NCBI GenBank assembly: GCA_934095845.1
Contig: CAKOKS010000004.1
Span: 3,626-67,625, forward strand
Source: an uncultured Bacilli bacterium
GTDB taxonomy: Bacteria > Bacillota_I > Bacilli_A > RF39 > UBA660
Length of the DNA: 64,000 bases
Reading direction: 5' to 3'
In this document: positions 1-64,000 of the stretch, one piece after another
Layout of the letters: each line of letters starts with the position of its first letter
Numbering within the stretch: position 1 is the first letter of the stretch
Position numbers and translations under genes: made by a program
Notes under the pieces: model-generated
What the model was told of the DNA's origin: nothing
Database searches by the model: none
What the model saw: the letters and a program-made list of their open reading frames with translations, nothing else

Positions 1-1133
1 TGGATTTAGGTAAAATTGCTTATGTTGGTAAACAAGGTGTACTTTGTTTAATGGCAGAATCAGTATTTTCAGAAAGAAAAGGACATACTTCTCCACATCA
101 TAGATTAACTGGGTGGTTTAAAGATACATTTAATCATGCTGAAGGTAGAATAATTATTTCAACATTACCAGTTCATTTACATACTATTCAAGAAATATTT
201 GATGCAGCAAATAACATGCATAAAAAAATAGTTGTCATGGGTAAAAGACTACAAAATATTATTAATATGGCAATTAAGAATGGATACTTAAATATTAAAT
301 TAAGTAATCTTGGAGATTTAAATGATATAAATGCTAATAATGCTATTCTTCTTGTATGTGATGATCGTGAAAGACCATATGCAACTGTTGATAAAATAGT
401 TAATGGAAATGATAAATTCATAACTTTAAAACCAACTGATACAGTTGTGTTTGCTGAACCTAAATATGATGCGACAGAAAAGATATTTGTTCGTATTCAA
501 GATGAAATAGCTATGATGGGTGCAAATGTTGTTACATTACCTAATACTTATACAATTTTACATCATGCTAGCCAAGAAGATTTAATGATAATGTTAAATC
601 TTGTTAATCCAAAATATTATATGCCAGTTAAAGGTGAATATAGATCAATGGTTAATAATGCTAATTTAGCAAGTAATCTTGGTATGAAATCTGAAAATAT
701 TTTATTGAAACAAAATGGTGATGTTGTAGAATTTGTTGATGGAGTTTTACAAGATAAGTTTGAAACTATTAAAGTTGACGATGTTTTAATAGATGGTAAG
801 AGTAGTGATGATGTTGGTGAACTAGTTATTAAAGATAGAGAAATGCTAGGCGAAAATGGTATTATGCTAATAAGTGCAACATTAGATAAACAAACAAAGA
901 AAATACTTGTTGGACCAGAAGTTACAACTCGTGGATTTATTTATGTAAAAGATTCATATGATATGATAGAAGAAATAAAGAGAATCTCTGTTAATATAAT
1001 TGAGGCAAATACAACTCCTAAATTCGTTGATTATAATCAAATAAAAAATGAAATTAGAGAAGAGTTAAGTAAATATTTCTTAAGTGAAACCGAAACTAAA
1101 CCAATGATTATAGCAGTTATTCAAGAAGTGTAA
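1..1133 (+). CDS. rnj: Ribonuclease J (C-terminal ~375 aa; 5' end lies outside the window)
   Basis: The frame is open to the window edge. ..GVLCLMAESVFSERKGHTS.., ..HHASQEDLMIMLNLVNPKYYMPVKGEYR.. and the C-terminal ..KPMIIAVIQEV match, by eye, the beta-CASP and C-terminal regions of Bacillus RNase J1. Confidence 0.75.
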   Translation, partial: DLGKIAYVGKQGVLCLMAESVFSERKGHTSPHHRLTGWFKDTFNHAEGRIIISTLPVHLHTIQEIFDAANNMHKKIVVMGKRLQNIINMAIKNGYLNIKLSNLGDLNDINANNAILLVCDDRERPYATVDKIVNGNDKFITLKPTDTVVFAEPKYDATEKIFVRIQDEIAMMGANVVTLPNTYTILHHASQEDLMIMLNLVNPKYYMPVKGEYRSMVNNANLASNLGMKSENILLKQNGDVVEFVDGVLQDKFETIKVDDVLIDGKSSDDVGELVIKDREMLGENGIMLISATLDKQTKKILVGPEVTTRGFIYVKDSYDMIEEIKRISVNIIEANTTPKFVDYNQIKNEIREELSKYFLSETETKPMIIAVIQEV

Positions 1134-1152
1134 AGGAAAAAAGTTGTTTATT

Positions 1153-1281
1153 ATGGGTTATAAAGTTAATAGTAATAGAAATGAAGTAGAAAAAGATTTA
1201 ATTAAAAAATTAATGGAATGTGGAATAGAAATAAAATATCCAGAACCAAAAAAAGATGAGAAAGAAACTAAAGAAAAATAG
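1153..1281 (+). CDS. Possible 42-aa Lys/Glu-rich small protein
   Basis: ATG..TAG ORF (MGYKVNSNRNEVEKDLIKKLMECGIEIKYPEPKKDEKETKEK) sits between rnj and a terminator hairpin. There is no convincing SD, so this is weakly supported. Confidence 0.25.
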   Translation: MGYKVNSNRNEVEKDLIKKLMECGIEIKYPEPKKDEKETKEK

Positions 1282-1292
1282 TTTCTTTTTTT
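1261..1292 (+). terminator. Rho-independent terminator after rnj / the small ORF
   Basis: Stem aaagaaac/gtttcttt followed by a T-run. Confidence 0.5.
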
Positions 1293-1403
1293 AAAATTTA
1301 GAAGTAAAATACATATTTATAGGGTTATATATTAGTAGAGGGTATTTAACAATTGATTTAAAAAATAAAATAATATACAATATAAATTAAGGAAGTGAGA
1401 CTC

Positions 1404-2684
1404 ATGAAAAATAGTTTATTACCAGCTGATACGTATACAATTATTAATCAAACTATTTTGACTGAGATAGATAAAAAAATCATTATTTCTTTATATGAAC
1501 CTATTATTGGACCCATTGCTGTAAGTCTTTATTTAACTTTTTGGGCTGATCTTGATAAATTAGAATTAATGAGTAAAGATTTTACTCATCATCATTTAAT
1601 GACTATTTTAAAATCAAAATTAACTGATATTGAAAATGCTAGAAAGAGTTTGGAAGCAGTTGGTCTTTTAAAAAGTTATATTAAAAGAAATGATAATATA
1701 AATGAATATTTATATGAACTTTATTCTCCACTAAGTGCAAGTGAGTTTTTAAATCATCCAGTTTTAAGTATACTTCTTTTAAATAATATTGGAGAAAATG
1801 AATATAATATTATTTTAAATAATTATAAGAAACATAATTTTAATAAAAATGATTATGAAGAAATTACTTCAAGTATGAATGAAACATTTAAATCTGTTAA
1901 TGAAAATGTATTTGAAGAAAATATTAGAAATACTAAGAAGTTAGGTATAAATATAGCAAGTTCAATTGATTTTGAGCTTTTAGAATCAACTTTACCAAAA
2001 GGACTTGTTACTAGTAAGACTTTTAATAAAAAAACAAAAGACTTAATAAATCAATTAGCTTTTATTTATAATATTGATTCTGTTAAGATGAGCGAAATAA
2101 TTAGACTTGTTATTGATGAATATGGAATTATTAATAAAGATAAATTAAGAAGTGCGACTAGAAAAAATTATGAATATAACAATAATGGAAGTTTACCTAC
2201 AATTGTTTATAGAACTCAACCGGAGTATTTAAAGAGTCCAAGTGGAGATTTATCTAATAGAGGTAAAATGATTCATGTATTTGAAAATACTAAACCTTAT
2301 GACTTTTTAAAGAGTAGAAATAAAGGTATTAAGCCAACTAGCAGAGATTTAAAAATACTTGAACATATTGCTGTTGATTTTGATTTACCACCAGGAGTTG
2401 TTAATGTTTTAGTTGATTATGCTCTTTTAGTAAATAATGGTAAAATTAATAATGCTTATATGGAAGCAATTGCTAGTACTTGGTCTAGAAAAGGTATTAA
2501 AACTGTTGAAGATGCCATGAACTTAGCTGAAAAAGGGCATAAGAAAACTGTTAAAGTTGTAAAAGAAACAAAGAACAATGTTAATATAAATGTTCCTGCA
2601 TGGATGGATAAAGACAACAAAAGTGAAGAGATGAGTGAAGAAGAGTTAAAAGAACTTGAAACTATGTTTGAAGAATTTAGGTGA
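1404..2684 (+). CDS. dnaB: Replication initiation/membrane attachment protein, Bacillus DnaB-type (DnaD-like domains)
   Basis: ATG at 1404 lies 8 nt after AAGGAAG. DnaD/DnaB_2-like segments are present (..VNVLVDYALLVNNGKINNAYMEAIASTWSRKGIKTVEDA..). It overlaps the downstream dnaI-like gene, as in the Bacillus dnaB-dnaI pair. Confidence 0.7.
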   Translation: MKNSLLPADTYTIINQTILTEIDKKIIISLYEPIIGPIAVSLYLTFWADLDKLELMSKDFTHHHLMTILKSKLTDIENARKSLEAVGLLKSYIKRNDNINEYLYELYSPLSASEFLNHPVLSILLLNNIGENEYNIILNNYKKHNFNKNDYEEITSSMNETFKSVNENVFEENIRNTKKLGINIASSIDFELLESTLPKGLVTSKTFNKKTKDLINQLAFIYNIDSVKMSEIIRLVIDEYGIINKDKLRSATRKNYEYNNNGSLPTIVYRTQPEYLKSPSGDLSNRGKMIHVFENTKPYDFLKSRNKGIKPTSRDLKILEHIAVDFDLPPGVVNVLVDYALLVNNGKINNAYMEAIASTWSRKGIKTVEDAMNLAEKGHKKTVKVVKETKNNVNINVPAWMDKDNKSEEMSEEELKELETMFEEFR

Positions 2685-3598
2685 TAGCTGTGGAAAAGAT
2701 AAATTTATTAAATGAAACTGATAGAAAAGACTTAGAAAGAAATCTACTTAAAAGTTATGTTGAAGCTTGTAAAAATGAAGATTTTAAAAAGTTAATTAAA
2801 AGACTTAATATAAGTGAAGATGTAGCAATTAAATATACTTCTAAATTAGAACGTACTTTAGAAGAATTAAATAAATGTAGTAAATGTAAAAGTCTATTAG
2901 AATGTAAAAATAAAGTTTCTGGTTGTGTTTATTTTCCTAAAGAAGAAAATAATAGACTTAATTTTGATTATGTAGAATGTAAATATAAAAAAGCTTATGA
3001 TAAAGAAGAGAAACTTAAAACTATTGTGTTTGATGAACCTTTAGCTATTAAAAATGCATCTATGAAAGATATTGATTTAACAGATAAAAAGAGAAAGGAA
3101 GTTATAAAGTGGATAAATACTTTTTATAAAGAATATAAGAAAGATAAACATTTAAAAGGATTATATCTACATGGATCTTTTGGATCTGGTAAAAGTTATT
3201 TGATTGCTGCTTTATTTAATGAACTTGCAAAAAGTGGAGTAAAATCAATTATAGTTTACTATCCAGAACTTTTAAGAAGTTTAAAAGAATCATTTAATGA
3301 TGATTTTGATGAAAGAATGCAAGCTTTAAGAAATGCTGATTTACTTTTAATAGATGATATAGGAGCAGAAAGTGTTACTCCTTGGTGTAGAGATGAAATA
3401 CTTGGAACTATTTTACAATATAGAATGGATTCAAAACTTCCAACATTTTTTACATCTAATTTAAATAAAGAAGAATTATCAATGCATCTTGCAAGTACTA
3501 AAAATGGAGTAGATATTGTAAAATCAAAAAGAATTATTGAAAGAATTAATCAATTAACTGTTGATATGGAACTAATAAGCGAGAACAGAAGAAAATAA
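2681..3598 (+). CDS. dnaI: Primosomal helicase loader DnaI (AAA+)
   Basis: Cys-rich N-terminal region (CSKCKS..C), Walker A GSFGSGKSYL and Walker B LLLIDDIG. GTGA start/stop overlap with the upstream gene. Confidence 0.8.
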   Translation: MIAVEKINLLNETDRKDLERNLLKSYVEACKNEDFKKLIKRLNISEDVAIKYTSKLERTLEELNKCSKCKSLLECKNKVSGCVYFPKEENNRLNFDYVECKYKKAYDKEEKLKTIVFDEPLAIKNASMKDIDLTDKKRKEVIKWINTFYKEYKKDKHLKGLYLHGSFGSGKSYLIAALFNELAKSGVKSIIVYYPELLRSLKESFNDDFDERMQALRNADLLLIDDIGAESVTPWCRDEILGTILQYRMDSKLPTFFTSNLNKEELSMHLASTKNGVDIVKSKRIIERINQLTVDMELISENRRK

Positions 3599-3602
3599 TT
3601 TC

Positions 3603-3631
3603 TTGAAATGTTTTGATTATTATTTTATAAT
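3603..3631 (+). promoter_or_regulatory. SigA-type promoter of Tad module A
   Basis: TTGAAA-17 nt-TATAAT. It is followed after 5 nt by TAGAATTGTGGTG, the 5'-UTR signature shared with other system genes. Confidence 0.5.
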
Positions 3632-3655
3632 TAATATAGAATTGTGGTGTCGAGA

Positions 3656-4855
3656 ATGAAAAAAAGTTTGATGTTTATTTTTAGTGCTTTGTTAATTTTT
3701 GTTTCAACAAATGTATATGCCGCTCCAACTGGACAAAGTGGAATAAGTTTTGGAGAATGTTATAGATTTGCTGATGGTTTTAAAACTATTGGAATTAATG
3801 AAGGAAGTTATTATTATAAATATTGCTATCGTGCTACTTGTGGAAGTGATTCTAAATATTCTTTAGATCCAATGACTACACTTGCATCTTATAAATGCCA
3901 AAATGGAAACTATGAACCATATAGTCAAATAACAAGTGATGGTTGTAGCAAATATAGTGGAAGTTGTAAAACAGGAAGTAATCCTTATTGTACAAGAGTT
4001 GAATTCGTAGATTGTAATAGAAAAAAAGATGGAAGTGCTTATTCCAATGGAGGTTCTACTACACCTGATACACCTACAACTCCTGATACACCAACAATAA
4101 TAACAACTACAAGAAAAACAACTAAAAAAAATAATAATAAAACAACAACTAGACCTAGAAAATCAACAACTGGTTTTACAGCTCCAACAACAGGAACTAC
4201 AACTACTGAAGCTCAAGTATCTAGTAATAATAATATTAAAAGTGTAACTATTAATGGACAAGATACAAGATATAGAGAAGGAAAAAATGAATATTCTTTG
4301 AAACTTCCTTATGATATGGCTAATATTGAAGTTGGTGTAGAACTTGAAAGTAAAAGAGCAACTTATGAAGTAATTGGAAATACAAATATGCCAAATGAAG
4401 ATACTCAAATGAAAATTATTGTTACTGCTGAAAATGGAGATAAAAAAGAAGTAACATATAATATTACTCGTTATAGTGTTGAGTCAAGTGATTGTACACT
4501 TGCTAATATTTATATTGAAGATTATGAGCTTGAATTTTCCAAAAATAAATATGAATATGTTCTTAATTTACCAAAGAATGTAAATTCAATAGATATAAGT
4601 GTTGTACCAACTCAAGAACAAAGTGCAACATATGAAATAAATGGAAATGAAAAACTAAAAAACAAAAGTGTAATTGATATAATTGTATTAAGCGCTGATG
4701 GTACTGAATGTAATTATCAAATAAAGATTAAGAAAACATCTAATACTTGGAAATATTTATTATTAATTATTTTATTAGGTGGAGTTCTTGGAACAGCAAT
4801 TTACTTCTTATATAAATTCTTGAAGAAGAGTAAAGGTAAATACAAATATGAATAA
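3656..4855 (+). CDS. Secreted/anchored protein: Cys-rich domain, Thr/Pro linker, two cadherin-like beta-sandwich repeats, C-terminal TM
   Basis: Signal peptide (..STNVYA|AP), a ~110-aa Cys-rich region, a linker (PDTPTTPDTPT, TTTRKTTKK) and two ~85-aa repeats (..YEYVLNLPKNVNSIDISVVP..ATYEING..). The C-terminus is a hydrophobic helix plus a Lys-rich tail. Confidence 0.6.
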   Translation: MKKSLMFIFSALLIFVSTNVYAAPTGQSGISFGECYRFADGFKTIGINEGSYYYKYCYRATCGSDSKYSLDPMTTLASYKCQNGNYEPYSQITSDGCSKYSGSCKTGSNPYCTRVEFVDCNRKKDGSAYSNGGSTTPDTPTTPDTPTIITTTRKTTKKNNNKTTTRPRKSTTGFTAPTTGTTTTEAQVSSNNNIKSVTINGQDTRYREGKNEYSLKLPYDMANIEVGVELESKRATYEVIGNTNMPNEDTQMKIIVTAENGDKKEVTYNITRYSVESSDCTLANIYIEDYELEFSKNKYEYVLNLPKNVNSIDISVVPTQEQSATYEINGNEKLKNKSVIDIIVLSADGTECNYQIKIKKTSNTWKYLLLIILLGGVLGTAIYFLYKFLKKSKGKYKYE

Positions 4856-4921
4856 AAGAGTTTTTCTCTTTTATTTTTTTTGAATTAAATGTATAATTAG
4901 ATTAAAGAATAGGATGATTAT

Positions 4922-5404
4922 ATGAGAGATTCAATTAATGGACTTTGGCTTTTTGGTATAGTAATGACCTTAATGGTATTCTTAATTGCATTTGTTGCTA
5001 TAAGTTTAAATTATAGTCGTGCATTTAGAATGAAAAGTGAAATGGTTAATGTAATAGAACAATATAATGGAATAAATGGGAATACGATAAATAAGTTAGA
5101 TGCGATTACTAATAGTTATGGATATAGAACAACTAAAAAATGTAGAAAAAAAGAAGGAGTAACAGTAATTGGTATAAAAGATGGTTACGTAACTAAGAAT
5201 CCAAAAGATGCTCAAGAATATTGTATTTATAGAACTGAATATACTGGAAGTTGTAATTCGGCTTACGAATGTGATACTAAGTATATTTATAATTTAGATG
5301 TGTTCTTTTCAATTAATTTACCACTTTTTGGAAATATATTTACGTATACAGTAAGTGGAGAAACTAAACAAATACTTTATCCGGAGGAATCGTACTTAAA
5401 GTAA
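4922..5404 (+). CDS. TadE/TadG-like pseudopilin candidate (paralogue of 5814..6311)
   Basis: N-terminal hydrophobic helix followed by ..SLNYSRAF.., a TadE-like pattern. The ectodomain contains Cys residues. It lies in a cluster with Flp-like and TadZ-like genes. The call is weak and by eye. Confidence 0.45.
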   Translation: MRDSINGLWLFGIVMTLMVFLIAFVAISLNYSRAFRMKSEMVNVIEQYNGINGNTINKLDAITNSYGYRTTKKCRKKEGVTVIGIKDGYVTKNPKDAQEYCIYRTEYTGSCNSAYECDTKYIYNLDVFFSINLPLFGNIFTYTVSGETKQILYPEESYLK

Positions 5405-5429
5405 AAGTGTAAATGTTTACATAAAATAA

Positions 5430-5458
5430 TTGAATATGGAAAATAATAATAGTATAAT
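5430..5458 (+). promoter_or_regulatory. SigA-type promoter upstream of the Flp-like pilin gene
   Basis: TTGAAT-17 nt-TATAAT. A TGTAAAtgTTTACA palindrome lies just upstream (5408-5421), and TATAAA follows 5 nt after the -10. Confidence 0.45.
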
Positions 5459-5490
5459 GAGTTTATAAAGATAGGAGATGTTAATTTTAT

Positions 5491-5778
5491 ATGAAAGACG
5501 CAACAGGCGAATTAAGTATGACTGCAGTAGCAGTAGTAGCAATAGCTGCAATATCTGTATTATTTTCACAAGTAATATGGCCAATGATAAAAACTAATAT
5601 TATTAATCAGTCTAAATGTACAGCTGCATATGCATGTGAATGTAATGGTGGAAATACATGTGAATGTGTATATTTAAATGATAGTGGCGGCGAAGATAAG
5701 GTTACTTGCCCTAGATCATCAGTAAAAGATGACGTTGGTGGTGGAAAAGGTACAGGAACTACTGCTGCACCTAAATAA
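5491..5778 (+). CDS. Flp-like small pilin candidate with Cys-rich C-terminal tail
   Basis: 95 aa. A short polar leader (MKDATG) is followed by a ~25-aa hydrophobic helix (ELSMTAVAVVAIAAISVLF..), then CTAAYACECNGGNTCEC.. and a Gly-rich end. It has a good SD (TAGGAG) and sits between two TadE-like genes. Confidence 0.45.
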   Translation: MKDATGELSMTAVAVVAIAAISVLFSQVIWPMIKTNIINQSKCTAAYACECNGGNTCECVYLNDSGGEDKVTCPRSSVKDDVGGGKGTGTTAAPK

Positions 5779-5813
5779 GATTTAAATTAATTTAATATTG
5801 GAGATGATAACGC

Positions 5814-6311
5814 ATGAGAGAAGCAATTGGTGCAACATGGATAATGGGAATCGTAATTGCTTTCATTGCGTTATTTTCAGGTTTCTTAGCTTTTTCTATT
5901 AACTATTCAAAAGCTTTTAAGGTTAAAAATGGAATTGTTGAAAGAATTGAAAAATATGGTGGTGTTAGTGAAGAAGCAAAAAGTGATATAAATTCATTTT
6001 TAAAAGAAATCGGTTATAATGCACTTGGAAGTTGTGATATGTTACTTTCCGATGAAAATTTAAAATTTGCTGGCTTTAGAATAGATGAAGGAACAAGTCA
6101 TAATAATGCAAAAGATAAATATAATTTTTGTATTCAAAAAATTCATTCAAATTCTGGAACTGGGCAAATGAGTACAGCATATTATAAGGTGTACGTTTTC
6201 TTTTCATTATCTATTCCAGTTATTCAAGATATTACTAAATTTAATGTAACTGGAGAAACAAAAAATATTTATTTTCCTAAAGACGGAAGCACTTTTGGAA
6301 GTTCTAGCTAG
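5814..6311 (+). CDS. TadE/TadG-like pseudopilin candidate (paralogue of 4922..5404)
   Basis: Same architecture as 4922..5404: ..AFSINYSKAF.. after the N-terminal helix, and the shared C-terminal motif ..TGETK.I.(Y/F)P... Confidence 0.45.
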   Translation: MREAIGATWIMGIVIAFIALFSGFLAFSINYSKAFKVKNGIVERIEKYGGVSEEAKSDINSFLKEIGYNALGSCDMLLSDENLKFAGFRIDEGTSHNNAKDKYNFCIQKIHSNSGTGQMSTAYYKVYVFFSLSIPVIQDITKFNVTGETKNIYFPKDGSTFGSSS

Positions 6312-6321
6312 GAGGAAAAGC

Positions 6322-7302
6322 ATGAATGTTGTAACAGCAAATGAAAATAAAAATATAATTGACCGTCTAGACTTTGACATTATTAAAAGAATAGATGGTG
6401 AATATGACGTTAAAGAGTTAATGGGTAAACTTACTAATTTATATTTTAATAAGTTAGTTATTGATATTACATCTATTAAAGATTATCGTAACGTAAATAT
6501 ATTTAATGAATTAAAACAATATGTTGATCCTAATAAGGTAATTATTTTACTTAATAGTGATTCAATAGTTAATAGTAGGGATTATGTTTCAAATATGATT
6601 AAAGCAGGATTTTATAACTTTAGTCGTAACTTTGAAGGAATTAAATTCTTGTATGGAACTCCTAATGATTATGAAAAAGTAAAACACTTTGTTGTAGATG
6701 ATACAGAAGTAATACCTTTTAATGGCGTTGAAGAGATTCAAGAAATTGATGAACCTTCTTTATCATTTGATGGAAAAAAAGTAATTGGATTAATTGACTT
6801 AACTGATCATGCAGGGGCAAGTACACTTACAAATATGATGGTACGTCAACTTAATAACCATGGATATAAAGCATATGGTATTGAAATGTTTAGACAAGAT
6901 CTTATTTATTATAGAAGTGATAACTTATCATCTTGTATGAATAAAAATGATTTAGATATAAAATTAAAACAATTAACTGATGCTGAAGCTATAATTATTG
7001 ATTTAAATGAATTTGGTGAAGCAAATATATACTGTGATGAAATTCTTTATTTAGTAGAGCCATCTTATATAAGACTTACTAAATTGCTTAGAAAAAACAG
7101 AAATGCATTTTCAGAAAGAAAAAATGATAAAATTGTTCTTAATATGAGTTTTGTAACAGAAAATGATAAACCTGATTTTGAATATGAATTAAAGTGTAAA
7201 GTATTTGCAAATATTCCTCCTATTAACGATAGGAATAAAAATAGTAATGATATCAATGATTTATTATATAAATTAGGTTTTAAAAATGTAAAAGAAATGT
7301 AA
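6322..7302 (+). CDS. TadZ/CpaE-like protein (receiver-like N-domain plus ParA/MinD-like domain with a degenerate Walker A)
   Basis: ATG at 6322 follows AGGAGG. The N-terminal ~100 aa are receiver-like (..LVIDITSIKDY..VIILLNS..). In the C-terminal domain ..VIGLIDLTDHAGASTLTNMM.. occupies the position of a deviant Walker A and has no Lys. Confidence 0.5.
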   Translation: MNVVTANENKNIIDRLDFDIIKRIDGEYDVKELMGKLTNLYFNKLVIDITSIKDYRNVNIFNELKQYVDPNKVIILLNSDSIVNSRDYVSNMIKAGFYNFSRNFEGIKFLYGTPNDYEKVKHFVVDDTEVIPFNGVEEIQEIDEPSLSFDGKKVIGLIDLTDHAGASTLTNMMVRQLNNHGYKAYGIEMFRQDLIYYRSDNLSSCMNKNDLDIKLKQLTDAEAIIIDLNEFGEANIYCDEILYLVEPSYIRLTKLLRKNRNAFSERKNDKIVLNMSFVTENDKPDFEYELKCKVFANIPPINDRNKNSNDINDLLYKLGFKNVKEM

Positions 7303-7366
7303 TATTGTTGACAAAATAGAAATTAATATTTTATAATTAGATTATGAAAAGAGAGAAGGTATATTT

Positions 7367-7711
7367 ATGATAGGATTCACAATTGGTAGTTTTTGTGGAG
7401 AAGCAAAAGAAATCTTGCAATTCGTTGGTTATATTTTAACTGTAGTAAAATTAGCAATACCTCTATTAATAATTGCATTTGGTATATTTGATTTAGGAAA
7501 AGCAGTTACTTCTGGAAAAGATGATGAAACTAAAAAGGCAGCTAAAACTCTTATGTGGAGAGCAATTGCTGGTGTATTCATTTTCTTTATTCCAAGTATT
7601 GTAATTTGGTTATTTGGAACAATTGCATCATATAATGAAGCAGCTAAAACTGATAACAATGGTTTCCAAACTTGTTCAGATTGTATATTAACACCATGGA
7701 ATTGTAACTAA
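7367..7711 (+). CDS. Small polytopic membrane protein (VirB2/TrbC-like topology), last gene of Tad module A
   Basis: Two long hydrophobic helices flank a charged loop (..GKDDETKKAAKTLMWR..), with a Cys-containing tail (CSDCILTPWNC). I cannot assign a family with confidence. Confidence 0.5.
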   Translation: MIGFTIGSFCGEAKEILQFVGYILTVVKLAIPLLIIAFGIFDLGKAVTSGKDDETKKAAKTLMWRAIAGVFIFFIPSIVIWLFGTIASYNEAAKTDNNGFQTCSDCILTPWNCN

Positions 7712-7712
7712 G

Positions 7713-7734
7713 GTTGACATAGTCAACTTTTTTT
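7713..7734 (+). terminator. Rho-independent terminator of Tad module A
   Basis: gttgac-ata-gtcaac followed by TTTTTTT. Confidence 0.7.
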
Positions 7735-7835
7735 ATGCTCAAGTTTTTCCCTTTTTTTAGTATTTTATATTATAATATATCTATATTCGACATTAATTTC
7801 TATAATTTATTATTATAGTAATAATGGTGATATAT

Positions 7836-8006
7836 ATGAAGGTTAAAGTTATAGATGAAGCACATGAAGAGGATTTAGAAAGAAGTGTTAATGCTTTTAT
7901 AAGTTTAGTTGAAGTTATTGATATTAAATTTCAAGTTAGTGCATCAATTTTTGGAGAAGAACAAATATATTGTTTTTCAGCTATGATAATTTATAAAGAA
8001 GGTTAG
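7836..8006 (+). CDS. cse60: Sporulation protein Cse60-like
   Basis: 56 aa. MKVKVIDEAHEEDLERSVNAF..IDIKFQVS..QIYCFSAMIIY resembles the Bacillus Cse60/YteV pattern as I remember it. Confidence 0.55.
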   Translation: MKVKVIDEAHEEDLERSVNAFISLVEVIDIKFQVSASIFGEEQIYCFSAMIIYKEG

Positions 8007-8008
8007 AT

Positions 8009-9640
8009 ATGAAAAAGAATAGTTTTATGGAAGGAACAATAATCGCGACTCTTGCTATTGTTGTTGTTAAAATCCTTGGAATGCTTTATGTTATTCCTTT
8101 TTATTCAATAGTTGGTTCAAGTGGAGGGGCTTTGTATAGTTATGCTTATAATATTTATTTAATATTTTTAGGTATTTCAAGTGCTGGCCTTCCAAGTGCG
8201 ATTAGTAAAATTATAAGTGAATATAATACACTTGAAGATAAGACAGCTAAGAATGTTGCTTATAAACAAGCAAAAAAAATAATACTTATATTTGCAAGTA
8301 TATCATTTATATTATTATTTGTATTTGCATCATCTATTGCTAAATTTATAATTGGTGATATAAGTGGTGGTAATACAATTGAAGATGTTGCTTTTGTTAT
8401 AAGATGCATATCTCCTGCTATTCTAGTGGTTCCTTTTTTAAGTATAACTAAAGGATACTTACAAGGGCACAAATACGTAACTCCATCTTCTGTTAGTCAA
8501 TTAATTGAACAAATTGTTAGAATACTTGTTATTTTAGTAGGTTCATACTTAGTTGTAAAAGTATTTAATGGAACTATTTCTTTAGCAATTGGAATTGCTA
8601 TATTGGGTGCTTTTGTAGGTGGTTTTTGTGCTTATGTTTATTTAAGAAATGTTATTAGAAAAAATAAAGATAAATTAGAACTTGAAGATGTTGATAATGA
8701 AAATGCTGAACTAAAAAAGGCAATTACTAAAAAAATAATTAAATATGCAATACCTTTTATTATTATTAATATAGTTACAAATATTTATAATTTTACAGAT
8801 CAAATACTTGTACTTAGAACTCTTGAATACTTAAAAATGGATGCTAAACAAATTGAATTTGTTGCAAGTGCTATAAGTACATGGGCACCTAAAATTAATA
8901 TGGTAATTAATGCAATGGCCATGGGAATGACTATAAGTTTAATTCCATCTATAGTAAGTTCTTATACTAAAAAGGATTTAAATGATGTAAGTGATAAAAT
9001 AAATAGATCTTTAGCCTTAGTGTTCTTTATATCATTTCCAATGGCTATAGGGATTTCATTCTTAAGAGAACCAATTTGGCAAGTATTTTATAACTCAAAT
9101 AATTATGGATATATGATATTAGGTTTATCAGTATTTTCAGCAGTAATGGCTAATATGTATATGATTCTTTCAACGATATGTCAAAGTTTAAATAAATTTA
9201 AATTAGTTTATCTTGTATCTATTACTGGATTTTTAACGAATGCTATATTAGATGTTCCAATAATGTTACTATTTAATAGAATAGGTATACCTGCATTTTT
9301 AGGTAGTATAGTTGCAAGTATAATTGGTTTTTCTTTAAGTGTAATTATTGGACTTGTATTCTTACATAAAGATGAAAATATTGATTTTAAATTTATGATA
9401 AAAAGTGTTTTAAAAACGTTTATACCATCTATTATAATGATACTTGTGTTAATTATTTTAAATAAATTTGTTGTAATAAATAATAATATATTAAAAATAG
9501 CAATAAATGGTATAGTAGGTGGAGGTATTTATATAATTATTTCTTATTATTTAGGTTTAATTGAAAACTTATTTGGAAGAGAATATCTAAATAAAATCAT
9601 AAAAAAACTTACCTTTGGTAAGTTTAAGTTAAAGAATTAG
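8009..9640 (+). CDS. MOP-superfamily flippase (YtgP/SpoVB/MurJ-like polysaccharide biosynthesis protein)
   Basis: 543 aa with ~14 predicted TM helices. The N-terminus ..GTIIATLAIVVVKILGMLYVIPF.. is typical of SpoVB/YtgP-type proteins. Confidence 0.7.
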   Translation: MKKNSFMEGTIIATLAIVVVKILGMLYVIPFYSIVGSSGGALYSYAYNIYLIFLGISSAGLPSAISKIISEYNTLEDKTAKNVAYKQAKKIILIFASISFILLFVFASSIAKFIIGDISGGNTIEDVAFVIRCISPAILVVPFLSITKGYLQGHKYVTPSSVSQLIEQIVRILVILVGSYLVVKVFNGTISLAIGIAILGAFVGGFCAYVYLRNVIRKNKDKLELEDVDNENAELKKAITKKIIKYAIPFIIINIVTNIYNFTDQILVLRTLEYLKMDAKQIEFVASAISTWAPKINMVINAMAMGMTISLIPSIVSSYTKKDLNDVSDKINRSLALVFFISFPMAIGISFLREPIWQVFYNSNNYGYMILGLSVFSAVMANMYMILSTICQSLNKFKLVYLVSITGFLTNAILDVPIMLLFNRIGIPAFLGSIVASIIGFSLSVIIGLVFLHKDENIDFKFMIKSVLKTFIPSIIMILVLIILNKFVVINNNILKIAINGIVGGGIYIIISYYLGLIENLFGREYLNKIIKKLTFGKFKLKN

Positions 9641-9942
9641 ACCATATACATTGAATTTGCAAAGTTAAAATCGGTTTGAGTTTGAGAATTAGTAGTAGTT
9701 GGTATATTAGTTTGACTATTTTCAAGGTTAGTTATTCTTTGATCAAGTCTACCAATTTCTCTTTCAATTTTACTTAATCTAGCATCAATATCATCATAAC
9801 TATTATAATTTGTTGTATATTGTTGTGGCATTGTATTCATATTAGGTACTAAACCAGTGTTCATTTGAGGATTCATTTGTGGATTAGTTTGATATCCATA
9901 TGAACCAAATTGAGAAAAAAAGCTGTTTCTATCTTTTTTCAT
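9637..9942 (-). CDS. Hypothetical Gln/Asn/Pro-rich protein with a short coiled coil
   Basis: Start chosen at the ATG preceded by AGGGAG (MKKDRNSFF..). Low-complexity QMNPQMN repeats and ..IDARLSKIEREIGRLDQRITNLE... Its 3' end overlaps the convergent flippase gene by 4 nt. Confidence 0.5.
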   Translation of the reverse strand: MKKDRNSFFSQFGSYGYQTNPQMNPQMNTGLVPNMNTMPQQYTTNYNSYDDIDARLSKIEREIGRLDQRITNLENSQTNIPTTTNSQTQTDFNFANSMYMV

Positions 9943-10006
9943 ATAATCACTCCCTAGTGTATTATATGTTTTTCGTGATAAATGTTTCATTTAGGAGGTA
10001 ATTTTT

Positions 10007-10639
10007 ATGAGACTTAGAAATGTAAAAGGAGCTGACGAATTAGTTAAAGATTGTAAATATACAATTAATGAGCCAGAAAAATATAAAGGAAAATTTAAAG
10101 AAATATTTGGAAATGATTTTGAGATTCATGTTGAAATAGGTATGGGAAAAGGAGACTTTATAATAGGAAAGTGTTTGCTTCATCCAGATATTAATTTTAT
10201 TGGTATTGAAAAGTATGAATCTGTTATGGTAAGAGCAATTGATAAATTAAAAGACATGGAAGTACCGAATTTACGTTTAATTAGATTTGATGCAACCAAT
10301 ATTGATTCCCTTTTTGATCATGAAATATCAACTCTTTATTTAAACTTTTCTGATCCATGGCCAAAGGCACGTCATGCTAAAAGAAGATTAACTTCACCAG
10401 TATTTTTAAAATTATATGATTCTATATTTGTAGGGGATCCTCATATTGTTCAAAAAACTGATAATATTGGTTTATTTGCTTATTCTATTGAAAGCTTATC
10501 TAATTATGGATATACATTTGATAAAGTATCTTTAGATATAGTAACTACTGATGTAGAAGATGTAGAAACTGAATATGAAAAAAAGTTTAAATCTTTAGGT
10601 GTAAAAATTAACTATCTAGATGCTGTAAAGAGAAAATAA
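10007..10639 (+). CDS. trmB: tRNA (guanine46-N7)-methyltransferase
   Basis: ..VEIGMGKGDF.. SAM-binding motif and ..NFSDPWPKARHAKRRL.. signature. Confidence 0.85.
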   Translation: MRLRNVKGADELVKDCKYTINEPEKYKGKFKEIFGNDFEIHVEIGMGKGDFIIGKCLLHPDINFIGIEKYESVMVRAIDKLKDMEVPNLRLIRFDATNIDSLFDHEISTLYLNFSDPWPKARHAKRRLTSPVFLKLYDSIFVGDPHIVQKTDNIGLFAYSIESLSNYGYTFDKVSLDIVTTDVEDVETEYEKKFKSLGVKINYLDAVKRK

Positions 10640-10754
10640 AAAAATAAATTAATTTTTAAATGCTATGTTATAATTAAAATAGTAGGAGTGGATATAAATA
10701 GTATTTAAAAAAACATTTTTATTTGTTATAATACTAATATAAAGGAATGTTTTT

Positions 10755-11405
10755 ATGAAGAAAATATTAATTGTTATTGTTACAATTTTAGTATTTACTA
10801 CAGGTTGCTCAAATGTTTTGAACTTAAAAAGTGCAAGTGTAGATACTATTGTTGATAAAACAATAAATAGTAAATATAAGTTAGATAATCATATTAACCG
10901 AGGATTTAAATATTACTTACCTAGAGAACTTGCTGTTATTAAACAAGATGAACAAAATGAGGTTATTAAATATGATGAATATGATTTATACTTATATGTG
11001 GATTTAATTAGTTATTATAATAAAAAAGATGTTAATTATGAAAAGAACGATAATATTTATTATTCACGTGTCTTACTGAAGGATGAAAAAAAAGGTCTCG
11101 TTAATATTGATGTTACAAGCGATGAAGTTTATATTAAAGTAACTTATAATTATGCAACTATTGAAACTAAAATCAGCAATGAAGATATTAACAATGTTAT
11201 ATCTAATATAATGATTATTTTATCATCTATAACTTATAATGATGATGTTATAGAAAATATACTTGCAAGTAATTCTCATTTAGGAAAAGATGAAGTAGTT
11301 GATGTATTTGATAATAAAAAGAATGATAATACATATTTGGATATAGAAGAAACAGAATATACTGGAAATGAAGAAGAAGACTATGATCCAGATGTTATAA
11401 ATTAG
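10755..11405 (+). CDS. Putative lipoprotein
   Basis: Signal peptide ending in the lipobox-like ..VFTTGC|S. No recognisable domain. Confidence 0.55.
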   Translation: MKKILIVIVTILVFTTGCSNVLNLKSASVDTIVDKTINSKYKLDNHINRGFKYYLPRELAVIKQDEQNEVIKYDEYDLYLYVDLISYYNKKDVNYEKNDNIYYSRVLLKDEKKGLVNIDVTSDEVYIKVTYNYATIETKISNEDINNVISNIMIILSSITYNDDVIENILASNSHLGKDEVVDVFDNKKNDNTYLDIEETEYTGNEEEDYDPDVIN

Positions 11406-11410
11406 AGGAG

Positions 11411-12370
11411 ATGAATTACCATATGGGTTTAATGGATAAAGTAAAGAAAATCTTATTTGATGAAGATGAAATCGAGGTTCCTGTTAAAAGTGATACTCTA
11501 CCTAAAAGAGAAGCTAAAAAGGAAGAATTTCCAAGTAGAGGTTCTTTTATAAATCATCATGAACAAGAAGAAGAGGAAAATCCAATTAAAGAAATAATTG
11601 TTCCTGCATATGAAGAAAAAAAGGAAGTTCCTGAAAGAAGAAGTTTTAATTTCCCAGATGATGATGACTTTGATTTTATGCCAAAAATAAAAGAAGAAGT
11701 ACAAGAAGAAGTTATTAGAAGAAGAGAAGTTACTCCTGAGTATAATGAATTTAAAAGAGTAGAAACTCAAACTAAAGTAAGTAGAGAATATGGTCTTCAA
11801 GAAAATAAGGATTATAAAAAGTTAATCAAAGATGAAGAAGTAAAAATAAAAGCAGAAAAAGAAAAGAAACCATTTACTGTAACTCCAGTTATATCTCCTG
11901 TATATGGAATAATTGATACTGAAAATGTAGAAGTTCCAAAAAGAGAAGTAAATGAAGAAATTGAAGTAATTCAAACAAGAAGAAATTTTGGACCAGTAAG
12001 TTATAATGATCAACCAAGTATACCAAAAGAAGAGAAGAAAAGCGTAGAAGTACTTGAAAAAGTAAATATAGATGATGTAGTAGATGAAACAGATGATGAA
12101 AATATTCAAACTTCAGGTATAGAAAATGAATATTTAGGCAATAATAGTATTGAGGAGTCATTTGAGTCTACAAGCGAACTTGAAACTATAAATGAAGAAG
12201 ATAGTAAGTTTGTTGAAGGAGAAAAAGTAGATTATACTCCTCAAACAATTGAAGAAAGCGAAGAAGAAAAACGTGAAAATGAAAAGTTAGAAGACACCAT
12301 TGAAACAGATTTATTTAATCTAATAGACTCGATGTATAAAGATGATGAAGATACAGGAAGTGATGATTAA
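11411..12370 (+). CDS. Acidic Glu/Lys/Asp-rich hypothetical protein
   Basis: Long ORF with biased composition. The N-terminal amphipathic segment (M)GLMDKVKKILF is reminiscent of membrane-targeting helices. The antisense ORFs in the track are shadows of this gene. Confidence 0.55.
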   Translation: MNYHMGLMDKVKKILFDEDEIEVPVKSDTLPKREAKKEEFPSRGSFINHHEQEEEENPIKEIIVPAYEEKKEVPERRSFNFPDDDDFDFMPKIKEEVQEEVIRRREVTPEYNEFKRVETQTKVSREYGLQENKDYKKLIKDEEVKIKAEKEKKPFTVTPVISPVYGIIDTENVEVPKREVNEEIEVIQTRRNFGPVSYNDQPSIPKEEKKSVEVLEKVNIDDVVDETDDENIQTSGIENEYLGNNSIEESFESTSELETINEEDSKFVEGEKVDYTPQTIEESEEEKRENEKLEDTIETDLFNLIDSMYKDDEDTGSDD

Positions 12371-12663
12371 TGGATGTCCTAGCTACCGTTTTACCAATCG
12401 TTATAGATATTTTACTGATAACTCTACTAGTAGTAAGTATTATATTGGTAATAAAATGCATATATATTATTAATAAAGCAAAAAGAATCGTTGATAATGT
12501 AGAAACAAAGGTTAATAGTTTAAATGGTGTATTTAATGTAGTAAATATTATCAGTGATAGAATGGAAAGTATATCAATGTCAATTATTAATTTCTTTGAA
12601 GGATTAATAATGAAATTTATAAAAAAGGATAAAGAAGGAGAAGATGAAAATGAAGAAGAGTAA
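12370..12663 (+). CDS. DUF948-like membrane protein
   Basis: An N-terminal TM is followed by a helical region. It is paired with a YtxH-like gene, as is common in Firmicutes. Confidence 0.5.
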   Translation: MDVLATVLPIVIDILLITLLVVSIILVIKCIYIINKAKRIVDNVETKVNSLNGVFNVVNIISDRMESISMSIINFFEGLIMKFIKKDKEGEDENEEE

Positions 12664-13045
12664 ATTAGGAGCTTTAGTAGCTGGTATTGGAATAGGAGCA
12701 GCAGCAGGAATGTTACTTGCACCTAAAAGTGGAGAAGAAACAAGAAAAGATATTCAAAAAAAAGCTAAACAAATTGGAAAGAAAGTAAAAGATATTGACT
12801 TAAATCAAGTAAAAGAAGATTTAGTAAAAGAATTTGATAAATTCAAAAATGAAATGAAAGACATGGATAAAGAAAAAGCCATGAAACTTGCTAAAGAACA
12901 AGGAACTAAACTACTTGATAAGTGTGAAGATCTAATTACTATGGCTAAAGAAAAAAGTGCACCAATGATAGAAAAAACTGGAAAAGATATTAAGAAAAAG
13001 CTTTCTGAAATGCTAGCTGATGCATCTGAAAAACTAAGTGAATAA
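12644..13045 (+). CDS. YtxH-domain protein
   Basis: ..LGALVAGIGIGAAAGMLLAPKSGEETRKDI.. is the YtxH signature. The rest is a Lys/Glu-rich helical region. Confidence 0.7.
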   Translation: MKMKKSKLGALVAGIGIGAAAGMLLAPKSGEETRKDIQKKAKQIGKKVKDIDLNQVKEDLVKEFDKFKNEMKDMDKEKAMKLAKEQGTKLLDKCEDLITMAKEKSAPMIEKTGKDIKKKLSEMLADASEKLSE

Positions 13046-13058
13046 AAATAAACTATAA

Positions 13059-13084
13059 AGCAACTATCATGTTGCTTTTTTATA
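13059..13084 (+). terminator. Rho-independent terminator (copy 1 of an identical 26-bp unit)
   Basis: aagcaac-tatcat-gttgctt followed by TTTTT. The same 26 bp recur at 16888-16913. Confidence 0.7.
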
Positions 13085-13146
13085 TTGAGTTTTCTTTACT
13101 TTAAAATGTAATTTTGATATATTTAACTTAATAATAGAGGTGTAAT

Positions 13147-15033
13147 ATGCTTGAGTTAAAAAATGTTAATAAAGTTGTAAATAATAAGAAAATACTTGAT
13201 GATATAAATATTAAAATACCTAGTACTGGATTAACTATAATATCTGGTAAAAGTGGAAGTGGAAAAACAACATTACTTAATGTAATTAATTCTTTAGATA
13301 AAGATTATGATGGTGAAGTACTTTATGATGGAAGAAAACTATCAGTTGAAGATTTTAGTAATGTATTTCAAGACTATAACTTATTTGAAGAACTTACAGT
13401 AATTGAAAATCTTAATATTTATAATAATTTAAAAGAAGTAGATGAATTATTAGAAAAACTAAATATAAAAAGTTTAAAAAATAAAAAAGTATATACGCTT
13501 TCAGGTGGAGAAAAAAGAAGAGTATCTATTGCCAGAGCTTTATTAAAGAAATCTAAAATAATGATACTAGATGAACCTACATCTTCTTTGGATGAAGAAA
13601 ATACTAAAAATGTTTTAAATATTTTAAAGGATTATTCTAAAAATCATTTAGTAATAATTTCTACTCATGAAATAATACAACCAGAAATAATTGATTCTTA
13701 TATAGAAATAATTGCTGGTAAAGCTCAAATTAAGTATATAAAGGAATCTAATAATTTAGCACTTGATGAAAGTATTACAATAAATAATAGTTTTATAGAT
13801 AAAATTACAAATTTGTTTTTTACTAGATATAAACTTAGTTCATTTTTATCCATTTTATTTATGTCTATATTAATTTCTTTTGTTTTGTTTTCTTCATTTA
13901 TGTGTAAATTTGATTTTGCTAAAATTCAAGCTAAAACTAATGAAAAAGAATCTGTTAATACTTTAGTTTATTATTCTAATGATGAAAACAAATATACTGG
14001 AGTTAGATATTATAATGATAAATATTATAATTTAAGTATAAATACAAATATGGATGTACCATTTTATTACTTATATGTTCCAAATTGTAATTATTTTGTT
14101 TATAATGATGATTTTTTAACAGGAGATATTATTGGTAATATTCCAACTGAAAAAAATGAAATAATGATTTATCAAATTCTTGCTGAAATGATTATGTATT
14201 ATGGAATTCTTACTGACAATGGAATATACAAACCTAATAATGTGAATGATATAATAGGTAAATCGGTTAGAATTAATGATATAAATGTCTCAATATCAGG
14301 AATAATCTTAAATGATTTATCTAGTTATAATAATTTAAAGAATGATTATAATTTAGAACTTAATTTAGAAAAAAATATGTTTGCAAGTAAATATGATTAT
14401 TATAAAAATATGATTTTAGTTAGTAATGACTTTGATAGTTATATGAACGAATTTATAACAAATAAAAAAAGTAAATTAACAAATATTAGTTATATTGTTA
14501 AAAACGATTATCAAGAACAACTAAATGTATTAGAGAAAATAAAAGTAGATAATTCAAGATTTCCTAAAAAACTTAATATAATTGGAACTTTTTACAGTGA
14601 TATTATTGCTGAAACTTTATATTTTCCATACATAGTAAGTAATGTAATTAAATTAATAAGTCCTTTAATAATGATTATATTAATTATATTTGTAGTAATA
14701 TTTGTAGAAAATATACTTGTTAAAAATAACAAAGAAATTGGAATACTTGTAATATTAGGATTTAAGAAAAAAGATATAAATAAATTGATAATTAGTTATA
14801 CAATAAAATATATTTTATATTCTTTATTATTAAGTGGTATTTTGTTAAGTTTTGCAAGTATAAGTTTAAATTTATATTATTCTAAAGTAGTTGAATTTTA
14901 TTTACATCCATTTATATTTAATTTTGAATTAGAGTATCCTTTAGTAATCCTATTTACAACTTTAATTATATGTATAATTGTAATAATTAAAAATAATAAG
15001 AAAAATTATATTATGGAAGTAAGAAATGATTAG
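13147..15033 (+). CDS. MacB-type ABC transporter, fused NBD plus FtsX-like permease
   Basis: Walker A GKSGSGKTT, signature LSGGEKRR and Walker B IMILDEPT. These are followed by a TM, a large extracytoplasmic region and three C-terminal TMs with an FtsX-like ..EIGILVILGFKKKDI.. motif. Confidence 0.75.
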   Translation: MLELKNVNKVVNNKKILDDINIKIPSTGLTIISGKSGSGKTTLLNVINSLDKDYDGEVLYDGRKLSVEDFSNVFQDYNLFEELTVIENLNIYNNLKEVDELLEKLNIKSLKNKKVYTLSGGEKRRVSIARALLKKSKIMILDEPTSSLDEENTKNVLNILKDYSKNHLVIISTHEIIQPEIIDSYIEIIAGKAQIKYIKESNNLALDESITINNSFIDKITNLFFTRYKLSSFLSILFMSILISFVLFSSFMCKFDFAKIQAKTNEKESVNTLVYYSNDENKYTGVRYYNDKYYNLSINTNMDVPFYYLYVPNCNYFVYNDDFLTGDIIGNIPTEKNEIMIYQILAEMIMYYGILTDNGIYKPNNVNDIIGKSVRINDINVSISGIILNDLSSYNNLKNDYNLELNLEKNMFASKYDYYKNMILVSNDFDSYMNEFITNKKSKLTNISYIVKNDYQEQLNVLEKIKVDNSRFPKKLNIIGTFYSDIIAETLYFPYIVSNVIKLISPLIMIILIIFVVIFVENILVKNNKEIGILVILGFKKKDINKLIISYTIKYILYSLLLSGILLSFASISLNLYYSKVVEFYLHPFIFNFELEYPLVILFTTLIICIIVIIKNNKKNYIMEVRND

Positions 15034-15041
15034 GTGATAAT

Positions 15042-16889
15042 ATGCTTGAATTAAAAAATGTTAGTAAAATTTACAATGATTCAAAAGTGGCTTTACAAAA
15101 TATAAATTTAAAACTTGCTGATACTGGATTCGTTCTTATTAATGGTAAAAGTGGAAGTGGAAAGACAACTTTTTTGAATTTAATTGGAAATATAATTTTG
15201 CCTACAAAAGGTGAAGTTACCTATAATAATAAAAATATAAATGAGATAAAAAAATATACTTATAAATATATAAGTTATATTTTTCAGGATTATAATTTAT
15301 TCAGTTCTTTAAATGTGTTAGAAAATATTCGATTTTTAAATAAAAATGCCAATAAAGAACTTATTAAGAATTTTCAAATTGAAGATATTTTAGATAAAAA
15401 AGTTAATGAAATTTCCGGTGGTGAAGCAAGAAGAGTTGCTGTTATTCGTTCAATTATTAATAATTCTAAAATAATTTTATGTGATGAACCAACTGCTTCT
15501 TTAGATTTAGATAATGAAAAAAAGATATTAGAATTATTAAAAGAAAAAAGTAAAAATTCTTTAGTCATTGTTGTAAGTCATCACTTAGATGTTATAAAAC
15601 CTTATGCTGATCGAATTATAACTTTAGAAAATGGAAATGTTATAGAAGATAAGATTATAAGTAATGAAGAGAAATTAATAAATCAAGACAAATTAGCTAA
15701 AAAAAGAAAAAGTTTAATATATTTAACTTTTAAAAGAATTAAAGAAAATAAATCTATGTTTATTTTAAATACTTTAATATTAATGTTCTTGTTTTTTCTA
15801 TATATTTTAAGTTTAAGTTTTAAAAATATTGATTTTAATAAAATGGAAATAGATTTAATGAAAGATAATAATTTTCATAAACTTTATAGTGAAGTTAGTA
15901 ATGAACATTTTAATAAAGTTTATGAAGTCTTTGATGATACGGATCTTATGTCTTTTTCAGTAGGAAGTGGAGAATATAATATTTATTATAAAAATGATTT
16001 TAATAATGTTAGTTATACAGAATATGATAACAATTATGATAGTAATTTGTTGGGTAATAAACCTATTAATAAAAATGAATTAGTAATAAATGAATATCTA
16101 TTTGAATGTTTTAATAAATTTGGGATAGAAAATAAAGATAAAATATACATATATCCAAAAAATATTGAAGATGTTATCGGACTTGAAATATTAATCAATA
16201 ATGAAATCTATAAAATTACTGGAGTACTTAAAGAAGATTTAAATAGATATAGTAGTTTAAAAAATTTAACTAATTCACAGGGTATGGAAAAGTTAGTTAA
16301 TATATTTGAAGATGACATTATTAGAAGTAATTTTGTTTATGTTAATAAGTCTTTCTTTAATGATAAAGATATCAATTTAATAAGTTATTTCTTTTATAGT
16401 AATGATTATAAAGAACTATTAAAAATAAAAAATAATTATCGAAATATTGAAAGTTCAGTTACATCTGTAATGGAAGAAAATCATAATATTTTAAATACAT
16501 TAAAATTAATAAGTAAATATTCATTTTATATAATAATAGTTATTTTAATTATAAATTTATCAATAACAAATATGAATTCAATAAGCAATTATGAAAAAGA
16601 AAATAAAATATTATATTTCATGGGATTTAGTAAATTTAAGATTACCAATATTTATTTTTTAGATATTTTTACAAAAGTCTTTTGGTCATCTATATTAGGA
16701 ATTGTTTTTATGTTTTGTTTTGATGAAATATTAAATTATATTATGACAATAAATAATCGTATAACTTTTAACTTATTAAAAGTGGATTTTAATCTTTTAC
16801 TACTTGTTTCTTTATTAAACTTGTTTATTGTAATATTAAGTTATATTTCTTCTTTAATAATAATACATAAAAATATAAAGTGTGAATAA
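15042..16889 (+). CDS. MacB-type ABC transporter, fused NBD plus FtsX-like permease (paralogue)
   Basis: GKSGSGKTT, ISGGEARR and IILCDEPT, with the same overall architecture as 13147..15033. Confidence 0.75.
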   Translation: MLELKNVSKIYNDSKVALQNINLKLADTGFVLINGKSGSGKTTFLNLIGNIILPTKGEVTYNNKNINEIKKYTYKYISYIFQDYNLFSSLNVLENIRFLNKNANKELIKNFQIEDILDKKVNEISGGEARRVAVIRSIINNSKIILCDEPTASLDLDNEKKILELLKEKSKNSLVIVVSHHLDVIKPYADRIITLENGNVIEDKIISNEEKLINQDKLAKKRKSLIYLTFKRIKENKSMFILNTLILMFLFFLYILSLSFKNIDFNKMEIDLMKDNNFHKLYSEVSNEHFNKVYEVFDDTDLMSFSVGSGEYNIYYKNDFNNVSYTEYDNNYDSNLLGNKPINKNELVINEYLFECFNKFGIENKDKIYIYPKNIEDVIGLEILINNEIYKITGVLKEDLNRYSSLKNLTNSQGMEKLVNIFEDDIIRSNFVYVNKSFFNDKDINLISYFFYSNDYKELLKIKNNYRNIESSVTSVMEENHNILNTLKLISKYSFYIIIVILIINLSITNMNSISNYEKENKILYFMGFSKFKITNIYFLDIFTKVFWSSILGIVFMFCFDEILNYIMTINNRITFNLLKVDFNLLLLVSLLNLFIVILSYISSLIIIHKNIKCE

Positions 16890-16913
16890 GCAACTATCAT
16901 GTTGCTTTTTTAT
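16888..16913 (+). terminator. Rho-independent terminator (copy 2 of the identical 26-bp unit)
   Basis: Identical to 13059-13084. Confidence 0.7.
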
Positions 16914-16953
16914 TTGTAAAAAAGTATAATAACTATAGAATAGGAGAGCTCTT

Positions 16954-17892
16954 ATGAAAGATGAAATCATTGATATAGATACAGAAAATAAACAAGATAA
17001 TTTAGATAAAACAGAGATAATTGATATAGTAAGTCCTGATAATGAAAATAATGAATTAGATGTAGAACAAGAAAAAAACGATACGGTTCAAAAAATTAGT
17101 CAAAGTAATATAGATGAAAATAAAAGTGAGAATCAAATAGAAAATAATAATAATGAAAATAACGAAGAAACACTTAATGCTAATGATCTAAAAAAATCTA
17201 AAAAGATTAAATTTAAGCTTCCTACAATAAGTTTAAAACATGTAACAAGTGTTCCTAAAAATGTTTGTATTATTGGTTTAATCGTATTTTTTACTGTTGG
17301 TTTATTAATCGGTAAAATGTTCTTTTCTAAAAACTATTGTGCTGTTACTACAACTAGAGCTACTGAAAATAAAAAGTTTGTAGCTGATGGAAAAAATAAT
17401 ATAACTGAAGTAGGTAATTTTAAATATCAAGTACCAAATTCTTATATATATGATAAAGATTCAAATTATTTACTTGTTTATGATAAAGATGGTTTATTTA
17501 AAATAACTATTAGAAGTTTAAAAGGTAGTTATGATGATTTAATTCTATCTAAAGTTTCAATTAAAGAAAGTGTAAAAGAACAAGGATATGTTGTAAACGA
17601 TGTTAAAGAATTAGTAGTTAATAACAATAATCATTTAGTTTTAGAACTTACAGATAATACATATAATCATTTAATTAGTTTTACAAAAGGAAATGATGAA
17701 TATATATTTTATATAGATATTGTTACAACTAGTAATGATATTGATTCAACTATTTTAAATACAGCTGAAGATATTGTAAGAAATGCAGAATATGTTGAAA
17801 AAGTAAATGCTCTTGAAAGTATGAGGAAAGTTGATGTTGCTGATATATCTTTAAAAGCAGCAAGTGAATACAAAAAAGCAACTTCTAAATAA
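16954..17892 (+). CDS. Hypothetical membrane-anchored protein (acidic low-complexity N-terminus, one TM, C-terminal domain)
   Basis: Long ORF with a GGAG SD and a TM ..VCIIGLIVFFTVGLLIG... Confidence 0.55.
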   Translation: MKDEIIDIDTENKQDNLDKTEIIDIVSPDNENNELDVEQEKNDTVQKISQSNIDENKSENQIENNNNENNEETLNANDLKKSKKIKFKLPTISLKHVTSVPKNVCIIGLIVFFTVGLLIGKMFFSKNYCAVTTTRATENKKFVADGKNNITEVGNFKYQVPNSYIYDKDSNYLLVYDKDGLFKITIRSLKGSYDDLILSKVSIKESVKEQGYVVNDVKELVVNNNNHLVLELTDNTYNHLISFTKGNDEYIFYIDIVTTSNDIDSTILNTAEDIVRNAEYVEKVNALESMRKVDVADISLKAASEYKKATSK

Positions 17893-17898
17893 AACTCA

Positions 17899-17927
17899 TT
17901 GACTTAAATTATTTTATCATATATAAT
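17899..17927 (+). promoter_or_regulatory. SigA-type promoter of the T-box/HAD/tyrS operon
   Basis: TTGACT-17 nt-TATAAT. Confidence 0.6.
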
Positions 17928-17934
17928 TTATTTA

Positions 17935-18070
17935 ATTGATGTTGAAAAAGAGTTACGCCTTTGGAGTCAAATCGTATTATTCGCGTTAAGAATTATAGAG
18001 TGTATGAGCAATCATAAATTAAGGTGGTACCACGGAAATATTCGTCCTTAAATTATGGTTGTTTTTTTGT
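17935..18070 (+). promoter_or_regulatory. T-box leader (probable Tyr specifier UAC) with terminator/antiterminator
   Basis: T-box core aaGGUGGUACCAcgg lies at 18021-18035. A UAC codon sits in a loop at ~17957-17959. The terminator stem is cataaattaagg / ccttaaattatg followed by gttgTTTTTTT. tyrS lies downstream. Confidence 0.65.
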
Positions 18071-18083
18071 GGAGGTTTTGGTT

Positions 18084-18716
18084 ATGTTAAAAAGAATTAT
18101 TTTTGATGTAGATGGCACCTTAATTGATGTTATGAATTTTAGACTTCTAGTTGAAAGAATGTTAAAAGAAAAAGGTATTTCATATACAGAAGAAGATCTT
18201 GATGCTTATATGTTAGCTATACAAACTTATGAAGATGAATACATTAATTATGATTTTAATAATTACCTTGAACATATTAAAAGCAATTGTGGTTTAGATA
18301 TAGATGCAGAATATATGAAAGCTTTTCTAAATAGGGCTAGTGAGTATGTTCCAGAAGTAGGATCGTCAATTGGTCTTAGAAATACACTTGAATATTTAAA
18401 GGAAAAATATGAATTAGTTGTATTAACGAATTATTTTAGAAAAGTTCAAGAAAATAGATTAAGAAATTTTGGGATTCTTAGTTATTTTGATGAAATCTAT
18501 GGAGGAGATTCAATTATTAAACCAGCAACTGAAGCATTTAGAATAGCACAAGGAAATAATAAAAGAAGTGAATGTCTAATGATTGGAGATTCTTTACAAT
18601 TAGATTACTTAGGTGCAATAAATTTTGGAATGGATGCAATATTAATTGATAAAACAATAGATAAATCTACACCAAATAAAATTAAAAGTGTAAAAGAATT
18701 AAAACATATATTATAG
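18084..18716 (+). CDS. HAD-superfamily hydrolase
   Basis: ATG at 18084 follows GGAGG. Motif I is FDVDGTL and a later motif is ..MIGDSLQLD... The upstream part of the ORF in the track overlaps the T-box leader. Confidence 0.75.
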   Translation: MLKRIIFDVDGTLIDVMNFRLLVERMLKEKGISYTEEDLDAYMLAIQTYEDEYINYDFNNYLEHIKSNCGLDIDAEYMKAFLNRASEYVPEVGSSIGLRNTLEYLKEKYELVVLTNYFRKVQENRLRNFGILSYFDEIYGGDSIIKPATEAFRIAQGNNKRSECLMIGDSLQLDYLGAINFGMDAILIDKTIDKSTPNKIKSVKELKHIL

Positions 18717-18727
18717 GAGGAAAATTT

Positions 18728-19954
18728 ATGAAATGTTTTGAAGATTTAAAATGGAGAGGATTAATAAAAGATATATCAAGTCCTGAACTTGAAGAAAAAT
18801 TAAATAATGAGAGTTTAACTTTTTATATTGGAACAGATCCAACTGCTGATTCTATGCATATTGGACACTTTTCATCATTTTTAATTGCTACACGTTTAGC
18901 AAAATATGGACATAAACCAATATTGCTTGTAGGTGGAGCAACTGGTCTTATAGGAGATCCTAAACCTAGTCAAGAAAGAAAAATGATTACTAGAGAAGAA
19001 GTTAATAAGAACGTTGAAGGATTAACTAAACAAGCTCATGATATATTTGGATTTGATGTAGTTAATAACTATGACTGGATTAAAGATATTAGTGTAATTG
19101 ATTTCTTAAGAGATTATGGTAAATATATAAATGTTAATTATATGTTAGATAAAGATATAATTAAAAGAAGACTTGAAAGTGGTATAACTTTCTGTGAATT
19201 TGCATATACACTTTTACAAGGTTTAGACTTTGTTACATTAAATAAAAATTATGGAGTAACTTTACAAGTTGCAGGTTCTGATCAATGGGGAAATATCACA
19301 ACAGGTATTGAACTTTCTCGTAAAATGGAAGGACCAGAATTATATGGAATGACAATGCCTTTAGTATTAGATGCTAATGGTGTTAAATTTGGTAAAACTG
19401 AAGGTAATGCTTTATGGCTTGATAAAACTAAAACTTCATCTTATGAATTATTTCAATACTTAATTAATTCAGATGATGCATGTGTAATTGATTATTTAAA
19501 GAAACTTACTTTCTTAAGTAAAGAAGAAATTGAAAGTATTGAAGAAGAACAAAAAGCTCATCCTGAAGAAAGAAAAGCTCAAAATGCTCTTGCTCGTGAA
19601 GTAATAACTTTCTTACATGGAGAAGATGAATATAATAAAGCTTTAAAAATAAGTCGTGATTTATTTAGTGGTAATATTAAAGACTTAACTATTGATGAGA
19701 TACGTGATGGATTTAAAGATGTTCCAAGTTTCTCAATAACTGAAGATTTAACTTTAATAGACTTACTTGTAAATAATAGTATTGCATCAAGTAAAAGAGA
19801 AGCAAGAGAATTTATAAATGCTGGAAGTATAACTATAAATGGAGAAAAAGTGACTGATGAAAGTGTTATAATTGATAAAACTTATGCAATAGAAAATGAA
19901 GTAGTAGTTATTAGAAGAGGAAAGAAAAAATATTATTTAGGAATAATTAAATAA
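18728..19954 (+). CDS. tyrS: Tyrosyl-tRNA synthetase
   Basis: HIGH-type motif (..SMHIGHF..), KMSKS-type motif (KFGKT) and a C-terminal S4-like domain. Confidence 0.9.
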   Translation: MKCFEDLKWRGLIKDISSPELEEKLNNESLTFYIGTDPTADSMHIGHFSSFLIATRLAKYGHKPILLVGGATGLIGDPKPSQERKMITREEVNKNVEGLTKQAHDIFGFDVVNNYDWIKDISVIDFLRDYGKYINVNYMLDKDIIKRRLESGITFCEFAYTLLQGLDFVTLNKNYGVTLQVAGSDQWGNITTGIELSRKMEGPELYGMTMPLVLDANGVKFGKTEGNALWLDKTKTSSYELFQYLINSDDACVIDYLKKLTFLSKEEIESIEEEQKAHPEERKAQNALAREVITFLHGEDEYNKALKISRDLFSGNIKDLTIDEIRDGFKDVPSFSITEDLTLIDLLVNNSIASSKREAREFINAGSITINGEKVTDESVIIDKTYAIENEVVVIRRGKKKYYLGIIK

Positions 19955-19975
19955 TATATATTTGTGGGGAAATTT

Positions 19976-20434
19976 ATGGATATAAAGATTGCTTTGGTTG
20001 ATTTATCAACAATGATAAGTGATAATCGTGATGAAGTACTATATATAATTAAAGATTATTTGTCTTTACGTTTTTCTTTATCAAAAAGAAAAAATGATGA
20101 TAATCTAGCTAATATTCTTGATTGTTTAGATGAAAGATATAAAGAAATATTAGAAGAACTTGATAATGAATATTCTATTCTTTGGAATGTTGCTAATTAT
20201 TTAACAAATTATATTGGATATTCAGAAGAAACTGGAGAATATTTATATAACTATGTTCAAGAATTAATTGAAACAGCAGAATCAAGGGTAATGTATGAAA
20301 CATTTTTATATAAATGGTATTTAGATATTGCAAATAGTCCACTTAAAAATACAAAAGAATTTGATTTTCCAAAATATGAAGAACAAATAAGTAGAAGTGA
20401 TGTTATAAAATTTATGCTTCTACAAAGAATATAA
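19976..20434 (+). CDS. Hypothetical protein
   Basis: ORF in operon-like position after tyrS. No recognisable motif. Confidence 0.5.
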   Translation: MDIKIALVDLSTMISDNRDEVLYIIKDYLSLRFSLSKRKNDDNLANILDCLDERYKEILEELDNEYSILWNVANYLTNYIGYSEETGEYLYNYVQELIETAESRVMYETFLYKWYLDIANSPLKNTKEFDFPKYEEQISRSDVIKFMLLQRI

Positions 20435-20462
20435 AAATAAAACCATTTCGAGTTGAAATGGT

Positions 20463-20786
20463 TTATTTTAATTCATTAATGTATTTCTTTAGTGCTCTAG
20501 CATCCTGCCCAAATATTATTTTTAATTGATTATCAATTTCAACAATACCTTTAGCACCAAGTTTTTGAATTCCTTCTTTATCTACTTTAGATATGTCCTT
20601 TAATGTTACTTTAAATCTTGACATATTTACTTTAGTATCTAGAATATTATCTTTTCCTCCTAGATATTGTACTAGTTTATTAATCTCTAAGTTAAAGTTT
20701 TTATGATTAAGTTTAACTATAACTAAAGATATAATAATTAAAACAACTGCAATTATACCATATTGTATTAAATGCGTTAAATTCAT
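20463..20786 (-). CDS. Membrane-anchored PTS EIIB(Glc)-like domain protein lacking the phospho-Cys
   Basis: An N-terminal TM is followed by ..YLGGKDNILDTKVNMSRFKVTLKD..KLGAKGIVE.., the EIIB_Glc pattern. Asn/Met occupies the place of the C-x-TRLR cysteine. Confidence 0.55.
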   Translation of the reverse strand: MNLTHLIQYGIIAVVLIIISLVIVKLNHKNFNLEINKLVQYLGGKDNILDTKVNMSRFKVTLKDISKVDKEGIQKLGAKGIVEIDNQLKIIFGQDARALKKYINELK

Positions 20787-20884
20787 AAATTAATCACCAA
20801 AACAATCATACTATAAAAAAATGAAAAAAGCAATTATTGACTAAGAGTTTAAATAAATATATAATTTTATTAGGAAGTGATAAT

Positions 20885-21700
20885 GTGAAAAGAATAATAT
20901 ATAGAATACTTGCTTATATAATAGATATTTTATTAGTAACTTTACTTACTTTTGGAATAACTTATTTACCTTGTTTTAAAAATACAAACCAAAAAGTAGG
21001 AGCATATTATGTAAGTTTATCTACAAATGAAGTAATGTATAATAATTTAACAAATATATTAGATGATTATTATGAAGATGCTAAAATAAGCGAATCAGAA
21101 ATGGCTGAAATAAATGATAAATATGTAAATTATGCTAAATGTTTTAAAGATGTTAAAGTAGAAGAAGAAGTAACTAATAAAATGAAAAGTGATATTGAAA
21201 CTAATATTAAAAAGACTTATGTAGATACAAAAAATAATGTTAGCTATGAAATTAATAAATGTAATATAATTCAAAGTATAATTGGTATAGTTCTTTATAT
21301 TTTATATTTTGGTGTATTTCAATATTTTATGAAAGGTCAAACTTTAGGTAAGAAATTATTTAGATTAAAAGTTAAAAAATGTGATGATTCTAAAATCTCT
21401 TTATTAAGTTATATCATCCGTACTGTACTTGTATGTGAAATACTTATAACTGGCCTTGATTTGATTTTCTTACTTACAATGAATAAAAGTATGTATATAA
21501 CAAGCAATTATTGGATTTTACAAGTTAAATATATTTATGAAATACTTTTTATTGTAGTAATGATTATAAGAGATGATAATAGAAGTGTTCATGATTTACT
21601 TCTTAATACATGTGTAGTAAGAATGGATAAAGAAGGAAATGAAATAAAAGAACAATTATTTGAAGAAAAAAATGAAAAAAATATTAATAAAACTAATTAG
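20885..21700 (+). CDS. RDD-family membrane protein
   Basis: GTG at 20885 follows AGGAAG. Multi-TM protein with the ..[12 protein letters not shown].. signature. Confidence 0.65.
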
Positions 21701-21878
21701 GTTATATCAAAGTACACCATTAAAATCTCATTCAAGATGTAAATATATTCCAAGTTGTTCAAATTATGCAATAGAAGCTATAAATAAATATGGATCTTTT
21801 AAAGGAAGTTTAAAGGCTATATGGAGAATTATTAGATGTAATCCTTTTTCTAAAGGTGGAATAGATATAGTAAAATAA
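21672..21878 (+). CDS. yidD: Membrane protein insertion efficiency factor YidD
   Basis: ..[33 protein letters not shown].. is the YidD signature. Confidence 0.85.
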
Positions 21879-21900
21879 CGTGTTAAAAACACGTTTTTTG
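21879..21900 (+). terminator. Rho-independent terminator (also the start of a segmental duplication)
   Basis: cgtgtt-aaaa-acacg followed by a T-run. This sequence and the next ~35 bp recur at 57551-57608. Confidence 0.7.
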
Positions 21901-21949
21901 TTTGTATTAAATTATTAGGTTCTAATTTTGTTGATAAATGTCGAGTCTA

Positions 21950-21977
21950 TTGACATAAGTATTTTAGCCTTTATAAT
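21950..21977 (+). promoter_or_regulatory. Near-consensus SigA promoter driving a structured leader / small ORF
   Basis: TTGACA-16 nt-TATAAT. Confidence 0.55.
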
Positions 21978-22076
21978 AACCACTTGAGAAGCAAGAGAAG
22001 ATGCTTATCACATTCCAAAGAGAGGCTAAAATTCAGGAGGGTTTTGGTTAAGTAGTACAAAAAGGAGTGTGATACG

Positions 22077-22154
22077 ATGAAGAAAGATAATCATATAAGA
22101 TTACTTTATTTAATCGTTTTTATATTGTTAGTAATAATATTAAAATTATTATAG
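22077..22154 (+). CDS. 25-codon hydrophobic small ORF (type I toxin-like or leader peptide)
   Basis: AGGAG lies 9 nt before the ATG. The peptide is MKKDNHIRLLYLIVFILLVIILKLL. It sits inside a leader with long-range complementarities and faces a convergent sRNA-like unit. Confidence 0.4.
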   Translation: MKKDNHIRLLYLIVFILLVIILKLL

Positions 22155-22159
22155 CAATT

Positions 22160-22247
22160 AAAAAAGCATCTTTATTCTACTGAATAAGGATGCAACCAAC
22201 ATCTGTGGTAAGCATCAAGCCTCTTAAAGAAACTCTTGCTTCTCACT
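22160..22247 (-). ncRNA. Candidate ~88-nt antisense/sRNA (copy 1)
   Basis: The minus strand carries TTTACA-17 nt-(TGt)TATATT at 22282-22254. A hairpin at 22193-22166 is followed by U6 (22165-22160). The promoter and 5' half are conserved in the duplicated copy at 57627-57709. Confidence 0.4.
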
Positions 22248-22360
22248 AAATTAAATATAACATAATAAAAATAAAATGTAAATATTTACACATAATATGA
22301 TTATTAAATAAAAGAAAAAACTTAAATAGTGTATAATGATAATAGAATGGTGTGTGTATA

Positions 22361-23545
22361 ATGAAAAGGAGAAATCTGTTAATAATTGCAATTTTAATAA
22401 TGTGTATAGGATTTGCAGCAATAAGTACAACATTAGTAATAAATGGAAATACAAAAATTGGAGAAAATAAAGATGATTTTTCAGTAATATTTACTGCAGC
22501 TTCATTAGATGGAACGGATGTATACGCAAATGTAATTGATGATACAAAGAAAATAATTACATTTGAAATAAATGATTTAAAAACATTAAATCAAACAAGT
22601 GTGTTAACTTATGAAATAACAAATAATTCAGTAAACTATGATGCCGAAGTACAAGTAAATTGTAAGGTTAAAGATAATGGTTTAGCAAAATATACAAGCA
22701 TAAAAAATGAACTAGAAGCAAATACCAAAGTAGTAAAAGCAAAAGAAACATTAAATGGAACATTAATAGTAACACTTAACAAAACGGCAACCGAAGAAGT
22801 AAGAGAAGAGTATGTATGTGAATTAACATTTAATGCAGTAGAAAGAAATGAATTAGGACGAGAAATTCCTAATCCAGTATCATTTACAACTGATAGTTGG
22901 GAAACTATTCAAAAAGCTGTTCAAACTGGAAATTCTGGTGTATATAATGTAGGAGACACAAAAGAAGTGGACCTAGGTTCTTTTGGAACACATACCATAA
23001 GAATAGCAAATAAAAGTGAATGTACAACAGAAGCAAGTGAAACAGCATGTGGATTTGTAATAGAATTTGCTGACTGTATAAGTGAAACAATTATGAATTC
23101 TACAAATACTAATGTTGGTAGTTGGAAAGTATCTACAATGAGAACATATTTAAATAATACTATTTATTCATCCTTACCATCTGATTTACAAAACGTAATT
23201 GTTTCAACAAAAGTAATTACAGGACATGGAAGTGCAGAAACAACTAATTCTGAAACACAAGATAAATTATATTTATTATCTGCTAAAGAAGTTTGGGGAA
23301 CTGCTCAAGATGATACAGTAAATATAGAAACAAGACAACTTGATTATTATAAGAATCAAGGAGTAACGGCAACTAGCTATGCAGCAGCAATAAAAAAATA
23401 TAATGGATCAGCTATATTCTGGTTTTTGCGTTCTCCTTATTCTGGAAATGATTCAGCATTTATCCGTGTTGGTTCCTTAGGCAACTGGAGTGGTAGTGGA
23501 GCAGGTGGAAGTAACTATGTATCACCTGCATTTAGAATTGCATAA
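22361..23545 (+). CDS. Secreted protein: shared N-terminal leader/beta module plus DUF6273-like C-terminal domain
   Basis: MKRRNLLIIAILIMCIGFAAISTTLVINGNTKIGEN.. is the family N-terminus. The C-terminal part has ..DKLYLLSAKEV.., ..FWFLRSPYS.. and the terminal ..SPAFRIA. It is a paralogue of 57823..59031. Confidence 0.7.
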   Translation: MKRRNLLIIAILIMCIGFAAISTTLVINGNTKIGENKDDFSVIFTAASLDGTDVYANVIDDTKKIITFEINDLKTLNQTSVLTYEITNNSVNYDAEVQVNCKVKDNGLAKYTSIKNELEANTKVVKAKETLNGTLIVTLNKTATEEVREEYVCELTFNAVERNELGREIPNPVSFTTDSWETIQKAVQTGNSGVYNVGDTKEVDLGSFGTHTIRIANKSECTTEASETACGFVIEFADCISETIMNSTNTNVGSWKVSTMRTYLNNTIYSSLPSDLQNVIVSTKVITGHGSAETTNSETQDKLYLLSAKEVWGTAQDDTVNIETRQLDYYKNQGVTATSYAAAIKKYNGSAIFWFLRSPYSGNDSAFIRVGSLGNWSGSGAGGSNYVSPAFRIA

Positions 23546-23571
23546 AAAAACCACTTGTTAAGTGGCTAATT

Positions 23572-24672
23572 TTATCTTATAGGTTTATTTTGAAGTTCAA
23601 AATCAATAACCTTATCATTTGTTAACATTGTATAAATATATGCACATTTTAATTCATAATCTTTTATTATAGAATTTACAGAAGTAATCTTTGTTACTAT
23701 TGGAAGATTTACTTCTTTTTTTATACTATTTAAATATTCTTGACCAAGTTTATTTAAACCTAGAATACGTATATACTCATTTTTTGTTAAGGCGTTTTTA
23801 TCTTCTTTAGTGAGACCAATAAGAATATGTATAAGCATTCTTTTAATTCTATTATAAGTATATCTTTTAGATTTAGTTTTTTCTATTAATTCATCAATTG
23901 TTGTAACTTCATTTATTACTTTTTTAAGTCTATTATCTATACCTTCATCAACAGTTAAATACTTGCTTAAATCATGTTCAGTTATTATTTTATATTTAAG
24001 TAAATTAAATAATTTTTCTTCATCAATTGAATTTATTTTACCTTCAGGAATATATTTTTTTATATCAATATTTTCTTTTAATTTATTTCTTATATTAGAT
24101 GCCGATATAATAGCTTCATTACTAGATAAATCATGAAAGTCGTTTGTCCTTTTTATAGAAATAGGTTCTATATTATATTTATTTTTTAATATAGCTTTAA
24201 TATATGATAAAGCTAGGATATCATTAGGTGTGTCAATATTTGTATTAGTTACTTTATTTAAAGCTGTTGGGTAATTTATGCCTTTTTTTAGATAATCTTT
24301 TATTTTATAATCATTTTCTAATTGTTCTTGTGCTATTTTCCTTAAAGTATTTATATCATTAGATTCAGAACCAAAAACTATTTTTTCTACATGTAGTTCA
24401 TTTAAAAGTTCAATCGCGCTTGATGCAAATATATCTGCAGATGATGATGAAAAGAAGAAAGGATGTTCAATAACTAAATCAACTCCATACTTTAAGGCTA
24501 GTCTTGTTTTTTCTTCTTTAGATTCAATAGAAATATCACCACGTTCTAAAAAATATCCATTTAAAACTAAAATAATTATATAATTTGGATAAAGTTCTTT
24601 TATTTTATTTATATGATAAACATGGCCATTATGAAAAGGATTATATTCACATATTATTCCAATAGATTTCAT
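23572..24672 (-). CDS. tmcAL: tRNA(Met) cytidine acetate ligase (YlbM/UPF0348 nucleotidyltransferase)
   Basis: MKSIGIICEYNPFHNGHVYHI.. is the N-terminal HxGH nucleotidyltransferase signature of this family. Length ~366 aa. Confidence 0.75.
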   Translation of the reverse strand: MKSIGIICEYNPFHNGHVYHINKIKELYPNYIIILVLNGYFLERGDISIESKEEKTRLALKYGVDLVIEHPFFFSSSSADIFASSAIELLNELHVEKIVFGSESNDINTLRKIAQEQLENDYKIKDYLKKGINYPTALNKVTNTNIDTPNDILALSYIKAILKNKYNIEPISIKRTNDFHDLSSNEAIISASNIRNKLKENIDIKKYIPEGKINSIDEEKLFNLLKYKIITEHDLSKYLTVDEGIDNRLKKVINEVTTIDELIEKTKSKRYTYNRIKRMLIHILIGLTKEDKNALTKNEYIRILGLNKLGQEYLNSIKKEVNLPIVTKITSVNSIIKDYELKCAYIYTMLTNDKVIDFELQNKPIR

Positions 24673-24747
24673 GATTCACCTCTTTTTTTCTTTATTATAT
24701 TAACATAAGTTAAAAAAATATGCTATAATCTAAAGTAGGTGAGGCGT

Positions 24748-25176
24748 GTGAAAAAGAGAATTTATTTTATTCATTCTAGAAAGATAGATTATAATGACTT
24801 AATATATTTACCTGTTCTTAGAAGTGAAGCATTACATACTCATGAATTAATGTTACCTGAAAGTGAAAATTTAAAAAACGTTTATTATAAAGACTTAATA
24901 AATGATGCTGATTTAATTGTTGTTGAACTAAGTAATCCTGATATTGGATTTAACATGGAACTAAAACAAGCAATTCTTTCTAGAAAACCAATTTTAGCTC
25001 TTGCTAATAAAAAAATTGGCTTTGATATGAAATATCAAAAACTTCTTAAAAATGTTTATGGTTATGAAACAGAAAAAGAATTTAGAGAATATGTTGAAAA
25101 GTTTGTTTTAAAACATGAAAAAGATCCAAGAGCAGATGTTGGTACAATAGTTTTAGGCAATATAAAAGAGAACTAA
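24748..25176 (+). CDS. Nucleoside 2-deoxyribosyltransferase-like fold protein (tentative)
   Basis: GTG at 24748 follows GGTGAGG, with a TGcTATAAT promoter at 24721-24729. ..DADLIVVELSNPDIGFNMELKQAILSRKPILAL.. resembles the family core. Confidence 0.4.
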   Translation: MKKRIYFIHSRKIDYNDLIYLPVLRSEALHTHELMLPESENLKNVYYKDLINDADLIVVELSNPDIGFNMELKQAILSRKPILALANKKIGFDMKYQKLLKNVYGYETEKEFREYVEKFVLKHEKDPRADVGTIVLGNIKEN

Positions 25177-25478
25177 AGCTCTCTTATATCAAGAATAGAT
25201 GTTATATCTATTTTTTTATTGTCAATTGTTATTAAGTATTTTTGACTTCTTCCAATAATAGTTGTTTTAAATTCATCTTCTTTAGTTTTTATTAATACAT
25301 CTAATTTATAAACGTAGTTAGAAGAATTAAATAAGTCATTTATTTTCTTTTCAATCAAATATGGACTTTCAATTACTTGACTAGTTGAGTTTTCATGATT
25401 TTTTTCACTATAGAAGACATTTTGACTAATATTATTGGTTTTTATATTACTATTTTGAAATACTTTTGGTAAATTCAT
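25173..25478 (-). CDS. Hypothetical protein
   Basis: 101-aa ORF convergent with the previous gene. No confident family call. Confidence 0.45.
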   Translation of the reverse strand: MNLPKVFQNSNIKTNNISQNVFYSEKNHENSTSQVIESPYLIEKKINDLFNSSNYVYKLDVLIKTKEDEFKTTIIGRSQKYLITIDNKKIDITSILDIREL

Positions 25479-25534
25479 ATAACCACCTACAATATAATAT
25501 GTTTAATATTTTAATTTATGAGTAAAATAGTACT

Positions 25535-26569
25535 ATGAAAAATAATGGTTTAATAATAATATTAATAATAATTTTATCTATATTTAGTATGATTAATTTA
25601 TACAATTATGATTCTTTTCTAATGAAACAAATTATCTGGTATATAATTGGTTTTGTAATATATTTTATATTTAAAAAAATGAATAAAAAATATATATTTA
25701 GATTTTCTATATTGCTTTATATTATTCTTAATGCATTACTTTTATATTTACTTTTATTTGGTAAAGCTATAAATGGAACAAAAGCTTGGATAAATATATT
25801 TGGTAGTTCTTTTCAACCTAGTGAATTTATGAAAGTTATTCTTATTATAGTTTTAGGATATATTTCAACTAAAAAACATTACTTAATTAAATCAATTATT
25901 TTAACTCTAATACCATCAGTTTTAACTTATTTAGAACCAGAAACTGGTAATGTTATTTTTTATATAATGATTTTATTCTCAATTATATATTATAAAAATA
26001 CTAGTAATAAATTTTTTAAAAAACTTTTAGCTTTTATTATATTTATAGGAAGTATTATTTTTTCTTTAACATATTACTTTAGTGATTTATTTATATCTTT
26101 AGTTGGAAATAATATATTTTATAGAATAGATAGAATTGTAAGTTTATTTACAAATTCTAGCTATCAATTAAATCAAGCACTTATGTCAATTGGATCTGCT
26201 TATTATTTTGGTGGGTCATATGGGGCATTTATACCAGAGGCAATAACTGACTTTGCATTTGCTCTTTTAATTAGCAAAATAGGTTTTGTAGGAATAATTG
26301 TTTTTTTAATCGTTAATTATATGTTAGACTTAACTTTGATAAAAAAACATTCAAGCAATTTTGGAATAATGAAAACAATTACTTTTTCATTTGTAATACT
26401 TAAAATAGTACAAGAAAGTATACATATGCTTATGAATATTGGTTTATTTCCAATTACAGGAATTACTTTACCATTTATATCTTATGGTGGATCTAGTATT
26501 CTTTCTTATTTTTTTATTCTTGGTGTTATTAGTAATAGTAGTAAGGATTATAGTTTGGATATGGAATAG
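25535..26569 (+). CDS. SEDS-family peptidoglycan glycosyltransferase (FtsW/RodA/SpoVE)
   Basis: ~10 TMs and the ..PITGITLPFISYGGSS.. signature. Confidence 0.8.
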   Translation: MKNNGLIIILIIILSIFSMINLYNYDSFLMKQIIWYIIGFVIYFIFKKMNKKYIFRFSILLYIILNALLLYLLLFGKAINGTKAWINIFGSSFQPSEFMKVILIIVLGYISTKKHYLIKSIILTLIPSVLTYLEPETGNVIFYIMILFSIIYYKNTSNKFFKKLLAFIIFIGSIIFSLTYYFSDLFISLVGNNIFYRIDRIVSLFTNSSYQLNQALMSIGSAYYFGGSYGAFIPEAITDFAFALLISKIGFVGIIVFLIVNYMLDLTLIKKHSSNFGIMKTITFSFVILKIVQESIHMLMNIGLFPITGITLPFISYGGSSILSYFFILGVISNSSKDYSLDME

Positions 26570-26717
26570 GGTTATAGTAAACTGGTCTAGGTCTTGATAA
26601 ACCAACGATAGCAGCACCACCTAATCCACCTAATAAGAATGGAACAGCAAATCCAAATCTATCTTGATAATACATATTATTATAATTCATATAATTAAAA
26701 GAATTATAGTTTGGCAT
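26529..26717 (-). CDS. Small Tyr/Asn/Pro-rich protein with a Gly-rich hydrophobic core
   Basis: The AAAGGAG SD lies 8 nt before the ATG. The peptide is MPNYNSFNYMNYNNMYYQDRFGFAVPFLLGGLGGAAIVGLSRPRPVYYNPIPYPNYNPYYYY. It overlaps the SEDS gene 3' end by 41 nt. Confidence 0.5.
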   Translation of the reverse strand: MPNYNSFNYMNYNNMYYQDRFGFAVPFLLGGLGGAAIVGLSRPRPVYYNPIPYPNYNPYYYY

Positions 26718-26757
26718 ATAAAAAACTCCTTTCTATAAGTAGTTTATGAAAGGAGTT

Positions 26758-27594
26758 TTATTTTGTTCTTAATCGATATAAAGTTATACTTGGTCTTGCA
26801 AAAAGACGAAGTTTTAAAGAAGATGTACCAATACCACCTGAAACATATAATTCAGAATTCCCAACTATATAATGTTCATCTTTATATTTTTTTGAACCAT
26901 CTGGTGTCCATAATGCACCAATAAATGGAGCTCTTACTTGACCTAAATGAGAGTGCCCAGCAAAAGCAAGATTATAATTATCTTCAGTGATTTTGTCTAT
27001 TAAATCCGGTTCATGAGTAAGAACTATTGTAAATAAATCATCAGGATTTTCGTTTTTATAACTAAAACCATTTTTTATATCAACTTTTCCTTCTAGTAAA
27101 TCATCAAATCCAACAAATACTAAAGGGGTTGTTGAATTATTATATACAAATTCATAAGTATTAAATAAAACTTTCCATGGTAAATTTTCAGTTATTTTAT
27201 CAAAGTATTCATGATCATAATCATGATTTCCTTTAACAGCAAGAGTTTCAATTTTAGGATTTATTTTCTTTAATTCTTCAGTTACTTTTTCTACTTCTTC
27301 ATCACTTAAAACAACTTTGTTTTCAACTAAATCTCCAGTAAAGATAACTATATCTGGATTTTGATCATTTATTCTTTTTACAATATTTTTAAGTTCTTTT
27401 AAATGAATTGTGCTTCCATAATGTAAATCAGTAAATTGAACTATTTTTAAACCATCATATTCATTTGGAAGTTTATCTGTTATAATTGATTTTTCAATTA
27501 CTTTTAAACCAGTAGTTCCAATAAATCTAGCATAAAGAATAGTAAGAACTCCAGTTACAATAAGTAAGATTAAAATAATTTGATATCTTTTCAT
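26758..27594 (-). CDS. Membrane-anchored calcineurin-like metallophosphoesterase (YkuE-like)
   Basis: Motifs DLHYG, GDLV, GNHD and GHSH, after an N-terminal TM. Confidence 0.75.
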   Translation of the reverse strand: MKRYQIILILLIVTGVLTILYARFIGTTGLKVIEKSIITDKLPNEYDGLKIVQFTDLHYGSTIHLKELKNIVKRINDQNPDIVIFTGDLVENKVVLSDEEVEKVTEELKKINPKIETLAVKGNHDYDHEYFDKITENLPWKVLFNTYEFVYNNSTTPLVFVGFDDLLEGKVDIKNGFSYKNENPDDLFTIVLTHEPDLIDKITEDNYNLAFAGHSHLGQVRAPFIGALWTPDGSKKYKDEHYIVGNSELYVSGGIGTSSLKLRLFARPSITLYRLRTK

Positions 27595-27602
27595 TACATC
27601 AC

Positions 27603-36525: not shown

Positions 36526-37931
36526 TGACGAAGAATAAAATAATATTTATTTTAGTCGTTTTTTCTATATTTATAAGTGTTGCATATGCAGCTGAGGTGA
36601 TAAAAGCAAAAGAAATTTCTTTTAGTAATGGAATGTCTGGACTAAAAGCAAATAATGTTCAAGATGCAATAGAAGAATTGTATGACAAAACAATATCTGA
36701 CTCATCATGTAAAAATGTAAGTGCACCAAAACTAAAAGAAGGACTAATTCCAGTAACAATAGAAAATGATGGAACAGTAAAATATGAAGATACTTCTGAA
36801 AATTGGTATAACTATTGTGATAAACGTTGGGCGAATGCAGTAATACTAGAAGATGGTGCAAATTATAAAGTAGGAGATACAATAAGTGAATCTGATATTC
36901 AATCATATTTTGTATGGATACCAAAATATAAATATAAATTATGGAATACCGGAACAGCAAGTGAAGGCGTACATGAAATTGATATCATATTTGATGAAAC
37001 AGATACAGAAGATGTAGAAGGAATATCATGTAAAACTCCAATGATAAGTGGAGAGTCTGGAAATTGTAACAATGGAGAATACATGACACATCCAGCATTT
37101 ATAAGTATGAATACAAATGGATTTTGGGTAGGAAAGTATGAAACAGGATATAAAGGAGCAACAAGTGTCGCAACTGCCCAAGTTAATGGAAGTGATTCAA
37201 GTAAGATAATAGTAAAGCCAAATGTATATAGTTGGAGAAATATAACTGTGTATAATGCGTTTTTAGCATCATATAATTATGATCGTGACTTAGATTCACA
37301 TATGATGAAAAATACCGAATGGGGTGCTGTTGCATATTTATCACATTCTAGATATGGAAAAGAATATGAAATAAATATCAATAATAATTCAAGTTATAAA
37401 ACTGGGTACTCTGCACTGCCTTCGATAAGCCAACAAACGTATCCTGGAACAAGTGGAGATGGAGCAACATACAATTCAGCATACAATACAGATATTGGAT
37501 ATCTAGCAAGTACAAGTGGAAATATAAGTGGTGTTTATGATATGAGTGGTGGAGCATGGGAATACATGTCTTCATATATAACAGGAAAACCTGAATCAAG
37601 TGGATTTACGACAACAACTTTAGCAAATTATAGTAGTAAGTATTTTGATACGTATAATGCATCAACGACAGTTAGTGCTTATCAATATAGAATACTTGGA
37701 GATGCAACTGGAGAAATGGGACCATTTAAACAATATTTAGACGGAGATAATGGATCAAGATTGCATTCCAGTTGGTATGGCGACAGTTCAAGCTTTGTGG
37801 ACTCTTCTATTACTTGGCTTGTTCGAGGTGGGCATTACACTCATGGCGTGCTGTCTGGAATTTTTTCTTTCACTAGGTATACTGGAGGTACTGATACTGG
37901 CGGTGGCTTCCGAATAGTTCTAACTCCATAG
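36525..37931 (+). CDS. Secreted FGE-sulfatase/C-type-lectin-fold protein, paralogue 3
   Basis: Same architecture as paralogue 1, ending ..LVRGGHYTHGVLSG..GGGFRIVLTP. ATGA overlap with the preceding gene. Confidence 0.65.
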   Translation: MTKNKIIFILVVFSIFISVAYAAEVIKAKEISFSNGMSGLKANNVQDAIEELYDKTISDSSCKNVSAPKLKEGLIPVTIENDGTVKYEDTSENWYNYCDKRWANAVILEDGANYKVGDTISESDIQSYFVWIPKYKYKLWNTGTASEGVHEIDIIFDETDTEDVEGISCKTPMISGESGNCNNGEYMTHPAFISMNTNGFWVGKYETGYKGATSVATAQVNGSDSSKIIVKPNVYSWRNITVYNAFLASYNYDRDLDSHMMKNTEWGAVAYLSHSRYGKEYEININNNSSYKTGYSALPSISQQTYPGTSGDGATYNSAYNTDIGYLASTSGNISGVYDMSGGAWEYMSSYITGKPESSGFTTTTLANYSSKYFDTYNASTTVSAYQYRILGDATGEMGPFKQYLDGDNGSRLHSSWYGDSSSFVDSSITWLVRGGHYTHGVLSGIFSFTRYTGGTDTGGGFRIVLTP

Positions 37932-37944
37932 AAAGGATAAACTT

Positions 37945-39351
37945 ATGAAAAATAAATTGTTAATTACGAGTTTAGTTATAAGTACATTATTTTTTGCAGT
38001 TGCCTATGCAGCAGAACTTATAAATGGTAAAGACGTTAGTTTCAGTAATGGTACTTCTGGATTAAAAGCAAATAACGTACAAGATGCAATAACAGAACTT
38101 TATAATAAAAACATAAGTGAAACATCATGCAAAAATGTAAGTGCACCAAAATTAGGGAGTGGGCTTGTTCCAGTAACAATAGAAAATGATGGAACAGTAA
38201 AATATGCAGATACATCAAAGAGTTGGTATAACTATTGTGATAAAATATGGGCGAATGCAGTTATTCTTGAAGATAATACAAGTTATAAAGTAGGAGATAC
38301 GATACAAGAAAGTGACATTCAAAGTTACTTTGTATGGATTCCAAAATATAAATATAAATTGTGGAATGTAGATACACCAAGTAAAGGAATACATGAAATA
38401 GAAATTGTATTTGATGAAAATGATACAAATGATATAGAAGGAGTTTCTTGTAAGACACCAATGGTAAGTGGAGAAAGTGGAAACTGTAATAATGGCGAAT
38501 ATATGACACATCCAGCATTTATAAGTATGAATACAAATGGATTTTGGGTAGGTAAGTATGAAACAGGATATAAAGGAGCAACTAGCACTACAGCAGCTCA
38601 AGTAAATGCAAATGATACTAATAAAATAATAATAAAACCGAATGTATATAGTTGGAGAAATATAACTGTGTATAATGCATTTTTAAATTCATATAACTAT
38701 AAACGTAATTTAGATTCACACATGATGAAAAGTACTGAATGGGGAGCGGCTGTATACTTATCTCATTCTAAGTATGGAAAAGACTATGAATTGAGTAAAA
38801 ATAATAACTCGGCTAGTATTACAGGATATTCAGCATTACCATCAACAAACCAACAAACATATCCAGCTACTTCAGGTAATGGAGATACTTATAATAAACC
38901 ATATAATACAGAAACAGGGTATTTAGCAAGCACGACAGGAAATATAAATGGGATATATGATATGTCAGGTGGTGCATGGGAGTATGTTGCCTCATATATG
39001 AGTGGCAAATTAGGATCAAGTGGGTTTACAACAACGACTATTGCAGATTATGATAGTAAATATTTTGATACATATAATGCATCATCAACTCAAACTACTT
39101 ACCAATATAGAATACTTGGAGATGCAACCGGAGAAATAGGACCATTCAAAAGTTATTTGGATGGAGATAATCAAGCTAGATATCATACAAGTTGGTATGG
39201 TGGACTTTCAATTTTTATTGATTCTTCATGGTCTTGGTTTAGACGAGGTGGAAATAATGGTGATGGAGTTCTTGCAAGTTCATTCTATTTTTGTGGAAAT
39301 TATGGAAGTGCAAGCAATTCAGGTGGTTTCCGTATAGTATTAGCTCCTTAA
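37945..39351 (+). CDS. Secreted FGE-sulfatase/C-type-lectin-fold protein, paralogue 4
   Basis: Same architecture as paralogue 1, ending ..FRRGGNNGDGVLAS..SGGFRIVLAP. Confidence 0.65.
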   Translation: MKNKLLITSLVISTLFFAVAYAAELINGKDVSFSNGTSGLKANNVQDAITELYNKNISETSCKNVSAPKLGSGLVPVTIENDGTVKYADTSKSWYNYCDKIWANAVILEDNTSYKVGDTIQESDIQSYFVWIPKYKYKLWNVDTPSKGIHEIEIVFDENDTNDIEGVSCKTPMVSGESGNCNNGEYMTHPAFISMNTNGFWVGKYETGYKGATSTTAAQVNANDTNKIIIKPNVYSWRNITVYNAFLNSYNYKRNLDSHMMKSTEWGAAVYLSHSKYGKDYELSKNNNSASITGYSALPSTNQQTYPATSGNGDTYNKPYNTETGYLASTTGNINGIYDMSGGAWEYVASYMSGKLGSSGFTTTTIADYDSKYFDTYNASSTQTTYQYRILGDATGEIGPFKSYLDGDNQARYHTSWYGGLSIFIDSSWSWFRRGGNNGDGVLASSFYFCGNYGSASNSGGFRIVLAP

Positions 39352-39425
39352 ACAATAGAATATATGTCTATTGTTTTTTGTTGTTTAAAAGTATCTATTT
39401 TGATACAATAGAAGTGGTGAAATAT

Positions 39426-40358
39426 ATGAAAGATAAACGTGTAGTATTTATGGGAACTCCTGACTTTTCAGTTCCTGTTTTAGAAAAATTAATTGAAAAT
39501 ACTAATGTAGTATTAGTAGTAACAAAAAAAGATTCATTTGTAGGTAGAAAAAAAGTATTAACTGAATCTCCTATAGCCCTTTGTGCTCATGAACATAATA
39601 TTGAAGTTTTTAAACCAAATAAACTTAAAGATGACTATGAATATATTCTAAATAAAAAACCAGATATCATCATTACTTGTGCTTATGGTAATATTGTTCC
39701 TAAAGTAATTCTAGATTATCCTGAATATGGATGTATTAATGTTCATGCGTCTTTACTTCCAAAGTATAGAGGTGCAAGTCCGATAGTTTCTTGTTTACTT
39801 AATGGAGAAGAAGAAACTGGAGTAACCTTAATGTATATGGATGAAGGAATAGATACTGGTAATATGATTATGTCTAGAAGTATAAAAATTGAAGAAGATG
39901 ATAATTCTTTGAGTCTTTCTATTAAACTAAGTAATCTTGGCGCAAATCTATTAATCGATACTTTACCTAAAATCTTTGAAGGTGAAAATTTTGATATACC
40001 TCAAGATAATGAAGAAGCTACTTATTATGGTTTTATTAAAAGAGAAGATGAACATATAGATTTTTCAGATACTATTAAAAATATAAAAAATAAAGTACGT
40101 GCTTTTGCTCCTAATCCTTATGCATTTATTATGATAGATGGTATTGAATATAAAATAAGTGAAGTAAATGTTGAAAAGTGTGAAACAATTGATACAAGTA
40201 TCATTAAAAGTGTTACTAAAAATTCAATAGATGTATCTGCAAGTGATGGAATTGTTCATATAACTAGAATTAAACCATTTGGTAAAAAGGAAATGAGTGT
40301 TAAAGAATATTTTAATGGTTTTGATAAAAATAAATTAATAAATAAAAAGGTTGATTAG
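39426..40358 (+). CDS. fmt: Methionyl-tRNA formyltransferase
   Basis: MKDKRVVFMGTPDFSVPVLEKL.., ..NVHASLLPKYRGASPI... The upstream part of the ORF in the track is read-through from the previous gene's 3' end. Confidence 0.85.
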   Translation: MKDKRVVFMGTPDFSVPVLEKLIENTNVVLVVTKKDSFVGRKKVLTESPIALCAHEHNIEVFKPNKLKDDYEYILNKKPDIIITCAYGNIVPKVILDYPEYGCINVHASLLPKYRGASPIVSCLLNGEEETGVTLMYMDEGIDTGNMIMSRSIKIEEDDNSLSLSIKLSNLGANLLIDTLPKIFEGENFDIPQDNEEATYYGFIKREDEHIDFSDTIKNIKNKVRAFAPNPYAFIMIDGIEYKISEVNVEKCETIDTSIIKSVTKNSIDVSASDGIVHITRIKPFGKKEMSVKEYFNGFDKNKLINKKVD

Positions 40359-40360
40359 TA

Positions 40361-40972
40361 ATGAAGAAAAAAAAGAAAAATACTGAAAAAGTAGAAATGG
40401 AAAATTTCTTTGATGTAATAATTAGAAATTATAAAATGGTTCCTGGTTTTAGAATTGTTATAAAATTAGGATTTTATTTCATCTTTATTTTTGTGTTTTT
40501 ATTAATTATATCTATAGCTAATCATAGTAAAACTGATGAAATAATTGATAAAACTACAACTACTAAAGTAGAAGAAAATTTATCTAAAAACTATAGAGAT
40601 TATATAAGTGATCTTTCTAATATAAAAAAAGAAATAGTTTCTATAAATGATTATAAATTGAATTTAGATATTGGAGAAAATATTACTGGATATTTAGAAT
40701 CAACTGATAATATTAAAAAAATCATTATAAAAGATAATCAATTATATGAGATTATAAATAATGAAGAAGTATTGAATTCTTTCTTTAGTAATATTGATTT
40801 AACTTATTTAAATATAATAAATGTTCAAAAATATTTACTTAATAGTAAGTCTATAAAAATAGAAGAGAATAATTTAATTACTTATAAATATGATAATTTA
40901 GAAGTAATAATTAATAATGAAAAAATAGAGAAAATAAAAATAAATGATAATTATGTTATAACTTATGAATAG
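40361..40972 (+). CDS. Hypothetical membrane-anchored protein
   Basis: Lys-rich N-terminus, one TM and an Asn/Ile-rich ectodomain. Confidence 0.5.
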   Translation: MKKKKKNTEKVEMENFFDVIIRNYKMVPGFRIVIKLGFYFIFIFVFLLIISIANHSKTDEIIDKTTTTKVEENLSKNYRDYISDLSNIKKEIVSINDYKLNLDIGENITGYLESTDNIKKIIIKDNQLYEIINNEEVLNSFFSNIDLTYLNIINVQKYLLNSKSIKIEENNLITYKYDNLEVIINNEKIEKIKINDNYVITYE

Positions 40973-40987
40973 TTAATAGGGGGATAT

Positions 40988-41683
40988 ATGAAAGTATTAG
41001 TAAATGCCTTAACACTTTTACGTGTATTAGCAACATTTTTACTTCCAGTTGTTTGGAAATTATTTAGTCCTTCAAAAATACTTATATTTGTAATATGTAT
41101 ATTACTTACTGATTTTTTTGATGGATTTTTAGCTAGAAAATTTAATGTTTCAACACTACTTGGAAGTATTCTTGATTGTTTTGCAGATAAATTATTTGGT
41201 ATTGCAATTATTTTAGTTATTGCAACATATTATAAATCATTTTATATAGTTTTATTAATGGAACTTATAATTGCATCTATTAATGTTATTGCTGCATTTA
41301 GAGGAGCTAAAACAGCATCTAGTATGTTAGGTAGAGCTAAAATGTGGGTTTTAGGTTTAGCTATAGTTATAAGTATGATTTCGATATTTAAATACAATTT
41401 AATGGGTTTTATACATGTTGATTTATTAAATACTTGGCTTAGAACATTTATTGAATATGAAAGTATTATAGTTTTATTTGGTTCTTCAATAACTGTTGGA
41501 GCTCAAATGATGGTTGCAATTGATTATTTAGTTAGAATTATAAAAGAACTTAAAGATAATAATAAAAAAATTAAATATGATTTTAAAAGTAATAAAGAAT
41601 TAAAATATGTTTTACTTGATCATGAATATTATGTTAATAATAAAAATAAACCTCTTTCATGGCATTTTTTAAAGAATAATTAA
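40988..41683 (+). CDS. CDP-alcohol phosphatidyltransferase family protein (PgsA-like)
   Basis: ..DFFDGFLARKFNVSTLLGSILDCFADKL.. matches the D(x)2DG(x)2AR..G(x)3D(x)3D motif. Confidence 0.75.
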   Translation: MKVLVNALTLLRVLATFLLPVVWKLFSPSKILIFVICILLTDFFDGFLARKFNVSTLLGSILDCFADKLFGIAIILVIATYYKSFYIVLLMELIIASINVIAAFRGAKTASSMLGRAKMWVLGLAIVISMISIFKYNLMGFIHVDLLNTWLRTFIEYESIIVLFGSSITVGAQMMVAIDYLVRIIKELKDNNKKIKYDFKSNKELKYVLLDHEYYVNNKNKPLSWHFLKNN

Positions 41684-41740
41684 AGTTAATTCTACAATTT
41701 TTTTAATGTTTATTTCATATAATTTTTATAGGTGAAATTT

Positions 41741-42166
41741 ATGAAAAATAGAGTATTATTTATGATTGCTTTAATTATGACAATAGTTGGTTTTATTGGT
41801 GTATCTAGTATTTTAGTAAGTGAAGCATTAAGTGAAAATACAAGTAATCTTATTTATTTTAAAGAACTTATTTTAGATGGAAAAGATATATATAATGGTA
41901 ATTATTTACTTGCTAGTAATATAGTTTCAATAAAATCAAATGAAATAGGAGAAAATACTAGACTTGATTTTAAAATAAAAAATAATAGTAAAAATAATTC
42001 TAATATAACTATTGAATGTTTAAGTGATAAAGGTATTATTGGAGTAATGACTAAAAATACTAGTTATTATATTGAAGGTAATTCTATAATAGAAGGTAAT
42101 TTAATTTTAAACTTTGATAGTGATGAACAAGATACTTTAGAATGCAAGATCAGTTTACTTGATTAA
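41741..42166 (+). CDS. Small divergent member of the shared N-terminal-module family
   Basis: ..IALIMTIVGFIGVSSILVSEALSENTSNLIYF.. aligns with the family leader/EN motif. The protein consists of the module only, with no cargo. Confidence 0.55.
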   Translation: MKNRVLFMIALIMTIVGFIGVSSILVSEALSENTSNLIYFKELILDGKDIYNGNYLLASNIVSIKSNEIGENTRLDFKIKNNSKNNSNITIECLSDKGIIGVMTKNTSYYIEGNSIIEGNLILNFDSDEQDTLECKISLLD

Positions 42167-42250
42167 TAAGAAATTTTTCTTGTTTTTTTTTATATTAATA
42201 TAAAAAATTATGTTATAATAAAAATAGAAAAATAAAGGAGTTGTTAATAA

Positions 42251-44500
42251 ATGAAAAAGAACTATTTTATATTATTAATATTATTAATAATGGTAGTTGG
42301 ATATGCAGCAACTCAAATGAAAATAGATATAAAAGGAAATACAACATTAAGTGAAAATACAAGTGATTTTAATGTATATTTAGCAAATCTAAAATTAAAT
42401 GGAACAGAAATAGAAGGAATAAATGAAACAAAAGATGGATATGAAATAAATGTACCATCAAAAGGGACACTAGAATATGATGTAATAAATGATTCAACAG
42501 AATATGATGTAGAAGCAACAGTAGAATGTGAAGAAGAAACAGGGGCCAATGAAGTTACAAATTTTGATTATACAGGAGGAGAACAAACATTTGTAGCTCC
42601 AGTAACAGGAGTATATAAACTTGAAACTTGGGGAGCTCAAGGGGGAAGTTCAACGATTGCTCAGGGAGGATATGGATCTTATTCAGTTGGAAATGTGTTA
42701 TTAAACAAAGATGATAAATTATATATTAATATAGGTGGTGCAGGTTTATATAGAAAAGTAAATCAAAGCCCTTATACAATTACTGGAGGCTATAATGGTG
42801 GAGGAACTGCATATGATAGTTCTGAAAAGGAAAATAGATCAAGTGGAGGTGGAGCAACACATATAGCAACCATATCTGGTCAATTATCTTCATTATCTTC
42901 ATCTGTTGGAAAAATTATGATTGTTTCTGGAGGTGGCGGTGGCTCTACGGGAAGCGCTGGAGGAGCAGCTGGTGGAATAAAAGGAGTAATGGGAGCTCCT
43001 ATCTCTGGGTATACCATTGGAACTGGAGGAACTCAAACATCAGGTGGAGTTTGCTCAAATTCAAATAAATATTCATGTACATCAAGTTTAAATGGTTCAT
43101 TTGGAAAGGGTGGAAACTCAATAAGATCAAGTGATAATACAACATATGGTGGTTCCGGTGGAGGTGGTGGCTTCTATGGTGGAGCAGCAGGATATGACAA
43201 CGGAGCAGGTTCTGGAGGCTCAGGCTATATAGGTAATTCTTCTTTAACTGAAAAAACAATGTATTGTTATAATTGCCAAGAATCAAAAGACGAATCTACT
43301 AAAACTATTTCAACGACATGTGTAAATTCAACTCCAACCGAAAATTGTGCTAAGTCCGGTAATGGGTATGCACGTATTACTCAAATAAGTCCAATAGTTT
43401 CTAGTATTCAATTAAAAACAACAACAATTGAAGCTCAAGATAAAGTAAATAAAAGTGTTGAAGTTTCTAATAATGGAATGAAGTGTAGTTTAAAAATAAA
43501 AAAAATATCAAGGGCAGAAAAGAAAGAAAAGTATAGTGGTCCAACAGAATGGACATTTGATTACACTGGTGAAGAACAAACATTTACTGTTCCGGTATCT
43601 GGAACTTATAAATTAGAAACTTGGGGAGCACAGGGAGGAATTAATAGTACTTTAAGCAACAATTCATTATCAAAATTTTCCTATGGTGGATATGCTTCTG
43701 GAATAATAAATTTAAAAAAAGACACTGACTTTTTTATATTTATAGGACAAGCAGGAAATAATTTACGAACAAATATTTTTAATGGTGGAGGAATTGGTGG
43801 CTTAAGTGATCAAAATTCTTTTGGACAATCTGGTGGAGGTGCTACAGATATAAGAATAGATAATAATGAGTGGAATAATTTTTCTTCACTAAAATCTAGA
43901 ATAATGGTTGCTGCTGGAGGCGGCGGTAGTGCAGATGGTGTTTATACAAATGGTGGTCAAGGAAGTTATGCTGGTGGATTAAGTGGATACAATGGAGGAT
44001 ATTATCCAGGCCATAATTATGTAAATCAAGATGGAAAGGGTGCAACGCAAAAAAGTGGTGGAGCTGCTGGTGCAAATATTTTTGGTGCTACTGGTACTGT
44101 TAATAAAGGTGCTTTCGGGTATGGTGGAAGTAGTTATAGTACATCATCAGGAATAGGAAGTGGCGGAGGTGGCTCGGGTTACTATGGCGGAGGAGCTGGA
44201 GGCGGAACTTTAAGTGGTGGAAATGGCCAAGGCGGCGGAGGCGGTTCATCATTTATAAGTGGTCATAATGGCTGTGATGCCATAAGTGAAGAATCAACAG
44301 CAACTAATATAATCCACACTGGTCAATCTGTTCACTATTCTGGATATAAATTTACGGACACGATAATGATAGATGGAACAGGTTGCAAATGGACGAATGA
44401 AAAAACTACGGTATGTGATGGAATGCCATCACACGATGGGACATCTACAATACAAGGAAACACCGGTAATGGTTATGCACGCATAACTTTAATAAAATAA
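42251..44500 (+). CDS. Family N-terminal module fused to two tandem glycine-rich domains
   Basis: ..VVGYAATQMKIDIKGNTTLSENTSDFNVY.. leader/module. Two domains follow, each starting FDYTG(G/E)EQTF..P(V)(T/S)G.YKLETWGAQGG, containing multiple GGGG(S/x)G runs and ending GNGYARIT(Q/L)I. Confidence 0.7.
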   Translation: MKKNYFILLILLIMVVGYAATQMKIDIKGNTTLSENTSDFNVYLANLKLNGTEIEGINETKDGYEINVPSKGTLEYDVINDSTEYDVEATVECEEETGANEVTNFDYTGGEQTFVAPVTGVYKLETWGAQGGSSTIAQGGYGSYSVGNVLLNKDDKLYINIGGAGLYRKVNQSPYTITGGYNGGGTAYDSSEKENRSSGGGATHIATISGQLSSLSSSVGKIMIVSGGGGGSTGSAGGAAGGIKGVMGAPISGYTIGTGGTQTSGGVCSNSNKYSCTSSLNGSFGKGGNSIRSSDNTTYGGSGGGGGFYGGAAGYDNGAGSGGSGYIGNSSLTEKTMYCYNCQESKDESTKTISTTCVNSTPTENCAKSGNGYARITQISPIVSSIQLKTTTIEAQDKVNKSVEVSNNGMKCSLKIKKISRAEKKEKYSGPTEWTFDYTGEEQTFTVPVSGTYKLETWGAQGGINSTLSNNSLSKFSYGGYASGIINLKKDTDFFIFIGQAGNNLRTNIFNGGGIGGLSDQNSFGQSGGGATDIRIDNNEWNNFSSLKSRIMVAAGGGGSADGVYTNGGQGSYAGGLSGYNGGYYPGHNYVNQDGKGATQKSGGAAGANIFGATGTVNKGAFGYGGSSYSTSSGIGSGGGGSGYYGGGAGGGTLSGGNGQGGGGGSSFISGHNGCDAISEESTATNIIHTGQSVHYSGYKFTDTIMIDGTGCKWTNEKTTVCDGMPSHDGTSTIQGNTGNGYARITLIK

Positions 44501-44542
44501 ATATCTATTACGTATAGTCTTGCATATTAATGCAAAAAGTTC

Positions 44543-44571
44543 TTGCTTAAAGATATTTTAAATGATATATT
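44543..44571 (+). promoter_or_regulatory. SigA-type promoter of the rimP-nusA-infB operon
   Basis: TTGCTT-17 nt-(TGa)TATATT. Confidence 0.45.
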
Positions 44572-44584
44572 ATATATGACGTTT

Positions 44585-44620
44585 AAGTGGGCAGAAAAAT
44601 CCCACTTTTGTTATTGTTTG
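44585..44620 (+). promoter_or_regulatory. Leader hairpin with an interrupted U-tract (candidate attenuator)
   Basis: aagtggg-cagaaaaat-cccactt followed by ttgttattgttt, lying between the promoter and the rimP SD. Confidence 0.4.
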
Positions 44621-44629
44621 GAGGAATGT

Positions 44630-44881
44630 ATGGATTCGATTTTAAAAAACATCAGGGAATTAATTGAACCTGAAATGAAAAAACTAGATATTATTGTTGA
44701 TGATATTACTTGGGAAAACATAAATAATCAAAATAATTTATGTATTACTCTTGATAGAGTTACACCACTTGATATTGATGCAATAGTAGAAGCAACTAAT
44801 ATAATTAATCCTATATTAGATAAAGCAGATTTAATTAAAGATGAATATATCTTAGATATTTCAAGTAAGGAAAGAGGTTAA
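44630..44881 (+). CDS. rimP: Ribosome maturation factor RimP, short form (N-terminal domain only)
   Basis: ATG at 44630 follows GGAGG. ..IRELIEPEMKKLDIIVDDITWE..LCITLDR.. is RimP-N-like and the gene sits directly upstream of nusA. Only 83 aa. Confidence 0.6.
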   Translation: MDSILKNIRELIEPEMKKLDIIVDDITWENINNQNNLCITLDRVTPLDIDAIVEATNIINPILDKADLIKDEYILDISSKERG

Positions 44882-44885
44882 AAAA

Positions 44886-46001
44886 ATGAATAGTAAAGAA
44901 TTTATTAAAGCATTAAAAAATATTATTGAAGAAAAAAATATTAATGAAGATATTGTATATGATGCAATGGAACAAGGTTTAATAACTGCTTATAAAAAGA
45001 ATTATAATTCTAAAACAAATGTTAAAGTAGTAATTGATAAAAAAACTGGAGAATTTAAAGTAATTCGTTATTATGTTGTAGTTCCTGAATATATTGAAGG
45101 AGATGAAACAACTGATGAAGAAGGAAATGTAGTATATTTACCTCCAGAAATTAATGAAGATGCTCAACTTCTACTTGAAGAAGCAAGAGAAATAGTTCCA
45201 GATATTAATGTTGGAGAAACTATTGAAGAAGAAGTTACTCCACATGACTTTGGTCGTGTTGCTGCTCAAGTATGTAAACAAGTTGTTACTCAAAAAATAA
45301 GAGAAGCTGAAAGAAATTCTATTATAGAAGAATTTGCTGATAAACAAGATGAACTAGCGGTAGGAATTCTTGCAATGGAAGATGCTAAAAACTATTATGT
45401 TGATTTAGGAAGAACTAGAGGTATTTTACCAAAATCAGAAATGATTCCTGGTGAAACAGTTAAAATGGGTTCATCTATTAAAGTTTATATTTCTAAAGTT
45501 GAATCTACTAATAAAGGTCCTTTAGTTTTATGTACAAGAAAACATTATGGATTTGTTAAAAGATTATTTGAATCAGTTATTCCTGAACTTCAAGATGGAA
45601 CTATAGAAATTCATGCAGTTGCAAGAGAAGCAGGAATTCGTAGTAAAGTTGCTGTATCATCAACAAATGAAAGAATTGACGCTATTGGAACTTGTATTGG
45701 TGAACGCGGTTCAAGAATTGCAAGTATTTTATCTGAGCTTAATGGAGAAAAGGTTGATTTAGTTCTTTGGAGTGAAAATGATGAAGAATTTATTAAGAAT
45801 GCTTTAAGTCCAGCTAAAGATGTAATTGTTAGCATTATAGATAATGAAAAAGAAAGAGTTGCTCTTGCTATTGTTAATGATGAAAACTTAAGTTTAGCAA
45901 TTGGTAAAAAAGGCGTTAATATCCGTTTAGCTAGTAAATTAACTAAATATAAAATAAATGTTAAAACATTTGCTCAAGTACAAGAAGAAGGAAATAAATA
46001 A
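44886..46001 (+). CDS. nusA: Transcription termination/antitermination factor NusA
   Basis: N-terminal domain, S1 and two KH regions (..GERGSRIASI.., ..AIGKKGVNIRLAS..). Confidence 0.9.
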   Translation: MNSKEFIKALKNIIEEKNINEDIVYDAMEQGLITAYKKNYNSKTNVKVVIDKKTGEFKVIRYYVVVPEYIEGDETTDEEGNVVYLPPEINEDAQLLLEEAREIVPDINVGETIEEEVTPHDFGRVAAQVCKQVVTQKIREAERNSIIEEFADKQDELAVGILAMEDAKNYYVDLGRTRGILPKSEMIPGETVKMGSSIKVYISKVESTNKGPLVLCTRKHYGFVKRLFESVIPELQDGTIEIHAVAREAGIRSKVAVSSTNERIDAIGTCIGERGSRIASILSELNGEKVDLVLWSENDEEFIKNALSPAKDVIVSIIDNEKERVALAIVNDENLSLAIGKKGVNIRLASKLTKYKINVKTFAQVQEEGNK

Positions 46002-46252
46002 TGAAAAAAATACCAATGCGTATGTGTATTGTAACTAGAGAAAGATTTCCTAAAATGGAACTTTTAAGAATAGTTAAAACAGAAGATGGTATAATAGTTG
46101 ATAAAACTGGTAAAGTAAATGGACATGGTTGTTATATAAAACGTGATATTGAGGTATTAAATAAAGCTCGTAAGAATAAAATATTAAATAAGGTATTTGA
46201 ATGTAATGTAGACGATAGCGTTTATGATGAAATTGAAAAAAACATAAATTAG
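46001..46252 (+). CDS. ylxR: YlxR/RnpM (DUF448) RNA-binding protein
   Basis: ..RMCIVTRERFPKMELLRIV..GHGCYI.. signature, in the position after nusA. Confidence 0.8.
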   Translation: MKKIPMRMCIVTRERFPKMELLRIVKTEDGIIVDKTGKVNGHGCYIKRDIEVLNKARKNKILNKVFECNVDDSVYDEIEKNIN

Positions 46253-46264
46253 AAAAAGAGGTGG

Positions 46265-48397
46265 ATGAATATGATGAGTGTTCAAGATTATGCAGAAGAA
46301 ATGAATTTTACTGTTCAAGATGTATTAAATAAATGTAAAGAATTAGGTTTTAAAATTAATTCTAAAGATGATATGTTAGATGATGAAGCAATAATTATGC
46401 TTGATAATTGTATGAACTTAATTGATACAAATACTGAGCTTGATTTTGAAGAAGCAGATACTCTTGATGATGTAATTGAAGATATTATGGATTATGATAA
46501 TATTAAATCTATAAATGACTCACATACTGTATCTAAAGAAAAAGTAAAAAAACAAAAAGATAAGGAATCATCAAATAAAGATTATGCTTTTAAAAAGAAA
46601 CAAATGTATAAGAATAAAGAAAAATTAACTAGTAATACTAGTTCAAATGATGATTCAATTGTTTTATATAAAGAAAATATGACAGTTGGGGATTTAGCTA
46701 ATTCTTTAGGCGTAAGTGGTGCTGAATTAGTTTCAAAGTTAATTGGTTTAGGTCTTCTTTTAAGTTTAACTCAATCAATTGATTTTGATACAGCTTTAAT
46801 AGTTGCATCTGAATATAAAAAGACTTTGAAAAAAGAAGAAACACAAGATATAACTAATTTTGAAAATTATGAAATTATAGAAGATGAAGAAAATTTAGTA
46901 AAACGTCCTCCAGTTATAACTATTATGGGACATGTTGATCATGGTAAAACTACTTTACTTGATTACATTAGAAACTCACATGTTGTAGATGGAGAAGCAG
47001 GTGGAATTACTCAAGCAATTGGAGCATATCAAATAGATTATAATGGTGAAAAACTTACATTTATTGATACTCCAGGACATGCAGCATTTACTGAAATGCG
47101 TGCAAGAGGAGCAAGTGTAACTGATATAGTTATTATAATTGTTTCTGCAGAAGATGGTGTTATGCCTCAAACTAAAGAAGCAATAGATCACGCTTTAGCT
47201 GCAAATGTTCCAATAGTTGTTGCTGTAAATAAAATTGATAGACCTAATGCTAATCCAGATAAAGTTATGACAGAAATGGCTGAGATAAATATTACTCCAG
47301 AAGAATGGGGTGGAGAATATCCATTTGTTAAAATCAGTGCTAAAACTGGTGAAGGTGTAGACAAACTTCTTGAAACAATTTTAGCTATAGCTGAAGTTAA
47401 TGAATTAAAAGCTAATCCAAATAGATATGCAAGTGGAACTGTAATTGAATCAAGAATAGATAAAAACTTAGGTGGAGTTGCAACTATTTTAATTCAAAAT
47501 GGTACTTTACGTTTAGGAGATCCACTTGTTGTTGGTACTACTCATGGTAGAGTTAGAACTTTAAAAAATGATTTAGGTAAAGATATAGTTGACGCAGGTC
47601 CATCAACTCCAGTAGAAATAACTGGTCTTTCAGATAATCCAAGTGCTGGGGATAAATTTATGGCATTTGAATCTGAAAAAGAAGCAAGAGAAATTGCTGA
47701 AAAGAGAAAAATTCAAGCTAAAGAACAAACTATTAGACCAAAAGCTTTATCTTTAGAAGAATTATTTGCTAATATTCAATCTGGTATAAAAGAAATTAAT
47801 GTTGTTTTAAAATGTGATGTTAGAGGATCAGAAGAAGCTGTTAAGAATTCATTAGAAAAAATTGAAGTTGAAGGAGTAAAAATAAAAGTAATCAGAAGTG
47901 GTATTGGTACTATTACTGAAAGTGATATTATTTTAGCTCAAGCAAGTAATGCAATTGTTATTGGATTTAATGTTGTACCAAGTAATAAGACTCGTGAAGT
48001 TGCTAAAGAATATAATGTTGATATGAGACTATATACAATTATCTATAAATTAGTTGAAGATATGGAAGCAGCAATGAAAGGTATGTTAGATCCTGAATAT
48101 GAAGAAGTTACAACTGGATCTGCTGAAGTAAGACAATTATTTAAATTCTCTAAGGTTGGAACTATTGCTGGTTCTTATGTTACTAGTGGAGTTATAAAAA
48201 ATGGTAGTTCAGTTCGTGTAATCAGAGATGGTGTAATTATCTATGATGGTAAAGTTTCAAGTGTTCAAAGAGGTAAAGATTCTGTTAAAGAAGTTAAAAA
48301 CGGATTTGAATGTGGTATCACTATTGAAGGTTATAATGATATAAAAGAAGGAGACGTTTTTGAAACTTATGAAAACGTTGAAATAAAAAGAGGATAA
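46265..48397 (+). CDS. infB: Translation initiation factor IF-2
   Basis: G-domain motifs [17 protein letters not shown] and NKID. Typical C-terminal domains. Confidence 0.95.
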
Positions 48398-48399
48398 AA

Positions 48400-48753
48400 A
48401 TGAATCAAATAAAGTTAAAAAAAATTGGTGCTCATATTGCCAATGAACTTAGTAGTATTTGTCTATTAGAAGCTCATGATTCAATTTTAAAAAATATTAA
48501 TATAACTGGATGTGATGTAACAAGTGATTTATCATTTGCATATGTTTATTTCACAACTCATTTAGATAAAGATCCAAAAGAGTTAGAGAAAGAACTTAAT
48601 GATGATACTGCAGGTTATTTAAGAACTAAACTTGCAAACACAATTGAAATAAGACATACTCCAAAATTAATATTTAAATATGATAATTCAATTGAATATG
48701 GTATGAATATAGAACATATCATAAAAGAAATACATGAAAAGGATAGTGAATAA
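48400..48753 (+). CDS. rbfA: Ribosome-binding factor A
   Basis: Size, position after infB and the ..IRHTPKLIFKYD.. motif. Confidence 0.85.
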   Translation: MNQIKLKKIGAHIANELSSICLLEAHDSILKNINITGCDVTSDLSFAYVYFTTHLDKDPKELEKELNDDTAGYLRTKLANTIEIRHTPKLIFKYDNSIEYGMNIEHIIKEIHEKDSE

Positions 48754-48875
48754 GACTATTCTTTTTTTTGTGAAAAAATAAATAACATAAACTTTACAAC
48801 TTTTCAACAAGATTATTTGACTTTCGGTTGGTGTATGATATACTAAAAATGTAAAAAATAGAGGAGTTGTGAACA

Positions 48876-50426
48876 ATGAAAAGAAAATCGATTATAGCAG
48901 TTACTATACTATTATTAGCAATAGGATTTGCGGCTATATCGACAACATTGATAATAAACGGAAGTGCAAAAATAGGAGAAAATACAGAAGATTTTTCTGT
49001 TATTTTCACTAAAGCAACATTAGATGGAACAGATGTATATGCAAATGTAATAAGTCAAGATAAAAAAACAATAACGTTTGAAACAAATGATTTAAAAACA
49101 TTAAATCAAACATCGGTACTGAATTATGAAGTAACAAATAATTCAGCAAACTATGATGCAGAAGTGCAAGTAAATTGTAAAACAAAAGAAAATACAACAG
49201 CAAAATATACAAGTATAAAAAATGAACTTGAAAATAATGCAACAGTTATAAAAGCAAAAGAGAAACTAAATGGAACATTAACCGTAACATTAAACAAGGT
49301 AGCTACAGAAGAAGTAAGAGAAGAGTATGTATGTACACTTACACTTAATGCAGTAGAAAGAGATACTATTGGTGTAGAGCCAACTTTATACGACTTAATA
49401 AAATCTAAAGCGGATACAACAACAGTGATAGATTATAAAGTACGTTCAGGAGTAAGTGGAACAAACGGGATATATACAACAACTGCAACTGATGGAAATG
49501 TACCAGTATATTACTATAGAGGAGATGCCGATAAAGTAAATAATAATATAATATTTAATAATATGTGTTGGAAGATAATAAGAACAACTGAAAACAATGG
49601 AGTAAAAATAATATATAACGGAACACCTGCAGATGGAAAGTGTGAAACTCAAACTGGTGATAACACTCAAATTGGGAAAAGTCAATTTAATGGAGAAGGT
49701 GGATATGATAATGCATATGTAGGATATATGTATGGAACAGCAGGAAGTAGTAACTATGCATCAACACATGCAAATACAAATGAATCAACAATAAAAAAAT
49801 ATATAGACAATTGGTATAGTCAAAATTTTGACGGAACGACAACGTCAAAATTAGAAGACACAGTTTTTTGCAATGATAGAAGTACAAAAGCCTATGATGC
49901 AAATACGATTGTATCTACTGGCTTTTCATACTATGGAGCATTAGGATATGGAAAAAATGCAACGTTTTATGGAGCAGCACATAGAGCATCATACAACTCA
50001 ACTAATCCAAATCCAAGTTTAGCTTGCCTAAATGAAAATGATAAATTTACGGTAGAAAGTAAAAATGGAAATGGAAAACTTACTTATCCAGTTGGATTAA
50101 TAACATTAGATGAAGCTGTGCTTGCAGGGTTTAATACATATTATTCCAATGAAAATGATTATAAAGATTACACAAATTACTTATATACAAATAGTGTTTA
50201 TTGGACATTCTCCCCTCTGTCGATGGATACTGATAGTAAAGGAAATGCTGGTATTTATGGTGGTGCTAAAGTTGGTTTTGTCAATATTGGTAGTTATTAT
50301 AGTGGTAGTTATGTGGACTATGGCATTGTGCATTATTCCTATGGTGTCCGTCCTGTAGTTTCACTAGCAAGTAGAACAATTGTAACTGGTGAAGGAACTT
50401 CTGCAAATCCATATGTAGTAGAATAA
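48876..50426 (+). CDS. Family N-terminal module fused to a large C-terminal domain ending ..YWTFSP..YGVRPVVSL..
   Basis: The N-terminal ~165 aa are nearly identical to 22361.. and 57823... The C-terminal ~350 aa are unique (..NNMCWKIIRTTENNGVKIIYNG.., ..YWTFSPLSMD.., ..YSYGVRPVVSLA..). Confidence 0.7.
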   Translation: MKRKSIIAVTILLLAIGFAAISTTLIINGSAKIGENTEDFSVIFTKATLDGTDVYANVISQDKKTITFETNDLKTLNQTSVLNYEVTNNSANYDAEVQVNCKTKENTTAKYTSIKNELENNATVIKAKEKLNGTLTVTLNKVATEEVREEYVCTLTLNAVERDTIGVEPTLYDLIKSKADTTTVIDYKVRSGVSGTNGIYTTTATDGNVPVYYYRGDADKVNNNIIFNNMCWKIIRTTENNGVKIIYNGTPADGKCETQTGDNTQIGKSQFNGEGGYDNAYVGYMYGTAGSSNYASTHANTNESTIKKYIDNWYSQNFDGTTTSKLEDTVFCNDRSTKAYDANTIVSTGFSYYGALGYGKNATFYGAAHRASYNSTNPNPSLACLNENDKFTVESKNGNGKLTYPVGLITLDEAVLAGFNTYYSNENDYKDYTNYLYTNSVYWTFSPLSMDTDSKGNAGIYGGAKVGFVNIGSYYSGSYVDYGIVHYSYGVRPVVSLASRTIVTGEGTSANPYVVE

Positions 50427-50429
50427 ATT

Positions 50430-50455
50430 GAATAGTTTTATACTATTCTTTTTTT
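50430..50455 (+). terminator. Rho-independent terminator T1
   Basis: gaatagt-tttat-actattc followed by TTTTTTT. A near-identical hairpin recurs at 51877-51902. Confidence 0.7.
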
Positions 50456-50457
50456 GT

Positions 50458-50509
50458 TTCATTCCGAAAAAGTTCGCAAATGCGAAAAAATTCGGAATGA
50501 ATTAATTTA
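50458..50509. repeat. Structured 52-bp direct repeat R1 (nested palindrome)
   Basis: ttCATTCCGAAaaagTTCGCAaaTGCGAAaaaaTTCGGAATGaattaattta. It is repeated with 2 differences at 51824-51875. Confidence 0.85.
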
Positions 50510-50567
50510 CAAGAAAATATTATTATAGTATAATTAAGATGTAATTATAAATGAGGAGGAAGAGCCT

Positions 50568-51821
50568 ATGAAAGAAATAAAAAGAGATTTTTATCTAAAT
50601 AAGTTAATAAAAAAGGATGGAAATGGTCAAATAAAAGTTATAACTGGAATTAGGAGATGTGGAAAATCTTATCTTTTAAAAAATATATTTTATAAACATT
50701 TATTAAAGGAAAATGATAAAAATCATGTAATATATATTCCTTTGGATATAAAAGAAAATGAATATTTACAGGATGGAAATAAATTTATAGAATATATAAA
50801 ATCTTTAATAAAGGATAATAAAAAATATTATTTATTAATTGATGAAATCCAACAAATGAAGGATTTTGTTCCGGTTTTAAATACTTTTTTATATGAAGAT
50901 AATGTAGAAGTATATGTTACAGGTTCAAATGCTAAACTTTTATCTAAAGATGTTGTTACTGAATTTAGAGGTAGAGGTGATGAAATTCATGTTTATCCAT
51001 TGAGTTTCAGTGAATATATGAGTGCATTTGAAGGAGATCAATATGAAGGCTATGAACAATATAGTATTTATGGTGGTCTTCCTTATACTTTAATGTTTGA
51101 TAATGATTCTGAAAGATCTGATTATCTAAAAAAACTTTTTGAAGAAACATATTTAAATGATATCATTGAGAGAAATAAAATAACAAATGTTGAAGAATTA
51201 AATGAACTTTTAAATATATTATCTTCACAAATTGGATCATTAACTAATCCATTTAATTTACAAAATGCGTTTAAAAGTGAAAAAAATATTACATTAAGTG
51301 ATAAGACTATAAGTAAATATCTGGAATATTTTGAAGATGCTTTTTTAATAACTAAAGCACAACGATATGATGTAAAAGGTAAAAAATATATAAATACTCC
51401 ATATAAATATTATTTTGAAGATATTGGTCTTAGAAATGCAAGATTAAATTTTAGACAAGTTGATAAAGAACATATAATGGAAAACATTATATATAATGAA
51501 TTACTTCGTAGAGGATATAATGTTGATGTTGGAGTAGTTGAGGTAAATATAACTGATGAAAATGGTGTTAGAACAAAACCTCAATATGAAGTTGATTTCA
51601 TATGTAACCAAGGAAGTAAAAGAATTTATATTCAATCAGCATTTGAAATGAATAATCAATTAAAACAAAATCAAGAAAAGAAATCTTTAGTAAATATAGA
51701 TGATTCTTTTAAAAAAATAATAATTGTAGGTGATGTTAGTAAACCAAGAATGGATGAAGATGGAATCATTACCATGGGTATTTATTATTTCTTATTGAAT
51801 GAAGATAGTTTAAATCAATAA
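50568..51821 (+). CDS. AAA-type ATPase with a DUF4143-like C-terminal region
   Basis: Walker A ..GIRRCGKSYLL.. and Walker B ..YLLIDEIQ... Size and motifs match the AAA_14/DUF4143 family as I remember it. Confidence 0.65.
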   Translation: MKEIKRDFYLNKLIKKDGNGQIKVITGIRRCGKSYLLKNIFYKHLLKENDKNHVIYIPLDIKENEYLQDGNKFIEYIKSLIKDNKKYYLLIDEIQQMKDFVPVLNTFLYEDNVEVYVTGSNAKLLSKDVVTEFRGRGDEIHVYPLSFSEYMSAFEGDQYEGYEQYSIYGGLPYTLMFDNDSERSDYLKKLFEETYLNDIIERNKITNVEELNELLNILSSQIGSLTNPFNLQNAFKSEKNITLSDKTISKYLEYFEDAFLITKAQRYDVKGKKYINTPYKYYFEDIGLRNARLNFRQVDKEHIMENIIYNELLRRGYNVDVGVVEVNITDENGVRTKPQYEVDFICNQGSKRIYIQSAFEMNNQLKQNQEKKSLVNIDDSFKKIIIVGDVSKPRMDEDGIITMGIYYFLLNEDSLNQ

Positions 51822-51823
51822 GG

Positions 51824-51875
51824 TTCATTCCGAAAAAGTTCGCAAATGCAAAAAAATTCGGAATGAGTTAATTTA
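51824..51875. repeat. Structured 52-bp direct repeat R2
   Basis: Copy of R1 (g->a in the inner stem, a->g near the end). Confidence 0.85.
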
Positions 51876-51876
51876 G

Positions 51877-51902
51877 GAATAGTTTTTACTATTCTTATTT
51901 TT
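51877..51902 (+). terminator. Rho-independent terminator T2
   Basis: gaatagt-tttt-actattc followed by ttattttt. Confidence 0.65.
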
Positions 51903-51938
51903 ATGTTATTATATTGAAAAAACGAAAGGATAAATATT

Positions 51939-52934
51939 ATGAAGAAAATTATACTTGCTATTTTAATTTTATTTTTAATAATAATATTTTTGTTTTCAAA
52001 AAGTAATATTTATCATAAATATATAAAGAGTAATAATGATTATAAATTAGAAAGTAGAGTGCCTAAACTGAATGATTTTATAAATAAAAAAAGTATTCAT
52101 AAAGAAGTATCTTCTATTTTATATAAATATCCTAGTTTAAAAAAACATATTAAAGCAACTGGTATTAAAATACCAAATGAATATGGTTTTATTTCTCAAG
52201 GAATGGAAAAAATTAATGAATATACGTTTATTACCGGGTATTTTGAAAATGGTAATAATTCTATTTGTTATATTATTGATGATAATGGTGAAATCGTTAA
52301 TGAAGTTGATTTAAATACAACTAGTCATGTTGGAAGTATAAGTTATGACAAAATTAATAATTTAATATTTATTCCTGGTTTATCTGATTCAGTATTAGTT
52401 TATAATTATATTGATTTTTTTACTAAGGATAAAATTAATTATAAATATAAAATAGATGATTTAGCAAATGAATTTACTTATTATAAAGATAAAAATGAAT
52501 TACATATTGCATTTTTAAAAGTATATAATAATTATTTATATATTGGATCTTTTAATAAAAATAAGCCTTGTTTAATTAAGAAATTTAAAATAAATAGATT
52601 AAATAATAACCTAAGTTTTAAATATATAAATAGTTTTACTGTTAATGAAAAAGTACAAGGAATAGATTTTTATACTAAAGAGAATAAAAAATATATGATA
52701 TTAAGTAGTTCATATGGGAGAATGTTTTCTTCTAAACTATATGGATATTTATATGATGAAAATAAATTAGAATATAAAGAAACAGAATTTATTTATACGT
52801 ATCCACCTATGATGGAACAAATAAGTGTAAATAATGATAGTTTATATATTTTATTTGAATCTAATGCTTTTAAATATAGTAATGCTTTAGACAAGATAGG
52901 ATATGTTGTAGAAGTGGATATAAATAAGTTATAA
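51939..52934 (+). CDS. Hypothetical secreted/anchored protein
   Basis: N-terminal signal anchor and a Tyr/Asn-rich ~300-aa domain. No family recognised. Confidence 0.5.
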   Translation: MKKIILAILILFLIIIFLFSKSNIYHKYIKSNNDYKLESRVPKLNDFINKKSIHKEVSSILYKYPSLKKHIKATGIKIPNEYGFISQGMEKINEYTFITGYFENGNNSICYIIDDNGEIVNEVDLNTTSHVGSISYDKINNLIFIPGLSDSVLVYNYIDFFTKDKINYKYKIDDLANEFTYYKDKNELHIAFLKVYNNYLYIGSFNKNKPCLIKKFKINRLNNNLSFKYINSFTVNEKVQGIDFYTKENKKYMILSSSYGRMFSSKLYGYLYDENKLEYKETEFIYTYPPMMEQISVNNDSLYILFESNAFKYSNALDKIGYVVEVDINKL

Positions 52935-52953
52935 TTAAGTTGGATGTGTTATT

Positions 52954-53784
52954 ATGAATGGAATATTAATAGTTAATAAAAGTGATGGATTTACTAGTCG
53001 AGATGTAATAAATAAATTAAGTAAAGTATTTAATACTAAAAAAATAGGCCATACAGGTACACTTGATCCAATTGCTAAAGGAGTTTTAGTAGTTGTACTT
53101 GGTAAATATACTAAATTATGTGAAGATTTAACTCAAACATATAAAGAGTATATTGCTACATTTAAACTTGGTATTCTAACTGATACTTTAGATATTACAG
53201 GTAATGTAATAGATGAAAAATCTGTAAATGTAAGTGAAGAAGAAATAAGAAATGTAATAAGTAGTTATAAATGTATTTATAATCAAGAAGTACCTATTTA
53301 TTCATCAGTAAAAATTAATGGAAGAAAATTATATGAATATGCAAGAAATGGTGAAGAAGTTACTTTACCTAAAAGAGAAGTTGATATAAAGAGTATTGAA
53401 GTTTTAGAAATTAATAAAGACATTATAAAAATAAAATGTTTAGTTTCTAAAGGAACATATATTAGAAGTTTAATTAGAGACATTGGAGAGTCTTTAAATA
53501 CACATGCAACTATGACTGATTTAATACGTACTAAACAAGGAATATTTGATATTAAAGATTCTTATACAATTGAAGATATTGAGAATGGTAATTATAAATT
53601 AATTAATATTGAAGATGTATTAGATTTATGTGTTATAAATAATGAATATATAAAAGAAGTAACTAATGGAGTAAAATTAGAATTAGATATAAAAAATAAA
53701 TATATTTTATTTAAAAGTAATAATGAAGAAGTTGCTTTATATAAAAAAGATGGTGAGTATTTTAGAATGTATGTTCATTTTTAA
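52954..53784 (+). CDS. truB: tRNA pseudouridine(55) synthase TruB
   Basis: ..GHTGTLDPIAKGVL.. catalytic Asp motif. Normally the next operon member after rbfA. Confidence 0.9.
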   Translation: MNGILIVNKSDGFTSRDVINKLSKVFNTKKIGHTGTLDPIAKGVLVVVLGKYTKLCEDLTQTYKEYIATFKLGILTDTLDITGNVIDEKSVNVSEEEIRNVISSYKCIYNQEVPIYSSVKINGRKLYEYARNGEEVTLPKREVDIKSIEVLEINKDIIKIKCLVSKGTYIRSLIRDIGESLNTHATMTDLIRTKQGIFDIKDSYTIEDIENGNYKLINIEDVLDLCVINNEYIKEVTNGVKLELDIKNKYILFKSNNEEVALYKKDGEYFRMYVHF

Positions 53785-53795
53785 ATAAATTAAGA

Positions 53796-53822
53796 ACCTA
53801 TTTATCACTCAATCATAAAATA
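53796..53822 (+). promoter_or_regulatory. Possible SigK-type (late mother-cell) promoter
   Basis: AC-16 nt-CATAAAATA matches the AC/CATA---TA pattern as I remember it for Bacillus SigK. The match is short and the sequence is AT-rich, so the call is weak. Confidence 0.3.
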
Positions 53823-53853
53823 TAGTGAGTATATATGAAAGGGTGAAAATTTT

Positions 53854-54315
53854 ATGAATAATACTGAAACTTGCTGTGGAAATAATAATAGTATTGCTGA
53901 TATCTTAAAAGTAATCCTTATCTTACAACAAAATGCATGTCCTGAGTCTTGCTTAGATTCATGTGATAGACCTATGTTAGGTGGAGGACCAAATTGTTTG
54001 ATATGTAATACTAGACCAGTAATGTTATATACTTGCTGTGGAAATGGTACTCCTTGGAGTATGCCAGTAAGCAAAGATTTAACAACTGTATGTGGAAATC
54101 CTCAAGTAAATAATTGTAGTTATGAATGTTCTAATGTATTTAGAGTAGAAAAACTAGATGGAAACACTGCAACATTTAGAGTGTTAATACAAAATCCAGA
54201 GGAAACTTGCTGTAATTCTCAACCTTATATCGCGACAAATAGTTTCTTCACAATGGATTTATCTTGCTGCTGCGTTATTCGTTGTTTAAATGATACTTAT
54301 GTAGACTGCGTATAA
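53854..54315 (+). CDS. CotY/CotZ/ExsY-family Cys-rich spore coat/crust protein
   Basis: 153 aa with ~20 Cys. ..SIADILKVILILQQNAC.., ..VFRVEKLDGNTATFRVL.. and ..FFTMDLSCCCVIRCLNDT.. parallel the CotZ/CotY pattern. Confidence 0.65.
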   Translation: MNNTETCCGNNNSIADILKVILILQQNACPESCLDSCDRPMLGGGPNCLICNTRPVMLYTCCGNGTPWSMPVSKDLTTVCGNPQVNNCSYECSNVFRVEKLDGNTATFRVLIQNPEETCCNSQPYIATNSFFTMDLSCCCVIRCLNDTYVDCV

Positions 54316-54362
54316 CGCAGTTTTATTTTGTTTAAGGCTAGATTTAGTTCTAGTCCTTTTAG

Positions 54363-54391
54363 TTGCAATAAAAAATCGTTAGTGTTATAAT
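54363..54391 (+). promoter_or_regulatory. SigA-type promoter of the amidoligase cluster
   Basis: TTGCAA-17 nt-(TGt)TATAAT. Confidence 0.45.
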
Positions 54392-54416
54392 AATACGCAC
54401 TTTTAAGGGGTGCACT

Positions 54417-55256
54417 ATGGCAAAGAAAAAAAGAAAAAATAGGGTTAATAGTAAAGAAAATATTAAAAGAGCTAAAGTAATAAAATCTTATAAAGCAAAT
54501 TTGAGTTTATTAGAATGTAGAATAAATGAACAAGAAAAAGTAGCCAAAAAGGCAAAAAATATCAAGAATTTGCGTATTACTAAATATGCTTTAAAAAAAT
54601 CATTATCATATATTCTTATATCTGGTTTAATAATTGCAGGATCAAAGAGAATTGGTTTAGGTTATCCATTTTATCGTGATCAAAAAGCAAAAGAAGCGAA
54701 TTATAGTTTAGAAAGAGATATTGATGGTTTAATTTTAGCAGATAAAATTTATGAATATTATACAATTTTTTCTAAACCAACTTCTAAAATAATAGTTTAT
54801 TCTCCATGGAAAGAATTATCTAATGGTAAATGTGAAAGAGAAAAAACAACTTATAAATTAGAAGCAAATAAAGAAATATATGACGCTTTCTTTAAAGAAG
54901 ATTATGCATTTATATTTGATAACTTAAAAGAAGTAGATAAAGAAACAGAAGTTTCTCATGATGAAAATACTGAGTATAAATTTCTTATTGAAGCTAGTAT
55001 AAATTTTAATGATAAAGAAGATCGTATTTATTGTTTAGAAAGTCTTCAAGATAATGTTTGCTGTAGTATAACAATTTTGATGTTGCTTGTATATATAAAT
55101 GCTTTTAAAGCTTATATGGATTTAAAAACATATGAAGAAACTATAAATGAATATAAGGAAGAATATGAAAAAGAAATTGAAAAATTAGAAGAATTAAAAA
55201 ATAAACATACTGAAGCTAAAAAGCATTTGGAATTTATTAAGATGAATGGGTGTTAA
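54417..55256 (+). CDS. Membrane protein: Lys-rich coiled coil, TM, ~150-aa ectodomain, TM, coiled coil
   Basis: TM1 is ..LSYILISGLIIAGS.. and TM2 is ..CCSITILMLLVYINAF... The C-terminal heptad-like region is ..EEYEKEIEKLEELKNKHTEAKK... Confidence 0.55.
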   Translation: MAKKKRKNRVNSKENIKRAKVIKSYKANLSLLECRINEQEKVAKKAKNIKNLRITKYALKKSLSYILISGLIIAGSKRIGLGYPFYRDQKAKEANYSLERDIDGLILADKIYEYYTIFSKPTSKIIVYSPWKELSNGKCEREKTTYKLEANKEIYDAFFKEDYAFIFDNLKEVDKETEVSHDENTEYKFLIEASINFNDKEDRIYCLESLQDNVCCSITILMLLVYINAFKAYMDLKTYEETINEYKEEYEKEIEKLEELKNKHTEAKKHLEFIKMNGC

Positions 55257-55258
55257 TT

Positions 55259-56077
55259 ATGAGAAAGAATGTCGTTGATCAATATATAAGAGATACTAAA
55301 AGTTTAGAATATAAAGTAAAATATCCTGATCTTTTTAATGCCTATTATAAAATATTAGAAATATCTACTAAATTTGGTATTATCAGTGCCCCTAATATTA
55401 TTTCTCTTTTTGTTGTATCTTGGATAGTTTCATCAATTATGGGTTCATTTAATCATTCACCATTTGAGTTAGATGAAAAAGAAGTGTTTGCTAATTCAAA
55501 AACAACTTATTATGGAATTGAAAAAAGTATTGATACCATATCCTTTGATAAAAGTTTTACTAATTCATTAGAATATACTACAGGATGGAAAGAAATAGGT
55601 AATGGTTTTTATGAAAGAACTATTACATATTATAATATTCCTGCTGAAGGAGAAATAAATAATAAAGAAGAGATATTATCTTTATCTAAAGAAGCAATGG
55701 ATGAACTTTTTGAAACTAATAACATTGAGACAGTTTCAAAAAATTATTTAACTGATGAAGATAATAGATTTAATGAAGAAACAGTTGTTTTAGAAATCAA
55801 TAATGGTAAAAGTGAAAAAGATGTAAAAATTGAAAAACAGTCTATTTCAGAACAAATATTTTTAGATGGTCTTGTTCATTTTCTTATTTCTTTCATTGGT
55901 GGTAATTTAATGGGAAATTTTATAAAAGAGAAAATTTTAAAAAGAAAAATGGTAATAAAAAGTAGAAAATATATAGATAAAAATGACTTAGAAGAAATGA
56001 AAAAAGTAATTGAGTTTAGAAAACAAAATATAGAATTGCTAGAAGATAATAAAAGATTAAAGAAGGTGTTGAAATAA
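55259..56077 (+). CDS. Membrane protein with the same TM-ectodomain-TM-coiled-coil architecture
   Basis: TM1 is ..IISLFVVSWIVSSIMG.. and TM2 is ..LVHFLISFIGGNLMGNFI.., with a C-terminal coiled coil. It overlaps the upstream gene's stop. Confidence 0.55.
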   Translation: MRKNVVDQYIRDTKSLEYKVKYPDLFNAYYKILEISTKFGIISAPNIISLFVVSWIVSSIMGSFNHSPFELDEKEVFANSKTTYYGIEKSIDTISFDKSFTNSLEYTTGWKEIGNGFYERTITYYNIPAEGEINNKEEILSLSKEAMDELFETNNIETVSKNYLTDEDNRFNEETVVLEINNGKSEKDVKIEKQSISEQIFLDGLVHFLISFIGGNLMGNFIKEKILKRKMVIKSRKYIDKNDLEEMKKVIEFRKQNIELLEDNKRLKKVLK

Positions 56078-57075
56078 TGGAACTTTTTAAAAGTGATGGT
56101 AATGATTCATTTTCAACATTAAATCGTACAGATTTAAGAGAATTGCTAATTTATTTAAGTAAATATTTTATAACATATCGTGAAACACTTGAATTACCTG
56201 ATTATATTACATTTGGAACTGAAATTGAATTTGAGCAAGGTAGCAGTGATACTTTATATAAGATAAGTAAATTCATGAATCGAAATTACAAATCGTGGGA
56301 AGTTAAAAGTGATGATTCTTTAGAAGATGGTGGAGATGAATTAGCGTCACCAATTTTAATTGATGAAAAAACTGTTTGGACTGATCTTAAAACTATATGT
56401 GACTATCTTAAGAGTGAAGGTTGTAAAGCAGATAAATATGCTGGAGCACATATTCATTATGGAGCAATGATTTTAGGAAATGATTATACTAAATGGAAAG
56501 ATTTTATAAAATTGTATGTTCCTTATGAACATATATTATATAGATTTGCTTATGGAGAAATGACTTCATTTAGAAGAGAGGGATATCATTATGCATATCC
56601 AACAATTGATCTTTTAAAAGAACTTTATAAAAAAAATAAAAAACTATGTTTTAGTGAATTTATTAAGTTATTTAAATCTTATAATAAGTATAATGGCGTG
56701 AATTTGGTAATTAGAGAAGATGGAAAAAATCCAATTGGTCAAAAAGATACAATAGAATTTAGAAATCCAAATGGAACAATAAATTCCATTGTTTGGCAAA
56801 ATAATATAAATGCTTATGGTAAGCTTTTAAAAGCAATTAGAGAAGAAACTTTAGATATAAAATTTTTAAATTATAAATTTGAACATTCAATTAAACCATA
56901 TAAAGAAATTAAATTTTTATATAATGAAATAGATTTAAAAAATGTACTTGAATTTGTTGATTTAATATTTGATAATAATTTAGATAAATTAAATTTTTTA
57001 AGACAATATCTTGGAAATTTTAAAGGAGGCTATGAAGATGAAGAACATGTTTATAAAAAATGTTTTACAAAATAG
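56077..57075 (+). CDS. Glutamine-synthetase-like amidoligase (Amidoligase_2 family)
   Basis: The motif series ..FGTEIEFE.., ..GDELASP.., ..AGAHIHYG.. and ..TIEFRNPNGT.. matches the putative-amidoligase family pattern. Confidence 0.6.
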   Translation: MELFKSDGNDSFSTLNRTDLRELLIYLSKYFITYRETLELPDYITFGTEIEFEQGSSDTLYKISKFMNRNYKSWEVKSDDSLEDGGDELASPILIDEKTVWTDLKTICDYLKSEGCKADKYAGAHIHYGAMILGNDYTKWKDFIKLYVPYEHILYRFAYGEMTSFRREGYHYAYPTIDLLKELYKKNKKLCFSEFIKLFKSYNKYNGVNLVIREDGKNPIGQKDTIEFRNPNGTINSIVWQNNINAYGKLLKAIREETLDIKFLNYKFEHSIKPYKEIKFLYNEIDLKNVLEFVDLIFDNNLDKLNFLRQYLGNFKGGYEDEEHVYKKCFTK

Positions 57076-57550
57076 AAAATTTTATTATTTAGCATATGGA
57101 AGTAATTTGAATTTATATAATCTTTCAAATATGAGTCAAGGAGCAAGAGTTGTAGGCACTTCTAAGCTGAATGGATATCGTTTAGTATTTAAAGGTGGTG
57201 CAGATAAATATGCTTATTTAACTATTGAAAAATGTCCAGAATCAAGTGTACCTTTAGGTATATTTTCTATACCAATGGAAGATATGGAAGCATTAGATAA
57301 ATATGAAGGTTATCCTGAATTATATGATAGGGTTACAATGCCAGTTATAATTGACGGTAAAAAAGAAGAAGCATATATTTATATAATGAAATCAGAATTT
57401 GGTTATCATTTACCTTCAAAAAGTTATATCACTATATGTGAAGAAGGATATGAAGACTTTGGCTTTGACTATAAATTTCTGGATCAAGCTTTAGAAACAA
57501 CTAAAGATAATATATCATCAAGTTTAACAAAAAGATTAACAATAGATTAA
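57032..57550 (+). CDS. Gamma-glutamylcyclotransferase / AIG2-like protein
   Basis: ATG at 57032 follows AAGGAGG. ..YYLAYGSNLN.., ..GYRLVF.., ..ALDKYEGYPELYDR.. and ..AYIYIM.. are GGCT/AIG2 hallmarks. It overlaps the amidoligase 3' end by 44 nt. Confidence 0.7.
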   Translation: MKMKNMFIKNVLQNRKFYYLAYGSNLNLYNLSNMSQGARVVGTSKLNGYRLVFKGGADKYAYLTIEKCPESSVPLGIFSIPMEDMEALDKYEGYPELYDRVTMPVIIDGKKEEAYIYIMKSEFGYHLPSKSYITICEEGYEDFGFDYKFLDQALETTKDNISSSLTKRLTID

Positions 57551-57572
57551 CGTGTTAAAAACACGTTTTTTT
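57551..57572 (+). terminator. Rho-independent terminator (duplicate of 21879-21900)
   Basis: cgtgtt-aaaa-acacg followed by TTTTTTT. Confidence 0.7.
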
Positions 57573-57626
57573 GTTTGTATTAAATTATTAGGTTCTAATT
57601 TTGTTGACAGTAGATAAAAGTAAAAT

Positions 57627-57709
57627 AAAAAAGCACCTTTTCTTTTAAAAAAGGTGCAAACTAGCATTTGTGGTAAGCATCGCGTCCTAAAGAAACTTTG
57701 CTTCTCACT
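57627..57709 (-). ncRNA. Candidate antisense/sRNA (copy 2, no partner small ORF)
   Basis: The minus strand carries TTTACA-17 nt-(TGt)TATATT at 57744-57716. The 5' half is homologous to copy 1. It has its own hairpin gcacctttt/aaaaggtgc (57657-57633) plus U6. Confidence 0.4.
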
Positions 57710-57822
57710 AAATAAAATATAACATAATACATATAAAATGTAAACCTTTACACATAATAGAAATATTAAATAAAATCTACAATTAATATATTGTATAATA
57801 ATGCTAGAATGGTGTGTGTAAA

Positions 57823-59031
57823 ATGAAAAAGAGAGGAATTGTTTTTGCTATATTATTATTAGCAGTAGGATTTGCTGCCGTATCGACAACGTTGATAATA
57901 ACTGGAACAACAAAAATAAGTGAAAATGCTGATGATTTTAGTGCTATCTTCACAAAAGCAACATTAGATGGAATAGATGTGTATGCAAGTGTAATAGATG
58001 ATACAAAGAAAATCATTACATTTGAAACAAGTGATTTAACAACATTAAATCAAACTTCAGTATTAAATTATGAAATAACAAATAATTCGGCAAACTATGA
58101 TGCGGTAGTACAAGTTATGTGTAAAGTAAAAGATGATGCTGAAGCTAAATACACAAGTATCAAAAATGAACTTGAAGGAAATGCAACGAAAGTATTAGCC
58201 AAAGAAGTATTAAATGGAACATTAACAATAACCTTAAATAAAACAGCAACAGAAGAAGTAAAAGAAGAATATGTATGTGAGTTAACATTTAATGCAGTAG
58301 AAAGAAATGAATTAGGTAAAAATATTTCTGATCCAGTATCATTCACAACTGATAATTGGAAAACAATACAAAAAGCAGTTCAAACAGGAAACACAAATTT
58401 ATACAATGTAGGAGATATAAAAGAAGTGGATTTGGGAGATTTAGGAACACACACAGTAAGAATATCAAATATGAGTGCATGTACAACAGAAACAAGTGAA
58501 ACAGCATGTGGATTTGTGGTGGAGTTTTCGGATATAATTACAAAACAATCATTTAATAGCACTGCAACAAATGTAGGAGGATGGAGAGATTCAGAATTAC
58601 GTACATATATAAACAATATTGTATATAATTCATTACCAAGTGACTTACAAAATGTAATAGTTACAACAAAAGTAATATCAGGACATGGAAGTACAAGTGG
58701 AGAAACCAACTTTGAAACACAAGATAAATTATATTTATTGAGTGCTCATGAAGTGTATGAAAATGGAATAAACAGTAATATAACAACAAGCATAAGAGAT
58801 ACTGCATATCATCAAACTAAGCAATTAGACTATTATAAAACTTTAAATGTAAATGATGACAGTTATTCTAATGCTATTAAAGAAAATAATGGCAATAGTA
58901 GTTATTGGTGGCTACGTTCAGCTTATTCTATATTTAATAATTCTTTTGTAAGTGTCCGTTCGGATGGTAATTGGATAAACGAAGTTGCGAATGCTTCTTA
59001 TGGTATCTCACCTGCTTTCCGAATCGCATAA
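57823..59031 (+). CDS. Secreted protein: shared N-terminal module plus DUF6273-like C-terminal domain (paralogue of 22361..23545)
   Basis: MKKRGIVFAILLLAVGFAAVSTTLIITGTTKISEN.., ..DKLYLLSAHEV.., ..YWWLRSAYS.. and the terminal ..SPAFRIA. Confidence 0.7.
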   Translation: MKKRGIVFAILLLAVGFAAVSTTLIITGTTKISENADDFSAIFTKATLDGIDVYASVIDDTKKIITFETSDLTTLNQTSVLNYEITNNSANYDAVVQVMCKVKDDAEAKYTSIKNELEGNATKVLAKEVLNGTLTITLNKTATEEVKEEYVCELTFNAVERNELGKNISDPVSFTTDNWKTIQKAVQTGNTNLYNVGDIKEVDLGDLGTHTVRISNMSACTTETSETACGFVVEFSDIITKQSFNSTATNVGGWRDSELRTYINNIVYNSLPSDLQNVIVTTKVISGHGSTSGETNFETQDKLYLLSAHEVYENGINSNITTSIRDTAYHQTKQLDYYKTLNVNDDSYSNAIKENNGNSSYWWLRSAYSIFNNSFVSVRSDGNWINEVANASYGISPAFRIA

Positions 59032-59034
59032 CTT

Positions 59035-59060
59035 AAAGAAGATTAATTCTTCTTTTTTTT
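59035..59060 (+). terminator. Rho-independent terminator
   Basis: aaagaaga-ttaa-ttcttctt stem running into a T8 tract. Confidence 0.6.
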
Positions 59061-59080
59061 ATTTGTTCATATAATTAAAT

Positions 59081-59260
59081 ATGAATAAGTTATTATTAGA
59101 AATTATATTAATAGTTATAATTGGTTTTTCAGTAAGTATATGTATACTTTACTTAAATTATTTTGAAGTAGGGTATAATTTTTTTGATTATGTTAAACAT
59201 AGTCTTGTATATATATTATCTATATTAATTAGTTCTTTTGTTTTATATAGAATAAAATAG
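59081..59260 (+). CDS. Possible 59-aa two-TM small membrane protein
   Basis: ATG..TAG ORF MNKLLLEIILIVIIGFSVSICILYLNYFEVGYNFFDYVKHSLVYILSILISSFVLYRIK. No clear SD. It is below the size cut-off of the supplied ORF track. Confidence 0.3.
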   Translation: MNKLLLEIILIVIIGFSVSICILYLNYFEVGYNFFDYVKHSLVYILSILISSFVLYRIK

Positions 59261-59269
59261 GGAGGTCAT

Positions 59270-59824
59270 ATGAAATATTATTATGATATAATTTTAAATT
59301 TTAATGAATATCCAATAAATTATTATGAATGGGAAAAAGATGATGATATAGAAAGATTTATTAAAATTAAAGTTATTAAAGTTGATGATGTTAAAGATTT
59401 TATTTTATACAATATGAATATTGAACTTGCTGATGATGTTTATGTATTAAGTGATGGAGTTAATTCAATTGCAATTGAAGTCATTTCTAAACATGTTGCA
59501 TATATATCAAGTCTTACTTATGAAGATGAATTAAATGTATGTAATTTAGCTAAAAAAATGGAAGTTCAAGATATTAAATATAAAATAATTGATAAAAGAA
59601 AAATTATTCATGAACTTAGAAATAATATAATTATAAAAAAATGTTTATTAAATACAATAAAAGAGAGTAATGAGTATTTACTTAAATATATGTATTTAGA
59701 AGTAACAGATCATGATTCTAATGATTTAGATAAAATAAAAAAATATTTAGTTAATGATATAAATCATAATTTAGATGACAAGTATATAGAATTATATAGA
59801 AAAATAATTAAAAAGAATATATAA
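59270..59824 (+). CDS. Hypothetical protein
   Basis: GGGAGG SD, 184 aa. No family recognised. Confidence 0.55.
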   Translation: MKYYYDIILNFNEYPINYYEWEKDDDIERFIKIKVIKVDDVKDFILYNMNIELADDVYVLSDGVNSIAIEVISKHVAYISSLTYEDELNVCNLAKKMEVQDIKYKIIDKRKIIHELRNNIIIKKCLLNTIKESNEYLLKYMYLEVTDHDSNDLDKIKKYLVNDINHNLDDKYIELYRKIIKKNI

Positions 59825-59840
59825 TTAAATTGGTGATAAT

Positions 59841-60224
59841 ATGCATTTAATTTTTATGCTTTTATTAATATTGTTAATAATATTAGTAATTATATTTACA
59901 GTTTTAATTTATAATGAATTAATTAGACTTAGAAATGAGGTTACTAAGAATTGGCATATTGTATCTGATTTAATAGATGAATATGTTTTTAATTCTAAAA
60001 CAGCTAATAAGGAAGAATATAATAAATTAATTGCTGTAGATGATATAATAAATTATTATTATAAAGTAAAAGATGAAGACAATGAGATATCAGATAAAAT
60101 TGTTAAAGCTAAAAGAATTTATAATGATTATGCTCTTGCTTTAAATAATAAAATAATGCTTTTTCCGTTTAATATAGTTGCATCAATATTTTCATTTTCT
60201 AAATGGCCTTATTTTAGAGATTAA
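59841..60224 (+). CDS. LemA-like membrane protein (short)
   Basis: An N-terminal TM is followed by ..YNELIRLRNEVTKNWHIV.., resembling the LemA N-terminal pattern. Truncated relative to typical LemA. Confidence 0.4.
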   Translation: MHLIFMLLLILLIILVIIFTVLIYNELIRLRNEVTKNWHIVSDLIDEYVFNSKTANKEEYNKLIAVDDIINYYYKVKDEDNEISDKIVKAKRIYNDYALALNNKIMLFPFNIVASIFSFSKWPYFRD

Positions 60225-60236
60225 AAAAGCTCCAGA

Positions 60237-61892
60237 TTATTCTGGAGTTTTTACATCTTCTTCACTTTCTAATACAGCATGTACTACATGTCTTGTTGTA
60301 TGAGAAAAACACGTTGATAAAGTTAATATCTTTGAATTCTCATTTAATTCTACATTAAAGTTATTTATACTTCTATTTTTTAACATATTTAAGAAATCCA
60401 TATATTCTTCATTACTGTCAAATTCAGTTTTTAAATAATCTTCTGTAGCTGGTATTCTATATATTGAAAATATACGCCATTTCATATTTTTAGTTGGAGT
60501 ATTAAAAGTAATAACTTGATTACTTTCTTTTTTATACCAACTACTATTTAAAGCATATTTTAATGTCCCAAACATAATACCTTGTTTAATATTATGTCCA
60601 TATATAATGGTATTTTTATTTAATTCTTTAGCATCATTTCTATAATCCATGAAAATCCAACCCATGGAATTTTTTCTTTTATTAAAGTCACGATTTAAAT
60701 AATATGAATTAGTTGAAGCTTGAACAACTGGATAATTTATCTTTGTATTATTTACACTTAAATAACCAACAGTATCACTGTTTTTCTTTAGTAATTCATC
60801 AAATATTTGAGAATAATTTACATAATATGCACTTGAATAAGAAGAACCTGCTTTTTTAGTAGTAGTTACTTCTGTATCACGATCATCTATAAAATCAACA
60901 TCCGATTCATTATCATCAACTGAATTATTACTACTAGCATCATCAATAATTTTATTAATATCAATTAATTCTTTTTCAATTGTATTATTATCTTTAAACT
61001 GAACGTAGTAGTCTAACATTAAAGTAACTAAACCAACACCAATTATAAATATAATAATTGCTGAAAACATTTTAAAATTAATTTCTTTAAATAAATTATT
61101 CTTTTTATAACTTTCTGAATAATTAAGTTTAAATGTTATATTATTTTCTTCTATATAATCTTTATTAACTTTTTTTAAATAATTTACAGAATTATAAATT
61201 GTTTTTAAATCATTATCTTTTTCTTCTATTTCTATACGAATATTACTTTTCTTATTTGTAACTAACTCATTCATTAGTAGGGTAAGTAATTCATTAGAGT
61301 ATTTTATGATTTTTATATTTTTTAATCTATTATTTAAATTCATAAATGTTTTTACATCTTCATAATCTGTATCATCTGTAATAATAATATATTTTTTATA
61401 ATAAATATCTGAAAAAGAATTAATAGAATTTATTTTCATAAATTTAGATGTTGATTCTAATTTATTTCTAACATTAACAATAACTTTCTTATTAACATCA
61501 AGTCTTTCAATTAAATAAGTTGGCATTTTAAAACAATCAATGCTTTCAATATATTTATTATCTAGAATAAGCATAAATATATCCATATTTATAGATTTAT
61601 CTTCTTTGAAAGTTATATTTTTTATATGTTCCCAAGTATTTATAAGTTTTAAAGAAATAGGAGCAATATCATTGGTAGAAATAACTACATTTTCAATATT
61701 ACTTTTAATTATAGTTACATTTAAAAATGATGACACTAATTCTAAATTTTCAAGTATGTAGGAGTAAGAAAACTTTAATTCTTTTAAATTAATAACGTTG
61801 GTATTATTTAAATCTTTTTTTTCAATAGTTTTTTTTATTTTAGAAATTATAATTGTATTTCCTGATAATTTAAAAGACAAATTAAAGTCCAT
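60237..61892 (-). CDS. srtB: Class B sortase with a ~280-aa N-terminal cytoplasmic extension
   Basis: Start at the ATG 6 nt after AAGGAGG. The C-terminal ~210 aa carry ..INYPVVQ.., ..IFMDYRN.., ..IIYGHN.. and ..ILTLSTC..R.VVHAVL, the SrtB pattern. A single TM lies at ~aa 285-305. Confidence 0.7.
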   Translation of the reverse strand: MDFNLSFKLSGNTIIISKIKKTIEKKDLNNTNVINLKELKFSYSYILENLELVSSFLNVTIIKSNIENVVISTNDIAPISLKLINTWEHIKNITFKEDKSINMDIFMLILDNKYIESIDCFKMPTYLIERLDVNKKVIVNVRNKLESTSKFMKINSINSFSDIYYKKYIIITDDTDYEDVKTFMNLNNRLKNIKIIKYSNELLTLLMNELVTNKKSNIRIEIEEKDNDLKTIYNSVNYLKKVNKDYIEENNITFKLNYSESYKKNNLFKEINFKMFSAIIIFIIGVGLVTLMLDYYVQFKDNNTIEKELIDINKIIDDASSNNSVDDNESDVDFIDDRDTEVTTTKKAGSSYSSAYYVNYSQIFDELLKKNSDTVGYLSVNNTKINYPVVQASTNSYYLNRDFNKRKNSMGWIFMDYRNDAKELNKNTIIYGHNIKQGIMFGTLKYALNSSWYKKESNQVITFNTPTKNMKWRIFSIYRIPATEDYLKTEFDSNEEYMDFLNMLKNRSINNFNVELNENSKILTLSTCFSHTTRHVVHAVLESEEDVKTPE

Positions 61893-62009
61893 AAACATCC
61901 TCCTTATTCTCAATAATTATTTTATCATAAAATAATTATTAATTCTATATTGATTATTTATAAATTTAATAATATACTAAGTTTAGGTGTTTTAGATTTG
62001 GGTGGTTTT

Positions 62010-64000: not shown

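Follow-up and report, generated by a model that had tools for sequence, protein, structure and literature searches.

In the hok/sok systems of Enterobacteria, a long-distance interaction between the 5' and 3' ends locks the full-length toxin mRNA. In the par locus of Enterococcus faecalis (fst RNA I/RNA II), the repeats are direct in the DNA, and the 5' ends of the two RNAs are therefore complementary to each other. In the invertible cwpV switch of Clostridioides difficile, a promoter is separated from a surface-protein gene by inverted repeats, and the segment that these enclose has a terminator. A 5'–3' long-distance interaction that locks the full-length toxin mRNA was also described for aapA1/IsoA1 of Helicobacter pylori (PMC5416894, PMC6733600). 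Some type I pairs known from Clostridia are convergent and overlap at their 3' ends, and their toxins, of ~50 aa, are unannotated (PMC6563280). The closest layout to that of the locus described here is found in txpA/RatA, bsrG/SR4, bsrE/SR5, and yonT/SR6 of Bacillus subtilis and in the CD2517.1/RCd8-type pairs of C. difficile (PMC6563280, PMC5848175).

The locus belongs to an uncultured member of the Bacilli, and the window, by which we mean the whole stretch of DNA that was analyzed, comprises 64,000 nt of chromosomal DNA with ~25% GC. This clade of uncultured, reduced-genome gut Bacilli is common in human microbiomes, including those of the Hadza, and to our knowledge no type I system has been described in it. 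Judging from its sequence and from its homologs in gut metagenomes, the element in the 480-nt spacer between yidD (upstream) and a surface-protein gene (downstream) is probably a complete member of a new type I toxin–antitoxin-like family, in which a 25-aa peptide and a convergent small RNA (sRNA) would be the putative toxin and the putative antitoxin, respectively.

Comparison with Known Systems

The element shares with the Bacillus and Clostridioides pairs the convergent arrangement of a small hydrophobic peptide gene and an sRNA of ~100 nt, a toxin mRNA whose 3' part is fully complementary to the sRNA (suggestive of duplex-directed degradation), the partial sequestration of the toxin Shine–Dalgarno (SD) sequence, and toxins that are unannotated and without homology across families. 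Unlike in those pairs, the peptide is shorter here (25–35 aa) and unrelated in sequence, and the sRNA, which matches no Rfam family, lies opposite the 3' arm of a predicted 5'–3' fold-back and not just opposite a 3' UTR. The mRNA, moreover, lacks its own terminator, and the host belongs to an uncultured lineage of gut Bacilli.

The pairing of the 5' and 3' ends, the sequestration of the SD by an upstream anti-SD, and an inert primary transcript (a prediction in the present case) are common to hok/sok, aapA1/IsoA1, and the locus described here. In the former two, the antitoxin binds the 5' region of the 3'-processed mRNA, whereas the antisense gene of the present locus lies opposite the 3' arm itself, and the predicted fold-back is tripartite, with two helices (B:B' and C:C') that do not nest. 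As in par, two RNAs converge on one hairpin that lies between them, short repeated blocks are present at the 5' ends of both RNAs, and 5' structure would limit translation. Unlike those of par, the repeats have opposite orientations in the DNA, so that the 5' ends are alike and complementarity would arise via read-through; further differences are that the hairpin terminates the minus strand only and that the peptide has neither the Fst motif nor a charged C-terminal tail. Like cwpV, the locus has inverted repeats after a promoter and ahead of a surface-protein gene, and they enclose a terminator; in contrast to cwpV, the second orientation was not found in any assembly or module, and the repeats are predicted to be transcribed, conserved RNA blocks.

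Profile searches (Pfam, NCBIfam, and Rfam) gave no match to Fst/Ldr, TxpA/BsrG, Hok, Ibs, TisB, or SprA, or to the known antitoxin RNAs. We call the module type I toxin–antitoxin-like and regard it as a new family, neither component of which appears to be homologous to a known one.

Genomic Setting

The features of the element and of its surroundings are given in Table 1. Genes identical to those of the window were found in human-gut assemblies (ENA ERZ27287281, Hadza samples), and exact-protein look-ups for strain variants returned identical sequence only. Across the element, the window sequence recurs with 100% identity in two independent, full-length assemblies of the species (L001 and L084). 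In the closest species (L002), the syntenic yidD–DUF6273 spacer is 209 nt long and carries no module, and no homolog of the element was detected by blastn, nhmmer, or the covariance model in 80 related species sampled via the neighboring TmcAL gene. The element DNA had no BLASTN match in plasmid and phage collections, and no tRNA or tmRNA genes were found. Rfam searches of the whole window at the gathering threshold, and of the region from 20.5 to 23.5 kb at E ≤ 1, returned nothing relevant; 6S RNA, SRP RNA, RNase P, the raiA motif, and retron ncRNA, which had been considered as candidates, were dropped on this ground.

Table 1. Features of the element, its flanking genes, and the second copy in the window (positions are those of the window).
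Feature	Position	Strand	Remarks
yidD	21672-21878		terminator at 21877-95
Upstream box TTAGGTTCTAATTTTGTTGATAAATGTCGAG	21915..21945	+	family consensus TTAGGTTCTAATTTTGTCGACATTTGTCGAG; kept in most type-1 modules (alignment)
Peptide mRNA promoter TTGACA-16-TATAAT	21950..21977	+	12/12 consensus match
Structured 5' leader	21984..22076	+	A, B, anti-SD, C, H2, SD region
Block A / A'	21985-97 / 22233-45		13 nt, 100% complementary
Block B / B'	22000-12 / 22204-16		13 nt, 92% complementary
Anti-SD	22006-16	+	overlaps block B
Block C AGAGGCT / C' AGCCTCT	22021-27 / 22219-25		pairing 7-8 bp (C' 22218-25)
Local hairpin H2	22024-49	+	in leader
25-codon ORF encoding MKKDNHIRLLYLIVFILLVIILKLL	22077..22154	+	putative type I toxin or small membrane peptide
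3' arm of the predicted fold-back	22204..22245	+	B' 22204-16, C' 22218-25, A' 22233-45
Predicted ~88-nt antisense sRNA	22160..22247	-	putative antitoxin; runs 22247 to 22160
sRNA intrinsic terminator	stem 22193-22166, U-tract 22165-22160	-	12-bp hairpin; plus strand reads A6 before it
sRNA promoter TTTACA-17-TGtTATATT	22254..22282	-	TG upstream of TATATT
Secreted surface-protein gene	22361-23545		C-terminal DUF6273 domain; downstream of element
Orphan sRNA copy	57627..57709	-	upstream of surface-protein paralog 57823-59031
Orphan sRNA promoter	57716-57744	-	

The Predicted Peptide mRNA and its Leader

The TTGACA…TATAAT pair stands at an equal distance from block A in the aligned homologous modules, and the upstream box may be an operator or an UP element. 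The SD (GGAG, 22064–67) is placed 9 nt before the ATG at 22077 of an ORF that ends with TAG at 22154. A sequence-only reading of this DNA had proposed the plus-strand promoter, the A/A', B/B', and C/C' complementarities, and the SD with its 25-codon ORF; all of these were recovered at the same positions, A/A' as a perfect match. A detail beyond that reading is the anti-SD, which pairs with the SD region (22064–74) over 11 bp.

Folding of the RNA in silico, which the same reading had recommended, gave a minimum free energy of −85.4 kcal/mol for the 268 nt from 21983 to 22250, far beyond chance when compared with −46.3 ± 4.4 in 200 dinucleotide shuffles (z = −8.85). The probability that the SD is unpaired was ≤0.03 in thermodynamic models with the 3' arm free, blocked, or absent, and the primary transcript of the toxin mRNA is predicted to have an occluded SD and to be translationally inert. 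No intrinsic terminator was found on the plus strand between the ORF and the downstream gene, and the fold-back would need plus-strand read-through across the sRNA gene.

The Predicted Convergent Antisense RNA and its Orphan Copy

The predicted sRNA begins with a 5' hairpin (A, an inner stem with C, and B) and ends with an intrinsic terminator, the linker between them being variable and rich in G/U; it folds with z = −4.05. At the sequence level, its 88 nt are perfectly complementary to the plus-strand RNA, and the promoter, 5' hairpin, and terminator of the antisense RNA gene are kept in at least 50 loci, and the spacing between the extended −10 (TGTTATATT) and the sRNA start is constant in practically all loci of the family. 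A covariance model (R1), built from 36 distinct aligned sRNA homologs, scores the window sRNA with 99 bits. The earlier proposals of a minus-strand promoter and of a hairpin followed by U6 on the minus strand (22166–93) were confirmed at their positions, and that of an sRNA opposite B'-C'-A' agrees with its complementarity and with the promoter, hairpin, and terminator kept in the homologs. An action of the sRNA in trans was considered and dropped, since its pairing to the toxin 5' UTR, including the SD region, was no better than that of shuffled sequences, and its complementarity to the 5' ends of surface genes was not significant (z between −1.4 and +0.5).

A search for further copies, likewise recommended at the outset, revealed one at 57.6 kb of the window, as well as modules in other assemblies, up to ~9 in one assembly. 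The right half of the element (22156–22297: hairpin, B', C', A', and minus promoter) is repeated at 57623–57759 with 84% identity, and the sRNA of this copy scores 86 bits with R1. Because the equivalent of 21936–22159 (promoter, A/B/C, and ORF), 224 nt in length, is replaced by 19 nt there, we regard the copy at 57.6 kb as an orphan sRNA unit. The yidD terminator with ~40 nt is also repeated at the orphan locus, the upstream box is kept (57589–57607), and the surface-protein genes at the two window copies share 66% amino-acid identity. The orphan terminator stem differs from that of the first copy by compensatory changes, and both sRNAs are predicted to fold alike into a 5' hairpin, a linker, and a terminator. 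When the plus-strand 5' end was aligned with the two minus-strand units, A and B were equally placed from the promoter in 3/3; on this alignment, the inverted repeats A/B are the predicted transcribed 5' ends of two convergent genes.

A Multi-Copy Family in Gut Metagenomes

A scan of metagenome contigs with the pattern TGAGAAGCAA-N3-30-GATGCTTAYCAC returned 57 loci with 64 pattern hits. About six loci were obvious chance matches in GC-rich or marine DNA; the remaining loci are human-gut contigs of uniform architecture. The hits with a long gap are sRNA genes, in which the extended −10 precedes a conserved 5' hairpin whose inner stem varies, then a variable linker, and one of two types of terminator with T6, while those with a short gap are mRNA 5' ends behind TTGACA-N16/17-TATAAT or a second promoter type. 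Opposite every mRNA-type 5' end there is a convergent sRNA where the sequence extends far enough. The covariance model recovered all 36 sRNAs and the partners of every mRNA-type hit, including three outside the pattern. Because A and B are fixed by the search pattern, their constancy partly reflects how the loci were ascertained; changes in A or B were seen in only three sRNA copies found with the model, and 0/3 are compensatory.

In this way ~45 homologous modules were collected that have a common layout, namely a strong promoter, a leader with A/B/C and an anti-SD, a hydrophobic ORF of 25–35 codons, and a convergent sRNA of ~85 nt. There are 3–9 of them per assembly (maximum ~9), and frameshifted and decayed copies occur elsewhere in the metagenome set. 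On the evidence of these sequences, the modules look like a multi-copy family, not described before, of uncultured gut Bacilli with very low GC. The type I-like layout that had been suggested from the window alone is strengthened by this collection, in which ORF, promoter, and terminator are conserved and orphan and decayed copies occur, and by compensatory changes (described below) in the terminator stem and in the anti-SD:SD and C:C' helices.

The Small ORF and its Peptide

A small ORF with an SD lies opposite the sRNA in ~39 modules and ends a few nt from the sRNA terminator. The peptides are hydrophobic, 25–35 aa long, and fall into five subfamilies, MKKDN[H/Q]IRLLYLIVFILL[V/A/I]IILKLL(WQ/WP), which is the window type, MFKKSFKQDVLNVIFITIIFILLIIILKLL(WQ), MFKHQFKIELLVTSLIIIIFILLYLLC[K/R]KGI, MSKKDFLIFGLYILIIMLLYIIYKLIFILI, and MNNKQYLVAKLFNLIIIQLFIIIALFIVIIVIICK, all of which consist of a short basic N-terminus and one hydrophobic helix of ~20 aa. 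Among the intact F1 copies, seven variant codons are synonymous (K2, H6, R8, L9, Y11, L18, and I21), and the ~3 non-synonymous changes are conservative (H6Q, V19A/I). F1 and F2 differ by a 17-nt indel, but the start codon has also moved by 2 nt, and the frame is thereby kept. TTG or GTG start codons are used in some copies, and in L101, L108, L110, L127, L129, and L139 the ORF is frameshifted or has lost its start; multi-copy type I loci typically show such a mixture of decaying and live copies. The evidence from these comparisons points to the small ORF being a constrained coding sequence.

None of the five peptide types had a Pfam or NCBIfam match with E < 0.001, and no similarity to known toxin families was detected with the profiles of these two databases. 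The peptides are unannotated, because an exact look-up in a collection of 15 billion proteins showed that they are absent from it. A hint in a MAFFT alignment that the ORF is a relic of the signal peptide of a surface protein was followed and rejected, since the ORF has a conserved family of its own.

Compensatory Changes and the Predicted 5'–3' Fold-Back

Full-length plus-strand units from 34 modules were aligned, and pairing was counted. It amounts to 92% in the anti-SD:SD helix, where UA is replaced in a compensatory manner by AU in six modules and by CG in two, and to 98% in the sRNA terminator stem, which has two compensatory pairs; these events, like those in C:C', trace to few subfamily splits and not to many independent changes. 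In the 34 modules, A:A' is paired to 86% and B:B' to 97%, a constancy that says little for blocks fixed by the search pattern. C:C', from which more can be learned, was scored by duplex folding of each module, because the count from the MAFFT alignment (58% paired) is unreliable owing to misregister, and its complementarity is kept in at least four versions (GAGGCU/AGCCUC, UAGGACGU/GCGUCCUA, AGAGACU/AGUCUCU, and GGGACU/AGUCCC).

Because the order of the blocks differs between the two arms (A-B-C as opposed to B'-C'-A'), a simple inverted duplication fails to explain the co-variation of C:C', which speaks for a plus transcript running on through the sRNA gene and then folding back. The B:B' and C:C' helices cannot nest and would form either a long-range pseudoknot or alternative conformers. 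Since the SD is occluded in all modelled states, the sRNA would more likely act by duplex-directed decay than by direct masking of the SD.

Proposed Mechanism

In the scheme that we favor, that of a type I toxin–antitoxin-like module, the strong sigma-A-type promoter would drive synthesis of an mRNA for the 25-aa peptide, with its basic N-terminus and single hydrophobic helix. The leader anti-SD would hold the SD of this mRNA in an 11-bp helix, and A, B, and C of the leader would fold onto their complements ~200 nt downstream, giving a compact, translationally inert mRNA. The convergent sRNA, complementary to the 3' arm and to the terminator region beside the stop codon, would pair with the mRNA to form a long duplex, presumably a substrate of RNase III, and would also displace the mRNA's own 5' leader. 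The observations behind this scheme are the sequence architecture, its conservation, the constraint on the ORF, and the compensatory base changes; we infer further that both strands are transcribed, with the plus-strand RNA running as far as A', and that the peptide acts as a toxin which the sRNA neutralizes. Against the scheme count the missing plus-strand terminator, the ascertained constancy of A and B, the few subfamily splits behind the compensatory changes, the absence of any similarity of the peptide to known toxin families, and the placement of 22 of the 38 modules before surface-protein paralogs, which could point to a cis-regulatory role.

A more specific form of this scheme, which we offer tentatively and consider possible if rather doubtful, is that a tripartite A:A'/B:B'/C:C' lock of the mRNA is undone by an sRNA that mimics its leader, which would be a mechanism undescribed for type I systems. 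The antitoxin would be a sequence mimic of the mRNA leader because it is encoded exactly opposite the 3' arm. Two helices of the lock would cross, as a long-range pseudoknot or as two exclusive conformers; the sRNA would then free the leader, the leader would re-pair with the SD, and the RNase III substrate would be formed. In this form of the scheme, the modules may also be co-opted to stabilize or insulate the expanding surface-protein gene family.

The family offers ~45 loci whose peptides form five subfamilies, a covariance model for the sRNA, compensatory variants that arose naturally, and orphan and decayed copies, and therefore the logic of fold-back and antisense pairing is directly testable. 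It also flags unannotated genes, and its recurrent link to a multigene surface-protein family may bear on the maintenance or expression of variable loci.

Alternative Explanations

The element might instead be a cis-regulatory leader/antisense unit for the downstream surface-protein gene, which we judge to be unlikely. The strong promoter would then read into the DUF6273-type gene, the ORF would be a harmless leader or a small membrane peptide, and the sRNA would tune read-through via transcriptional interference or duplex-directed cleavage. The main support for such a unit is that a co-oriented surface-protein paralog is located 30–90 nt downstream of 22 of the 38 distinct modules (~60%); it is also consistent with the missing plus-strand terminator between module and surface gene, and with the higher conservation of the module (84% nucleotide identity between the window copies) than of the adjacent proteins (66% amino-acid identity). 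However, the genes downstream of other modules are unrelated (XseA-like, RhuM-like, Y-family polymerase, and PriA-like), and some modules are faced by convergent genes (ClpP-like in L103, L118, and L132; a neighbor in L144). The surface genes have conserved promoters of their own (TGTATAAT at 22330–37, or the TTGAAAATC-G8-TATTAT type), the strong promoter is gone at the orphan locus while the surface gene is intact, and the complementarity between the sRNA and the 5' ends of surface genes is at the random level. Because modules also adjoin unrelated or convergent genes, the module appears to be an autonomous unit, largely co-duplicated with the surface-protein family.

It is quite improbable that the element is a selfish or neutral repeat, either MITE-like or derived from an inverted duplication of the sRNA gene, whose fold is a by-product and whose ORF is fortuitous in AT-rich DNA. 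Such a repeat would account for the multiple copies, for the presence or absence of the element in different species, and for the resemblance of A and B in the leader to a truncated sRNA 5' hairpin, and the 13-bp terminal inverted repeat is of the TIR-like kind found in MITEs. On the other hand, no target-site duplication is evident at the flanks, and the constrained ORF of the element is accompanied by two promoters, both of which are conserved together with the terminator. The frame, SD, start codon, and hydrophobic character of the ORF are kept over five subfamilies and indels, and an inverted duplication, given the differing block order of the arms, leaves the co-variation of C:C' unexplained.

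The sequence-only reading had also raised a cwpV-style invertible phase switch, in which A/A' (or B/B') flank a segment of ~235 bp whose inversion would place the terminator in the sense orientation before the surface gene; we consider this hardly credible, because all 64 pattern hits have the parental junctions (short-gap A–B after the mRNA promoter and long-gap A–C–B after the sRNA promoter) and 0/64 a recombinant one. A perfect 13-bp inverted repeat does flank a segment with a unidirectional terminator, the downstream gene does encode a surface protein of a multigene family, and a short Logan contig ending at 22015, uninterpretable on its own, was counted for the switch. However, A and B are the predicted 5' ends of two conserved units that converge, and in each unit their distance to the promoter is fixed; the block orders of the arms (A-B-C and A-C-B) are unlike those of a pair of recombinase sites. 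L001 and L084 match the window, as consensus assemblies from which a minority orientation could escape, and no recombinase is present among the annotated neighbors from 18.0 to 26.6 kb.

The poly-G tract of the surface-gene promoters was considered separately as a signal of phase variation and discarded, since it is G8 in all complete instances except L136, where it is interrupted, and shows no length polymorphism. A minor observation concerns two Logan contigs, which break off at the repeated terminator or, just past block B, at window position 22015.

Boundaries of the type I toxin–antitoxin-like module

The putative toxin's promoter in the module is preceded by a conserved box of ~30 nt (consensus TTAGGTTCTAATTTTGTCGACATTTGTCGAG), within which TGTCGA is repeated and which may be a regulator-binding site; it is retained even by the orphan copy, the second sRNA unit that lacks the peptide promoter and ORF (Table). 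At both sites, an identical terminator hairpin (AACGTGTTAAAAACACGTT) and another ~40 nt come after the stop codon of the preceding gene, which is yidD in one case and an unrelated GGACT/AIG2-like gene in the other; the duplicated unit therefore has its start precisely at the stop codon. This repeated unit is also a place where short Logan contigs break. On the other side, a 14-nt palindrome (TGTAAATATTTACA) gives TTTACA on both strands, so that the sRNA promoter and a promoter on the plus strand could have their -35 boxes back to back here. Only the right half of the palindrome (TATTTACACATAATA) is present in the closest species (L002), which lacks the module, and this shared half marks the right boundary of the module.

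A Logan contig of the same region (L083, run ERR7738959) stops at 22015, 3 nt past the leader repeat block B, which could be due to low coverage or a graph branch.

Surface-protein genes

The secreted/surface proteins form a multigene family sharing an N-terminal region of ~170 aa, whose first part is a signal peptide with the pattern MKKK…IGFAA(I/V)STTL(I/V)ING; the C-terminal domains vary (DUF6273, ALK/LTK glycine-rich, and others). In related genomes, the homologous genes have a conserved promoter, TTGA(A/C)AATC-GGGGGGGG-TATTATAAAAT, whose spacer holds a G8 tract. In L136 the tract is interrupted; in every other complete instance it is 8 nt long, and the complete instances therefore show no length variation of the slipped-strand kind. 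The DUF6273 gene is called as two fragments in one strain assembly of the same species (L001, ERZ27287281) because a G-to-T substitution at the equivalent of position 22613 turns a GAA codon into the stop codon TAA.

A sortase-domain gene lies near the family genes. Four ORFs of ~468-470 aa each are arranged in tandem, none of them with a Pfam match, and a 200-aa protein of the surface-protein N-domain family is interspersed among them.

Table. Coordinates of the features (window positions unless a locus is named)
Feature	Position	Strand
Terminator + ~40 nt	21877-21935; 57549-57607	
Upstream box, module	21915-21945	
Upstream box, orphan copy	57589-57607	
Palindrome	22277-22290	
Surface-protein family	22361-23545; 35923-36525; 42251-44500; 48876-50426; 57823-59031	
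Tandem ORFs	33075-39351 (at 33075, 34494, 36525, 37945)	
Sortase-domain gene	60237-61913	-
TTGA(A/C)AATC-type promoter	L002:~9790	-
TTGA(A/C)AATC-type promoter	L090, L098, L104, L122, L128, L133, L138

Follow-up and report, generated by a model that had tools for sequence, protein, structure and literature searches.

TasA/CalY proteins are cleaved at a site of the form ..T[WF]A|. Modular type IV pilins, such as PilB and PilC of Streptococcus sanguinis, carry a functional or adhesive domain grafted onto an assembly module, and the variable surface multigene families Vsa, Vlp and Mpl of Mollicutes combine a conserved 5' end or leader with variable C-terminal parts. The TasA/TapA-SipW system of Bacillus subtilis and the BsaA/BsaB/BsaC-SipW system of Clostridium perfringens are donor-strand fibres of Firmicutes (PMC9674648, PMC10151520, PMC11580942), which are encoded by sipW-tasA/bsaA operons (PMC9674648, PMC11580942), and in C. 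perfringens the secretion of the SipW-operon proteins BsaC and BsaA requires type IV pilus genes (PMC11580942). In archaea, Tafi and related donor-strand pili share a conserved core of a signal peptidase, a DUF5305 protein and 150-200-aa subunits, within which the DUF5305 protein TafG is proposed to assist the signal peptidase TafD; Tafi-type loci also encode variable accessory subunits, some of them adhesin-like, and their non-halophile versions carry Sec signals (PMC11821415, PMC12337348). In the gut clade TANB77, 'pilin-like' TM-plus-domain proteins come after a Tad-like cluster (PMC11680825).

The window, by which we mean the whole 64-kb stretch of DNA analysed here, comes from an uncultured human-gut bacterium. 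With an HMM of the first ~165 residues, derived from 46 diverse examples of the module, we searched a six-frame translation of the window (E<=1e-3) and matched exactly six ORFs, all on the forward strand, with E values of ~1e-19 to 1e-65 (Table 1). This result agrees with a sequence-only reading of the DNA, which had proposed a six-gene family with one N-terminal leader and a beta-rich module, and the relationship among the six genes is one of homology, not chance. They belong to an extensive family of secreted modular proteins that lacks annotation and comes from uncultured low-GC gut Bacilli: the module occurs in 1,334 representative clusters, mostly from MAGs of such Bacilli, with protein lengths of 116 to 2,446 aa, and is N-terminal in all matches listed; each genome has 15 or more dispersed copies.

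Table 1. Family members and context features of the window (coordinates in nucleotides of the window)
Feature	Coordinates	Strand	Length (aa)	Residues	Remarks
Member 1	22361..23545	+	394		module HMM E=1e-63
Member 1, module				1-~164	
Member 1, DUF6273 lectin-like cargo	~23096-23539			246-393	E=1.8e-22
Member 2	35923..36525	+	200		module HMM E=1.9e-64
Member 3	41741..42166	+	141		module HMM E=5.3e-26
Member 4	42251..44500	+	749		split module; HMM E=1.7e-19
Member 4, module part 1	42251-42574			1-108	HMM positions 1-114
Member 4, module part 2	43343-43537			365-429	HMM positions 100-165
Member 5	48876..50426	+	516		HMM E=5.8e-65; AlphaFold models
Member 5, leader	48876-48932			1-19	
Member 5, conserved N-terminal extension	48933-48998			20-41	
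Member 5, Ig-like sandwich	48999-49358			42-161	
Member 5, cargo	49371-50423		~350		
Member 6	57823..59031	+	402		module + cargo; HMM E=2.9e-60
Member 6, DUF6273 cargo				235-401	E=2.7e-23
CPBP/Rce1-like intramembrane protease	27603..28211	-			context only
Tad-like locus	28313..32974	+			context only; functional link positional only
Four tandem paralogues	33075..39351	+	~468		starts 33075, 34494, 36525, 37945

The module consists of a basic leader, 11-12 aliphatic residues that end in a near-invariant [IV]-G-F-A, a stretch of ~20 residues, and an Ig-like beta-sandwich of ~120 residues with two conserved Cys. Among 145 aligned sequences, the leader G at position 16-18 is invariant (145/145), the F and A are present in 140/145 and 143/145, respectively, and V-S-T-T-L-x-I-N-G lies downstream of GFA. 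The ~20-residue stretch is the best-conserved part of the module even though it is modelled as disordered, and the first 10 residues of the presumed mature protein form the most conserved block, with 3.27 bits per column versus 2.14 for the sandwich. The full-length AlphaFold model of member 5 (pLDDT 90) features a helix at residues 2-28, a linker and an eight-strand sandwich at 42-161, whereas in a model of the mature protein only, the first ~17 residues are coil (pLDDT 63-74). Residues 20-28 are modelled as an extension of the membrane helix, a result that suits an uncleaved signal anchor just as well. The possibility raised earlier of a match to a well-characterised family found no counterpart: the module had no family match in Pfam or NCBIfam, the SipW-cognate signal model included, and its profile had no match among PDB sequences. 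Of the folds suggested for it, Foldseek returned the Ig-like one, with generic sandwiches only among the top 50 (TM 0.3-0.4), and gave neither pilin nor TasA/camelysin similarity.

The module ends at a fixed ..NA.ER junction, past which members carry unrelated, interchangeable domains. The abrupt switch at ..NAVER.. described in the sequence-only reading holds across the family: the profile match stops at position 158/159 in nearly all 150 representatives listed. Among 92 representatives, the cargo includes ALK_LTK_GRD (19), Flg_new (18), DUF285 (14), CarboxypepD_reg (7) and DUF6273 (5), together with LRRs, Laminin_G_3, F5/8-C and Lcl_C, which are binding or structural domains of an adhesin- or lectin-like kind and not toxins. 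An LPXTG-type tail was found in 0 of 196 family proteins checked. Within the window, the two DUF6273 cargoes proposed earlier were recovered in members 1 and 6. The cargo of member 5 had no match in a Pfam search, and the same type stands behind the module in eight related loci (60-73% identity). Member 4 does contain two glycine-rich stretches, both covered by ALK_LTK_GRD (E=2.1e-81); its HMM match is broken in two, which indicates that the first glycine-rich domain sits inside the module and is not appended to it like the second (residues 450-748). Of the two short members said to have nothing beyond the module, member 3 is indeed module-only, and is divergent (19-26% identity to the others), with ..VGFIGVSSILV.., GFIG in place of GFAA and no ING turn. 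Member 2 has an additional 35-aa tail with the motif ..NVQDCLDKL.., which is similar to the N-terminal end of the 468-aa paralogues (BLASTP E=5e-5) among which its gene lies, downstream of the Tad-like locus; its 200-aa orthologues are conserved (P0127, P0271 and P0291). The 468-aa paralogues have an ordinary signal peptide (..VAYA|AE..) and a weak FGE-sulfatase match, and their C-terminal domain of ~420 aa is the cargo fused behind the module in related genomes (loci L036, L032, L015, L138 and L142); they are related to the family through cargo and not through the module.

We surveyed 227 neighbours of 194 family genes at 155 loci. The largest neighbour cluster is a protein of ~380 aa encoded on the same strand ~25 bp downstream of a family gene, which matches TIGR02228 (sigpep_I_arch) at 66-77 bits (cut-off 51.85) as well as Pfam Peptidase_S26, carries SM..VHR[IV]..GDxNxxxD motifs, and has its peptidase domain C-terminal to a fused polytopic membrane domain of ~250 aa. 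This SipW/archaeal-type peptidase occurs at 12 loci in six groups, which represent at least six lineages (31-78% identity), and always adjoins a family gene, usually a module-only one of 186-206 aa (HMM E 1e-29 to 3e-34). Wherever a locus was read through, the peptidase gene is followed by one for a DUF5305 protein (E 3e-13 to 4e-17). Sample ERZ1673743 contains a contig of the window's genus, with an infB 96% identical to the window's, and also a contig with the peptidase operon, and all six family contigs of the sample have 9.8-10.7x coverage. The set of module-only gene, peptidase gene and DUF5305 gene is the core of the TasA, BsaA and Tafi donor-strand fibres. The presence of the module beside a SipW-type peptidase in relatives suggests a self-assembling fibre that carries adhesins, and not a client of a Tad pilus.

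We assign about even odds to the reading that the family comprises modular pilin-like adhesins that are matured by a dedicated SipW-type peptidase and have a TasA/BsaA/Tafi-like assembly module instead of a type IV pilin one. The preprotein would enter the Sec pathway through its short basic n-region and an h-region of 11-12 aliphatic residues, and the peptidase, the polytopic-domain fusion paired with the DUF5305 protein, would cut at [IV]-G-F-A | [AS]. Cleavage would bare [AS]-V-S-T-T-L-x-I-N-G, the most conserved stretch, whose V/T/L/I residues form an alternating face and which the monomer model leaves disordered. This stretch may act as a donor strand that enters the Ig-like sandwich of the next subunit. 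Module-only subunits of the peptidase operon would polymerise into a shaft, and the dispersed paralogues would use the same module to insert their lectin-like, glycine-rich, LRR or repeat domains into it or to attach them to it. The targeting mechanism, which had been proposed as new, is more likely of a known kind, given that the commonest conserved neighbour of family genes in relatives is a SipW/archaeal-type peptidase with DUF5305, as in the TasA, BsaA and Tafi systems. Like the TasA and Bsa systems, the family has a SipW-type (Ser-His) peptidase gene that adjoins the gene of a small, secreted beta-sandwich subunit, one special leader common to several paralogous subunits, a presumed cleavage site with an aromatic residue at -2 and Ala at -1, a conserved N-terminal extension that is unstructured in the monomer, and larger accessory proteins with adhesive domains (a vWA domain in BsaC). 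Like Tafi (TafA/TafE pilins, TafD and TafG), it has a three-gene core that encodes a subunit of 150-200 aa, a signal peptidase I with multiple TM segments and a DUF5305 protein. However, no homology to TasA or Bsa proteins was detected with Peptidase_M73, the TIGR04088 signal model, PDB sequence profiles or Foldseek, and neither sequence nor structure comparisons related the module to TasA, camelysin, AbpA, TafE or DUF1102. In contrast to TasA/Bsa, the subunit is an Ig-like sandwich of ~120 residues in which a pair of Cys is conserved, the peptidase carries a fused membrane domain and has DUF5305 as its partner, and the module is joined to dozens of different cargo domains and amplified to 15 or more dispersed copies in each genome. 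In contrast to archaeal Tafi, whose peptidase domain is N-terminal in TafD, the family is bacterial (low-GC Bacilli), and a large dispersed set of cargo-bearing paralogues, as found here, is not described for Tafi.

Other observations fit a fibre less well and bear on a tentative, less probable alternative, in which the proteins are ordinary Sec-dependent monomeric surface or secreted adhesins whose leader is a signal peptide or uncleaved anchor, whose Ig-like domain is a membrane-proximal stalk or spacer, and whose SipW-type peptidase either serves only its own operon partner or processes the family without forming fibres. The peptidase does not adjoin the family genes at 143 of the 155 loci, most members being scattered among housekeeping genes without a partner gene, and in the 64-kb window we found no tblastn match to the peptidase/DUF5305 operon and no S26 domain in the ORFs scanned. 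The eight-strand sandwich model seems complete, so a missing-strand groove is not evident. The hydrophobic stretch of ~22 residues, from the leader through ..STTLII, is modelled as part of the one helix, the GFA|A site resembles the VAYA|AE of the neighbouring 468-aa secreted paralogues, and the cargo is typical of surface proteins of Gram-positive bacteria and Mollicutes. However, monomers leave unexplained why conservation of the mature protein is highest in the ~10 residues after GFA although the model shows them as unstructured, and why a peptidase and DUF5305 operon with a module-only gene is kept in six divergent lineages; moreover, a membrane-anchored stalk of ~4 nm would probably bury small cargo beneath the cell wall of this organism, which has RodA, MurJ-like and sortase genes.

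The earlier proposal that the family members are clients or components of the Tad-like machine, as unusual pilins or pseudopilins that it extracts or pushes through the wall, now appears improbable. The locus encodes two CpaB/RcpC-like proteins, a TadA/VirB11-superfamily ATPase and two polytopic membrane proteins that are TadB/C-like by position and lack a Pfam match; its synteny is kept in L024, L054, L049-L051 and GCA_016648615, and the CPBP/Rce1-like protease gene is its divergent neighbour in every genome examined. In three congeneric species (the window, L024 and L054), family genes lie in the slot that separates the TadC-like gene from fmt, with different cargo in each species, including two members in L024 and a DUF6273 member in L054; linkage to the locus is limited to this slot in this one genus. 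The short basic N-terminus, single helix and outside beta domain of the AlphaFold model give a pilin-like outline, as in modular type IV pilins and the TANB77 proteins (PMC11680825), with which the family also shares the concept of a functional or adhesive domain grafted onto a filament-assembly module. Some of the family members adjoin the ATPase/platform locus, and precedents are the dependence of BsaC and BsaA secretion on type IV pilus genes (PMC11580942) and the 'pilin-like' proteins after the Tad-like cluster of TANB77 (PMC11680825). However, the three species are closely related, so the slot synteny may reflect simple inheritance, and in genomes of greater distance that share the locus, different genes lie downstream of it and the family is absent within 10 kb. 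Tad genes occur in 2 of 120 metagenomic family loci, roughly as expected by chance, and most members are unlinked to the locus. The N-terminus shows none of the hallmarks of a type IV/Flp pilin, in agreement with the sequence-only reading, which saw no class III (prepilin) signal in it: in the leader alignment, no G/A/S is conserved before the hydrophobic segment, E5 is absent, and the conserved G-F lies in mid-helix, and regex scans of the window gave no prepilin motif. The helix leads into a flexible linker and does not pack on the sheet, and neither a pilin fold nor a pilin or TadE model was matched. The window yielded no pilin-like or prepilin-peptidase gene, and in the locus itself no Flp pilin, prepilin peptidase or T2SSF-domain match was identified.

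That the family is one of polymorphic toxins or effectors, with a conserved delivery N-terminus, swappable toxic C-termini and cognate immunity genes, is very improbable: the conserved module, sharp junction and unrelated C-termini fit, many alleles occur in metagenomes and a weak HigB_toxin match was obtained for one of 92 representatives, but the cargo is GRD, Flg_new, DUF285, LRR, DUF6273, Laminin_G and F5/8-C, with no place for nucleases, deaminases or pore-formers, the genes downstream are housekeeping genes of diverse kinds among which no small immunity-like gene recurs, and T6SS, T7SS or CDI machinery is linked in no locus read. The earlier analogy to a polymorphic 'delivery module plus cargo' family stands for the architecture but, with adhesin- or lectin-like cargo, does not extend to toxin-like content.

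If the fibre reading is true, cargo exchange at the fixed ..NA.ER junction and at least 15 paralogues per genome would provide a variable adhesin repertoire. The likeness to Vsa, Vlp and Mpl, which includes many paralogues with a conserved leader and variable C-termini in small low-GC host-associated genomes, suggests surface variation, although the family differs in having no lipobox, a conserved folded Ig-like domain, cargo of different folded domains and not repeat-length variants, and no demonstrated inversion or phase-variation switch. The modules of members 1, 5 and 6, described earlier as nearly identical, share 75-79% identity in protein and 79-81% in DNA. The 'shared promoter signature' reduces to members 1 and 6, since the upstream regions of the others are at the AT-rich background (61-65% identity); member 6 is a segmental duplicate of member 1 that includes ~190 nt of leader DNA at 82-88% identity.

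The six forward-strand open reading frames of the window that begin at 22361, 35923, 41741, 42251, 48876 and 57823 are real, as the sequence-only reading described, and their first ~165 residues, which we call the module, can be aligned. A profile built from 46 diverse sequences matched precisely these six in a six-frame translation (E 1e-19 to 1e-65), with 41741 as a divergent member. The three closest modules, previously called nearly identical, measure 75-79% protein identity. An exhaustive HMMER search over 1.84 billion representatives recovered 1,334 clusters at E<=1e-3 and, with the threshold tightened to 1e-10, 716. Among the 150 matches listed, the module lies at the very N-terminus, beginning at residue 1 or close to it, and alignment to the profile stops at position 158/159; the total lengths of family proteins range from 116 to 2,446 aa. 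Scanning Pfam and NCBIfam with the six proteins, and with the 46 diverse modules at E<=1, assigned the module to no curated family and returned nothing beyond noise and weak Ig-type matches (Ig_3, I-set), and a sequence-profile search of the PDB yielded only CD47-type Ig domains at E>0.1. The family and its modular architecture are confirmed and lack existing annotation. A match in Companilactobacillus (L045) was discarded as a lipase whose sole similarity is its signal peptide, and a phage origin was dropped because tblastn of phage genomes found nothing.

The N-terminus of the family is strikingly fixed. In a logo of 145 representatives, M-K-K-K is followed by 11-12 aliphatic residues, then by [IV]-G-F-A-[AS]-[VI]-[ST]-T-T-L-x-[IL]-N-G and, further on, by ..N-x-[DE]-D-F-x-V-x-F. 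An AlphaFold model of the module from a 46-sequence alignment (pLDDT 90) features a helix at 2-28, a flexible linker of lower confidence and an independent eight-strand sandwich at 42-161. C101 and C153, one of them in a Y-x-C context, are almost invariant, and the domain as modelled is an Ig-like two-sheet beta-sandwich with a conserved cysteine pair. Foldseek of two good module models against PDB and BFVD returned generic Ig-like sandwiches and WSSV envelope proteins, and no pilin, TasA or Tafi match among the top 50.

Coordinates of the features discussed (window positions unless a related locus is named)
Feature	Location	Strand	Remark
Protein with weak T4SS_pilin match	7367-7711		114 aa
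Duplicated upstream region	21877-22352		before 22361
TTGACA-16-TATAAT	21950-21977		perfect
Hairpin, inverted copy	21985-12		
Small ORF	22078-22155		25 aa, hydrophobic
CPBP/Rce1-like protease	27603-28211	-	intramembrane
Tad-like locus	28313-32974	+	
TadB/TadC-like proteins	31293-32974		
468-aa paralogues	33075-39351	+	four tandem; 73-80% identical; ordinary signal peptides
Split-module gene	42251-44500	+	
CotZ-like protein	53854-54315		153 aa
Duplicated upstream region	57549-57822		before 57823
Class B sortase	60237-61913	-	
Sortase-adjoining protein	61950-63701	+	583 aa
~200-aa protein	L153 4685-5296		
~200-aa protein	L024 7734-8321		
~200-aa protein	L039 197-781		
Three replacement genes	L049 2687-7011		equivalents in L050/L051
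Prepilin-like protein	L077 12415-13512	-	366 aa

Genes were called in 155 loci that carry family members, and the 227 genes immediately adjacent were clustered; most of them are unrelated housekeeping genes. With 11 members, the largest cluster comprises ~380-aa proteins, always encoded 3' of a family gene on the same strand. A signal peptidase I domain of archaeal/SipW type makes up their C-terminal third, with matches to TIGR02228 (66-77 bits; cut-off 51.85) and Pfam Peptidase_S26 and the motifs SM, [IL]VHR[IV] and GDxNxxxD. By tblastn, this peptidase occurs in 12 related loci, which form six groups with mutual identity of just 31-78%. In the loci read through, it starts ~25 bp 3' of a module-only gene (186-206 aa; HMM E 1e-29 to 3e-34) and is succeeded by a DUF5305 gene (E 3e-13 to 4e-17), and this three-gene core is present in L098, L070, L157, L111, L170 and L058. 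Cargo-bearing members, which encode C-terminal domains behind the module, also lie within the peptidase cluster, two in L058 and one in L124. The peptidase is not present in the contexts of the family representatives P0057, P0170, P0219 and P0256, and tblastn of the window found no peptidase operon. Sample ERZ1673743 contains a congeneric population, with infB 96% identical to that of the window, in which one of six family contigs at 9.8-10.7x coverage carries the operon, which supports its presence in the genus. We conclude that, in relatives, the module is associated in an operon with a SipW-type peptidase.

This arrangement resembles known donor-strand systems. The same trio of small subunit, multi-TM signal peptidase and DUF5305 protein has been described as the core conserved among Tafi and related archaeal donor-strand pili (PMC11821415, PMC12337348), for which the sipW-tasA and sipW-bsaA operons are Firmicute analogues (PMC9674648, PMC11580942). 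The Tafi core (a 150-200-aa subunit, the signal peptidase TafD and the DUF5305 protein TafG) is matched in the related loci but not in the window. However, the module showed no likeness to the subunits TafA/TafE/DUF1102, and DUF1102 or related families were absent from the 25 families listed for the 46 modules at E<=1 and from the Foldseek top 50. Similarly, an adjacent dedicated SipW-type peptidase, as for TasA, camelysin and BsaA, was seen in 12 related loci of six lineages and not in the window, whereas the module is without Peptidase_M73, the TIGR04088 SipW-cognate signal or TasA-fold likeness in Pfam, NCBIfam, PDB-profile and Foldseek searches. At the putative cleavage site of the module, the aromatic -2 and the Ala -1 resemble those of the TasA/CalY site. 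In a model lacking the leader, the first ~17 mature residues form a coil (pLDDT 63-74). Conservation in the mature module nevertheless peaks at residues 1-10 (3.27 bits per column vs 2.14 for the sandwich), a coil at pLDDT 63 in the model, and these residues alternate among V/T/L/I. Such a pattern is as expected of a segment that binds in trans, and is an indirect sign of an N-terminal donor strand that would polymerise the subunits.

The best-supported reading is that family preproteins would be exported by Sec and that a dedicated SipW-type peptidase would process the module leader at a putative site, a relation that may extend to the dispersed paralogues. The mature proteins would then probably undergo donor-strand-type assembly or docking via the conserved N-terminal extension and the Ig-like domain, with possible polymerisation, and the assembled or docked module would display swappable adhesive cargo. 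Homology, domain layout and the conservation pattern are established here. The main rival holds that these are monomeric proteins, either secreted or anchored N-terminally at the surface. A more specific version of the donor-strand reading is that the family constitutes an undescribed fibre of uncultured gut Bacilli, a plug-and-play modular pilus. It would combine the Ig-like module, maturation by a membrane-fused SipW-type peptidase with a DUF5305 partner, at least 15 paralogues per genome that each bear a different lectin or adhesin domain and, in this genus, perhaps wall crossing aided by the Tad-like machine; we regard this combination as possible but doubtful. Were the module an assembly unit, this would account for the display of changeable lectin-like domains by these reduced-genome bacteria without sortase signals. 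The SipW/DUF5305 donor-strand class, which comprises archaeal systems and TasA-type matrix proteins, would then also take in modular adhesins. The family is large and wholly unannotated, and its hosts, uncultured Bacilli of low GC, are common in the guts of humans and animals. Its module merits a family model for annotation and supplies a motif that can be tested concretely as the substrate of a dedicated signal peptidase.

We also considered whether family proteins are clients of the Tad-like machine, as had been proposed. The locus encodes two CpaB-like proteins, a TadA/VirB11-superfamily ATPase and two polytopic proteins with no T2SSF match; genes for Flp, for anything pilin-like or for a prepilin peptidase are absent from the window. 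The locus is widely conserved, with its synteny retained in L024, L054, L049-L051 and GCA_016648615, and the 261-aa TadC-like protein has >7,379 relatives, with the top 120 matches (66-93% identical) found in Bacilli and Mollicutes MAGs. In three congeneric species, family genes occupy one slot, flanked by the TadC-like gene and fmt, with different cargo each time, and a precedent for the client relation exists in C. perfringens, in which the SipW-operon proteins BsaA and BsaC require type IV pilus genes for secretion (PMC11580942). However, family genes are missing from this slot in genomes with a ~67% identical TadC-like protein, and among 120 metagenomic family loci (885 kb total), picked by a degenerate DNA pattern for GFA..TTL..NG, only 2 contain Tad genes and 118 do not. 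Type IV and Tad pilins carry a short leader that has G (or A/S) as its last residue and is cleaved ahead of the hydrophobic segment, together with a conserved E5 (or EY). In the 145-representative logo, the residue before the hydrophobic stretch is K/R/S/N, in agreement with the earlier view that the leader is not class III, the helix has no acidic residue and the invariant G-F lies 11-12 residues into the stretch. Regex scans over all window ORFs found no class III prepilin motif, and the module matched no pilin family model in Pfam or NCBIfam, even at E<=1. Furthermore, the pilin fold features a long alpha-1 helix packed on the sheet, whereas a flexible linker separates helix and sandwich in the module model. 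Taken together, these results suggest that the functional link to the Tad-like machine is weak and that family proteins are unlikely to be its clients.

The TadB/TadC-like proteins of the Tad-like locus have no Pfam or NCBIfam match yet are very strongly conserved, at 96-97% identity to L024 vs 89% for the ATPase. A CPBP/Rce1-like protease is the divergent neighbour of the locus in all genomes read (the window, L024, L054, L049-L051 and GCA_016648615), and since no prepilin peptidase or Flp gene is near, this protease might process the substrate of the Tad-like system. In the more distant relatives L049-L051, three genes take the place of the first CpaB-like gene within the locus; two encode secreted proteins, of 242 aa and of 1,060-1,230 aa, and one encodes a DUF5411 protein with an N-terminal helix. 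Just 3' of family genes, six loci (L077, L103, L065, L062, L019, L073) encode a 366-aa protein whose N-terminus is prepilin-like (..KKNG|FIATSILYSIFLVFL..) and which has no homologue in the window.

Pfam confirmed the cargo previously assigned to three window members, namely DUF6273 in 22361 and 57823 and two ALK_LTK glycine-rich domains in 42251; the ~350-aa cargo domain of 48876 had no Pfam match. In 42251, the first ALK_LTK domain separates the two conserved cysteines of the Ig-like module, a domain-in-domain insertion in which HMM positions 1-114 match residues 1-108 and positions 100-165 match residues 365-429, which suggests that this module loop tolerates large grafts. Cargo among 92 representatives included ALK_LTK_GRD (19), Flg_new (18), DUF285 (14), CarboxypepD_reg (7) and DUF6273 (5), as well as LRR types, Laminin_G_3, F5/8-C and Lcl_C, and these domains are binding or structural, with no toxins. 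The polymorphic delivery-plus-cargo architecture that had been proposed stands as an interchangeable domain layout, but a polymorphic toxin family is unlikely because the cargo families are binding or structural and the neighbours are diverse housekeeping genes, with no recurrent immunity-like gene among them.

Cargo also occurs apart from the module. The 468-aa paralogues carry a ..NVQDAIEELY.. motif and a weakly FGE-sulfatase-like C-terminus, and the 200-aa product of 35923, which is sited between them, ends in their motif (BLASTP E=5e-5). Their ~420-aa domain sits behind the module in other genomes, so cargo changes places, following an ordinary signal peptide in one protein and the module in another. 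When the cargo domains of 48876 and of the DUF6273 members and the 468-aa domain were compared profile to profile, no significant similarity emerged (E 0.06-0.23, from shallow alignments), so a lectin fold common to the three would be a guess. The related MAG CAKOKD01 has ~17 module ORFs over four contigs, and at least 15 family genes occur in a genome of roughly 1 Mb. Several MAG contigs end inside the module, as in L041-L044 (MAG CAAFAN01), which end 27-51 codons into a family gene; the repeated module thus breaks short-read MAG assemblies, and MAG copy numbers of the family are too low. A ~200-aa protein with one N-terminal helix (..EKYAYPTKV.KL.F..) and no Pfam or NCBIfam match recurs immediately 5' of very large family members (L153, L024, L039, L162, L108, L069), one case being in a Clostridia-labelled MAG, and could be their partner or chaperone.

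The shared promoter signature described from the sequence did not extend across the family: common upstream DNA is limited to 22361 and 57823 and reflects a segmental duplication. The duplicate parts contain the same terminator hairpin, ~60 nt beyond it and a ~190-nt leader that holds an imperfect hairpin (GTGGTAAGCA..TGCTTCTCAC), and these hairpin regions have no Rfam match. Only the 22361 copy has an additional ~215-nt insert, which contains the TTGACA-16-TATAAT, the hairpin in inverted copy and the small ORF listed in the table. An invertible promoter was rejected when the inverted repeats 5' of 22361 proved to be two copies of the hairpin element.

The window (G+C ~25%) derives from an ENA gut metagenome, and its close DNA and protein relatives are exclusively human-gut MAGs labelled uncultured Bacilli, among them the Hadza set and HGM10793. 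Scanning the window for Rfam families and tRNAs gave no matches. Housekeeping surroundings include RNase J, DnaB/DnaI-like, tyrS, ABC transporters, RodA, fmt, pgsA, rimP-nusA-infB-rbfA and truB. An LPXTG-type tail was found in 0 of 196 family proteins checked and is also missing from the window members; sortase signals are absent from the family. The window also encodes a sortase of class B (TIGR03064, 176 bits), which is extended at its N-terminus by ~350 aa. The 583-aa protein that adjoins this sortase matches no family. Two other proteins lie in otherwise housekeeping segments, one with a weak T4SS_pilin match (E=2e-5, under cut-off) and one that resembles spore coat protein Z.
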